This document shows, in pieces, positions 1 to 32,000 of a stretch of DNA of 32,000 bases (position 1 is its first letter; each line of letters opens with the position of its first letter). The position numbers were made by a program, and so were the translations under genes. The stretch comes from Opitutaceae bacterium (GTDB lineage Bacteria > Verrucomicrobiota > Verrucomicrobiia > Opitutales > Opitutaceae). Below the pieces are notes generated by a model. The model saw only the letters and a program-made list of their open reading frames with translations. It ran no database searches and was not told where the DNA came from. The stretch is taken from contig JAIXWF010000003.1 of NCBI GenBank assembly GCA_027482185.1, positions 376,809 to 408,808 of the forward strand, read 5' to 3'.

Positions 1-2395
1 CGAGCACCTGCCGTGCGAGGTCCAGTTCGCGCGCGTTCGGTTCGCGCCCGAGCGTGCGCAGGTAAAGCGTCCGCGCCACGGCGTCCGCGCCTTGGTCCGG
101 CGGCAGTTTCGCCAGCCATTCCTTCGCCCCGCGCGCAAGCAGCGCGGCCAATGTGCTGCCGTTCGTGAGTTCCAACGCCTGCAGCGTCGTCGCCTCGCTC
201 TGCCGCACCGTCGTCACCTGTTCCCGGTTCGGCCGGCCCAGGGCCGCCATCAACGGATCCGCCGCCACCAGCGAGGCCCGCTCCACGGGCAACGTGTCCG
301 CCGGCGCCGCCGCCAAATCGAGGAAGGGTTGGCCCAGCCGCCACGGGGCGAGGTCGAGCCCGCCGAGTTCGCTCAGCGGCTGCGGGTCCACGCCGATCTG
401 CGCCGTCCACCGCGCATCGCTCACGAAATCGAGCACCTGCGTCCCCGCGCGCACGCGCCCGTAGACGATCAACCCGGCCGGGCTGTCGGGATCCAGCCGC
501 GCATCGCCGGCGGACACCAACCGCCCTTCGTCCGGGGCCAGGTTCGCCGCGCTGACTTCGATCGTGTTGGCGCCCACCTTCAGGGCCGCCAGCACGTCGA
601 CCGCCACCGCCGACGTGCTGAGGCGCCGCGCCGAGCTGCCGAGGTTCTTGCCGTTGACGCGGAGATTCCAGTTGTCGTCGGCCGCGAGCGTCACGACGGC
701 CTCCGTCGGCAACGTCGCCAGCTCGAGCGTCCGCCGGAACAGCACCGTCGCCGGCGCCGCCTTCCGGGCCGCGCCCGGCGCGATCCAGATCCACTTCGGC
801 GCCAGCGGGAGCGTCGCATGCACCTCGCCGCCGAAGGCCGCGCGACGGTTCAGTTTCGCGTCGGGCTTGCCGTAATTCAAACCCGTCACCTGCCGCACCG
901 CATCCGCGAATTGCTCCGCGCTCAGCCGGCGCACCGTCGGTCCCTGGAACACATACGGCGCGTCGCCGGCCGTCTCGGTCGCCGGCAACTGGTATGCCCG
1001 CGACGTCAGGATCCGCGCGATCAGGTGCTTCAAATCGTGCCCGTGGGCGACGAAGTCCTCCGCCAAAACGTCGATCACCTCGGGGGCCCATGCGGGCCGG
1101 TCCATTTCGTCGACCGGCTCGACGAGCCCGTGGCCGAAGAAACGTTGCCAGTAGCGGTTCACCACCGTGCGCGGCATGCGGCCGTTCGTGCGGCCCGTGA
1201 TGATGTCCGCCAGCCTCCGTTTGCGCTCGGCGGCGTTGGCCTCGACGTCGATCGCGCCGAGTTCGTTGTAGAGGAACTTCACGCGGGCGACATGCCCGGT
1301 GGGTTTGTCGCACTCCGCGATTTCCAACGGGCTGTCCGCGTAGATCGTCGCGATGCCGTAGGCGTCCTCGAGCGTGTAATCGTCGATGAAACTGTCGTGG
1401 CAGGACGCGCACTTCAGGTTCACGCCGAGGATCACCTGCGCGACACTCTGCGCCGCCTGCATCGGCGGCACCATGCTGGCGTTGACGGCGCCGCGCCACA
1501 GGATGCCGCGCGTGAAGCCTTCGGATTCGGCGCCGGGATCGACCAATTCGCGGACGAATTGATGGTACGGCACATTGCGCGCGAGCGCGGTGTAGAGCCA
1601 CGGCGTGAGCGGCTTGCGGCCGCCGTCGATGTAGCCCGTGCCCTTGTAGTCGTTTCGCAGCAGATCGTTCCAGAAACTCAACCAGTGCTCCGCATAACGT
1701 TGGTCGTCGGCGAGCAAGCGCGCGACGAGCCGGCTGCGTTTGTCCGGGGCCGGATCGGCGAGGAACGCCGCCAACTCCTCCGGCTTCGGCAGGAGGCCGA
1801 TGGCGTCCAACCAAGCGCGCCGGGCAAAGGTGCGGTCGTCCACCGGCTGCGGCCAGGAGCGGCCCTTCGCCGCGAGGTAGCGGTCGAGCGCCCGGTCCAC
1901 CGGATTTTCCAAGCCGGGTTTCGCCGGCGGCAACGTCACGGCCTTGGCCTGCAGGTTCGCGCGCTCGGGAATGTGGAACGCCACATTGTCCGGCCAAGCC
2001 ATGCCCTGGTCGATCCAGGCGCGGAACACCGCCACTTGCTCGGCCGTGAGCCGCTTGCCCTTTTTCGGCATCACCATGTCCGGATCGAGGCCCGCGATCA
2101 TCGCCAGCACCGGGCTCTCCGCGCTCTTGCCGGGTACGGCCGCGGCGCCGTTGTCGCCGCCTTCGAGGAAATCGGCGCGCGTCTCGAGATTGAAGCTGCC
2201 CTTGCTCTTGCCGTGGCCGTGGCACTGCGTGCAGCTGGCGAGGAAGATGGGCTGGATGTCGCGGACGAAGTCGACCTTGCCGGGCTTGGCCGCCGGCAAA
2301 CGCGCGAGCACGTCGGGGGGCAACGGCTTGCCGGACGCCGCAGCAACGAGAGCCAAACCGAGCACCGGGACTGAAAGCAGAAAGCGGAAGTTCAT
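1..2395 (-). CDS. PSCyt1 / DUF1549 / DUF1553-type secreted cytochrome-c-domain protein (3' end runs off the window)
   Basis: Absent from the ORF track because no stop codon lies in the window. My hand translation of the reverse strand from ATG (complement of 2393-2395) stays open for 798 codons. It reads MNFRFLLSVPVLGLALVAAASG (signal peptide), FLASCTQCHGHGKSKG (CxxCH haem motif), RRAWLDAIGLLPKPEELAAFLADP, HWLSFWNDLLRND, NLKCASCHDSFIDDY, NRYWQRFFGHGLVEPVDE, RRLSAEQFADAV and SEATTLQALELTNG. These are typical of the planctomycete/verrucomicrobial PSCyt1-DUF1549-DUF1553 family. The 760-aa plus-strand ORF 92..2374 is its Arg-rich shadow. Confidence 0.85.
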   Translation of the reverse strand, partial: MNFRFLLSVPVLGLALVAAASGKPLPPDVLARLPAAKPGKVDFVRDIQPIFLASCTQCHGHGKSKGSFNLETRADFLEGGDNGAAAVPGKSAESPVLAMIAGLDPDMVMPKKGKRLTAEQVAVFRAWIDQGMAWPDNVAFHIPERANLQAKAVTLPPAKPGLENPVDRALDRYLAAKGRSWPQPVDDRTFARRAWLDAIGLLPKPEELAAFLADPAPDKRSRLVARLLADDQRYAEHWLSFWNDLLRNDYKGTGYIDGGRKPLTPWLYTALARNVPYHQFVRELVDPGAESEGFTRGILWRGAVNASMVPPMQAAQSVAQVILGVNLKCASCHDSFIDDYTLEDAYGIATIYADSPLEIAECDKPTGHVARVKFLYNELGAIDVEANAAERKRRLADIITGRTNGRMPRTVVNRYWQRFFGHGLVEPVDEMDRPAWAPEVIDVLAEDFVAHGHDLKHLIARILTSRAYQLPATETAGDAPYVFQGPTVRRLSAEQFADAVRQVTGLNYGKPDAKLNRRAAFGGEVHATLPLAPKWIWIAPGAARKAAPATVLFRRTLELATLPTEAVVTLAADDNWNLRVNGKNLGSSARRLSTSAVAVDVLAALKVGANTIEVSAANLAPDEGRLVSAGDARLDPDSPAGLIVYGRVRAGTQVLDFVSDARWTAQIGVDPQPLSELGGLDLAPWRLGQPFLDLAAAPADTLPVERASLVAADPLMAALGRPNREQVTTVRQSEATTLQALELTNGSTLAALLARGAKEWLAKLPPDQGADAVARTLYLRTLGREPNARELDLARQVL

Positions 2396-2563
2396 CGGGA
2401 CAACGACGGAAGGGGAAACGTTACCGTGCGAGGGTACGGCGACGTTGCCAGCCCGATTTGAACTTTGCGTCGGGGCACGACTCGTGCGCTCCCTTTCCTC
2501 GTTGGGCGCGCACGAGGTGCGCCCCGACCACGAAGGCACGCCCCCTGCTGCCCCATCCACTCA

Positions 2564-3823
2564 ATGCCACTCCGCTCCCCCGTCCGTTTCCCTCTCGGCC
2601 TCGCCGCGCTGGTCCTCGCGGTCGCGTGGCCCGCGGCCGGCGGCGCCGCCGAAGCCGTCGGGCGGCCGTTGGGCCCGTGGACCCGCGGCCAACTCGAGAT
2701 CCACCACATCGCCACCGGCCGCGGCAATGCCGCCCTCGTGATCGGACCCGACGGCACCACGCTGCTCATCGACGCGGGCGAAGCCGGCGGCACCGCCGAA
2801 GCGCTCTGCCCGCCGCGCCCCGATGGTTCCCGCCGGCCCGGCGAGTGGATCGCCCGCTACGCCCGCCGCCGTCTCACCCCGACCGGCCGCGCGGAGCTCG
2901 ACTACGCCGTCGTCACCCACCTCCATCCCGACCACCTCGGCAACCCGCAGCCCGATTCGCCGCGCTCCCGGCAAGGCGATTGGGCGCTCGCGGGGCTGAC
3001 CGAAGTCGCCGAACTCCTGCCGGTCCGCACCGTCATCGACCGCGGGTATCCGGATTATTCCTACCCGCGCCTCTCGCCCGCCGGCTTCGCGCGCAACTAC
3101 CACGCCTTCATCGCCGGCCGCCGCCGCGCCGGCGCCCCGGATGCGCGGCTAGTGCCGGGCTCCGCCGACCAAATCCGTCTCCTGCGCGCCCCTCAGGAGT
3201 TTCCCGCTTTCGCCGTGCGAAACCTCGCCGCCAACGGCGTCGTCTGGACCGGCCGCGCCGCGGAAACCGCCACCGCGGTGCCGCCGCTCGCCGACCTCGC
3301 CCCCGCCGATTACCCCGACGAAAACATGTGCTCGGTCGCCCTGCGCATTTCGTACGGCAAATTCGACTACTTCACCGGCGGCGACCTCCATTGCGACACC
3401 GCCTTCGGCACGATGCCGTGGCGCGATGTCGAGACCCCGGCCGCGCGCGCCGCCGGCCCCGTCGAGGTCGCGACCGCCAACCACCATGCCTACTTCGACG
3501 CCGTCGGCCCCGACTCCGTCCGCGCCCTCCAACCTCGCCTGTGGATCACCCAGGCCTGGCACCTCACGCATCTCAATATGGGCGTCCTCGAGCGCATGCT
3601 CAGCCCGCGGCTCTACGCGGGGCCGCGCGACGTCGTCGCGACCGACCTCCTCCCCGCCACCGCGCTGATGAACGAGCGCTTCATGAAACAGGTCCGCGCC
3701 ACCCTCGGCCACGTCGTCCTGCGCGTCGCGGCCGATGGCGCGAGCTTCACGGCCTACGTCACCGAGTGCCGCGACGAAACGGACACCGTGGTCGACATCC
3801 TCGGACCGTTTCCCTGCCGCTGA
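2564..3823 (+). CDS. secreted MBL-fold metallo-hydrolase (ComEC C-terminal-like beta-lactamase fold)
   Basis: ORF 2465..3823. I trimmed the start to the in-frame ATG at 2564, where MPLRSPVRFPLGLAALVLAVAWPAAG looks like a signal peptide. Also present: LEIHHIATGRGNAALVIGPDGTTLLIDAG and VVTHLHPDH (HxHxDH zinc-binding motif). Confidence 0.8.
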   Translation: MPLRSPVRFPLGLAALVLAVAWPAAGGAAEAVGRPLGPWTRGQLEIHHIATGRGNAALVIGPDGTTLLIDAGEAGGTAEALCPPRPDGSRRPGEWIARYARRRLTPTGRAELDYAVVTHLHPDHLGNPQPDSPRSRQGDWALAGLTEVAELLPVRTVIDRGYPDYSYPRLSPAGFARNYHAFIAGRRRAGAPDARLVPGSADQIRLLRAPQEFPAFAVRNLAANGVVWTGRAAETATAVPPLADLAPADYPDENMCSVALRISYGKFDYFTGGDLHCDTAFGTMPWRDVETPAARAAGPVEVATANHHAYFDAVGPDSVRALQPRLWITQAWHLTHLNMGVLERMLSPRLYAGPRDVVATDLLPATALMNERFMKQVRATLGHVVLRVAADGASFTAYVTECRDETDTVVDILGPFPCR

Positions 3824-3889
3824 GGCCGGGCCGCCGGCGAACGCGGCGCGCGACCCCGCCCGCACTTTGCCGCCCGCCGGGGGACAATC

Positions 3890-3910
3890 TGCTTGTCCCC
3901 GCCCGCCGGC
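3890..3910 (+). terminator. small GC-rich hairpin GGGGACAA-tctgc-TTGTCCCC, 67 nt after the MBL-hydrolase stop, no U-tract
   Basis: Perfect 8-bp inverted repeat (3890-3897 / 3903-3910) with a 5-nt loop. It is flanked by the direct repeat GCCCGCCGG (3882-3890 and 3911-3919). Terminator function is a guess. Confidence 0.3.
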
Positions 3911-4008
3911 CGCCGTTTCGTCGCCGCGCTGCACCTCGTCGACGCCACCCCGCGTTGGCGAATCTACCCCAACCTCCCCGTCTCCCCCGGCGGGCAACCC
4001 CGACCGCC

Positions 4009-7000
4009 ATGAACCTCTGGCTCCGCCCGGTCTTCCGCACCGGCACCTTCCGCGCCTTCCTCCGCGCCGGCACATTTCTGATTTTGGCCGCCGTACTACG
4101 CGCCCAGACCCCGGCTACCGGCACGATCGAAGGCCGCGTCTTCGATTCCGGACGCGGCGAATACCTCGTCAACGCGCGCCTTACCGTCGAGGGCACCGCC
4201 CTCGAGGCGTTTACCGACGAAGCCGGCCAATACCGCCTCACCGGCGTGCCCGCCGGCTCCGCCCGCGTCCGCGTTTTCTTCACCGGCCTCACCGCGCAAA
4301 CCGCCGCCGTCGCGGTCGCCCCCGGCGCCGTCGCCACCCACCACGTCACCCTTTCCGCCGCTCCCGCCGCCGGTGCCCCGGCCGGCCGCGCCACTGCCGG
4401 GGCCGACGGTACCGTCCAGCTCAGCCAGTTCGTCGTCTCGACCACGAAGGAAATGGACGGCGCCGCCATCGCCATCAACGAGCAGCGCTTCGCCCGCACG
4501 ATCATGAACGTCGTCGCCGCGGACGAATTCGGCACCGTCGTCGACGGCACGCCCGGCGAGGTCATGAAGTTTCTCCCCGGCATCACGATGGACTACAGCG
4601 CCGGCGAGGCCCGCACCATCTCGATGAACGGCGTGCCCGCCTCCAACGTCCCGATCACCGTCGGCGGCTTCGACCTCGCCAGCGCCGCGGGCAACGGCAC
4701 CGGCCGCGTCACCAACCTCGACCAATTCTCCGTCAACAGCATCTCCCGCATCGAGGTCCACCACTCCCCCACGCCCGAGTCCACGGGGTCCGCCCTCGCC
4801 GGCTCCGTCAACATGGTCCCGCGCTCCGCCTTCGAGCGCTCCCGCCCGATCCACACCGCCAGCGTATTCCTCACCCTCAAGGACGGCGACCGCAGCTTCC
4901 ACAAAACCCCGGGCCCGCTCAACAAACCCACCCGCAAGGTCACCCCCGGTTTCAATTTCTCCTCCGTCGTCCCGGTGAACAAAAAGTTCGGCTTCACCCT
5001 CTCCGGCAACCACGTCGACCAGTACAGCTACGAGGACGTCGCCACCTCCACCTGGCGCGGCAACGGCCAGGCCACGAGCGTCGCCGCCACCGCCCTCAAC
5101 GGCCGCCCCGACACCACGCCCGACAAACCCTACCTCACCGACTTCGCCCTGCGCGACAGCACCCGCGGCAACCGCGCCGACTCCGCCGGCCTCACCGTCG
5201 ACTACAAGTTTTCGCGCAACGACACCGTGTCCTTCTCGTTTCAATACACGTGGATCGGCGTGGTGCACAACAACCGCACCCTCTCCTTCTTCATCAACCG
5301 CGTGCAGCCCGGCGCCTGGAGCCCCGTCCACACCGAGGGCACCCGCTACGTCGCGGGCTCGCCGACCTCGACCGGCACGCTCACGCCGGGCGGCTTCGGC
5401 CCCGTCGGCGGCTTCGACGAGGTCCGCGTCAACGGCTCCGCCCAGGACTGGTACGGCACCACCTACACGCCCTCGCTCGTCTGGCGGCACGACGGCCCGG
5501 TCTGGAAAATGGACGCCGGCCTCGGCTTCTCCCGCGCCAGCCTCCACACCCGCAACGTCGACAAGGGCTTCTTCGGCGCCTCCCAGGCCCGCCGCACCGG
5601 CGTGCGTGTCTCGTTCGCCGACATCTTCTACCTCCGGCCCAACACCATCACGGTCACCGGCGCCGACGGCCTGCCCGTCGACCCGTATCGGCTCGACAAC
5701 TACTCCCTCGACACCGCCAACGGCGTCGTGCGCGACTCCGTCGACCTGAAGCGCAGCGTCCGTGCCAACATCCGCCGCGATCTCGTCCTGCGCGGCATCC
5801 CCGTCTCCCTCAAAGCCGGCGGCGACATGCGCAGCGCCGAGCGCGATCTCCGCGCCACCACCGACACCTACACCTACGTCGGTCCCGACGGCATCAACAG
5901 CTTCGCCGGCAACGCGCCGCAGCGCGGCGACGACAACGCCGGCATCGCCCTCGACGAGGAGTTCTCCCGCCGCACCGGAGCCTACGGTTTCCCGCAGGTC
6001 CAATGGCTCTCCAACGACGACTACTACGATCTCTACAAGCGCACGCCCGGCCACTTCACCACCAACGCCAACACCAATTACCGCGCCGGCGTCGGCGCCT
6101 CAAAGTACGCCCGCGAGATCATCACCTCAGCCTACCTCCGCACCGACGCCGCCTTCTTCAACCGCCGCCTCCAGTTCGTCGGCGGCCTGCGCGCCGAGCA
6201 GACCAACATCAAGGCCGCCGGCCCGCTCACCGATCCCTCCGGCAATTGGCAGCGCGACGCCGCGGGCAACGTCGTCCCCCGCCGCGACGCCGCCGGCAAC
6301 ATCGTCCGCAACGCCCAGGGCATCGTCCAGCCCGCCCTCATCGTGCCGACCACGGACGCGCTCGGCGTTTCCCAACTCACCTACCTCGACCGCGGCCAGC
6401 GCACGCAGAAGGAATACCTGCGCCTCTTCCCCAACGCCAACCTCAGCTACCTGCTGCGCGAGAACGTCACCGCGCGTTTCGCCTACTACCAATCCGTCGG
6501 CCGCCCCGATTTCAACCAGTACGCCGGCGGCCTCACGCTGCCCGACACCTCCGTGCCCGTGACGTCCAACACCGTGATCTCGGTCAACAACGCCGGCATC
6601 AAGGCCTGGAGCGCCGAGACCTACAAAGTCCGCCTCGAGTACTATTTCGAGCGAGTCGGCACCATCAACATCGGGGCCTTCCGCCGGGACTTCAAAAATT
6701 TCTTCGGCAGCGTCCGCTTCCCGGCCACGCCCGAGTTCCTCTCCCTCTACGATCTCGATCCCGACGAATACGGCGTCTACGACGTCACGACGAACCACAA
6801 CCTCGATTCGACCGTGCGCATGACGGGCCTCGAATTCGACTACAAGCAGGCCCTCACGTTTCTCCCGCCTTGGGCCCGCGGCATCCAGGTCTTCGCCAAC
6901 GCCAGCGCCCTCCGCGCCACCGGCGAAGGCGCGGCCAACTTCGCCGGCTACGTCCCGCGCTCCGGCAGCTGGGGCTGGAGCCTCACCCGCCCGAAATACG

Positions 7001-7290
7001 TGCTGCGCATGAACTGGAACTACCGCGGCGCCCAGCGGCGCGGCCTCATCGCCGTCGGCCGCAGCATCGAGCCCAACACCTACAACTGGGGCTCCAAGCG
7101 GCTCTACCTCGACGTCACCGCCGACTACATCCTCAACCGCCGCTTCACGCTCTTCGGCAGCATGCGCAACATCCACAACCAGACCGAAGACTCGAAGATC
7201 TATGGCCCGAACACGCCCTCGTACGCCAAGTTCCGCCAACGCGTCGACTACGGCTCCGCCTGGACCTTCGGCGTGCGCGGCCAGTTCTGA
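4009..7290 (+). CDS. TonB-dependent outer-membrane receptor with N-terminal carboxypeptidase-regulatory-like domain
   Basis: This is the real part of the 1610-aa run-on ORF 2458..7290, with the start trimmed to in-frame ATG 4009. Signal peptide MNLWLRPVFRTGTFRAFLRAGTFLILAAVLRAQT. CarboxypepD_reg-like GTIEGRVFDSGRGEYLVNARLTVEGTALEAFTDEAGQYRLTGVPAGSARVRV. Plug-like QLSQFVVSTTKEMDGAAIAINEQRFARTIMNVVAADEFG...ISRIEVHHSPTPESTGSALAGSVNMV. Long beta-barrel ending in the aromatic terminal residue of ...WTFGVRGQF. Confidence 0.85.
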   Translation: MNLWLRPVFRTGTFRAFLRAGTFLILAAVLRAQTPATGTIEGRVFDSGRGEYLVNARLTVEGTALEAFTDEAGQYRLTGVPAGSARVRVFFTGLTAQTAAVAVAPGAVATHHVTLSAAPAAGAPAGRATAGADGTVQLSQFVVSTTKEMDGAAIAINEQRFARTIMNVVAADEFGTVVDGTPGEVMKFLPGITMDYSAGEARTISMNGVPASNVPITVGGFDLASAAGNGTGRVTNLDQFSVNSISRIEVHHSPTPESTGSALAGSVNMVPRSAFERSRPIHTASVFLTLKDGDRSFHKTPGPLNKPTRKVTPGFNFSSVVPVNKKFGFTLSGNHVDQYSYEDVATSTWRGNGQATSVAATALNGRPDTTPDKPYLTDFALRDSTRGNRADSAGLTVDYKFSRNDTVSFSFQYTWIGVVHNNRTLSFFINRVQPGAWSPVHTEGTRYVAGSPTSTGTLTPGGFGPVGGFDEVRVNGSAQDWYGTTYTPSLVWRHDGPVWKMDAGLGFSRASLHTRNVDKGFFGASQARRTGVRVSFADIFYLRPNTITVTGADGLPVDPYRLDNYSLDTANGVVRDSVDLKRSVRANIRRDLVLRGIPVSLKAGGDMRSAERDLRATTDTYTYVGPDGINSFAGNAPQRGDDNAGIALDEEFSRRTGAYGFPQVQWLSNDDYYDLYKRTPGHFTTNANTNYRAGVGASKYAREIITSAYLRTDAAFFNRRLQFVGGLRAEQTNIKAAGPLTDPSGNWQRDAAGNVVPRRDAAGNIVRNAQGIVQPALIVPTTDALGVSQLTYLDRGQRTQKEYLRLFPNANLSYLLRENVTARFAYYQSVGRPDFNQYAGGLTLPDTSVPVTSNTVISVNNAGIKAWSAETYKVRLEYYFERVGTINIGAFRRDFKNFFGSVRFPATPEFLSLYDLDPDEYGVYDVTTNHNLDSTVRMTGLEFDYKQALTFLPPWARGIQVFANASALRATGEGAANFAGYVPRSGSWGWSLTRPKYVLRMNWNYRGAQRRGLIAVGRSIEPNTYNWGSKRLYLDVTADYILNRRFTLFGSMRNIHNQTEDSKIYGPNTPSYAKFRQRVDYGSAWTFGVRGQF

Positions 7291-7301
7291 GCCATATACA
7301 G

Positions 7302-7427
7302 GCAGTTGAGAGAGCTTGGTTGAGAGTTGAGAGCAGAACCGAACAGCCTCGGCGCATCTCTTTTCTGGCCAGGGCCTGAGCGCCGCTGGATTTTTCTCTC
7401 AACTCTCAACCGCAAACTCTCAGCTGC
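7302..7427. repeat. 126-nt hairpin element whose arms are four tandem heptads (GTTGAGA type / TCTCAAC type)
   Basis: Left arm heptads: GTTGAGA|GAGCTTG|GTTGAGA|GTTGAGA (7305-7332). Right arm heptads: TCTCAAC|TCTCAAC|CGCAAAC|TCTCAGC (7397-7424). Inner stem 7318-7333 / 7396-7411 is a perfect 16 bp. Outer stem 7302-7312 / 7417-7427 is 11 bp with one T:G pair. The two stems are separated by a 5x5 internal loop. The 62-nt apical part has its own pairing (7344-7347+7351-7355 with 7380-7388). The element starts 12 nt after the TonB-receptor stop. Confidence 0.85.
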
Positions 7428-7562
7428 ATAATCCCGGCCAAGGCGCGGCGTGCCGGCTGCACAAATTTCTGGCGCGCGCCCGCGCGCTGCGCACACTCCG
7501 CCCGTCCTCCGCGGCTCCCCCCGCCCGGAGTTTGCGTTTTCCCCACCCCTTTCTCGTTCCCC

Positions 7563-9242
7563 ATGGAAAATCTCACTTACGACGCCATCGTCGTCGGCTC
7601 CGGCATCAGCGGCGGCTGGGCCGCCAAAGAGCTCACGCAGAAGGGCCTCAAGGTCCTCCTTCTCGAACGCGGCCGCAACATCGAGCATGTCTCCGGTTAC
7701 AAGAACGCCACCTTGCCGCCGTGGCAGGTCCCGCACCGCGGCAAGGTGCCGACCGATCTGCGCGACGCGCATCCGGTCCAGCGCCGCGACTACATCCTCA
7801 ACGAGGTCAACTACGACTACTGGGAGAAGGAAGCCGACAGCCCTTACATCGAGAAGAAGCCCTTCGATTGGTTCCGCGGCTACCACGTCGGCGGCCGCTC
7901 CCTGATGTGGGGCCGGCAGAGCTACCGGTTCAGCGATTTCGATTTCGAGGCCAACGCCAAGGAGGGCGTCGCGATCGACTGGCCCATCCGTTACGCCGAC
8001 ATCGCGCCCTGGTACGACTACGTCGAGCGCTTCGCCGGCATCAGCGGCTCGAAGGAAAATCTCCCCCAGCTGCCCGACGGCCAGTTCCTCCCGCCGATGG
8101 AGCTCAACGTCGTCGAAAAGCACGTCGCCGCCCGCATCCGTACCCATTTCAAAGATACGCGGCGCATGATCATCGGCCGCGCGGCCAATCTCACCCAGCC
8201 GCACGAGGACCGCGTGAACTGCCAGTTCCGCAACAAGTGCTGGCTCGGCTGTCCCTTCGGCGCCTACTTCAGCACCCAGTCGTCGACCCTCCCGGCCGCA
8301 ATGAAGACGGGCAACCTCACGCTCCGGCCCTTCTCGCTCGTCACGCGGCTCGTGTACGACAAAGACGCGAAGCGCGCCCGCGGCGTCGAGGTGCTCGACA
8401 CCGAGACGCGCCAGACCGTCGAGTACAAGGCCAAGGTCGTCTTCCTCTGCGCCTCGGCCTTCAACTCGACCACGATCCTGATGCGCTCCGCCACCGACGT
8501 TTGGCCCGGCGGCCTCGGCAGCAGCTGCGGCGAACTCGGCCACAACGTCATGGACCACCACTTCCGCGCCGGCGCCAGCGGCCGCGTGGAAGGCTTCGAG
8601 GACAAGATCGTCTTCGGCCGCCGCCCCAACGGTTTCTACATTCCCCGTTTCCGGAATCTGTTCGGCGACCAACGCGGCTACACGCGCGGCTTCGGCTACC
8701 AGGGCAACGCCAGCCGCGAGGGCTGGGCCCGCGAGGTCGCCGAGCTCGGCATCGGCGCCCCGCTCAAGGAGGCGCTGCGCGAACCCGGCCAGTGGACCAT
8801 CGGCATGACGGGCTTCGGCGAGATTCTGCCGTACCACGCCAACCGCATCTCCCTCGACTGGAACACGCGCGACAAGTGGGGCCAGCCCGTCCTCGTCATG
8901 GATTGCGAGATCAAGGAGAACGAAAAGAAGATGCGCGTCGACATGATGGCCGACGCCGCCGAGATGCTCGAGGCCGCCGGCGTGAAGCAGGTGAAGCCCG
9001 CCGACGCCGGCTACAACTTCGGCCGCGGTATCCACGAGATGGGCACCGCCCGCATGGGCCGCGACCCGAAGACCTCCGTGCTCAACGCCCACAACCAAGT
9101 CTGGGAAGCGCCCAACGTGTACGTCACCGACGGCTCCTGCATGACCTCCGGCGCCTGCATCAATCCCTCCCTCACCTACATGGCGCTGACGGCGCGCGCG
9201 GCGGACCACGCCGTCGCCCAGCTCAAGAGCCGCAACCTCTGA
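7563..9242 (+). CDS. GMC-family FAD oxidoreductase (large subunit of a gluconate-2-dehydrogenase-like pair)
   Basis: ORF 7563..9242. N-terminal Rossmann motif YDAIVVGSGISGGWAAKELTQKGLKVLLLERG. About 560 aa with no signal peptide, followed 11 nt later by the matching small subunit. The 653-aa minus ORF 7248..9209 is its shadow. Confidence 0.9.
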   Translation: MENLTYDAIVVGSGISGGWAAKELTQKGLKVLLLERGRNIEHVSGYKNATLPPWQVPHRGKVPTDLRDAHPVQRRDYILNEVNYDYWEKEADSPYIEKKPFDWFRGYHVGGRSLMWGRQSYRFSDFDFEANAKEGVAIDWPIRYADIAPWYDYVERFAGISGSKENLPQLPDGQFLPPMELNVVEKHVAARIRTHFKDTRRMIIGRAANLTQPHEDRVNCQFRNKCWLGCPFGAYFSTQSSTLPAAMKTGNLTLRPFSLVTRLVYDKDAKRARGVEVLDTETRQTVEYKAKVVFLCASAFNSTTILMRSATDVWPGGLGSSCGELGHNVMDHHFRAGASGRVEGFEDKIVFGRRPNGFYIPRFRNLFGDQRGYTRGFGYQGNASREGWAREVAELGIGAPLKEALREPGQWTIGMTGFGEILPYHANRISLDWNTRDKWGQPVLVMDCEIKENEKKMRVDMMADAAEMLEAAGVKQVKPADAGYNFGRGIHEMGTARMGRDPKTSVLNAHNQVWEAPNVYVTDGSCMTSGACINPSLTYMALTARAADHAVAQLKSRNL

Positions 9243-9253
9243 TCTTCCCCGCC

Positions 9254-9820
9254 ATGGACCTCACCCGCCGCGAGGCACTCCTCTCCCTGGCCGCGCTGCT
9301 GGGCACGACCGTCGTCGCGCCCCGCCTGCTCGCCGCCACCGCCGCCAAATCCGCGAAGACCCCCGCGTTTGCCGCCGCCGATCTGCCGCTGCTCGACGAA
9401 ATCGGCGAAACCATCATTCCCGCGACCGACATCCCCGGGGCCAAGGCCGTGCAAATCGGCGCGTTCCTGAATATGATGATCACCGACTGCTACGACCCGC
9501 CGGAGCAGGCCGCGATCAAAGCCGGCGTGGCCAAGCTCACCGCCGACTATCGCGCGCGCTTCAACGAGGCCTTCGTCGGCGGCAAATCCGCCAACCGCAC
9601 CGCCCTGCTCAACGAACTCGACGCGGAACAGAAGAAGTACACCGCCGGCAAGAAACCCGAGCAGCCCGCGCACTGGTTCCGGATCGTGAAGGAAATGACC
9701 GTCCTCGGCTATTTCTCCTCCGAAATCGGCGCCACGCAGGCCCTGCGCTACGTCGAGGCCCCCGGCCGCTACAACGGCGCCGAGCCTTACAAGAAGGGCG
9801 ACCGAGCCTTTTTCAATTGA
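9254..9820 (+). CDS. gluconate 2-dehydrogenase subunit 3 family protein (Tat-signal small subunit)
   Basis: C-terminal 188 codons of ORF 7532..9820, starting at in-frame ATG 9254. MDLTRREALLSLAALLGTTVVAPRLLAATA is a twin-arginine-type signal. IIPATDIPGAKAVQIGAFLNMMITDCYDP and VLGYFSSEIGATQALRYVEAPGRY are typical of this family. Confidence 0.85.
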   Translation: MDLTRREALLSLAALLGTTVVAPRLLAATAAKSAKTPAFAAADLPLLDEIGETIIPATDIPGAKAVQIGAFLNMMITDCYDPPEQAAIKAGVAKLTADYRARFNEAFVGGKSANRTALLNELDAEQKKYTAGKKPEQPAHWFRIVKEMTVLGYFSSEIGATQALRYVEAPGRYNGAEPYKKGDRAFFN

Positions 9821-9850
9821 AGCCGCGGTCGCCGACCGCCTGCGGCGGCA

Positions 9851-9878
9851 GTGGCAAGGTGAAGGTTGAAAGTCGAAA
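9851..9878. repeat. tandem heptad array GTGGCAA|GGTGAAG|GTTGAAA|GTCGAAA
   Basis: Exact 7-nt period read directly from the sequence, in the gap between convergent genes (plus gene ends 9820, minus gene ends 9949). Confidence 0.8.
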
Positions 9879-9911
9879 GACCGATCCCCGAATCGCTCTT
9901 AGTTTCCGGCA

Positions 9912-9946
9912 GCTGACCGCTGATCGCTGACAGCTGATAGCTCAAA
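9912..9946. repeat. tandem heptad array GCTGACC|GCTGATC|GCTGACA|GCTGATA|GCTCAAA
   Basis: Five consecutive units with an exact 7-nt period, ending 2 nt before the stop codon of the permease gene. Contains two CAGCTG palindromes (9910-9915 and 9931-9936). Confidence 0.85.
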
Positions 9947-9948
9947 CC

Positions 9949-10911
9949 TTACACCTTCTCCTTCCCCTGCCGCAGCCGGTCCACGAACACGGCCACGATG
10001 ATCACGAGGCCGATGATGATTTCCTGGAAATAGGTCGGCCACCCCATCTGCTGCGAACCGTTGCGCAGCACGGCCATGATCAAGGCGCCGATCATCGAGC
10101 CGAGGATCGTGCCGACGCCGCCGTTCAGGCTCGCGCCGCCGATGATGACGGCGGCGATGATATCGAGTTCAAGGCCGACGGCGACGGTCGGATCGCCCTG
10201 CCGCAACCGCGAGAGCTGGAACAAGCCCGCGAGACCGAAGAAGCAGCCGGCGAGCGCGTAGATGCAGATTTTCAACCGCGTCGTCGGGATGCCGCAGAGC
10301 CGCGCCGTCGCCTCGTTCGAACCGAGGGCGAAGATGTGCCGCCCGAAGACGGTGTTGCGCAACATCACCGCGGTGAGCACCGCCAGGACCAACGCGACCC
10401 ACACGCCGGCCGGCAGCGCGTAGCCGAAGGGATCCGCCGTGGTCATCCAGGCATTGATCGGCGAGCTCTCGTAATTGACGGTCTGGTTGTCCGCGAGCCA
10501 CTTGGCCGAACCGCGCGCGACACCGAGCGTGCCGAGCGTGATGATGAACGGCGTCATCCGCAGACCCGCGATCGCCGCGCCGTTGAGCAAACCGATCAGG
10601 CCGCCCGAAAGGATCATCGCCAGCACCACCGGCGCCGTGCTCCAGCCTTGCTGGATGAGCAACGCGCCGACCACGCTCGTGAAGGCGATGCTCGAACCCA
10701 CCGACAGATCGATGCCGCCGCTGACGATGATCTTCGTCATGCCGAGGGCCCCGATTGCCACGATGACCGTCTGCGTGAAGATGGTCTTGAAGTTGTGATA
10801 CGTGAGGAAGAACTCGCGCGTCTCCGCCGGGATCGAGAACAGGGCAATCACGACGAGCAGGCCGAGAAAGGGACCGGCCTTCGCGAGCAGGGATTTCAGG
10901 GAGTCGTTCAT
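9949..10911 (-). CDS. sugar ABC transporter permease (RbsC/AraH family)
   Basis: ORF 9949..11052, trimmed to in-frame ATG 10911 (MNDSLKSLLAKAGPFLGLLVVIALF...). The longer start would overlap the upstream ATPase gene. Multi-pass hydrophobic protein typical of ribose-type permeases (GGIDLSVGS, ITLGTLGVARG). Confidence 0.85.
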   Translation of the reverse strand: MNDSLKSLLAKAGPFLGLLVVIALFSIPAETREFFLTYHNFKTIFTQTVIVAIGALGMTKIIVSGGIDLSVGSSIAFTSVVGALLIQQGWSTAPVVLAMILSGGLIGLLNGAAIAGLRMTPFIITLGTLGVARGSAKWLADNQTVNYESSPINAWMTTADPFGYALPAGVWVALVLAVLTAVMLRNTVFGRHIFALGSNEATARLCGIPTTRLKICIYALAGCFFGLAGLFQLSRLRQGDPTVAVGLELDIIAAVIIGGASLNGGVGTILGSMIGALIMAVLRNGSQQMGWPTYFQEIIIGLVIIVAVFVDRLRQGKEKV

Positions 10912-10958
10912 GGGCGCCGGGACGGGACGGAAAGGGCGTCTGCTGTGCGCATAAAGTC

Positions 10959-12467
10959 TCAGGTCGTGCCGGCGCTGCCGGTGGCCGTGCGCATGATCTC
11001 GGCCTCGCTCCACTCGGCGCGCGGGCGTACCGCCGCCAATTCGCCGCGGCACATCACGCCGATCGTGTCGCAGAGCCCGAGCAGCTCGGGCAGGTAGCTG
11101 CTGATCACGACCACGGCTTTGCCGGCGCCGGCCAGCTCGCCGATCAATTGGTAAATCTGCGCCTTGCTGCCGACGTCGATGCCGCGCGTCGGTTCATCGA
11201 GCAAAAAGATCCGCGCCGGGTGCTCGAGCAGCCGCGCGAGCGCGACTTTCTGCTGGTTGCCGCCGGACAATTGCCCGATCGGCTGCGCCGCGTTCCGGCA
11301 CTTGACGCGCAGGGTGTCGACCCAGCGCTGCGCCGTCGCCCGCTGGCGGCCGCCGTCGATCCAGCCGAAACGGCCGAACGCGCCGTGCTTGGTCAGCGTG
11401 AGATTGTCGGCGATGGATTGGCTCAGCATCAGGCCCTCCTCCTTGCGGTTCTCGCTGAGGAAACCGACCCCGTGGTCCCAGCGGTCGCGCGGCGTCGCGG
11501 CCCCGGCCGGCGCGCCCACGACGCAGACCTCGCCCGCGTCCGCGGCATCGAGGCCGAAAACCGTGCGCAACAGGTCCGTGCGGCCCGCGCCGATCAGGCC
11601 GGCCAGGCCGAAAATCTCGCCCGCCCGCACCTGCAGCGTCGCGCGCTTCAGCCGCGGCGCCGAGGCGCAGGCCTTCACGTCGAGCACCACGGCGCCCGGC
11701 GTGTGCGGGATGCGCGGATACAGGTCCTTGACCTCGCGGCCCGTCATGAGCGTCACGATGCGGTCGAGGCCCGCCGTCTTCATGTCGCCGGAGCCGACGG
11801 TCTCGCCGTCCTTCAGCACGGTGAAGCGGTCGGCGATGCGGCGGCATTCCTCGAGAAAATGGCTGATGTAGATGACGCTCACGCCCTGCGCGCGCAGGCG
11901 GCCGATCGCGGCGAAGAGCAACTCCGTGTCCGCCTGCGTCAGGCTGCTCGTCGGCTCGTCCATGATCAGGACCTTCGGCTTGGTCAGGAGCGCGCGCGCG
12001 ATCTCGATCACCTGCTGGGCGGCGATGGAAAACGCTCCCGCCGGCCGGTCGAGGTCGAGGCTTTCGTGCCCGAGCTGGGCGAGCGCGGCGCGCGCGCGTT
12101 CGCGCGAAGCCCGGCGGTCGACCCACCCGCCGCGGGCCGACTCGGCGCCGAGGAGGATGTTTTCCTCCGCGCTGAGGTGCAGCGCCAGGTTCAGTTCCTG
12201 GTAGATCATCGCGACGCCCTTCAGGCGGGCGTCGTGCGGATTGAGCGGCGTGTAGGGCGCGCCGCCCAGGGTCATTGTGCCGGCATCCGCGGCGTGCGCG
12301 CCGCTGAGCACCTTCATCAGCGTGCTCTTGCCGGCGCCGTTCTCGCCGATCAACGCGTGCACCTCGCCGGGCGCGAGCTCGAGCGAAACGCCGCGCAAGG
12401 CCTGCGTCGCGCCGAACGCCTTGCGGATCCCGTCGAGGCGGAGGGTGGCGGCGGCCGGGGACGTCAC
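10959..12467 (-). CDS. sugar ABC transporter ATP-binding protein, duplicated ABC domains (RbsA-like)
   Basis: ORF 10959..12467. Walker A GENGAGKSTLMKVLSG, signature LSGGNQQKVALAR, and a second domain with GLIGAGRT. The GTG start overlaps the TGA of the upstream binding-protein gene (GTGA at 12464-12467). Confidence 0.9.
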   Translation of the reverse strand: MTSPAAATLRLDGIRKAFGATQALRGVSLELAPGEVHALIGENGAGKSTLMKVLSGAHAADAGTMTLGGAPYTPLNPHDARLKGVAMIYQELNLALHLSAEENILLGAESARGGWVDRRASRERARAALAQLGHESLDLDRPAGAFSIAAQQVIEIARALLTKPKVLIMDEPTSSLTQADTELLFAAIGRLRAQGVSVIYISHFLEECRRIADRFTVLKDGETVGSGDMKTAGLDRIVTLMTGREVKDLYPRIPHTPGAVVLDVKACASAPRLKRATLQVRAGEIFGLAGLIGAGRTDLLRTVFGLDAADAGEVCVVGAPAGAATPRDRWDHGVGFLSENRKEEGLMLSQSIADNLTLTKHGAFGRFGWIDGGRQRATAQRWVDTLRVKCRNAAQPIGQLSGGNQQKVALARLLEHPARIFLLDEPTRGIDVGSKAQIYQLIGELAGAGKAVVVISSYLPELLGLCDTIGVMCRGELAAVRPRAEWSEAEIMRTATGSAGTT

Positions 12468-13441
12468 TTCAGGTATTTGTCGAGCGGCGGATTCACGATC
12501 TCGGCCATCTCGGGGGAATTGAAGTTTTCCTTCGTCACGAAACCGACGCCGGTGTCGACGAAGCCCTGGACCTTCTGGCCGCGGAGGACGGCGACCATGG
12601 TCTTCACGCCGAGGTAGCCCATGCGCATCGGGTTCTGCACGACCATGCCCTGCACGTGGCCGGCCTTGAGCCCGGCGTTGAGCGTCTCGCCGGAGTCGAA
12701 GGCGACGAAGGAGACCTTGCCGGCGAGACCGGCGTCGCGCAGCGCCAGCAGCATGCCGGCGGCGGCGGATTCGTTGGAAGCAAACACGCCCTGGACCTGG
12801 CGGCCGTAGCGGTTGAGCAGATTTTCCGCGGTGCGTTTCGCGCTGTCGCGGGTGGCGCCGGCGTGCTGGTCGGTCGAGAGCAGCTTGATGCCGGGGAAAT
12901 CCTTTTTCATGACCTCGAGGAAACCTTCCTCGCGCTCCTCGGTGCTGGCGGAGCCAACGGCGTAGCGGAGCATGATCGCGTTGCCCTTGCCGCCGAGCAT
13001 CTTGCCGAGATTGCGGGCGGCGATGCGGCCGCCTTCGCGGTTGTCGGTGGAGACGGAGCTGACGGGTGCTTTGGACTCGAGGCCGGAGTCGATGATGATT
13101 ACGGGGATCTTGCCGCGGACCGCGGTCTCGACCGGGGCGACGAGGCCCTTGCGGTCAAGCGGGGCGAGCACGATGCCGCTGACGCGCTGGGCGACGAAGT
13201 TTTCCACGACCTGGATCTGCTGCTCGCGGTCGTCCTCCTTGAGCGGGCCCTTCCAGATGATCTGCACGTTGACGCCCTCGGCCTTGAGTTCCTGTTCGGC
13301 CTTCTTCGCGCCGGCGTGGATCGATTTCCAGAATTCGTGCGTCGTGCCCTTCGGGATCACGGCGATCTTGTAGGACTCGGCGGCGCCGGCGGAAACCGCG
13401 GCGGCCAAGGAAAGGGAAAGCAGCTGGAGGAGTTTTTTCAT
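12464..13441 (-). CDS. periplasmic sugar-binding protein (RbsB-like, type I periplasmic binding fold)
   Basis: ORF 12464..13441. Signal peptide MKKLLQLLSLSLAAAVSAGAAES, then YKIAVIPKGTTHEFWKSIHAGAKKAEQEL. First gene of the binding protein-ATPase-permease operon. Confidence 0.9.
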   Translation of the reverse strand: MKKLLQLLSLSLAAAVSAGAAESYKIAVIPKGTTHEFWKSIHAGAKKAEQELKAEGVNVQIIWKGPLKEDDREQQIQVVENFVAQRVSGIVLAPLDRKGLVAPVETAVRGKIPVIIIDSGLESKAPVSSVSTDNREGGRIAARNLGKMLGGKGNAIMLRYAVGSASTEEREEGFLEVMKKDFPGIKLLSTDQHAGATRDSAKRTAENLLNRYGRQVQGVFASNESAAAGMLLALRDAGLAGKVSFVAFDSGETLNAGLKAGHVQGMVVQNPMRMGYLGVKTMVAVLRGQKVQGFVDTGVGFVTKENFNSPEMAEIVNPPLDKYLK

Positions 13442-13532
13442 GGGGGAATGAAAGCCGGGGACCGGGACCCGCCGGGGAGAGGCGGAGGAACCGAAGCCAA
13501 AAGCGCGCGCAGACTACAGGCAATCGCCAAGA

Positions 13533-13573
13533 CCGAGAATGGATAAATTCGCCCAAGCCATGGCCATTCTCGG
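13533..13573. promoter_or_regulatory. 10-bp perfect inverted repeat CCGAGAATGG / CCATTCTCGG in the divergent rbs-like / ydcF-like promoter region
   Basis: Arms at 13533-13542 and 13564-13573 with a 21-nt spacer that contains the GCCATGGC palindrome. A GTTTTT run follows 8 nt later. Function unknown. Confidence 0.25.
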
Positions 13574-13639
13574 CGCGGCCGTTTTTCGCCGCCGCAGCGC
13601 AGGCTCGCGCGCCGCGGCGCCGGCCGTTTCGCTCGGGCC

Positions 13640-14431
13640 ATGGGGTTCATGCTGAAGAAATTCGTCTCCTACTGGCTGATGCCGCTGCCTCTCTGCACCG
13701 TGCTCATCTTGGCCGGGACGATTTTGCTGTTTCGGCCACGCACCGCGCGTTTCGGCCGCGGGCTCGTCGCGGCGGGTCTGCTGCTCCTGATGCTTTTCGG
13801 CAACGCCCACGTGAGCCGCGCGCTGATCCGGCCCTTAGAAACGCAGTATCCGCCGGTCCCTGCGTTCGCCGCCGGGGATCCCGTGCCGGCGGCGATCCGC
13901 GAATGCCGTTACGTCGTCCTGCTCGGCGGCGGCAACGGTTTCAGTCCGGGCATGTCCGCGACCAATTTGCTTTCGAGCTCCGCGCTTTCCCGCACGACGG
14001 AGGCGGTGCGGATCATGCACGCGTTGCCGCAGGCCAAATTGATCGTCACCGGGCCCGCGACCGGCGACCGCCCGTCCCATGCCTCGATTCTCGCCCGGGC
14101 CGCCGGCGAACTCGGGATTCCGCCCGGCCGCATTCTCCATCTCGACCAGGGCCGCGACACGGAAGACGAGGCCCGCGCCGTCAAGCTGGCGGTCGGCGAC
14201 GCTCCGGTCGCCCTCGTCACTTCGGCCTGGCATTTGCCCCGGGCGATGGCGCTCTTCGCCCGGGCCGGCGTACGGACCGTCGCCTGCCCATCCGACTACA
14301 AGTCGCATGCGGAAAGTTCGTTCCACCTCTTCACGCTGCTCTGGGACCTGGATTCGCTGGAACGCAGCACGATGGCCGTCCGCGAACGCCTCGGCGCCCT
14401 TTGGGTAAAGTTGAAAGGCGGCGGCCCATGA
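13640..14431 (+). CDS. YdcF / ElyC / SanA family protein (DUF218)
   Basis: ORF 13640..14431. N-terminal membrane helices (FVSYWLMPLPLCTVLILAGTILLF). DUF218-like core YVVLLGGGNG ... LIVTGPATGDRPSHASILARAAGELGIP ... VTSAWHLPRAMALF. Confidence 0.75.
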   Translation: MGFMLKKFVSYWLMPLPLCTVLILAGTILLFRPRTARFGRGLVAAGLLLLMLFGNAHVSRALIRPLETQYPPVPAFAAGDPVPAAIRECRYVVLLGGGNGFSPGMSATNLLSSSALSRTTEAVRIMHALPQAKLIVTGPATGDRPSHASILARAAGELGIPPGRILHLDQGRDTEDEARAVKLAVGDAPVALVTSAWHLPRAMALFARAGVRTVACPSDYKSHAESSFHLFTLLWDLDSLERSTMAVRERLGALWVKLKGGGP

Positions 14432-14501
14432 CACGCCGGGCGCGAAATTCGTCACCGAAAAGTTTCGCAATCGTAACCTGCGCGGCTACTCACGCGTTAC
14501 G

Positions 14502-15140
14502 ATGCTCTCGCTGAAAAAACTGTTCGGGAAAGACGACAAGTTCTTCGACCTGCTCGAAGCCGGAGCCGAAGAGGCCAAGACGAGCGTCACGTTGTTCGCC
14601 AATTACCTGAAGCAGAGCGCCGGCGGCTCCACGCCGCTCCAGCTGGACGAATTCATCCAGGCGCGCCGGAAGGAAAAACGCATCCGCGCGACGATGACGG
14701 AGGAGCTGAGCAAGACCTTCGTCACCCCGCTGGAACGCGAGGACATCGAGGCCCTGTCCTTCGCCCTCTACCGCATTCCCAAGATCGTCGAGAAAATCGT
14801 CGAGCGCCTCTCGATCTACCCGGGCCGCGTGCCGACCGCCGCGTTCCAGCGCCAGGCGGAACTGATGCTGCAGGCGGCCGATGCCGTCGTGTTCATGGTG
14901 AAACAGCTGCGCGGCGGCACGAACATCGAGAAGATCCGCGAGGCCAACGACCGGTTGCAGTACGCGGAAGGCGAAGCCGACAAGGTCATGCTCGCCCTGC
15001 TCAAGGAGCTGTACCACGGCCCCTACGACGCCAAGGAGCTCGTGATCCTCCAGGAACTTTACGAGATGGTGGAACAGGCGGTCGACCGCTGCCGCAACGC
15101 CGGCAACATCGTCGTCCAGATCGTCCTGAAGCATTCGTAA
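14502..15140 (+). CDS. DUF47 family protein (PhoU-like partner of Pit transporters)
   Basis: ORF 14502..15140. MLSLKKLFGKDDKFFDLLEAGAEEAKTSV is the characteristic DUF47 N-terminus. It lies immediately upstream of a Pit-type transporter gene, the usual pairing. Confidence 0.85.
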   Translation: MLSLKKLFGKDDKFFDLLEAGAEEAKTSVTLFANYLKQSAGGSTPLQLDEFIQARRKEKRIRATMTEELSKTFVTPLEREDIEALSFALYRIPKIVEKIVERLSIYPGRVPTAAFQRQAELMLQAADAVVFMVKQLRGGTNIEKIREANDRLQYAEGEADKVMLALLKELYHGPYDAKELVILQELYEMVEQAVDRCRNAGNIVVQIVLKHS

Positions 15141-15208
15141 TCCGCCCCGCGGTCCGACGTGCGGCGGATGCCGCCGCCCTTCCCGGGTCCCGCGCCCCTC
15201 CGCCTGCC

Positions 15209-16276
15209 ATGACCCTCTTCCTTCTCGTCCTGTTCGCCGCGCTGGTCTTCGAGTACATCAACGGCTTCCACGACACCGCGAATTCCATCGCCACTGTCGT
15301 CTCGACGAAGGTCCTCACCCCGCGCCAGGCGGTCATGTGGGCTGCGTTCTGGAACCTCATCGGCGCCCTGTCCGGCACCGCTGTCGCCAAGACGATCAGC
15401 GGCGGCCTCGTCGAGGCCTCGTCGGTGTCGATGATCACGGTCTTCGGCGCCCTGCTCGGCGCCATCATCTGGAACCTCATCACCTGGTGGCTCGGCCTGC
15501 CCTCGAGCTCGAGCCACGCCCTCATCGGCGGCCTCTGCGGCGGCGCCATGGCCACGGCCAACGGCAACTGGAGCGTCCTCATCTGGTCCGAAGTCGACAA
15601 GAAGGGCGCGGCTGTCGGCCTCTGGCCCAAGGTCGTGCTGCCGATGTTTTCCTCGCCGGTCCTCGGCTTCATCGCCGGCGGACTGCTCATGTACATCTTG
15701 ATGATTTGCCTGCGCAAAGCGACGCCGCGCCTCGTCGGCCTCGTTTTCGGCAAAGCCCAGCTCGCGAGCGCGGGCTTCATGGGCTACGGCCACGGCCTCA
15801 ACGACGCCCAGAAAACAATGGGCATCATCACGCTCGCCCTCGCCACCGGCACCGCCTCCGGCGCCTTCGCCACGCTGCCCGATTGGCTGGGTTTCCTGCG
15901 CGTCGAACCCAACGCCGAGATTCCCTTCTGGGTAAAGATCACCTGCGCGCTCGTCATGGCCGCGGGCACCGCCGCCGGCGGCTGGCGCATCATCCGAACC
16001 ATGGGCCACAAGATGGTGAAACTGCAGCCCGTGCACGGCTTCGCCGCCGAAACCACCGCGGCCCTCGTCATCCACGGCGCGTCCTCGATCGGCGTGCCGG
16101 TTTCCACGACCCACATCATCTCCACCTCGATCATGGGCGTCGGCGCCACCAAGCGCCTCAGCGCCGTGAAGTGGGGCGTCGTCGAACGCATCCTGTGGGC
16201 CTGGGTTCTCACCCTCCCCGTCACCGCGATGCTCGCCTACGGCATCGTCGAAGTCGGTCACATGCTCGGCTACTGA
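15209..16276 (+). CDS. pitA: inorganic phosphate transporter, PiT/PHO4 family
   Basis: ORF 15209..16276. FEYINGFHDTANSIATVVSTKVL and GYGHGLNDAQKTMGII are the duplicated PHO4 signature motifs. Confidence 0.9.
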   Translation: MTLFLLVLFAALVFEYINGFHDTANSIATVVSTKVLTPRQAVMWAAFWNLIGALSGTAVAKTISGGLVEASSVSMITVFGALLGAIIWNLITWWLGLPSSSSHALIGGLCGGAMATANGNWSVLIWSEVDKKGAAVGLWPKVVLPMFSSPVLGFIAGGLLMYILMICLRKATPRLVGLVFGKAQLASAGFMGYGHGLNDAQKTMGIITLALATGTASGAFATLPDWLGFLRVEPNAEIPFWVKITCALVMAAGTAAGGWRIIRTMGHKMVKLQPVHGFAAETTAALVIHGASSIGVPVSTTHIISTSIMGVGATKRLSAVKWGVVERILWAWVLTLPVTAMLAYGIVEVGHMLGY

Positions 16277-16280
16277 GCCG

Positions 16281-16404
16281 CTGTCTTCGTTCCAAGACAG
16301 GGGACAGGATCGACAGGAGACAACCAAGCCGGATTCACCGGACGCAATTCCGGGACGGGATTCCTTCCTGTCGATCCCGGATCGGCCGTCCTGTCCTTCC
16401 TGTC
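16281..16404. repeat. GACAGGR / TCCTGTC heptad hairpin complex between convergent pitA and gatB
   Basis: Left arm: GACAGGG|GACAGGA|tc|GACAGGA|GAC (16296-16321). The complementary unit TCCTGTC occurs at 16366-16372, 16389-16395 and 16398-16404. There is a perfect 12-bp pairing 16307-16318 / 16366-16377 and an outer 6-bp pairing 16296-16301 / 16399-16404. A 7-bp hairpin CTGTCTT-cgttcc-AAGACAG (16281-16300) lies right after the pitA stop. Several alternative pairing registers are possible. Confidence 0.8.
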
Positions 16405-16436
16405 CAAAGCAAAAAACTTCCGCCCGCCCTTAACGC

Positions 16437-17939
16437 TCAGTTCGTCGCGAGCAGCTTCCGCAGCGTCTCATCGACGGCCTTGGGGTTGGCCTTGCCCTTC
16501 GCGGCTTTCATGATCGGGCCCTTGAACGCGTTGATCGCGCTGTCCTTGCCGGATTTGAACTCCGCCAACGCCTTTGGGTTCGCCGCGATCGAATCGCGGC
16601 ACCATTGCTCGAGTTCGTTGCTGTCCGTCGGCGCCGCCTTGAGGCCTTTGCGATCCGCAATTGCTTCCGGGGAATCGCCCGTGGCGAACATCTCGACGAA
16701 GACTTCCTTCGCGGCCTGGTTCAGAATCGTGCCCGCATCGACGAGCTTCACGAGCGCAGCCAGCTGCGCGGGGCCGACCTTCGATTGCCCCAGTTCCAAT
16801 TTCGCGGCGCCCAATTCGCGCAGCAGGTCGTTGACGATCCAGTTGCCCACGGCCTGGGCCTTGCCGGCGCCGGCGGCGGTTGCGGCCGCCTCGAAGTAAT
16901 CGGCCAGCGCGCGGTCCCACACCAGCACCGAGGTCAACGTGTACGGCAGCTGGTACTGCTCGAAAAACCGGCGCTGCTTCGCGAACGGCAACTCGGGGCA
17001 TTCGGCCTGCAGGCGCGTTTTCCACGGCTCGTCGACGACGACCGGCATCAAATCGGGATCCGGGAAATAGCGGTAGTCGTGCGCCTCTTCCTTGGTGCGG
17101 AGGGACTGCGACGTGCCGGTCATGCCGTCGTAGTCGCGCGTTTCCTGCACGATCGTGCCGCCGCGCTCGAGCACGGCGAGCTGGCGCTTGATCTCGTGCG
17201 CGATGCCGTCGCGCACAAAGGAGATCGAGTTGAGGTTCTTCAGCTCGACCTTGGTGCCGAGCTTCGTCTGGCCCACGGGGCGGATGGAAATGTTGGCGTC
17301 GCAGCGCAACTGCCCCTTCTCCATGTCGCAGTCCGAGATGCCGCCGTAGACCATCGTCGCGCGCAGCGACGTGAGATAGGCGAAGGCCTCGTCGGCCGTG
17401 TGCATCGCCGGATCGGATACGATCTCCATCAGCGGCGTGCCGGCGCGGTTGTAGTCGACGAGCGAGTCGGAGGCGCCGTGGTTGAGTTTGCCCACATCCT
17501 CCTCGAGGTGGATGCGCGTGAGCGGGATGCGCTTGTGCTCGCCCATGACGTTGCGGGCGGAGCCGGGCAGCTCGATCTCGACCTCGCCGCCGAGGCAGAT
17601 CGGCTGGTCGTACTGGGAGATCTGGTAGTTCTTGGGCGAGTCCGGATAGAAATAGTTTTTCCGGTCCCATTTGCAGACCGGCGCGATGCGGCAACCGAGG
17701 AGGAGGCCGGCCTTGATGATCGCGTCGAGGGCGGCCTTGTTCATCACCGGCAACGCGCCCGGCAGGGCGAGGACGGTGGGATCGGTGAGCGTGTTGGGCT
17801 CGTGGCCGTACCCCGTGGCGACGCGCGTGAAGACCTTGGACCGGGCCTTGATCTGGACGTGGACCTCGAGACCGATGACGGCTTCGTAGGAAGAAGAAGA
17901 AAGAGACACAGAGGACACGGAGGGAATCGCGGAGTTCAC
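16437..17939 (-). CDS. gatB: Asp-tRNA(Asn)/Glu-tRNA(Gln) amidotransferase subunit B
   Basis: ORF 16437..17939. YEAVIGLEVHVQIKARSKVF is the canonical GatB N-terminus, and the YqeY-like C-terminal domain is present. The exact start is uncertain. The only in-frame candidates are GTG codons at 17939, 17918 and 17909, all inside the repeat arm. No ATG precedes the conserved YEAVIGLE. Confidence 0.9.
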   Translation of the reverse strand: MNSAIPSVSSVSLSSSSYEAVIGLEVHVQIKARSKVFTRVATGYGHEPNTLTDPTVLALPGALPVMNKAALDAIIKAGLLLGCRIAPVCKWDRKNYFYPDSPKNYQISQYDQPICLGGEVEIELPGSARNVMGEHKRIPLTRIHLEEDVGKLNHGASDSLVDYNRAGTPLMEIVSDPAMHTADEAFAYLTSLRATMVYGGISDCDMEKGQLRCDANISIRPVGQTKLGTKVELKNLNSISFVRDGIAHEIKRQLAVLERGGTIVQETRDYDGMTGTSQSLRTKEEAHDYRYFPDPDLMPVVVDEPWKTRLQAECPELPFAKQRRFFEQYQLPYTLTSVLVWDRALADYFEAAATAAGAGKAQAVGNWIVNDLLRELGAAKLELGQSKVGPAQLAALVKLVDAGTILNQAAKEVFVEMFATGDSPEAIADRKGLKAAPTDSNELEQWCRDSIAANPKALAEFKSGKDSAINAFKGPIMKAAKGKANPKAVDETLRKLLATN

Positions 17940-17943
17940 AGAG
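17907..17943. repeat. distal inverted-repeat arm of the GxxExxY cassette (CACAGAGGA|CACGGAGGG|aat|CGCGGAGTT|CACAGAG)
   Basis: 17907-17923 (CACAGAGGACACGGAGG) matches the reverse complement of 18333-18349 (CACAGAGGTCACGGAGG) at 16 of 17 positions. With one 1-nt indel, two more units also align (CGCGGAG~CACGGAG and CACAGAG~CACGGAG). The arm overlaps the GxxExxY stop codon and the first 11 codons of the longest gatB ORF. A 19-nt all-purine tract (17888-17906) lies next to it. Confidence 0.85.
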
Positions 17944-18313
17944 CAAGGCGCTTCAGGCCACGGGTCAAAATCGTTGCGCGGAAATTCAGGAGCAGTCCGA
18001 TCCGGCAGCGGGAAAACTTCAGGTAGGTGAGGACCTGCGCCTCATGGACGTCCAGCAATGCATCGACCGCCTTCAATTCGACCACCACCTGGCCGCCGAC
18101 CACAAAATCGAGGCGATAGGCATCCCCGATCACCAGGTCCTTGTAACCGACCGGACAGAGTTTCTGTTCCTCGAAAGCCAGACCGCGCAGGACAAATTCG
18201 TGGGCCAAGGCACACTGGTATGCGGACTCCAGCAGCCCCGGCCCGAGTTCGCGGTGCACCTCGATCGCAGCTCCGATCACCTGCTCCGTGAGGTGATTGA
18301 TATCGGGATTCAT
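17936..18313 (-). CDS. GxxExxY family protein (PD-(D/E)XK nuclease-like fold)
   Basis: Last 125 codons of ORF 17936..19042, starting at ATG 18313. MNPDINHLTEQVIGAAIEVHRELGPGLLESAYQCALAHEF carries the G-x-x-E-x-x-Y motif (GLLESAY). YRLDFVVGGQVVVELKAV gives a D...ExK catalytic-type motif. A length of about 125 aa is typical of the family. The upstream 243 codons of the listed ORF are an out-of-frame shadow of gatA. Confidence 0.85.
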   Translation of the reverse strand: MNPDINHLTEQVIGAAIEVHRELGPGLLESAYQCALAHEFVLRGLAFEEQKLCPVGYKDLVIGDAYRLDFVVGGQVVVELKAVDALLDVHEAQVLTYLKFSRCRIGLLLNFRATILTRGLKRLAL

Positions 18314-18349
18314 CTCCGTGGCCTCCGTGCCTCCTCCGTGACCTCTGTG
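18314..18349. repeat. proximal inverted-repeat arm of the GxxExxY cassette (CTCCGTG|G|CCTCCGTG|CCT|CCTCCGTG|A|CCTCTGTG)
   Basis: Read on the coding (minus) strand it is CACAGAGGT CACGGAGGAGG CACGGAGGC CACGGAG directly followed by the ATG. That gives four GGAG(G) Shine-Dalgarno-like units. It fills most of the 44-nt gatA-GxxExxY spacer. Confidence 0.85.
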
Positions 18350-18357
18350 CTCCAAAA

Positions 18358-19836
18358 TCACAGCACAGGGGTGCGCAGCTTCCAGTCGTGGCCGCGTTCG
18401 TAGGCTTGGGCGATGGCGAGGAGGTCGGCTTCCTTGAAGGGCTGGCCGATGAGTTGCACACCGATCGGCAGCGACGACTTCGTAAATCCGCAGGGCAAGC
18501 TCAGCGCCGGCAGGCCCGCGAGGTTCACGCCGATCGTGTAGATGTCGCACAGGTACATCGCCAGCGGGTCGCTCTTTTCCCCGAGTTTGAACGCCGGGAT
18601 CGGCGACGTCGGCGTGATCAGCGCGTCGACTTCCTTGTACGCATTCAGGAAATCCTGCCGGATCAACGTGCGCACTTTCTGGGCGCGCAGGTAGTAGGCG
18701 TCGTAGTAGCCGCTCGAGAGCACGTAGGTGCCGAGGATGATGCGGCGCTTCACTTCCGCGCCGAAACCCTCGGCCCGCGATTTGAAGTAGAGGTCGACGA
18801 TGTCTTTCGCGTCCGCGGAACGGTGGCCGTAGCGGATGCCGTCGTAGCGCGCCAAGTTCGAGGACGCCTCGGCCGTCGCGATGATGTAATAGGTATCGAG
18901 GCAGTACTGCGTGTGCGGCAGCGAGACTTCGCGGATCTCGCAGCCTTGGGCTTTGTAAAACGCAATCGCCTGCTCCACCGCCGCGCCGATTTCCGGATCG
19001 AGGCCGGCGCCGAAGTACTCCTTCGGAATGCCCAACTTCCAAGGTCCGCGCCGCGCCGCGAGTTCACGGCGGTAATCGGGAATCTCGGCCCGGTACGACG
19101 TCGAATCGCGTTCGTCGTGGCCGGCGATGGCGCCGAGCACGATCGCGTTGTCCTCGACGGTGCGCGTGAAGGGACCGATTTGGTCGAGCGACGACGCGTA
19201 TGCGATCAGACCGTAACGGGAAACCAATCCGTAGGTCGGCTTCAGGCCGACGACGCCGCAGAGCGCGGCCGGCTGGCGGATCGAGCCGCCGGTGTCGGAG
19301 CCGAGCGTCGCGATCGCCTCACCCGCCGCGAGCGCCGCGGCGCTGCCGCCGGACGAACCGCCGGGCACGCGCGTGACGTCCCACGGATTGCCCGTCGGGT
19401 GGAAGGCGGAATTCTCCGTCGACGAACCCATCGCGAACTCGTCGCAGTTCAGGCGGCCGTAGAGCACGGCGCCGGCGGCCTTGAGGCGCGCGGTCACGGT
19501 CGCGTCGTAGGGCGAGACGAAGTTCGCGAGCATCTTGCTCGAGGCGGTCAGGGGCTGGTCTTTGACAGCAATGACGTCCTTGAAACCGATCGGGATGCCG
19601 TCGAGCGGTCCGCGCGCCTGCCCCGCCGCGCGGCGGGCATCGGATGCGGCGGCCTGCGCGAGCGCGTCGGCCGGGTCGGCGGAATTGAAAGCGCGCACCC
19701 GCGGTTCGACGGCGGCGGCGCGGGCGATGACGGCCTGCGCGAGTTCGACCGCGCTCACCTCGCGCGCCGCGAGGGCGGCGGCGAGCTCGGCAATGGTGCG
19801 GTAGTGGAGCGGGACGGCGGACATGGCGGCGCTCAT
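18358..19836 (-). CDS. gatA: Glu-tRNA(Gln)/Asp-tRNA(Asn) amidotransferase subunit A
   Basis: ORF 18358..19836. Amidase signature region [45 protein letters not shown]. The ATG at 19836 overlaps the gatC TGA (ATGA). An alternative ATG lies at 19824. Confidence 0.92.
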
Positions 19837-20123
19837 TCGACGACCTTGGGCACGACGACCATGTTCTCGCGCTGCGCCGGCGCGTTGCGGAGCGCCTGGT
19901 CGGCGGGCAAGCCCGGACGGGCGACGTCCTCCTGCCAGACATTGTGCACGGCGAACGCGTGGGCCGAGGGCTCGACGCCGGCGACGTCGACCTTGGCGAG
20001 CTGTTCGATGTGGTGCAGCACGCTGCCGAGCTGCACGGCGAAGGTCGCCTTTTCCTCGGGCGTCAGGGCGACGCGCGCGAGTTTGGCGACGTGGTCGATG
20101 TCGAGTTGGGGCGCGGAGGACAT
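19833..20123 (-). CDS. gatC: Asp/Glu-tRNA amidotransferase subunit C
   Basis: ORF 19833..20192, trimmed to ATG 20123. The 96-aa product [55 protein letters not shown] ... VVPKVVE matches the typical GatC length and pattern. The start lies 4 nt after the pheT TAA. Confidence 0.85.
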
Positions 20124-20127
20124 GGCG

Positions 20128-22587
20128 TTACTTGCGGATCTGCCAACCGGTGGTCTGCACGACGTCGTCCTGCACCTTCTGGAAGACGGCATTCACTTCC
20201 TCGTCGGTCAGCGTCCGTTCCGCGGACCGGAACACGAGGTTGAACGCGAGGCTCTTCTTGCCCTCGGGCAGGCCGGGGCCCGTGTACACGTCGAAGACGG
20301 CGACCTTCTCGACGGCGAACGTGTTGCCCGCGGCGGCGCGCGCCGACTTGAGCAGGGCTTTCTGCACTTCGGCCGAAGTCGTCGCGGCGTCGACCACGAG
20401 GGCGACGTCGCGCAGCGCGGCCGGCAAAAGGCTGAAGTCGGCGAAACGGCGGCGCGCGGCGTCGGCGGAGAGTTTCTCCGGCAAAATCGCGAAGAGCCCG
20501 GCATAGACCTTGCCCTTGATCCCGAGGGATTTCACGAGCGCCAGATTCACGAGACCGAAGCGGGCCTGCCAGCCGTGGGCGATGTCGCCGGCGCCGGCGG
20601 ACTGGCCCTCTTGCCAACCGGGCACGCCGGCGAGCGGCGTCAGCGGCTGGCGCGCGAAATCGACGCCGGCGGCGGCGGCGATGGCGGCGAGGTGGTGCTT
20701 GGCGGCGTAGAAATCGGCGCCTTCGCGCTTGAGCCAGGAACGTTCGTCGACGGCCTCGGCGAGGAGGAAGGCGACGGCGGCGCACTCGACCGTTTGGCCG
20801 TTGCGCTCAAGGAAGATGCGGCCGGTCTCGGCGAGCCGGGACACGGCGACGCCGCGGGATTGGTTCAATTGCAACGAAGCCAGCAAACCGCCGACCAAGG
20901 TGGGCCGGAGATGCGATTGCTCTTCGACAAAGGGATTGGCCAAGCCGAGTTCGGCGGTCGCGGCGGCGGTGGTCCACGCGGCGACTTCCTTGGCGGGACG
21001 GAGCGTGTAGTTCACGCACTCGTGGAAATCGTGGCCGACGAGGTAGTCGGTCGCGCGGCGGTTGAAGAGGACGATCGGGTCGTCGTCGGTCAGCAGGCCG
21101 GGCGATTGCACGACGGCGGCGGGGATCTTCTCCGTGCCGTAGAGGCGCAGCACTTCCTCGACGAGGTCGATCGGGCGGTCGAGGTCGTCGCGCCAACTCG
21201 GCACGGACACCGTCCAGGCCAAGCCGCGGGCGGGCTGCTCGGTCGGCTCCTCGCGGGTGACGTTGAGCTCGAGGGACTCGAAGGCGGCGCGCATCTGCGC
21301 GGCGGGAATCGCGAAGCCGAGCTTCTCGTTGATGAAGGCCTCGGTGACGACGATCTCGCGCTGCCACGGTACGTCTCCGCCGACCCGATACGCCGGGCCG
21401 ACAACCTGGCCGCCGGCGGTGGCCAGAATGAGATCGACGGCGCGGTACGCGGCTTCGAGGGCGCCGTGCGGATCGACGCCGCGTTCATAGCGGTAGGACG
21501 AATCGGAACTGAGGGCCAGTTTGCGGGCCGTGGCGCGGATCGACTGCTTCTTGAAGATCGCGCATTCGAGCACCAGGTCGGTGGTGTCGGCGGACACGCC
21601 GGAGTTTTCCCCGCCCATGATGCCGGCGACGACGACGGGCTTGGCCGCGTCGGCGATGACGAGCATGTCGGGCGTGAGCGCGCGCTCCTTGCCGTCGAGG
21701 GTGACGATTTTCTCGTCCGCGGCGGCGCGGCGGACGACGATGCGGTTGCCGCCGAGCTTCTTCGCGTCGAAGGCGTGCAACGGCTGGCCCGTTTCGAGCA
21801 TCACGTAGTTGCCGACGTCGACGACGTTGTTGATCGGGCGGAGGCCGACGGCCTTGAGCCGTTCCTGGAGCCACGCGGGGCTGGGGCCGATCTTGATGCC
21901 CGTGATGACATGGGCCGTGTAGAGCGGGCAGTCCTCGGGGGCGTGGACCTCGACGCCGGCGAGCAGGTCGGCGCGGGCCGGACCGCCGACTTCGCCGCGG
22001 AATTGCTCCTGCGGGTAAACCAGCGGCAGCTTGAACCAGGCGGCGAGCTCGCGCGCGATGCCGAGGTGGCACTGGCAATCGGGGCGATTGGGCGTGATCT
22101 CGATGTCGAAGACCGTGTCGCCCGGCGGCAGCACGTCGTTGATCGGCGTGCCGAGGGCGGGTTTGCCCTCGAGAATGAGGAGGCCGGCGTGGTCGGAGCC
22201 GAGGCCGATTTCGTCCGGGGCGCACATCATGCCGTCGGAGAGCTGGCCGCGGATCTTGGACTGCTTGATCTGGAAATTGCCGGGCAGGACGGCGCCGGGC
22301 AGCGCGACGGGCACGCGGTGGCCGGCGTCGCAGTTGGCCGCGCCGCAGACGATCGTCTTCACGCCGCCGGCGGGGCCGATGTCGACGGTGCAGACGGAGA
22401 GTTTGTCGGCGTTCGGGTGTTTGCCGCGGGTGAGGATCTCGCCGACGACGACGTGCTCGAGTTTCGGCGCGCCCGTGGTGACGACGCCTTCGACCTCGAA
22501 ACCGAGGAAGGTGACGGCGCGGGAGATTTCATCGACGGAGGCGTCGAGGGCGACGTAGTCGCGGAGCCAGTTGAGGGAAATTTTCAT
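20128..22587 (-). CDS. pheT: phenylalanine--tRNA ligase beta subunit
   Basis: ORF 20128..22587 (819 aa). MKISLNWLRDYVALD is the canonical PheT N-terminus. The tRNA-binding, B3/4, B5 and FDX-ACB regions are recognisable. The 1402-aa plus ORF 18388..22596 is a shadow. Confidence 0.92.
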   Translation of the reverse strand: MKISLNWLRDYVALDASVDEISRAVTFLGFEVEGVVTTGAPKLEHVVVGEILTRGKHPNADKLSVCTVDIGPAGGVKTIVCGAANCDAGHRVPVALPGAVLPGNFQIKQSKIRGQLSDGMMCAPDEIGLGSDHAGLLILEGKPALGTPINDVLPPGDTVFDIEITPNRPDCQCHLGIARELAAWFKLPLVYPQEQFRGEVGGPARADLLAGVEVHAPEDCPLYTAHVITGIKIGPSPAWLQERLKAVGLRPINNVVDVGNYVMLETGQPLHAFDAKKLGGNRIVVRRAAADEKIVTLDGKERALTPDMLVIADAAKPVVVAGIMGGENSGVSADTTDLVLECAIFKKQSIRATARKLALSSDSSYRYERGVDPHGALEAAYRAVDLILATAGGQVVGPAYRVGGDVPWQREIVVTEAFINEKLGFAIPAAQMRAAFESLELNVTREEPTEQPARGLAWTVSVPSWRDDLDRPIDLVEEVLRLYGTEKIPAAVVQSPGLLTDDDPIVLFNRRATDYLVGHDFHECVNYTLRPAKEVAAWTTAAATAELGLANPFVEEQSHLRPTLVGGLLASLQLNQSRGVAVSRLAETGRIFLERNGQTVECAAVAFLLAEAVDERSWLKREGADFYAAKHHLAAIAAAAGVDFARQPLTPLAGVPGWQEGQSAGAGDIAHGWQARFGLVNLALVKSLGIKGKVYAGLFAILPEKLSADAARRRFADFSLLPAALRDVALVVDAATTSAEVQKALLKSARAAAGNTFAVEKVAVFDVYTGPGLPEGKKSLAFNLVFRSAERTLTDEEVNAVFQKVQDDVVQTTGWQIRK

Positions 22588-22592
22588 GTGAA

Positions 22593-22677
22593 GTAGCGGG
22601 TAGCGTGTAGTGAGTAGCGGGTAGTCCGGGCAGCGGTTAGGAATGATGCTCGCTACTCGCTACGCGCTACTCGCTAC
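22593..22677. repeat. 31-bp hairpin built from tandem heptads (GTAGYGN x5 / YCGCTAC x4) filling the pheS-pheT spacer
   Basis: Left arm: GTAGCGG|GTAGCGT|GTAGTGA|GTAGCGG|GTAGTCC (22593-22627). Right arm: TCGCTAC|TCGCTAC|GCGCTAC|TCGCTAC (22650-22677). Positions 22593-22623 pair with 22677-22647 as 26 Watson-Crick pairs plus 5 G:T pairs on the plus strand. The loop is 23 nt (22624-22646). Confidence 0.9.
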
Positions 22678-22689
22678 AACGCCGGTAGG

Positions 22690-23733
22690 TCAGGCGAACT
22701 GCTTCAGGAAACGGAGGTCGTTCTGGTAGAAGTAACGGATGTCATCGATGCCGTAGAGGAGCATCGCGAGGCGCTCGAGGCCCATGCCGAAGGCATAGCC
22801 GCTCCAGACTTCGGGATCGTAGCCGACGGCCTCGAAGACCGTGGGATCGACCATGCCGCAGCCGCCGATTTCGATCCACGGTTTCTTCACTTTCGGCAGG
22901 TGCGAGGCGGTGAGGTCGACTTCGAAACTCGGCTCCGTGTAGCCGAAGTAGTGCGGGCGGAAACGCGTCTTCGTGTCCTTCCCGAGCAGCGAGGCGAAGA
23001 TGTAGTCGAGCAGGGCCTTGAGGTCGCGGACGGTGACGTTCTTGTCCACGTAGAGGCATTCCAGCTGGTGGAAGTTGGCGCTGTGGGTGGCGTCGGTGGT
23101 GTCGCGGCGGTAAACGCGGCCCGGCGAGACGATGCGGATCGGCGGCTCGCCCTTCAGCATGGTGCGGATCTGCACGGAGGACGTGTGCGTGCGGAGGAGG
23201 TACTTCTCTTCGGGCGACTTCTTCGAGACGTTGCCGAAACGGGAAGCGGCCGGGAAATAGAACGTGTCCTTTTCGTCGCGGGCCGGGTGGTCGGCGGGCG
23301 TGTTGAGGGCGTCGAAGCAGTAGTACTCGGTCTCGACCTCGGGGCCGTCGGCGACGGTGAAGCCGACCTTGCGGAGGATGCGGCACATCTCCTCGCGCAC
23401 GAGCGTGAGCGGGTGGTGCGTGCCGGGACCGAAATCGGGGGCCGGGAGCGTGGCGTCGACGGCCGGCCCAAGTTGGGCGGCGAGTTCGGCGTCGGCGATG
23501 CGCGCGAGGGCGGCGTCGAGGTGCGTCTGCAGGCCGGTCTTGGCCTCGTTGATGAGTTTGCCGACGACGGGTTTCTGCTCCTTGGGCAGGCCGCCCATCT
23601 GCTTCATGAGCGCGGTGAGTTCGCCGTGGGGGCCGACGTAGCGGGCCTTGGCGGCCTCGAACTCGGGGCGCGTTTTGACGGCCGGCAATTCGGCGGCGGC
23701 CTTGGCGAGGAGAGCGGAGAGTTGTTCCTGCAT
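22690..23733 (-). CDS. pheS: phenylalanine--tRNA ligase alpha subunit
   Basis: ORF 22690..23784, trimmed to ATG 23733. MQEQLSALLAKAAAELPAVKTRPEFEAAKARYVGPHGELTALMKQMGGLPKEQKPVVGKLINEAK fits the PheS N-terminal coiled coil. Class II core motifs are present (HPARDEKDTFYF, LLRTHTSSVQIR, FGMGLERLAML). The 17 extra codons of the longer ORF lie inside a terminator hairpin and its U-tract. Confidence 0.9.
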   Translation of the reverse strand: MQEQLSALLAKAAAELPAVKTRPEFEAAKARYVGPHGELTALMKQMGGLPKEQKPVVGKLINEAKTGLQTHLDAALARIADAELAAQLGPAVDATLPAPDFGPGTHHPLTLVREEMCRILRKVGFTVADGPEVETEYYCFDALNTPADHPARDEKDTFYFPAASRFGNVSKKSPEEKYLLRTHTSSVQIRTMLKGEPPIRIVSPGRVYRRDTTDATHSANFHQLECLYVDKNVTVRDLKALLDYIFASLLGKDTKTRFRPHYFGYTEPSFEVDLTASHLPKVKKPWIEIGGCGMVDPTVFEAVGYDPEVWSGYAFGMGLERLAMLLYGIDDIRYFYQNDLRFLKQFA

Positions 23734-23764
23734 GGGAGAAATCGGAATGAGGCTCGGGGCGCGG

Positions 23765-23809
23765 ACAAAAAGAAAGGACGGCATCCCGCGGTACGGGACC
23801 CGTCCTTCC
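23765..23809 (-). terminator. rho-independent terminator / attenuator between rplT and pheS
   Basis: The minus-strand RNA reads GGAAGGACGG-GUCCCGUACCGCGGGAU-GCCGUCCUU followed by UCUUUUUGUCC. There is an 8-bp stem (23774-23781 / 23800-23807) and an inner 5-bp stem (23784-23788 / 23794-23798). A second GC-rich 8-bp hairpin (23829-23836 / 23842-23849) lies 12 nt after the rplT stop. Confidence 0.6.
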
Positions 23810-23860
23810 TGAATTCGGAAACAGGGAGGCGAGCCCGCCCGGGGCTCGCGTTGAACTGAC

Positions 23861-24244
23861 TCAGGCCTTCTTCGCCGCCGCGGCTTTGGCCTTCAACGCG
23901 TCCTGGGCTTGTTTGACCAGGCCATTGAACGCCACTTCGTCGCGGATCGCGAGATCGGAGAGGACCTTGCGGTCGAGGCCGATGTTGGCGGCCTTGAGGC
24001 CTTCCATGAAGCGGCTGTAGCTGATGCCGGCGTTGCGGCAGGCGGCGTTGAGGCGCACGATCCAGAGACCGCGGAAATCGCCCTTCTTCTTGCGGCGGGC
24101 CGCGTAGGCGTACTGCCACGCGTGCTGAACGGCTTCTTTCGCGTAGCGGAAGAGCTTCGATTTGTTGCCGAAGTAGCCCTTGGCGTACTTCAGCACTTTC
24201 TTGCGGCGCTTGCGCGACGCGGGACCATTGGTTGCACGAGCCAT
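23861..24244 (-). CDS. rplT: 50S ribosomal protein L20
   Basis: ORF 23861..24244. MARATNGPASRKRRKKVLKYAKGYFGNKSKLFRYAKEAVQHAWQYAYAARRKKKGDFRGLWIVRLNAACR is unmistakably L20. Confidence 0.95.
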   Translation of the reverse strand: MARATNGPASRKRRKKVLKYAKGYFGNKSKLFRYAKEAVQHAWQYAYAARRKKKGDFRGLWIVRLNAACRNAGISYSRFMEGLKAANIGLDRKVLSDLAIRDEVAFNGLVKQAQDALKAKAAAAKKA

Positions 24245-24335
24245 GTTAGTTTTCCTTTGTAGGTTAGTCGCCGCAGGTCGGCTGGGAAATCACCCGCGGA
24301 CGAAGTTTGGGTTGAGCGTCGGTCTGGCTAACGAG

Positions 24336-24530
24336 TTAGAGACCGAACGGGAGGGCGCGCTTGAGCGGCTTGGCATGACCTTCCGCGACCAGCTTGTCGC
24401 GAGAGGCACGACGCTTTTGCTTCGTGCTCTTCGCGCCAAGCAAGTGACGGAAGCCAGGCGTGCGGCGCACGAGCTTGCCCTTGGCGGTGAGTTTGAACCG
24501 CTTGGCAATGGACTTCTTGGTCTTTTGCAT
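24336..24530 (-). CDS. rpmI: 50S ribosomal protein L35
   Basis: Last 64 codons of run-on ORF 24336..26087, from ATG 24530. MQKTKKSIAKRFKLTAKGKLVRRTPGFRHLLGAKSTKQKRRASRDKLVAEGHAKPLKRALPFGL is a typical L35, lying directly upstream of rplT. Confidence 0.9.
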   Translation of the reverse strand: MQKTKKSIAKRFKLTAKGKLVRRTPGFRHLLGAKSTKQKRRASRDKLVAEGHAKPLKRALPFGL

Positions 24531-24595
24531 GGAGAGCGTTCGAAAACAGAGAGCCCCCCACCCCTTGGCAAGGCTTTTGTCCAACTTTCCTGCCG

Positions 24596-26131
24596 TCAGG
24601 AATTCAGGAAAAGCCGGGCGCCCGGCCCGAGCGGCCAGCCGAACCACGTCCAGAGGATGAGCAAAAACGTCCAGCCGACCATGAAACACAGGGAATACGG
24701 CAGCATCAACGCGACCATCGTGCCGATGCCGGCCTTCGGCTCGTACCGCTGCGCAAACATCAGCACCAACGGAAAATTGGAGGCAAGCGGCGTGACGACG
24801 TTCATCACGCTGTCCCCCACCCGGTACGCCGCCTGCGTCAGCTCCGGCGAATAGCCGAGCAGCATGAACATCGGGACAAAGACCGGCGCCAGAATCGCCC
24901 ACTTGGCCGAGGCGGAACCGAGAAACAGATCCGTCGCGGCGGTCAGCATGACAAGGCCGATCAGCAGGGGCACGGGGCCGAGCGAGAGCGATTTGAGGAA
25001 AGCGGCGCCGTTGACCGCGAGGATCACGCCGACGTTGGACCAGGCGAAGAAATTGACGAACTGCGCGATGAAGAAAACGACCACGAGGTAAGGCGCGGCC
25101 AGTTCCATCGTTTTCTGCATGCCCTTGTAGACATCGGTGTCGCGCCGGACCGTGCCCGCCGCGATGCCGTAGGCCAACGACGTCGTGAGCCCGAAGAGGA
25201 AAATGAAAAACACGAGGCCCTTGAGGAGATAGGAATCGATGAACCCGGGCTTCGCGGGATCCTGCAGCAGCCCGCCGGCCGGCAGCAGGCCGGCGAGCAC
25301 GACCGCCGTCAGGACCAAGAAGGCCGCCAACGCCCAGACCAGGCCGCGGCGTTCCGCGGGCCCGAGCGGCTGCAGCGCCTCGGGCTGCATCGCGCCGACG
25401 TAGGGGCCGAAACGCGGCTCGACCAGTTTCTCGGTCACGAAGGCGCCGAGCGCGGTGATCAGGAAAACGGATACGGCCAGGAAATAGTAGTTGGCCATGG
25501 CGTTGACCCCGTACTTCGGGTCGATGATCCGCGCCGCCTCCTGCGTGAAGCCGGCGAGGACGACGTCGCTCGTCGACAGCAGCAAATTCGCCGCGAAGCC
25601 GCCCGAAACGCCGGAGAACGCCGCGGCCAGACCCGCGAGCGGATGCCGCCCGACGGCGTGGAAGAGCGCCATGCTCAGCGGCAACAGCAGCACGTAGCCG
25701 ATATCGCCGGCCGTGTGGGAAATCGCGCCGCACCACACGACGACCCAGGTGAGCAACCGCGCCGGCGTGGCGTGCACGACGAGCCGCAGGCAGGCGCCGA
25801 GCAGGCCGCTGTGTTCCGCGAGCGAAAGCCCGAGCAGGCAGACGAGCACGGGCCCGAGGGGCGCGAAGTTCACGAAGTTCGGCAGCAGGCCGAGGATGAT
25901 TTTCCGCAGGCCCTCGACCGAGAGCAGATTGAACGCCTGCACCGTCGCCCCGGTGACCGGGTGCTTCACGCTGACGCCGGCAGTGTGGAGCAGCCACGAC
26001 GCGATCAGCATCACGCCGCAGAGAATGAGAAACAGCGACGCGGGATGCGGGAGCAGATTGCCCATCCGCTCGAGGCGGTTGAGCCAACGTTGCACGAGCG
26101 CGGTTTCGGACGGGACGGCGGCGGGCTTCAT
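24596..26131 (-). CDS. AbgT family transporter (p-aminobenzoyl-glutamate transporter family)
   Basis: ORF 24596..26131 (511 aa). N-terminus RWLNRLERMGNLLPHPASLFLILCGVMLIASWLL ... NFVNFAPLGPVLVCLLGLSLAEHSGLL is typical of AbgT/MtrF. The ATG overlaps the TGA of the upstream gene (ATGA at 26128-26131). Confidence 0.9.
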   Translation of the reverse strand: MKPAAVPSETALVQRWLNRLERMGNLLPHPASLFLILCGVMLIASWLLHTAGVSVKHPVTGATVQAFNLLSVEGLRKIILGLLPNFVNFAPLGPVLVCLLGLSLAEHSGLLGACLRLVVHATPARLLTWVVVWCGAISHTAGDIGYVLLLPLSMALFHAVGRHPLAGLAAAFSGVSGGFAANLLLSTSDVVLAGFTQEAARIIDPKYGVNAMANYYFLAVSVFLITALGAFVTEKLVEPRFGPYVGAMQPEALQPLGPAERRGLVWALAAFLVLTAVVLAGLLPAGGLLQDPAKPGFIDSYLLKGLVFFIFLFGLTTSLAYGIAAGTVRRDTDVYKGMQKTMELAAPYLVVVFFIAQFVNFFAWSNVGVILAVNGAAFLKSLSLGPVPLLIGLVMLTAATDLFLGSASAKWAILAPVFVPMFMLLGYSPELTQAAYRVGDSVMNVVTPLASNFPLVLMFAQRYEPKAGIGTMVALMLPYSLCFMVGWTFLLILWTWFGWPLGPGARLFLNS

Positions 26132-27006
26132 GCGCGGCGGCTCGTTTCGGCCAGGACCGGAGGACGCGCGACGAACGTTTCGGCCAAGGCGGTCAACGCG
26201 TCGCGCACGCGGCCGAACCCGGCCGAGCGCTCGCAGGTCGCCTCGTCCATGTAGAGACCGCGGTTGATCTCGATCTGGATGCTGTGGCGGCCGCGGGCGG
26301 GCGCGCCCTCGGCGCGGACGATGTCGGCGCCGCGGTACGGATCGTTGATGCGGACGACGAAGCCGCGGGCTTCGAAAAACGCCGCGACCCGCGCCGTGAG
26401 CGCGGCGGGCGCGCTGGTGCCGAGGCGATCGCCGATCACGAAATCGGGCCGCGCGGCGCCGGCGTCGCGGTTCATCGCGTTGCCGCGCGACTTCATGGAA
26501 TGCAGGTCGAAATGCCAGACCTCGCCGAAGCGGGCGTGGGCGGTGTCGATCAGGTGCCGGAGCGTGCGGCGGTACGGGAAATAGAGCCGGTCGAGCCGCT
26601 GCCGCACTTCCGCCACCGGCAATTTCTCCCGGTACATCGGCACGCCGGGCAAAGCGAAGCGCCGGATCAGGCCCATGCCGCGGCTGCTATGTTCGCTGAG
26701 CACGACGTCGCCGGGCCAAGGTTCCGCGAGTACCTCGGGATCGATGTCGTCGGCGGCGCGGTTGGCGTCGATGCAGGCCCGGGGAAACCGCGCCGCGAGC
26801 AAGGCGGCCCCCGCAGGCACGACGCCCGCCGCCAACTCGTCGACGTAGGCGTCCCACGTCGTGCGGATCGCCGCCGGCGACGCCGCCGGAGCGAAACCGG
26901 GCGGATACTCGAGCCCGCTGTGCGGGGAATCGAAGACCACCGGCGCCGGCCAAGGATCGGGCAGGCGCAACACGAGGGCGTCGCCCGGGGGCGGCAGCGG
27001 GGTCAT
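26128..27006 (-). CDS. N-formylglutamate amidohydrolase family protein (FGase / HutG-like)
   Basis: ORF 26128..27006 (292 aa). VVFDSPHSGLEYPPGF (the SPH-G motif near the N-terminus), CIDANRAADDID and WHFDLHSM fit the FGase family. Confidence 0.8.
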   Translation of the reverse strand: MTPLPPPGDALVLRLPDPWPAPVVFDSPHSGLEYPPGFAPAASPAAIRTTWDAYVDELAAGVVPAGAALLAARFPRACIDANRAADDIDPEVLAEPWPGDVVLSEHSSRGMGLIRRFALPGVPMYREKLPVAEVRQRLDRLYFPYRRTLRHLIDTAHARFGEVWHFDLHSMKSRGNAMNRDAGAARPDFVIGDRLGTSAPAALTARVAAFFEARGFVVRINDPYRGADIVRAEGAPARGRHSIQIEINRGLYMDEATCERSAGFGRVRDALTALAETFVARPPVLAETSRRA

Positions 27007-27037
27007 TGGGGCGGTGGGCCGGCGCGAGGCCGGCGGA

Positions 27038-28471
27038 TCAATCGCGGTAGTTGAGCGCCGGCGGCCGGTCGCCGAGCAGCGCCGTGTATTTGAAGTCGGC
27101 GCCGCGGCGCTTGAGGAACTCGGCCTTGGCGTCGGCGATGACGGCGGGCTTCGAGAAGAGGTCGATAATCGTGCCGGCCATGGTCTTGGCGGCGACGTTC
27201 ATACCCTTCAGGCCCATCGAGGTGCCGCCGCAGGCGACGGCCTGCCAACTGTGGGCGGGTGTGCCGGGGGCCCAGGTGGCGGCGCGCATCCCGACGGTCG
27301 GGACCGTCCAGCTCACGTCGCCGACATCGGTGGAACCGCCGCCGCCTTCGCGCGGCGGATTCGCCACGAAGGGCGGGATGATCGCGGCGGTCTCGGGGGC
27401 GGGCGCCTTGCCGAACACGCTCTGGCCGATCTTCACGGCGAAGGCGCGCTCTTCGGCGTCGTACACGACGCCGCCGACGGCCGAGAGGTTGGCGTGCATG
27501 GCGCGGCCGAGGACTTCGTTGGGCAGCAGTTCGTGGACGCCGCCGGTGACTTCCCATTCGACCTTGGTGCCGGTGCCGAGGGCGGCACCCTGGGCGGCTT
27601 TCTCGACGCGCTCCCAGACCTCGCGCACGATGTCGCGGCTCGGGCTGCGCACGTAGTAATAGGACTCGGCGAAGGCCGGGACGACGTTGGGCGCCTCGCC
27701 GCCGCGCGTAATGACATAGTGGATGCGCGTGGAGTCCGGCACGTGCTCGCGCATGAGATTCACCATCATGTTCATGGCCTCGACGGCATCGAGGGCGGAG
27801 CGGCCGCGCTCCGGTGCGCCGGCGGCGTGGGAGGCGGCGCCGGTAAACCGGAACTTGCCCGACTTGTTCGCGAGCGAGCTCGACATCGAGATGCCGTTGC
27901 GGTCGCCTGGGTGCCAGTGGACGGCGACGTCGACGTCGTTGAAGAGGCCGGCGCGGACCATGTACACCTTGCCCGAGCCGCCTTCCTCGGCGGGCGTGCC
28001 GTAGTAGCGGATCGTGCCCTTGGTGCCGGTGGCCTTGAGCCAATTCTTCACGGCAACCGCGGCCTGCGCCGAACCGGCGCCGAAGAGATGATGGCCGCAG
28101 GCGTGGCCGGCGTTGACCTCGGGCCGCGGCTTTTTTTCCGGGACGGCGGCCTGGGAAACGCCGGGCAGCGCGTCGTATTCGCCGAGGATGGCGATCACGG
28201 GCGAGCCGCTGCCGTAGGTGGCGACGAACGCCGTCGGAATCGCGGCGACACCGGCCTGGACCGTGAAGCCCTCGCTCTTGAGCTGCTCCTGCAGCAAGGC
28301 CGTGCTCTTGACTTCCTGGTAGCCGATTTCGGCGAGTTCCCAGATCTTCAAGGCGATGCGGTCATAGGCGGCTTTGCCGGCGTCGATCTGCTGGAAGACC
28401 TCAGGTTTGGTGGTTTGGGCGCAGGCCGTGCCGGCAAGGGCGGCGAAGAGGGCAAATTGGCGAAACGTCAT
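27038..28471 (-). CDS. secreted M20-family amidohydrolase (AbgB-like, M20D)
   Basis: ORF 27038..28993, trimmed to in-frame ATG 28471. MTFRQFALFAALAGTACAQT is a signal peptide. IWELAEIGYQEVKSTALLQEQLKSEGFTV ... ILGEYDALPG ... HACGHHLFGAGS ... YYGTPAEEGGSGKVYM match aminobenzoyl-glutamate utilisation protein B-type M20 enzymes. Confidence 0.85.
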   Translation of the reverse strand: MTFRQFALFAALAGTACAQTTKPEVFQQIDAGKAAYDRIALKIWELAEIGYQEVKSTALLQEQLKSEGFTVQAGVAAIPTAFVATYGSGSPVIAILGEYDALPGVSQAAVPEKKPRPEVNAGHACGHHLFGAGSAQAAVAVKNWLKATGTKGTIRYYGTPAEEGGSGKVYMVRAGLFNDVDVAVHWHPGDRNGISMSSSLANKSGKFRFTGAASHAAGAPERGRSALDAVEAMNMMVNLMREHVPDSTRIHYVITRGGEAPNVVPAFAESYYYVRSPSRDIVREVWERVEKAAQGAALGTGTKVEWEVTGGVHELLPNEVLGRAMHANLSAVGGVVYDAEERAFAVKIGQSVFGKAPAPETAAIIPPFVANPPREGGGGSTDVGDVSWTVPTVGMRAATWAPGTPAHSWQAVACGGTSMGLKGMNVAAKTMAGTIIDLFSKPAVIADAKAEFLKRRGADFKYTALLGDRPPALNYRD

Positions 28472-28537
28472 GGTTGAAAAAGGAGTCGTTGAAGCGGCGG
28501 GAGCGAACGGCGTCGGGGTTACCGGGAAGGGCGCGGC

Positions 28538-28569
28538 TCGACCGCACCCGAACCGACGGGCGCGGTCGA
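28538..28569 (-). terminator. 13-bp GC-rich hairpin after the TonB-receptor stop (no clear U-tract)
   Basis: 28538-28550 pairs with 28569-28557 around a 6-nt loop. The single imperfection (A28546 opposite C28561) is a U:G wobble on the minus-strand RNA and an A:C mismatch on the plus strand. This is consistent with function in the minus-strand transcript. Confidence 0.4.
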
Positions 28570-28596
28570 CCCCCGACGTTGAACGGGTCGTGCCGA

Positions 28597-31500
28597 TCAG
28601 AGCTGTTTCGTGAGTTCGAGCGTCCAAGCGCGGCCTTGGAAGAGGCTGCCGTGGACGCCGGCGGAAAAGCCGATCTGGTCCGAGGTGTGCGGCGGCTCGC
28701 GGTCGGTGAGGTTGATGACGCCGAGGCGGATCGAGCTGTTGCGCAGCACGCGCGGGGCTTCCTGTTTGAAGCGGTAGCCGACGGAGGCGTTGAAGGAGAC
28801 GACGTCGCGGACGACGTAGCGGTAGAGGTAGGAACCGCTGTCGAACTGTTTGGAGATGTAACCCGGCGAGCCGAGGGCGGTGTAGGCGGCGGCAGTGACC
28901 GTGGCGGTGTCGGCGAAGCGGCCGGTGTAGTAGCCGCCGAGATTGGCACTCCAGTTGCCCTTGCGCCAGCTGACCGAGGTGGTGCCGCGCCAACGCGTGG
29001 TGCCGTCCACATTAAGGCGCTCGATGAAGGCCGGGGCGGCGCCGGGAACATCGCGGAGCTGGTAGGTGCGGATCATGTAGGACCAGTCGGCGTTGAAGGT
29101 GAAGCGGCCGATGGGGAGATTCGGCACGATGTAGTTGAGGCTGAGGTCGATGCCGCTGGCGTAGCCCTTGGCGAGATTCTGGAACTGGATGTTGCGGGAA
29201 TCGATGCGGCCCACGGGGGCGGCTTGCTGGGCGGGGGGACGGGTGGCGTTGAAGGCGGCGAATTCGGCGATTTCCGCGGCGGTCGGGGCCAGGCGCTTGA
29301 TGCCCGGATCGCCCTTGTAGTTGGCGGTGCCGGAGCCGAGGTCGACTTGCGCGATGGTGCGGCCGGCGGCGAGCTGGGACTGGGTGTAGGCGTTGAGTTT
29401 GGCGACGTCGCTGTTGACGAGCTGGGCGTCCGAGTAGCTGCCGATGACGTTGGCCTGGTCGACCTGCCAGTAGTCGGCGGTGACGGAGAGCCCCTTGATC
29501 TTGGGGACTTCGAGCGCGACGCCGACGCTCTTGCCGGTGGAGGTGACGGGCTTGAGCGCGAGGTTGCCGGTGGAGTAGCGCTTCATGACGTAGGTGCCGT
29601 TGCCGACGGTCTGGGTGCGGTAGGCGTCGTTGGAGCCGGGAGCGCTGTCCACGATGAAACGGGTCGGGGCGTAAAGCGTGGGCAAGTTGGGCGCGGAGAA
29701 GCCCTGGTTGTAGGAACCGCGGATCATGAGACCTTCGGTGGGCTTCCAATTCACGCCGGCCTTGGGCCGGGTCGTGGTGCCGAAGTCGCTGTAGTTTTCG
29801 TAGCGGGCGGAGCCGGAGAGTTCGAGGGAGTGGACGAACGGGATCTTCCGCCGGGGTTCGACGACCGGAATGATCGTCTCAAGGTAGGCGCTGTAGACGA
29901 CACGGTTGCCGGTGGAATCGGGCGCATAGGAAGCGACGAGGTAGTCGTTGTCGTCGACGTTGAGGCCGACGCCGGGGGGATTGCTGCCGACGTAGGCGGG
30001 CCGGGTGTCGAGGTATTGCTCGCGGCGATACTCGACGCCGCCGGCGAGGGAGACGGTGTTGTCCCAGTAACGGAAGAGCGGGCCGGCGAAGCGGGCGTCG
30101 GCGCTGGTGATCGCGCTGAAGCCGTCGTGGCGCCATTTCTGCGAGAACGTGTCGAGGACCGATTTCGGATTGGTGTAGGGGCGGTCGGGGACGACGGCGC
30201 CGCCCGCGACGCGGAAGGTGTAGCCGAAGGGGTTGAACGCACTGGCGTCCGTGCGCATCAGGGCGCGCTGGAAAAGGGATTCGCGGGCGGCGTTGTTGGA
30301 GACATCGGCCGTGTAGGCGCGGGTGTAGAGGGCGGCGGACTCCCAGGTCCAATCGCCGAACAGCTTGCCGCGCAGGCCGGCGACGCCGCGGTAGACGCCG
30401 GAGTTGACCTCGACGGACTCGGAGCCGACCTCGGCGAGGAGCAGGGAAAGGAGGACGATGCCCTGCGGCGTGCCGGTGAGGCGCGCGGTGCCGTCGGCAT
30501 TGGGGGCGCCGGTCGGGTGATAGAAACGGGAGCCGTAGGGGTTGAAGGGATTGTCGACGCTGACGGGCGCGACCTGGTCGGCGCTGGGTCCGTTGATCTG
30601 CACGGGCTGGCGCTGCAGGAGAGACTTCGAGTGATAGACCGAGAAATCGCCGAACGCGGTGACGCGGTCGGAGAGGTCGTATTCGAGGTGCGTGAAGAAG
30701 TTCTTCCGGTCCGACTTACTCTGGCCGGTGTTCTGGTACTGGTTGAGATTGGTGAAGGACTCGGGATTGGCCGCGCGATTGGCGGTGGGATTGACGGTGG
30801 TGAACGCCAGCGTGCCGTTGACCGGGCGGAAGTAGTTGGTGGCCGCGGCGGCGCCGATGCGGAACGAGGGATAGATGCTGACGGCGGAGCGGTCGTCGAA
30901 CTGGCCGCCGAGGGCGTTGAAGCCGGCGGGAGCCCGGGCGGTGCGGTCGCCGTTGGCGGAGAACGAACGGCTGCGATAGGGAATTTCGCCGCGTTCGAGG
31001 AGGTCGAAGGTGGCAAGCAACCGGCCCTTGCCGCCGGCAAATTCGCGGCCGGTCGTGAGCGTGACCTGATAGTTGCGGCCTTCGCCGTGCTCGGGGACGC
31101 CGAAACGCGTGCGCACCTCGGTGCCGCGAAGGTCGCGGCGCGTGACGTAGTTGATCACGCCGGCGACGGCATCGGAGCCGTAGATGGCGGAGGCGCCGTC
31201 GCGGAGGACGTCGATGCGCTCGATGCCCTGGGTGGGGAGCTGGTTGACGTTGGTGTAGAACGCGGGGACGCCGCCGTCGTTGGAGGTGACGGGGTGCGGG
31301 GCGAGGCGGCGGCCGTTCAGGAGGACGAGGGTGTTGCCGGCGCCGATGCCGCGCAGGTTGACGTTGGCGTTGTCGCCGCGGGAGTTGGCGCCGCCGTTCT
31401 GGGATTCGTTGAGCGGGAGGTTGGTCACCTGCGGCAGGGCGGTGAGCATCTCGACAGGCGTGAGGGCGTTGCGGGCCTCGATTTGGTCGAGATTGAAGAC

Positions 31501-31707
31501 GGTGACAGGCAGGACCTTTTCCTGATCGAGGCGCTTGATGTTGGTGCCGGTGACGCTGAAAGCCTCGAGCTTCACGACGTCGTCGGTCTTGACGGCGGGA
31601 CCGGAGGGGGCGGGCGCGGCCTGGGCGAGGAGGGAGCCCGGCGTCAGCAGGGCGGCCAAGGCCGAAGCCGCGGCGATCCGGCGGAGGGAGAGGACACGGT
31701 TGTTCAT
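28597..31707 (-). CDS. TonB-dependent outer-membrane receptor
   Basis: ORF 28597..31827, trimmed to in-frame ATG 31707. Signal peptide MNNRVLSLRRIAAASALAALLTPGSLLAQA. Plug: VKLEAFSVTGTNIKRLDQEKVLPVTVFNLDQIEARNALTPVEMLTALPQV ... NLRGIGAGNTLVLLNGRRL ... IERIDVLRDGASAIYGSDAVAGVINYVTRRD. Barrel ending ...GRAWTLELTKQL. The 1120-aa plus ORF 28474..31836 is a shadow. Confidence 0.88.
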   Translation of the reverse strand: MNNRVLSLRRIAAASALAALLTPGSLLAQAAPAPSGPAVKTDDVVKLEAFSVTGTNIKRLDQEKVLPVTVFNLDQIEARNALTPVEMLTALPQVTNLPLNESQNGGANSRGDNANVNLRGIGAGNTLVLLNGRRLAPHPVTSNDGGVPAFYTNVNQLPTQGIERIDVLRDGASAIYGSDAVAGVINYVTRRDLRGTEVRTRFGVPEHGEGRNYQVTLTTGREFAGGKGRLLATFDLLERGEIPYRSRSFSANGDRTARAPAGFNALGGQFDDRSAVSIYPSFRIGAAAATNYFRPVNGTLAFTTVNPTANRAANPESFTNLNQYQNTGQSKSDRKNFFTHLEYDLSDRVTAFGDFSVYHSKSLLQRQPVQINGPSADQVAPVSVDNPFNPYGSRFYHPTGAPNADGTARLTGTPQGIVLLSLLLAEVGSESVEVNSGVYRGVAGLRGKLFGDWTWESAALYTRAYTADVSNNAARESLFQRALMRTDASAFNPFGYTFRVAGGAVVPDRPYTNPKSVLDTFSQKWRHDGFSAITSADARFAGPLFRYWDNTVSLAGGVEYRREQYLDTRPAYVGSNPPGVGLNVDDNDYLVASYAPDSTGNRVVYSAYLETIIPVVEPRRKIPFVHSLELSGSARYENYSDFGTTTRPKAGVNWKPTEGLMIRGSYNQGFSAPNLPTLYAPTRFIVDSAPGSNDAYRTQTVGNGTYVMKRYSTGNLALKPVTSTGKSVGVALEVPKIKGLSVTADYWQVDQANVIGSYSDAQLVNSDVAKLNAYTQSQLAAGRTIAQVDLGSGTANYKGDPGIKRLAPTAAEIAEFAAFNATRPPAQQAAPVGRIDSRNIQFQNLAKGYASGIDLSLNYIVPNLPIGRFTFNADWSYMIRTYQLRDVPGAAPAFIERLNVDGTTRWRGTTSVSWRKGNWSANLGGYYTGRFADTATVTAAAYTALGSPGYISKQFDSGSYLYRYVVRDVVSFNASVGYRFKQEAPRVLRNSSIRLGVINLTDREPPHTSDQIGFSAGVHGSLFQGRAWTLELTKQL

Positions 31708-31846
31708 GACGGTTGGGTGGGGTTGGTTCGCTGGGACCGGACCGCGGACGCAGGTCGGAGGCCCGGATTCGGCGGACTGCGCCGGCGGCCTTATGACAGC
31801 AAAGGGCGGCGGCCCCGGAGGTTTCAAAAAGAATGATTTAAACTTC

Positions 31847-31863
31847 CGTTGATTCCATCAACG
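31847..31863. promoter_or_regulatory. perfect 7-3-7 palindrome CGTTGAT-tcc-ATCAACG next to an AT-rich island, in a divergent promoter region
   Basis: Read directly from the sequence. It is preceded by TTTCAAAAAGAATGATTTAAACTT (31822-31845), which is strikingly AT-rich for this genome. It lies 30 nt upstream of the plus-strand ORF start and about 140 nt upstream of the TonB-receptor ATG. An operator role is inferred only. Confidence 0.3.
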
Positions 31864-31892
31864 TACCTTGAGCAACACCGCCCCCACCTGTC

Positions 31893-32000
31893 TTGAGCCG
31901 CAGAACCCTCCTTACCTTCGTCGGCCAGCGCGACCCGTTCACCGCCGACCCGCAGGACGACGGCCGGTTGAAGGGACCGCTCCTGACCGTCCTCGACGGC
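31893..32000 (+). CDS. 5' end of an unidentified protein-coding gene (continues off-window)
   Basis: The frame opens after TGA 31869-31871. The only start candidate is TTG 31893. The 36 codons read (M)SRRTLLTFVGQRDPFTADPQDDGRLKGPLLTVLDG with strong GC3 bias. The other two plus frames are stopped or Arg-rich junk. The product is not recognisable from 36 residues. Confidence 0.35.
   Translation, partial: MSRRTLLTFVGQRDPFTADPQDDGRLKGPLLTVLDG

Follow-up and report, generated by a model that had tools for sequence, protein, structure and literature searches.

The heptanucleotide arrays in a 32,000-nt stretch of Opitutaceae bacterium DNA (hereafter the window) are explained here as hairpin cassettes, similar to the intervening sequences (IVS) of 23S rRNA, that are placed between cistrons, together with gene-less derivatives of such cassettes. 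We regard this explanation as reasonably likely. One cassette in the window, between gatA and gatB, retains its GxxExxY gene. At least one of the three long hairpins is a gene-less cassette leftover, and probably all three are. The observations behind this explanation are the architecture itself, its spread over phyla, its presence or absence at orthologous spacers, one deletion derivative and the concerted change of repeat units.

An earlier note on this DNA had placed arrays of exact 7-nt period at four sites, and all of its coordinates were correct against the sequence. Tandem Repeats Finder reported period-7 arrays at 7319-7333, 7396-7422, 9910-9942, 16295-16322, 22593-22624 and 22649-22677. 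A lag-p self-match scan of the window (score of at least 14) detected period-7 arrays at 9912-9957, 22593-22624 and 22649-22677, three in all, compared to 0.0 in 20 dinucleotide shuffles; the same scan gave no arrays of periods 5, 8, 10 or 11 in the window. The arrays of sites 1 and 3, which are short and imperfect with three good units, scored below 14. In a comparison set of 80 related loci, 39 period-7 arrays were detected by the lag-p scan versus 0 in shuffles, and periods 5, 8, 10, 11 and 13 were at background. A stricter census rule (at least 3 copies of a 6-mer spaced 7-12 nt, plus at least 2 reverse-complement copies within 700 nt) yielded 26 elements when the window was taken together with the 80 related loci, whereas every one of 5 shuffles gave 0.

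The units in the window were GTTGAGA (site 1), GNNGAAR and GCTGAYN (site 2), GACAGGR (site 3) and GTAGCGR (site 4). As previously suggested, all array sites are intergenic in the window annotation, at gene ends or between cistrons, and complementary arrays face each other at three of the four, with long hairpins at sites 1, 3 and 4 and direct arrays at site 2. Fold energies from a sliding scan of the window mainly followed GC content and were uninformative. Rfam searches at gathering thresholds gave zero matches in the window, including no rRNA. Promoter and terminator scans of the window found nothing at the four array sites; 11 terminator-like matches, none of them at these sites, were at the shuffle level in number.

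Table 1. Coordinates of arms, loops and the retained gene in the window.
Feature	Positions	Strand	Units or content	Basis
Site 1 upstream purine-rich arm	7302..7333	+		Sequence, fold, inverted-repeat search (I1)
Site 1 loop	7334..7393	+	~60 nt; small internal hairpin, no ORF	Sequence, fold
Site 1 downstream arm	7394..7427	+	TCTCAAC TCTCAAC CGCAAAC TCTCAGC	Sequence, fold, inverted-repeat search
Site 2 array A	9851..9878	+	GTGGCAA GGTGAAG GTTGAAA GTCGAAA	Sequence
Site 2 array B	9912..9946	+	GCTGACC GCTGATC GCTGACA GCTGATA GCTCAAA	Tandem Repeats Finder, sequence, lag-p score 21
Site 3 purine-rich arm	16296..16321	+	GACAGGG GACAGGA tc GACAGGA GACA	Sequence, fold, census
Site 3 complementary arm	16366..16404	+	TCCTGTC at 16366, 16389, 16398	Sequence, fold, census
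GxxExxY cassette downstream arm	17903..17944	-	Sense strand GCTCTGTGaaCTCCGCGattccCTCCGTGtcCTCTGTGtctc	Sequence
GxxExxY gene	17936..18313	-	125 aa, PD-(D/E)XK-like	Profile matches PF13366, TIGR04256
GxxExxY cassette upstream arm	18314..18353	-	Sense strand ggagCACAGAGgtCACGGAGgaggCACGGAGgcCACGGAG, then ATG	Sequence, duplex energy
Site 4 downstream arm	22593..22627	-	Sense CTACCCG CTACTCA CTACACG CTACCCG CTAC	Sequence, fold, lag-p scan
Site 4 loop	22628..22649	-		Comparison with gene-bearing cassettes
Site 4 upstream arm (pheS-pheT operon sense)	22650..22677	-	GTAGCGA GTAGCGC GTAGCGA GTAGCGA	Sequence, fold, lag-p scan

The evidence for gene loss comes from site 4, in the pheS-pheT spacer. Its upstream arm begins 12 nt downstream of the pheS stop (22690-22692), and its downstream arm ends 5 nt ahead of the pheT ATG (22587). 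The predicted fold has an energy of -64 kcal/mol (z -9.0) and a stem of 27-31 bp (31 bp on the + strand) with three mismatches, all A-C on the mRNA strand. At least 11 other Opitutaceae genomes have GTAGCGR arms, each genome at 1-4 sites. In the orthologous pheS-pheT spacer of relatives, a ~120-aa four-helix-bundle gene (TIGR02436, "23S rRNA IVS protein") is located between such arms: GTAGCGR...YCGCTAC arms surround a four-helix-bundle gene in loci L009, L023, L047, L048 and L068, and in the last four the TIGR02436 ORF in the pheS-pheT loop scores 121 bits. Among 54 related genomes, this spacer is tight (~10 nt) in 25, carries inserts of 55-180 nt in 20 (12 of them with strong hairpins) and holds cassettes of 437-517 nt in 9, five with a four-helix-bundle gene and four with a GxxExxY gene. 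Gene-bearing cassettes have GAGCATG at the junction of arm and start codon; the window has GAGCATC there on the sense strand (22645-22651) which is a former GAGCATG junction with the start codon destroyed. The GAGCAT junction is kept in three further gene-less elements (L009 7925, L048 9855 and L055) and altered in three more (L033, L066 and L053). In addition, the 5' end of the four-helix-bundle gene matches the loop of the L009 pheS-pheT element with 75% identity along 95 nt (E 2e-14), indicating a gene remnant. On comparison with its gene-bearing orthologs, site 4 is best explained as a four-helix-bundle cassette whose gene was lost by internal deletion. Long pheT-gatC inserts in relatives were also considered as cassettes and were rejected as ordinary opposite-strand genes.

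The gatA-gatB spacer contains the cassette on which the whole interpretation turned, and its description in the note, as an inverted design of ~9-nt units with a gene in the loop, was accurate. The GxxExxY gene has the orientation of both neighbors and matches Pfam PF13366 (5.8e-40, 136.7 bits) and TIGR04256 (140.5 bits, cutoff 35). Its arms have a period of 9 and form an upstream/downstream duplex of -56 kcal/mol (z -3.9). The upstream arm begins 4 nt after the gatA stop (18358-18360). The first unit of the downstream arm holds the stop codon of the GxxExxY gene (17936-17938), and the last unit holds a GTG (17907-17909), the probable start of gatB, with which it is in frame. The gene is present at the same place in ~18 related loci, with 51-82% identity, and is bracketed by CACRGAG/CTCYGTG arrays in ~18 Opitutaceae. 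In 77 genomes, the gatA-gatB spacer was tight in 30, cassette-sized in 19, occupied by a gene-less hairpin (z < -3) in 16 and weak in 11, including one-arm remnants. The CACRGAG core of the arms is kept in Opitutaceae, Bacteroides finegoldii and Bernardetia, and remains constant between phyla despite ~43% protein identity. In Gemmatirosa, one CACGGAG is located just upstream of the start of the GxxExxY gene, with an adjoining CGCAGAG hairpin. In each of these four groups the gene is wedged, co-oriented, amid housekeeping genes.

Two unrelated gene families share one design: TIGR02436/PF05635 (four-helix bundle) with 7-nt units and TIGR04256/PF13366 (GxxExxY) with ~9-nt units that have a CACRGAG core. 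The order is a purine-rich array with units of 7-10 nt, a gene of ~120 aa and a complementary array, and the ORF is exactly bracketed: the upstream array runs up to the start codon, and the downstream one begins at or over the stop codon. Only a few bases separate a cassette from the stop codon of the preceding gene and from the start of the following gene, and its orientation is that of the host operon. We compared 45 cassettes, in which four-helix-bundle genes had period-7 arms (best period 7 in 12 of 15 upstream and 13 of 15 downstream flanks) and GxxExxY genes had period-9 arms (best period 9 in 15 of 30 flanks on either side). The upstream arm was richer in purine than the downstream arm in 43 of the 45 and often contained GGAG or AGGAG; the arm duplexes had energies of -30 to -70 kcal/mol, with z < -3 in 30 of the 45.

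This design was seen in Verrucomicrobiota, Bacteroidota, Cyanobacteriota and Pseudomonadota, and is probably present in Gemmatimonadota as well. Four-helix-bundle genes are flanked by RGTCAGR/TCCTGAC heptamers on plasmids of Aulosira, Trichormus and Nostoc, and by GACRGAK heptamers, close to the site 3 unit, on an Azospirillum plasmid, where the energy of the arm duplex varies with the choice of flank from -55 to -69 kcal/mol (z -4.7). The TIGR02436/PF05635 family is related to XCC0516 and Avd, and XCC0516 (PDB 2GSC) is homologous to the Opitutaceae four-helix-bundle protein (E 8e-19). In Xanthomonas, a GGGAATC heptamer array is located between accB and XCC0516 and overlaps the start of the latter (supplement of PMC4692102).

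The upstream arm of site 1, with GTTGAGA at 7305, 7319 and 7326 and one diverged unit in between, begins 12 nt after the stop of a TonB-dependent receptor gene (7288-7290); a GMC oxidoreductase gene starts at ~7563, past the downstream arm. The site folds with -71 kcal/mol (z -6.7) into a stem of 17 + 11 bp. GTTGAGA arrays were detected in at least 120 metagenome contigs of 35-70% GC, as empty hairpins or around a four-helix-bundle gene; contigs L113, L131 and L099 have four-helix-bundle genes flanked by arrays of this type, and 116 of the 120 loci among the matches listed have no such gene nearby. In the 80 related loci, GTTGAGA and GACAGG were missing from a core-cluster search, and blastn-short with the elements of sites 1-3 and the loops of sites 1, 3 and 4 gave just chance-level matches of 13-17 nt. 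Site 1 appears to be a gene-less hairpin of the 7-nt cassette type of four-helix-bundle genes, and is probably a relic. At site 3, the stop of a PHO4 phosphate-transporter gene (16274-16276) is followed by a small 7-bp hairpin (16281-16300) and then by the purine-rich arm, and gatB, on the - strand, has its stop codon at 16437, near the complementary arm. The fold has -64 kcal/mol (z -4.8), with no ORF within. The site 3 pattern had 0 matches in viral contigs, and a regular-expression search over all DNA examined returned the Azospirillum cassette and one unrelated array only. Site 3 looks like a gene-less hairpin of the 7-nt type and is probably also a relic, its sole link to cassettes being the likeness of its unit to that of one Azospirillum cassette.

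Site 2 was placed outside the cassette assignment: by its sequence, it consists of two 7-nt arrays in direct orientation, with a unit that is widespread. Array A is flanked by convergent genes for gluconate-2-dehydrogenase subunit 3 (stop 9820) and an ABC permease (stop 9949). Arrays A and B are direct relatives (G-Y-T-GA-W-N), not complementary, and fold z-scores of -0.5/+0.3 gave no hairpin. GCTGAYN arrays were found in at least 120 IMG/VR contigs, and all 120 loci among the matches listed were without a cassette-type gene nearby; GCTGAYN/NRTCAGC arrays in IMG/VR are often back-to-back hairpins or end right at start codons. After rotation, GCTGATA is one base off TAACTGA. That most arrays of the site 1 and site 2 units elsewhere lack a gene counts against the cassette explanation, since arrays may exist independently of cassettes.

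The arms of an element resemble each other as closely as the units inside one arm. Core identity over 7 nt was 0.53 between arms, 0.52 inside an arm and 0.19 between elements, consistent with a local process that keeps the arms alike, one of the two options in the note. Gene-less elements that share the left junction with gene-bearing ones differ from them in the core of every unit, in both arms; units inside one element change in concert, and old relics therefore look private. For compensatory arm-to-arm change, which the note had suggested looking for, there was no evidence: arms paired at 0.87 in the best register and at 0.82 when slid by 7 or 14 nt, and this register-shift test gave no sign of position-by-position compensation, repeated units leaving the alignment register arbitrary. 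Over 26 elements there was no sense-strand bias in fold energy or in G-U pairs (85 sense versus 104 antisense). Given this lack of strand bias and the A-C mismatches on the mRNA strand at site 4, selection on a sense RNA stem is not visible, and the strand comparison was set aside as favoring neither side.

Among known systems, the cassettes are closest in gene content to the 23S rRNA IVS of Coxiella and Leptospira ('S23p'), which have the same loop gene family (TIGR02436/PF05635) as the cassettes of relatives. The Coxiella IVS is 428-444 nt long, with a gene of this family in the loop and a terminal-inverted-repeat stem of 28 bp that RNase III cuts mid-stem (PMC4990558). IVS and cassettes are similar in total size (~430-450 nt), and both have terminal inverted repeats forming a ~28 bp stem around the ORF, with a stem of 27-31 bp at site 4 and of 17 + 11 bp at site 1; like the cassettes, IVS are sporadic, are regarded as selfish and show ORF decay (PMC4990558). 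However, IVS reside in helix 25 or 45 of 23S rRNA, whereas the window sites are all between protein-coding genes. Unlike IVS, the cassettes have arms made of tandem 7-nt arrays, common gene-less derivatives and a second, unrelated gene family (GxxExxY) that uses the design.

Similarities to known heptanucleotide repeats (cyanobacterial STRR, GGGAATC of Xanthomonas, GGGGAYT of Nostoc and TAACTGA of Beggiatoaceae) include the exact 7-nt period, which is above chance here, intergenic location near an upstream ORF and copy number that differs among relatives. The window units match none of STRR1-3, GGGAATC or TAACTGA. The earlier statement that inverted heptad arrays had not been described in a high-GC genome does not hold: X. 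campestris has 186 GGGAATC-type arrays, and in 70 cases two of them converge at close range, in inverted orientation (Rehm et al. 2015, PMC4692102); one Xanthomonas array abuts XCC0516. Those reports deal with a single unit for each genome and draw no connection to an enclosed gene, whereas here many units are tied to two families. Like REPIN-RAYT systems and MITEs, the cassettes form inverted intergenic pairs, with a repeat-flanked gene beside many gene-less copies, and gene-less copies can arise by internal deletion in MITEs, as seen here. In contrast to both, the cassettes have no transposase or RAYT and showed no target-site duplication, their arms of short units pair in many registers, and the enclosed genes are multi-copy and belong to two families with different periods. 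Free-standing homing-endonuclease genes are likewise small, co-oriented genes between conserved genes with patchy presence at orthologous sites, and GxxExxY resembles them in its PD-(D/E)XK nuclease fold, but they are not bracketed by inverted arrays and the four-helix-bundle protein is not a nuclease. We know of no nuclease activity or homing site for GxxExxY, and of no enzymatic activity of the four-helix-bundle protein that could move DNA.

Co-orientation suggests that cassettes are transcribed along with the host operon. In the transcript, the two arrays would form a stem that is probably a substrate of RNase III, which would cut it as in the rRNA elements with the same gene family; RNase III excision has been demonstrated for the 23S rRNA IVS and would apply to cassettes by analogy. 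Excision from the host RNA would make a cassette tolerated inside operons. Cassettes may spread as selfish elements. Arrays may turn over by slippage, with arms kept alike through selection for pairing or through arm-to-arm template switching; such turnover and homogenization could account for the idiosyncratic units of old gene-less relics. No target-site duplication was seen at cassette junctions in orthologous pheS-pheT spacers, which counts against the cassette explanation.

Several other explanations were weighed. It is rather unlikely that arrays are primary and autonomous, acting between cistrons as host or phage cis-acting signals for RNA processing, stability or translation, with small genes that lodge in or borrow them. 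The abundance of GCTGAYN/NRTCAGC arrays in IMG/VR contigs and the 116 of 120 listed GTTGAGA loci, all with no such gene nearby, would fit such signals, as would the location of TAACTGA direct repeats mostly just upstream of start codons (PMC4679880) and the purine-rich upstream arms, often with GGAG or AGGAG. However, the decayed gene 5' end inside one gene-less hairpin implies that the gene came first there, the period follows the gene family (7 versus 9), and the core is tied to the gene family across phyla while orthologous spacers of close relatives are empty; the strand bias expected of an RNA signal was not seen. A neutral by-product, in which replication slippage prefers units of 7 nt, one arm is copied onto the other by fold-back template switching (quasi-palindrome correction) and functionless arrays accumulate where harmless, would leave unexplained the start-to-stop bracketing of two particular gene families, the ~9 nt of GxxExxY and the retention of CACRGAG across phyla at ~43% protein identity, and slippage accounts for the growth of arrays, not for their origin. 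We hold it to be improbable, although in many bacteria no other long simple repeats are as over-represented as heptanucleotides, for which polymerase slippage has been proposed as the cause (as cited in PMC4679880 and PMC4692102), arms pair in any register with no position-specific compensation, units are homogenized inside elements, and array copy number and length differ among relatives.

The view of the earlier note, that each locus builds a private heptamer hairpin de novo, sharing nothing with other loci and with no tie to a dispersed family, was contradicted for sites 4, 1 and 2 by the recurrence of their units in many genomes and by the orthology of site 4 to gene-bearing cassettes; it is now very unlikely, even with the site 1 and site 3 units missing from the 80 related loci and with unit identity of 0.19 between elements against 0.53 within. 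Location of hairpins at gene ends could point to ordinary intrinsic terminators, and REPINs, moved by a RAYT transposase, are likewise inverted pairs in intergenic DNA (PMC3116915). Both are very unlikely: no stem is followed by a T-tract, the terminator scan was blank at the four loci, the genes on either side of sites 1 and 4 are co-transcribed, the hairpin-enclosed genes are four-helix-bundle or GxxExxY genes rather than RAYTs, and the arms consist of tandemly arrayed units instead of one conserved palindrome.

An extension of the cassette explanation, which we offer tentatively, is that tandem units serve as multi-copy recognition sites for the protein of the enclosed gene, 7-nt units for a pentameric four-helix-bundle protein and ~9-nt CACRGAG units for a putative GxxExxY nuclease. 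The cassette would then be a transposase-free selfish element of a type not recognized before, whose gene-less copies are served in trans, and its decay products may be behind much of the long-known heptanucleotide excess in intergenic DNA of bacteria (STRR, GGGAATC and perhaps TAACTGA).

STRR repeats were first described around 1990 and have no assigned function, and TIGR02436 and TIGR04256, for which no role is known, can number dozens of copies in one genome. The present data join three separate puzzles, namely the heptanucleotide excess, these two role-less families of small proteins and the hairpin-bounded rRNA intervening sequences, and gene-less hairpins at the same sites as cassettes can be read as cassette relics. 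Xanthomonas had already provided a high-GC example of inverted heptamer arrays; no paper tying heptamer arrays to these gene families was found in a literature search that had most subscription journals outside its reach. The cassettes also bear on annotation. Such genes have been read as partners of their neighbors, e.g., 'between cmr3 and cmr2' (PMC3936711); cassette genes next to functional genes may be mere insertions.

The period-7 arrays of the window are real and non-random, and the best explanation of the structures that they form is that these are hairpin cassettes resembling IVS elements, or gene-less relics of such cassettes. In a cassette, a purine-rich array, a gene of about 120 aa and a complementary array follow one another; the gene encodes either a four-helix-bundle protein (TIGR02436/PF05635) or a GxxExxY protein (TIGR04256/PF13366). 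All heptamer coordinates in the earlier note agreed with the sequence, and Tandem Repeats Finder recovered period-7 arrays at each of the four sites. The excess was assessed with a lag self-match scan (match +1, mismatch -1, score of at least 14, each lag), using 20 dinucleotide shuffles as control. Three period-7 arrays were detected in the window versus 0.0 in the shuffles, and none for periods 5, 8, 10 or 11; signals at periods 6, 9 and 12 reflected codon periodicity, and the arrays of sites 1 and 3, with three good units each, remained under the threshold. In 80 related Opitutaceae loci (1.29 Mb), 39 period-7 arrays were found versus 0 in shuffles, with only background at periods 5, 8, 10, 11 and 13 (1, 1, 3, 3 and 0 arrays). 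Period 7 is special across Opitutaceae. A stricter census of window and related loci, which called for a 6-mer in at least 3 copies spaced 7-12 nt and its reverse complement in at least 2 copies no more than 700 nt away, yielded 26 elements versus 0 in each of five shuffles.

The window has a GC content of about 67%. Compared with the GatB proteins of 80 Opitutaceae genomes (Verrucomicrobiota), its own reaches no more than 87% identity, which assigns the window to that family. A single minus-strand run extends from rplT to gatB and, as had been proposed, the gene map puts sites 1-4 and the GxxExxY gene at gene ends or between cistrons. Site 2 formed no hairpin, its arrays A and B being direct relatives of one another rather than complementary. 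Terminator and promoter scans detected nothing terminator-like or promoter-like at sites 1-4, and an Rfam search of the window gave no matches.

Array sites, Pfam-assigned genes and smaller features of the window
Feature	Position	Strand	Remark
TonB-dependent receptor	ends 7290	+	
Site 1, GTTGAGA	7302-7427		fold -71 kcal/mol, z -6.7
GMC oxidoreductase	7563-9242	+	
Gluconate 2-dehydrogenase subunit 3	ends 9820	+	
GC-rich hairpin (GCCGCGGTCGCCGACCGCCTGCGGCGGCAGTGGC)	9822-9855		directly 3' of the preceding stop codon, just 5' of the site-2 arrays; no T-tract
Site 2, GNNGAAR and GCTGAYN	9851-9946		fold z -0.5
ABC sugar transporter	9949-13441	-	
DUF218	13640-14431	+	
PhoU-like	14502-15140	+	
PHO4 phosphate transporter	15209-16276	+	
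Site 3, GACAGGR	16296-16404		fold -64 kcal/mol, z -4.8
Site-3 loop	16331-16364		13-nt tandem repeat, 2.5 copies (GGATTCCCGGACG); folds into small hairpins by itself
gatB	16437-about 17909	-	
GTG, probable gatB start	17907-17909	-	in last CTCTGTG unit of cassette downstream arm
GxxExxY	17936-18313	-	
gatA	18358-19836	-	
gatC	19833-20192	-	
pheT	20128-22587	-	
Site 4, GTAGCGR	22593-22677		fold -64 kcal/mol, z -9.0; + strand, 31-bp stem
pheS	22690-23784	-	
rplT	23861-24244	-	

Site 4 links these arrays to a gene. Its unit, GTAGCGR / YCGCTAC, was present in the period-7 array list of related Opitutaceae loci in at least 11 other genomes, with up to four sites in a single 21-kb locus (L009). Where the arms lay about 366 nt apart, they enclosed a gene of 118-121 aa for a four-helix-bundle protein, a distant relative of Avd and a homologue of XCC0516 (PDB 2GSC, E 8e-19). 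In four related loci (L023, L047, L048 and L068), this cassette occupied the pheS-pheT spacer in the position and orientation of site 4. The pheS-pheT element of L009 kept the GTAGCGR arms, and over 95 nt its loop matched the gene's 5' end at 75% identity (E 2e-14); it is a deletion derivative of the cassette. Site 4 (as GAGCATC) and three further elements lacking the gene retain the 'GAGCAT(G)' junction of arm and start codon, and another three have it in altered form.

Spacer lengths at pheS-pheT and gatA-gatB fell into three classes: tight, mid-size insert and cassette-size. Among 54 genomes, 25 pheS-pheT spacers were tight (about 10 nt), 20 were mid-size (55-180 nt; 12 were hairpins with z < -3) and nine were cassette-size (437-517 nt; five four-helix-bundle, four GxxExxY). 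For gatA-gatB (77 genomes), we found 30 tight spacers, 16 gene-less hairpins with z < -3, 11 weak cases (some one-armed) and 19 cassette-size spacers (18 GxxExxY, one four-helix-bundle); one further spacer of about 3 kb contained other genes. Elements started 3-14 nt 3' of the upstream stop codon, and no target-site duplication was seen at their junctions in these spacers. Two gatA-gatB spacers, L013 (6005-6077) and L028 (8906-8955), had only the pyrimidine-rich arm (…CCTCCGTGTCCTCTGTGTCC…), and these remnants suggest decay via loss of gene and upstream arm together.

The GxxExxY gene that the window has between gatA and gatB was found at this position in about 18 related loci (51-82% identity), always with (NN)CACRGAG units upstream that end at the start codon, and CTCYGTG units downstream, whose first copy includes the stop codon. 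A second GxxExxY subfamily (arms RCGAAG) occupied the pheS-pheT spacer of five genomes, and a third had ACAGAAT arms. Outside Opitutaceae, GxxExxY genes were co-oriented between housekeeping genes: radA and an FAD protein gene in Bacteroides finegoldii, ade and a guanylyltransferase gene in Bernardetia, and fabD and fabG in Sphingomonas. At about 43% protein identity to the window gene, the Bacteroides and Bernardetia genes had the same CACAGAG / CTCTGTG arms, and that of Gemmatirosa had one CACGGAG just 5' of the start and an adjoining CGCAGAG hairpin.

In the window, the GTG within the cassette arm is in frame with gatB (V/M-SLSSSS-YEAVIGLEVH). Several relatives also lack an ATG in the stretch from the arm to YEAV, and the host gene thus seems to have adopted a start codon brought in by the insertion. 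The sole public contig encoding exactly the window GxxExxY protein, L001 (GCA_013565635.1, JACCDQ012192012.1), has flanking gatA and gatB genes at 98% and 95% identity. It is tiny (1,167 bp) and belongs to an assembly of millions of contigs, which makes contamination from a near relative of the source organism its probable origin.

The units of sites 1 and 2 also recurred. An exact search for GTTGAGAGTTGAGAG (site 1) matched at least 120 metagenome contigs, whose GC content was 35-70% among the matches listed; several (L087, L096 and L104) had empty hairpins built like site 1, and in others (L113, L131 and L099) GTTGAGA-type arrays flanked four-helix-bundle genes. The site-2 pattern (GCTGAYN x4) was present in at least 120 IMG/VR contigs, often as NRTCAGC...GCTGAYN hairpins between phage genes or as an array ending at a start codon, with no cassette gene nearby among the matches listed. 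One 34-kb putative phage contig, 3300045936_000120 (L221, L246 and L249), had at least 18 GCTGAYN / NRTCAGC arrays, many intergenic and some ending at start codons. The site-3 pattern had no match in viral contigs, and its unit, GACAGGR, is similar to GACRGAK, the arm unit of an Azospirillum plasmid cassette with a four-helix-bundle gene. The view that each array is private to its locus was thus wrong for sites 1, 2 and 4, the last being orthologous to gene-bearing cassettes; for site 3 it is unproven.

Plasmid four-helix-bundle genes of other phyla were bracketed likewise. Those of Aulosira, Trichormus and Nostoc punctiforme had RGTCAGR heptamers upstream and TCCTGAC-type ones downstream, the first downstream unit including the stop codon; a Picosynechococcus gene between cmr2 and cmr3 had 8-nt units. 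In Xanthomonas campestris, a GGGAATC array is located 6 nt downstream of accB and runs into the XCC0516 start (Rehm et al. supplement, PMC4692102). On plasmid gamma of Nostoc sp. PCC 7120 (L331), the four-helix-bundle gene at 15088-15438 belongs to a cassette without a stem: its ACTTCAA-type upstream and CTTCTGC / CCTCTGC downstream heptamer arrays lack complementarity (duplex -3 to -5 kcal/mol). Among 45 cassettes, with 55 nt analyzed on either side, the best period was 7 for four-helix-bundle genes (12/15 upstream, 13/15 downstream) and 9 for half of the GxxExxY genes (15/30 on each side). The upstream arm was richer in purine in 43 cassettes (means 0.61 vs 0.36), and arm pairing reached z < -3 in 30. 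Gene matches in Opitutaceae loci were co-oriented with the host operon, except a distant four-helix-bundle match without arms (L072).

Heptamer stems can pair in many registers: in 20 hairpins, arms in their best register were complementary at 0.87, a shift of 7 or 14 nt lowered this to 0.82, and off-period shifts gave 0.28. This test revealed no base-by-base compensation between arms. A local process that keeps the arms alike, proposed in the earlier note, was supported: cores drawn from one arm were identical with a probability of 0.52 and cores from opposite arms of an element with 0.53, against 0.19 for cores of different elements. Such a process makes old relics look private. In the 9-nt superfamily, cores of gene-bearing cassettes were almost always CACAGAG or CACGGAG; those of gene-less hairpins were CACGAAA, CACGGAA, CGCGAAA, CGCGGAG, CGCGGAT, CGCAAAG or CACAAAG. 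Four gene-less gatA-gatB elements (L017, L018, L025 and L051) had the left junction 'TGA-TTTTTT-GCC' in common with gene-bearing L003, L039 and L016, but a different core in every unit of both arms, which points to derivation in situ followed by concerted change; a second insertion may instead have replaced the cassette.

Among studied systems, the ORF-bearing 23S rRNA IVS comes closest. That of Coxiella (428-444 nt) has terminal inverted repeats forming a 28-bp stem, cut mid-stem by RNase III, and a loop with a decaying gene of the same four-helix-bundle family; it is considered selfish (PMC4990558). By analogy, the cassettes would be co-transcribed with the host operon and the paired arrays would be an RNase III substrate; if so, cleavage would explain why cassettes are tolerated inside essential operons. 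Fold energies and G-U counts of the 26 elements showed no sense-strand bias, which lends this step no help. The repeated cores may also, or instead, serve as protein-binding sites, as suggested by a period specific to each gene family and by a CACRGAG core conserved between phyla.

Several components were already known: an excess of heptanucleotide repeats in bacteria, with slippage as proposed cause (as cited in PMC4679880 and PMC4692102), TAACTGA repeats in Beggiatoaceae (PMC4679880), and 23S_rRNA_IVP genes, both wedged between cas genes and within the rRNA insertions of CPR bacteria. Inverted heptad arrays, of which the earlier note knew no description in a high-GC genome of this kind, are on record in high-GC Xanthomonas, with 186 GGGAATC-type arrays and 70 cases of two close arrays in inverted orientation (PMC4692102). 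The connection of arrays with four-helix-bundle or GxxExxY genes is possibly new; our literature search found no paper making it, which is weak evidence because most subscription journals lay outside its reach.

Further arrays were noted in related loci. Two very long CGGAGGT arrays in L043 (10993-11230 and 17822-18100; 160 and 198 nt), in the same orientation and 6.7 kb apart, both precede one and the same tail of about 80 nt (…TTTCTCTGCGTCTCTGAGTCTCYGCGTGAGCTTGGATCG…) and resemble a larger repeat element present twice. One intergenic region of L029 (15511-15707) contains adjacent GAATGAC x5, RGTGACC/AATGACC x12 and AATCATA x4 arrays, all without a partner; (AATGACC)n is complementary to TTGGTCA, the STRR2 unit of cyanobacteria.

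Follow-up and report, generated by a model that had tools for sequence, protein, structure and literature searches.

An inverted heptad array encloses a GxxExxY nuclease gene in the gatA-gatB spacer of Opitutaceae

Genes and features at the locus

The gat operon is read from the minus strand of the window, by which we mean the whole 32-kb stretch of Opitutaceae DNA that was analysed, and its features are collected in Table 1. The gatC ORF overlaps the start of gatA by 4 nt (ATGA), and its likely true start near 20123 would give a protein of 96 aa, the same as GatC in two related loci (L119 and L122). Between gatA and gatB lies a GxxExxY / PDDEXK_3 ORF of 125 aa, running from 18313 to 17936, for which no promoter-like site was detected. 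This gene is flanked by arrays of heptads. On the gatA side they start a few bases past the stop codon, and on the gatB side they reach the start codon or stop just short of it; the gatA TGA (18360-18358) is located 8 nt ahead of the 5′ arm.

The start of gatB itself could be deduced from related loci. No ATG is found ahead of the YEAVIGLE sequence in the gatB of the window, and seven such ATG-less loci (the window, L008, L009, L014, L020, L023, and L120) have an in-frame GTG codon 6-8 codons before (Y/F/C)EAVIG. In Opitutus sp. ER46, the GatB annotated by NCBI begins at this GTG of the arm (P0311, 491 aa; L120 position 2201). The last heptad of the 3′ arm thus probably supplies the GTG start codon of gatB in the window.

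Table 1. Features of the gatC-gatB region of the window, in the order of transcription.
Feature	Coordinates	Strand	Basis or composition
gatC ORF	19833..20192	minus	ORF coordinates
gatA, 492 aa	18358..19836	minus	ORF list; orthologues carry Pfam Amidase (L001, L119-L127)
Local hairpin over gatA stop codon	18341..18372	minus	inverted repeat I6, 11 nt, 91% complementary
5′ (proximal) arm	18314..18349	minus	CACAGAGG-T-CACGGAGG-AGG-CACGGAGG-C-CACGGAG
GxxExxY / PDDEXK_3 gene	17936..18313	minus	profile matches, conserved residues, AF2 model, dN/dS
3′ (distal) arm	17903..17943	minus	GCTCTGTGA-ACTCCGCG-ATTCC-CTCCGTG-TC-CTCTGTG-TCTC
Probable gatB start codon GTG	17907..17909	minus	last heptad of 3′ arm
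Remainder of gatB	16437..17906	minus	ORF list; 85-92% identical to annotated GatB proteins

The inserted gene and its protein

A preliminary description of this DNA had placed the 125-aa protein in the GxxExxY / PD-(D/E)XK group, and both profile search and fold agree with this placement. The protein matches TIGR04256 (GxxExxY) with an E-value of 2.8e-41 and 140.5 bits against a cut-off of 35, covering profile positions 2-114 of 116, and PF13366 (PDDEXK_3) with an E-value of 5.8e-40 and 136.7 bits against a cut-off of 22. Its conserved residues are G26xxE29xxY32, D69, E79-x-K81, and Q93xxxY97. The motif G26-L-L-E29-S-A-Y32, located in helix 1/2, is invariant over 38 diverse GxxExxY members, and E29, D69, E79, K81, Q93, and Y97 are invariant too. 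The catalytic D ... (D/E)-x-K signature of the PD-(D/E)XK superfamily is present as D69, E79, and K81, and the predicted active site is complete. The AF2 model (pLDDT 96) shows the order H-H-E-E-E-H-E, in which the alpha-beta-beta-beta-alpha-beta core of the superfamily is contained.

In a Foldseek search with the model, every match is a PD-(D/E)XK nuclease, with Cas4 and lambda exonuclease occupying ranks 1-13; the top matches are 4ic1 SSO0001 (E 0.011, probability 0.99) and lambda exonuclease. The protein shares with the Cas4 / RecB / lambda-exonuclease clade the QxxxY motif in addition to E, D, and ExK, whereas it is just 125 aa long and reaches a TM-score of only ~0.46. It could not be classed as Cas4, since the conserved Fe-S cysteine quartet and neighbouring cas genes are absent and Cas4 HMMs match weakly, with E-values of ~1e-3 at best; C103 is the sole conserved cysteine, within the Opitutaceae set only. 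The analogy to Holliday-junction resolvases drawn in the preliminary description appears weak because the nearest folds are Cas4 and lambda exonuclease, and Hjc ST1444 (2eo0) is found only at rank 29 (E 0.30, probability 0.44); an Hjc/Hje/RecU-type resolvase was rejected on the same ground. The gene is under strong purifying selection, with a dN/dS of 0.07 compared to 0.11 for the gatB flank and 0.135 for the gatA flank. The GxxExxY / PDDEXK_3 nuclease family is very large and unstudied.

Inverted arrays and their folding

Four CACRGAG units lie directly before the nuclease ATG, which the 5′ arm adjoins, and this arm bears SD-like GGAG(G) motifs. These motifs had been counted as four GGAGG units; the arm has three exact GGAGG copies, of which two overlap, and one additional GGAG. 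The array also encodes the in-frame upstream peptide EHRGHGGGTEATE-M, as had been read from it. The 3′ arm begins inside the ORF, taking in its last two codons and stop codon, and contains CCUCC. Each repeat consists of a 7-nt core and a spacer of ~2 nt, and the spacers are mostly mismatched across the arms, an unusual feature if the stem were purely structural. CACRGAGG occurs eight times in the window, five of them within the arms, compared to a shuffle expectation of 2.6. The gene-less heptad hairpins of the window are built from other units (GTTGAGA, GTAGCGG, and GACAGG), and none with CACRGAG units was found in its 32 kb.

The enclosure of the gene by inverted CACRGAG arrays is borne out by complementarity, shuffles, and folding alike. 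The arms are 94% complementary over 17 nt (17907-17923 / 18333-18349) and, in a second register, 85% complementary over 20 nt (17903-17922 / 18314-18333), so that more than one pairing register is possible. In the minimum-free-energy fold of 17880-18375 of the minus strand, which the preliminary description had proposed as a check, both flanks are paired with a z-score of −3.5, and 0 of 100 shuffles were as good; a duplex fold of the flanks alone gave −59.9 kcal/mol and a z-score of −5.6. The predicted stem sets the start and stop codons of the nuclease gene side by side and covers its SD-like units, as anticipated. The hairpin proposed across the gatA stop codon also exists; its halves (18341-18351 / 18362-18372) pair in the minimum-free-energy fold, and it competes for the first heptad of the 5′ arm.

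Arms across orthologues and the wider family

The suspicion that flanking inverted arrays are a family trait proved correct in both near and distant relatives. Flank-to-flank stems of 34-47 bp, with z-scores down to −15, were found in 27 Opitutaceae loci; the 5′ array of the window recurs in 26 orthologous loci, and the 3′ arm is conserved in orthologues as well. The consensus structures of the Opitutaceae arms comprise 21 and 36 pairs, in which the heptads are mostly invariant and compensatory change is seen in few pairs (4/21 and 6/36). The innermost pair switches between A-U and G-U (6 vs 5), by which GGAG is created while the pair is kept.

A distant set comprised 77 loci of GxxExxY homologues with 47-75% identity. 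CRCNRAG / CTYNGYG units were found on at least one flank in 70 of these and in none of the flanks of the other seven. Over the set, forward units occur at 2.12 per 90 nt upstream and reverse units at 1.87 downstream, whereas the values inside the ORFs are 0.20 and 0.11. Both flanks are canonical in 35 loci, 27 of which have the same dominant unit in both arms (permutation 6.1, maximum 13); the unit variant co-varies between the arms. The arrays are also polar, the purine-rich array lying upstream on the coding strand in 35 canonical loci and being reversed in four. The 5′ arm typically ends −3 to +7 nt from the ATG, and in most cases 25-60 nt separate this ATG from the preceding stop codon. 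Members of the family typically lie between co-oriented operon genes, and homologues with such arms are found inside operons as different as thiG|thiH, E1beta|E2, HlyD|AcrB, and OTCase|OTCase. Database entries with N-terminal extensions translated from the array, mentioned in the preliminary description, do occur (MHRGHEGY.., ..TEGTE-M, and ..QRHRDTEGHGE..).

Beyond mere complementarity, the heptad sequence CRCNRAG is kept across phyla, with variants including CGCCGAG, CACGAAG, and CGCAAAG. The heptad cores are 94-96% Watson-Crick matched between the arms, while the spacers diverge. No sense-strand wobble signature was found, G.U and A.C oppositions numbering 23 vs 17 in the heptad cores and 31 vs 54 over whole arms; pairing at the DNA level, or arms that evolve in concert, would therefore account for the data just as well. 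Gene-less hairpins sharing the units of the homologue adjoin the GxxExxY gene in at least 12 loci. They follow both thiG and thiH in one locus (L026), where the gene lies within a ~85-nt direct duplication spanning the 3′ half of such a hairpin, and are present in four copies in another (L116). Furthermore, CACAGAG x3 arrays occur after stop codons in IMG/VR contigs, and 106 of 153 have no inverted partner; such lone arrays stand right after stop codons, ahead of phage genes, suggesting that the arrays may have a stem-independent function.

Turnover at the gatA-gatB junction

The GxxExxY gene is found at the gatA-gatB junction in at least 30 Opitutaceae genomes. Of the cassette idea put forward in the preliminary description, one part has to be given up: the same gene at the same position in so many genomes, with its dN/dS of 0.07, contradicts a recent insertion. 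The other part stands, since the proposed comparison of relatives revealed a truly empty junction (L127) and the content of the junction turns over. The junctions of close relatives are empty, retain a remnant of the 3′ arm, carry gene-less heptad hairpins of other units, or hold one of two element types with 125-aa and 126-aa proteins; the gene is absent from the junction in five of eight sampled close relatives whose GatB is 87-90% identical to that of the window. The split between the two types is supported at 78% in the tree of the elements and at 0% in that of the hosts, in which mixed clades are well supported (100%, 100%, and 95%). Collectively, these junctions mark a turnover slot between gatA and gatB in Opitutaceae, with element types incongruent with the host tree. 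Comparison of the empty junction with occupied sites showed no clear target-site duplication, and a transposase, as would mark a transposon or MITE, is absent from the element.

Comparison with known systems

The closest known architecture is that of the 23S rRNA intervening sequence (IVS), whose layout recurs here in mRNA operons. The 23S IVS of Coxiella burnetii has an ORF in its loop and a 28-bp terminal stem, with two to three tandem GACAGAT heptamers of variable copy number adjoining the ORF ATG, the first of which is the site of RNase III cleavage (PMC4990558). The element described here resembles the IVSs with an S23p / four-helix-bundle ORF (Coxiella burnetii, Leptospira) in its size of ~430 nt, its terminal inverted repeats and long stem, its small ORF in the loop with the SD region inside the stem, and its vertical inheritance following horizontal acquisition. 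A terminal stem of at least 20 bp encloses the whole element, and, as in Coxiella, tandem heptamers run right up to the start codon of the ORF. In contrast to the IVSs, it lies between protein-coding operon genes rather than in helix 25 or 45 of 23S rRNA (Rfam detected no rRNA in the window or beside 80 related loci), its cargo is a PD-(D/E)XK nuclease rather than S23p, and its ORF is under strong purifying selection, whereas that of Coxiella is decaying.

A second likeness is to REP / REPIN sequences and their RAYT (TnpA-REP) genes. These consist of a single conserved gene flanked by inverted hairpin-forming repeats, with gene-less hairpin copies in intergenic or intercistronic positions, and the RAYT gene is largely inherited vertically. 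The flanking inverted repeat copies, the gene-less hairpins beside homologues in at least 12 loci, and the largely vertical gene are shared. However, the GxxExxY protein is a PD-(D/E)XK (PDDEXK_3) protein and not an HUH / Y1 (IS200/IS605-type) transposase, the arms are heptad arrays rather than single REP palindromes, and gene-less CACRGAG copies are missing from the 32-kb window. Heptameric simple-sequence repeats (STRR) of Xanthomonas, Nostoc, and Calothrix are tandem 7-nt intergenic units, sometimes in inverted pairs able to form stem-loops, and the same site varies between related genomes (PMC4692102). In tandem heptamers, inverted pairs, and same-site variation they are similar to the arms, but they have not been linked to a protein family or an enclosed gene, and their units are G-rich (GGGAATC, GGGGAYT). 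No description of a gene-in-heptad-hairpin arrangement was found in the searchable literature.

Interpretation

The reading that we prefer, at a probability of roughly 0.45, takes the element between the gatCAB cistrons to be an IVS-like gene cassette bounded by a stem. The element would lack its own promoter and be transcribed within the operon mRNA, where pairing of the arms could give an imperfect duplex of ~35-45 bp, with the 375-nt ORF looped out. Such a duplex would put the gatA stop codon beside the gatB start codon and bury the SD-like GGAG units and the nuclease ATG, in the window also the gatB GTG. By analogy with 23S rRNA intervening sequences, RNase III probably cuts the arm duplex; at the least, pairing would confine translation of the nuclease to the interval before the 3′ arm is transcribed. 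In that case the insert would be tolerated by the host operon, and little nuclease would be produced. Since the heptad sequence is conserved across phyla, the arrays are probably also recognised by the nuclease, whose action, together with host recombination, would keep the element in place or spread it. Some observations sit less well with this reading: the lack of a sense-strand wobble signature, the few compensatory changes within Opitutaceae, the mismatched spacers, the CACAGAG arrays that have no inverted partner, and the failure to find the element within or beside rRNA.

A REPIN/RAYT-like partnership at the DNA level is a rather unlikely alternative. Here the nuclease would maintain or mobilise heptad-array hairpins, with its own gene flanked by its substrates, the gene-less hairpins as non-autonomous derivatives, and any RNA stem as a by-product. 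The conservation of CRCNRAG itself across phyla, the near-perfect cores beside diverged spacers (suggestive of concerted evolution or copying between arms), and the lack of an RNA-specific wobble bias are in line with this, as are the same-unit hairpins adjoining the gene (L026 and L116 among at least 12 loci), the ~85-nt duplication of a hairpin 3′ half around the L026 gene, the incongruent turnover, and the intact active site under strong selection. Nevertheless, the gene-less hairpins of the window use GTTGAGA, GTAGCGG, and GACAGG instead of CACRGAG, strand transfer is not an obvious activity of a 125-aa Cas4/lambda-exonuclease-like core, and a target-site duplication could not be defined. 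Moreover, a symmetric DNA cruciform does not need the strict array polarity (35 vs 4), and homologous allele exchange through the conserved gatA and gatB flanks can explain the turnover.

It is somewhat more doubtful still that the arrays are a translational device only, in which the 5′ array is a multi-SD 'standby' site for ribosome loading and the 3′ array its anti-SD-like sequestering partner, auto-limiting nuclease translation and coupling gatA termination to gatB initiation with neither RNase III processing nor mobility. Both element types have GGAG(G) at SD distance, with the penultimate unit 9 nt before the ATG in the 125-aa type and the last unit 8-10 nt before it in the 126-aa type; the A-U / G-U toggle of the innermost pair (6 vs 5), which makes GGAG and keeps the pair, the CCUCC of the 3′ arm, the gatB GTG within the last heptad, and the lone CACAGAG arrays between stop codons and phage genes point the same way. 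Yet the architecture persists with units that are poor as SD sequences (CGCCGAG, CACGAAG, and CGCAAAG), there is nothing to translate in hairpins that have these arms and no gene, and both turnover and the association with one protein family are left unexplained.

A domesticated host gene, neither selfish nor mobile, with a housekeeping role in connection with GatCAB or tRNA metabolism and a stem serving operon regulation, is improbable. Its position is kept in at least 30 Opitutaceae genomes and its dN/dS is as low as that of its neighbours, but such a role is difficult to reconcile with absence from the junction in five of eight sampled close relatives with GatB 87-90% identical, with element types incongruent with the host tree, and with same-armed homologues in unrelated operons. 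Chance or low-complexity sequence without significance can be dismissed: bacterial intergenic DNA is in general enriched in short heptamer repeats (PMC4692102), but the shuffle controls, the conservation of the arms in 27 orthologous and most of the 77 distant loci, and a match of unit variants between arms far above permutation already refute it.

The IVS-like cassette thus remains our preferred reading of the locus. For the family as a whole, the gene-in-hairpin layout is common to GxxExxY members, and among related bacteria it comes and goes at one and the same site.

Gene Order and Flanking Arrays in the Window

The minus strand of the window carries pheT, gatC, gatA, an open reading frame (ORF) of 125 codons, and gatB in this order, and the ORF coordinates bear out the ATGA overlap of gatC and gatA noted in the preliminary description. 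The 125-aa product matches TIGR04256, "GxxExxY protein" (E-value of 2.8e-41; 140.5 bits against a cut-off of 35), and Pfam PDDEXK_3 (5.8e-40). As mRNA, the 5′ arm abutting the nuclease AUG reads CACAGAGG-U-CACGGAGG-AGG-CACGGAGG-C-CACGGAG-AUG, and the 3′ arm, starting from the last two codons of the ORF, reads GCUCUGUGA-ACUCCGCG-AUUCC-CUCCGUG-UC-CUCUGUG, the repeat unit being a 7-nt core with a spacer of ~2 nt. The repeat finder pairs the arms in two registers, 17907-17923 with 18333-18349 (17 nt, 94% complementary) and 17903-17922 with 18314-18333 (20 nt, 85% complementary), and also returns a local hairpin across the gatA stop codon, as had been proposed. CACRGAGG occurs 8 times in the 32 kb against 2.6 expected, with five of the eight copies inside the arms. 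In the minimum-free-energy fold of the minus-strand RNA the two flanks are paired (z of -3.5), and 0 of 100 shuffles fold as well. Because of these HMM matches, repeat registers, unit counts, and fold, the earlier observation of a nuclease gene between gatA and gatB bracketed by inverted arrays stands with small corrections; the Shine-Dalgarno (SD)-like motifs are present, for instance, as three exact GGAGG and one GGAG rather than as four GGAGG. A promoter and terminator scan returned nothing above chance. The window also contains three heptad-arm hairpins without a cargo ORF (gene-less hairpins), which are built from units other than CACRGAG.

Genes, arms, and heptad features of the window
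Feature	Position	Strand	Remarks
GTTGAGA/TCTCAAC hairpin	7302-7427		fold z -6.9
Direct CAGCTGA x4.7 array	9910-9942		no significant fold
GACAGG/CCTGTC hairpin	16290-16404		fold z -3.6; between convergent phosphate-transporter-like ORF and gatB
3′ (distal) arm	17903-17943		starts in the last two codons of the ORF
GxxExxY ORF, 125 codons	18313-17936	minus	ORF list
5′ (proximal) arm	18314-18349		before the nuclease ATG
gatA	18358-19836	minus	ORF list
pheT	20128-22587	minus	ORF list
GTAGCGG/CTCGCTA hairpin	22594-22677		fold z -6.0; spacer between pheT and upstream ORF

The Element in Opitutaceae Relatives

A scan at one genome per species gave 32 loci. Among them are 29 close homologues (71-82% identity), 28 of which occupy the gatA-gatB spacer or flank the one gene of this pair that the contig retains; their hosts are different Opitutaceae (Opitutus, Rariglobus, Nibricoccus, Didemnitutus, and many MAGs). 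Protein searches add thousands of relatives at 78-89% identity, and for the database protein P0045 the gatA/gatB context is shared on 24 contigs. Arrays are present at all of these loci, where the upstream pattern is the gatA stop, about four units of (CACRGAG-NN), and ATG, and the downstream pattern is GCTCTGTGA-NCTCTGTG...CTCYGTG-NN-CTCTGTG. When the 60-nt upstream and 64-nt downstream flanks are folded as a duplex, 34-47 pairs form in most loci, with shuffle z-scores down to -15. The array abuts the ATG in the 125-aa element type (consensus structure of 21 pairs), and the 126-aa type has 7-8 nt between array and ATG and a central GAGCTCGGAC segment (36 pairs); in both types these pairs are mostly invariant and few are compensatory. 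The GxxExxY protein is under strong purifying selection, with a median dN/dS of 0.07 for its gene (gatB flank, 0.11; gatA flank, 0.135).

The median dS among orthologs is 1.88 for the GxxExxY gene, with many pairs saturated, versus 0.74 and 1.06 for the gatB and gatA segments, which fits either a separate history or a weaker codon bias. In one locus (L022, 1300-1500), gatA and the GxxExxY gene are separated by an additional ~200 nt, at the end of which the gene 3′ end and 3′ arm are repeated (CTTGCTCCGTGACCTCTGGGCAACCTCATTCCGCCTCTGTG). This stretch appears to be left over from a second element in tandem.

The 3′ arm also bears on the start of gatB. In most relatives GatB starts at ATG-AAY-TAC-GAA (MNYEAVIG), 20-60 nt past the arm. 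The gatB of the window has no ATG; seven codons ahead of YEAVIG, the last heptad provides an in-frame GTG (17909-17907), as is likewise the case in L008, L009, L014, L020, L023, and L120. In the last of these, Opitutus sp. ER46, the NCBI-annotated GatB (P0311; 491 aa vs 485) starts at this very GTG (L120 position 2201). The real gatB start in the window is probably the GTG inside the repeat. Since this codon falls in the last heptad, the stem would span from 8 nt past the gatA stop to the gatB start codon. Pairing of the outermost heptads would bury the gatB start, and the local hairpin at the gatA stop would compete for the partner heptad.

Turnover at the gatA-gatB Junction

Eight GatB proteins at 87-90% identity to that of the window were sampled and their contigs inspected. 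The nuclease gene is present at the junction in three of them (L120, L123, and L126) and absent in five. The empty site looked for among relatives exists in L127, where the junction reads gatA ...CTCTGA-A-ATG gatB, and L124 retains a 3′-arm remnant only (CTCTGTG CCCCCTGTG TCTCTGCGG). Gene-less hairpins occupy the other three junctions: one of 95 nt with CACGAAA/TTTCGTG units and a CACC..GGTGA clamp in L119 (Horticoccus), and those of GTAGCGA/TCGCTAC units in L121 (2084-2200) and L125 (745-800). The GTAGCGA unit family also forms the window's hairpin beside pheT; thus, heptad-hairpin families recur at different loci in different genomes.

A neighbour-joining host tree was built from the 230 C-terminal residues of GatA and the 440 N-terminal residues of GatB with 300 bootstraps, and bootstrapped trees were used in place of pairwise element and host-gene distances, whose correlation is weak and noisy. 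Junction states are interleaved in the host tree: the gene-less L121 groups with L123 of the 125-aa type (100%), and this pair with L025 of the 126-aa type (95%); L015 (125-aa type) groups with L021 (126-aa type) at 100%; the nearest relative of the window is L124 with its remnant, and the empty L127 pairs with L120 of the 125-aa type. The 125-aa/126-aa split is supported at 78% by the element tree and at 0% by the host tree. This mixing, together with the conflicting support for the type split, indicates that the spacer content has been exchanged repeatedly, by either site-directed insertion or ordinary allelic recombination via the conserved flanks. No target-site duplication could be defined at the gatA-gatB junction. 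The preliminary idea of a cassette is partly right: the element is cassette-like and its arms are typical of the family, but it has long resided in a slot that turns over and is not a fresh insertion.

Arrays across the GxxExxY Family

An exhaustive profile-free search placed 20,256 clusters at 50% identity in PF13366/TIGR04256 (E ≤ 1e-3), for which, to our knowledge, no function is known. In many database entries the N-terminus is extended by what is plainly a translated array, such as MHRGHEGY..., ...NTEGTE-M, ...TTEGTEDTEA..., ...QRHRDTEGHGEEG..., or ...GHRGTEAQRE..., which confirms the preliminary description on this point. For a distant set, 80 metagenome loci (47-75% identity) and two distant genome-scan loci were collected, of which 77 had enough flank to be analysed. 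These contain on average 2.12 CRCNRAG units per locus in the 90 nt upstream and 1.87 reverse-complement units in the 90 nt downstream, compared with 0.20 and 0.11, respectively, per 90 nt inside the ORF. At least two units are found upstream in 52/77 loci and downstream in 48/77. Canonical units occur on both flanks in 35/77 loci and only 7/77 have none, which upholds the suggestion that flanking inverted arrays are a family trait.

The unit varies between elements (CACAGAG, CGCAGAG, CGCGGAG, CACGAAG, CGCCGAG, and CGCAAAG), and the dominant unit is identical in both arms at 27 of 35 loci, against a permutation mean of 6.1 and maximum of 13. Many elements have an outer clamp, CACC...GGTGA. The purine-rich array lies upstream on the coding strand in 35 loci and is reversed in 4, and the inner end of the 5′ arm is typically -3 to +7 nt from the ATG. 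Gene-less hairpins of the same unit are found beside the GxxExxY gene in at least 12 loci. In L116 (898-2076), four of them with ~82-nt loops lie close together beside the gene, three downstream at ~180-nt spacing and one upstream. Many protein representatives (P0122-P0125, P0128, P0130, etc.) are 263-295 aa long with two matched stretches, being either fused tandem GxxExxY domains or two adjacent genes called as one.

The family is not confined to gatA-gatB. A single close paralogue (L026) lies elsewhere, between thiG and thiH, and the Pfam neighbours of ten other elements include E1-beta and E2 of 2-oxoacid dehydrogenase, HlyD-type fusion protein and AcrB pump, OTCase and OTCase, aldehyde dehydrogenase and aminotransferase, and amidase and HAD hydrolase, among others. 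For a co-oriented upstream gene, mostly 25-60 nt separate the stop codon from the nuclease ATG, a distance that matches the arm length. Both neighbours are co-oriented in 24/49 loci; by our rough estimate this share is not above that of an ordinary bacterial gene, so an orientation bias of the family was dropped and the claim is limited to tight wedging. Rfam detected no rRNA or other family in the window or the 80 distant loci, and PHROGs and the cultured-phage collection gave no match.

In L026 (1336-2011, 3151-3320), thiG and thiH are each followed by a gene-less CACAGAG hairpin, and the GxxExxY gene is inside a direct duplication of ~85 nt that covers the 3′ half of the first hairpin, including the 3′ arm. 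In L084 (203-1150), the gene immediately upstream of the element encodes a PD-(D/E)XK nuclease (PDDEXK_1, E-value of 1.3e-22).

Active Site and Fold of the Protein

Across 38 diverse members, G26xxE29xxY32, D69, E79-x-K81, G106, N110, F111, and R122 are invariant, and Q93 and Y97 are at least 90% conserved. An AlphaFold model from this alignment reached a pLDDT of 96 and pTM of 0.89 and was used instead of an earlier AF2 model from a shallow alignment of ~80%-identical sequences (pLDDT of 47.5). Its best PDB fold is Cas4 SSO0001 (4ic1; E-value of 0.011, probability of 0.99, TM-score of 0.46), and other top folds are LHK and lambda exonucleases, Bax1, and the Cas4-family protein ACE1. tRNA-splicing endonucleases, Hjc, and a homing-endonuclease domain match weakly, PADLOC gave weak Cas4 matches, and PDB sequence searches with the single sequence and with a profile had no match. 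On the basis of the conserved residues, fold matches, and PADLOC, the 125-aa protein is a minimal core of the Cas4/RecB/lambda-exonuclease type, apparently active, with no close solved relative. The analogy with Holliday-junction resolvases drawn earlier is not the best one, as Hjc ranks 29th, with Cas4 and lambda exonuclease on top.

Possible RNA- or DNA-Level Action

The heptad cores of the two arms are 94-96% Watson-Crick matched and the spacers are mostly mismatched, with a core sequence conserved across phyla; this combination may suggest, beyond structure as such, sequence-specific recognition or concerted copying. Features that point to a putative role in the transcript are the fixed polarity, the correctly spaced SD-like GGAG, and the innermost A-U/G-U toggling. 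Among the core mismatches, sense-strand G.U and A.C, compared to tell RNA from DNA pairing, number 23 vs 17, against 31 vs 54 over whole arms; the outcome depends on the positions chosen, and pairs picked by RNAalifold are biased towards G.U. Among RNA runs, neither the window nor the widespread lake relative L001 was found.

CACAGAG x3 arrays in IMG/VR loci (L128-L247; e.g., L182 4052-4120 and L137 1040-1120) stand directly after stop codons and before phage genes, among them those for tail-fibre-like proteins, a recurrent 181-aa protein, and a 336-aa protein, and other heptad arrays (CTTAAAA x4, TGCGGAA x4) are often adjacent. In 106/153 cases an inverted partner was absent within 1.5 kb, and no GxxExxY cargo was found between these arrays. 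A stem is evidently not required for heptad arrays to exist, and perhaps not for them to act.

Interpretation and Significance

Among described architectures, the 23S rRNA intervening sequence (IVS) comes closest. That of Coxiella is 428 nt long and closed by a terminal stem of 28 bp, and its loop contains an S23p ORF; two to three tandem heptamers (GACAGAT) abut the ATG of this ORF, the first repeat being the site of RNase III cleavage (PMC4990558). The gatA-gatB element shares this layout, but lies outside rRNA and thus lacks the location that defines an IVS, and its cargo is different and intact. A second parallel is REPIN-RAYT, in which a repeat-flanked gene, gene-less copies, and vertical inheritance are likewise found, although the enzyme class differs.

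The reading that we favour, with a probability of roughly 45%, is that a long-range, IVS-like stem in the operon transcript would limit translation of the nuclease and would probably be processed, and that the heptads may double as recognition sites of the nuclease. A broader reading, which we regard as unlikely, is that GxxExxY proteins are the cognate enzymes of heptad-array hairpins. Arrays of CRCNRAG units would be recognised in the form of dsRNA or of hairpin or cruciform DNA and would be created, copied, or maintained by these proteins, and the turnover of intercistronic hairpin slots would be driven in this way. If true, this would reveal a previously unrecognised and very widespread REPIN-RAYT-like system of selfish elements, with more than 20,000 clusters at 50% identity, and would help to explain the origin of rRNA IVSs and the long-observed excess of heptameric repeats in bacterial intergenic DNA, whose over-representation is unexplained (PMC4692102).

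PF13366/TIGR04256 is barely mentioned in searchable papers, and no description of a gene within a heptad hairpin was found in the literature on GxxExxY/PDDEXK_3/TIGR04256/PF13366, S23p, and heptamer repeats; no paper having been found, the association of the family with inverted heptad arrays is apparently undescribed in the searchable literature. In annotation, translation of the arrays into HRG-, TE-, or SV-type peptides makes it easy to misplace the start codons of family members and of the gene that follows. Among close relatives the junction has been identified as a natural slot for insertions, whose alleles are empty, gene-less, or gene-bearing, and the intervening-sequence layout is extended from rRNA to mRNA operons. 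A conserved nucleic-acid architecture, with arrays reaching from the upstream stop codon to the downstream start codon, is now tied to the GxxExxY gene, and its inverted CRCNRAG arrays supply, for the first time, a concrete candidate substrate for the family and a model that can be tested.
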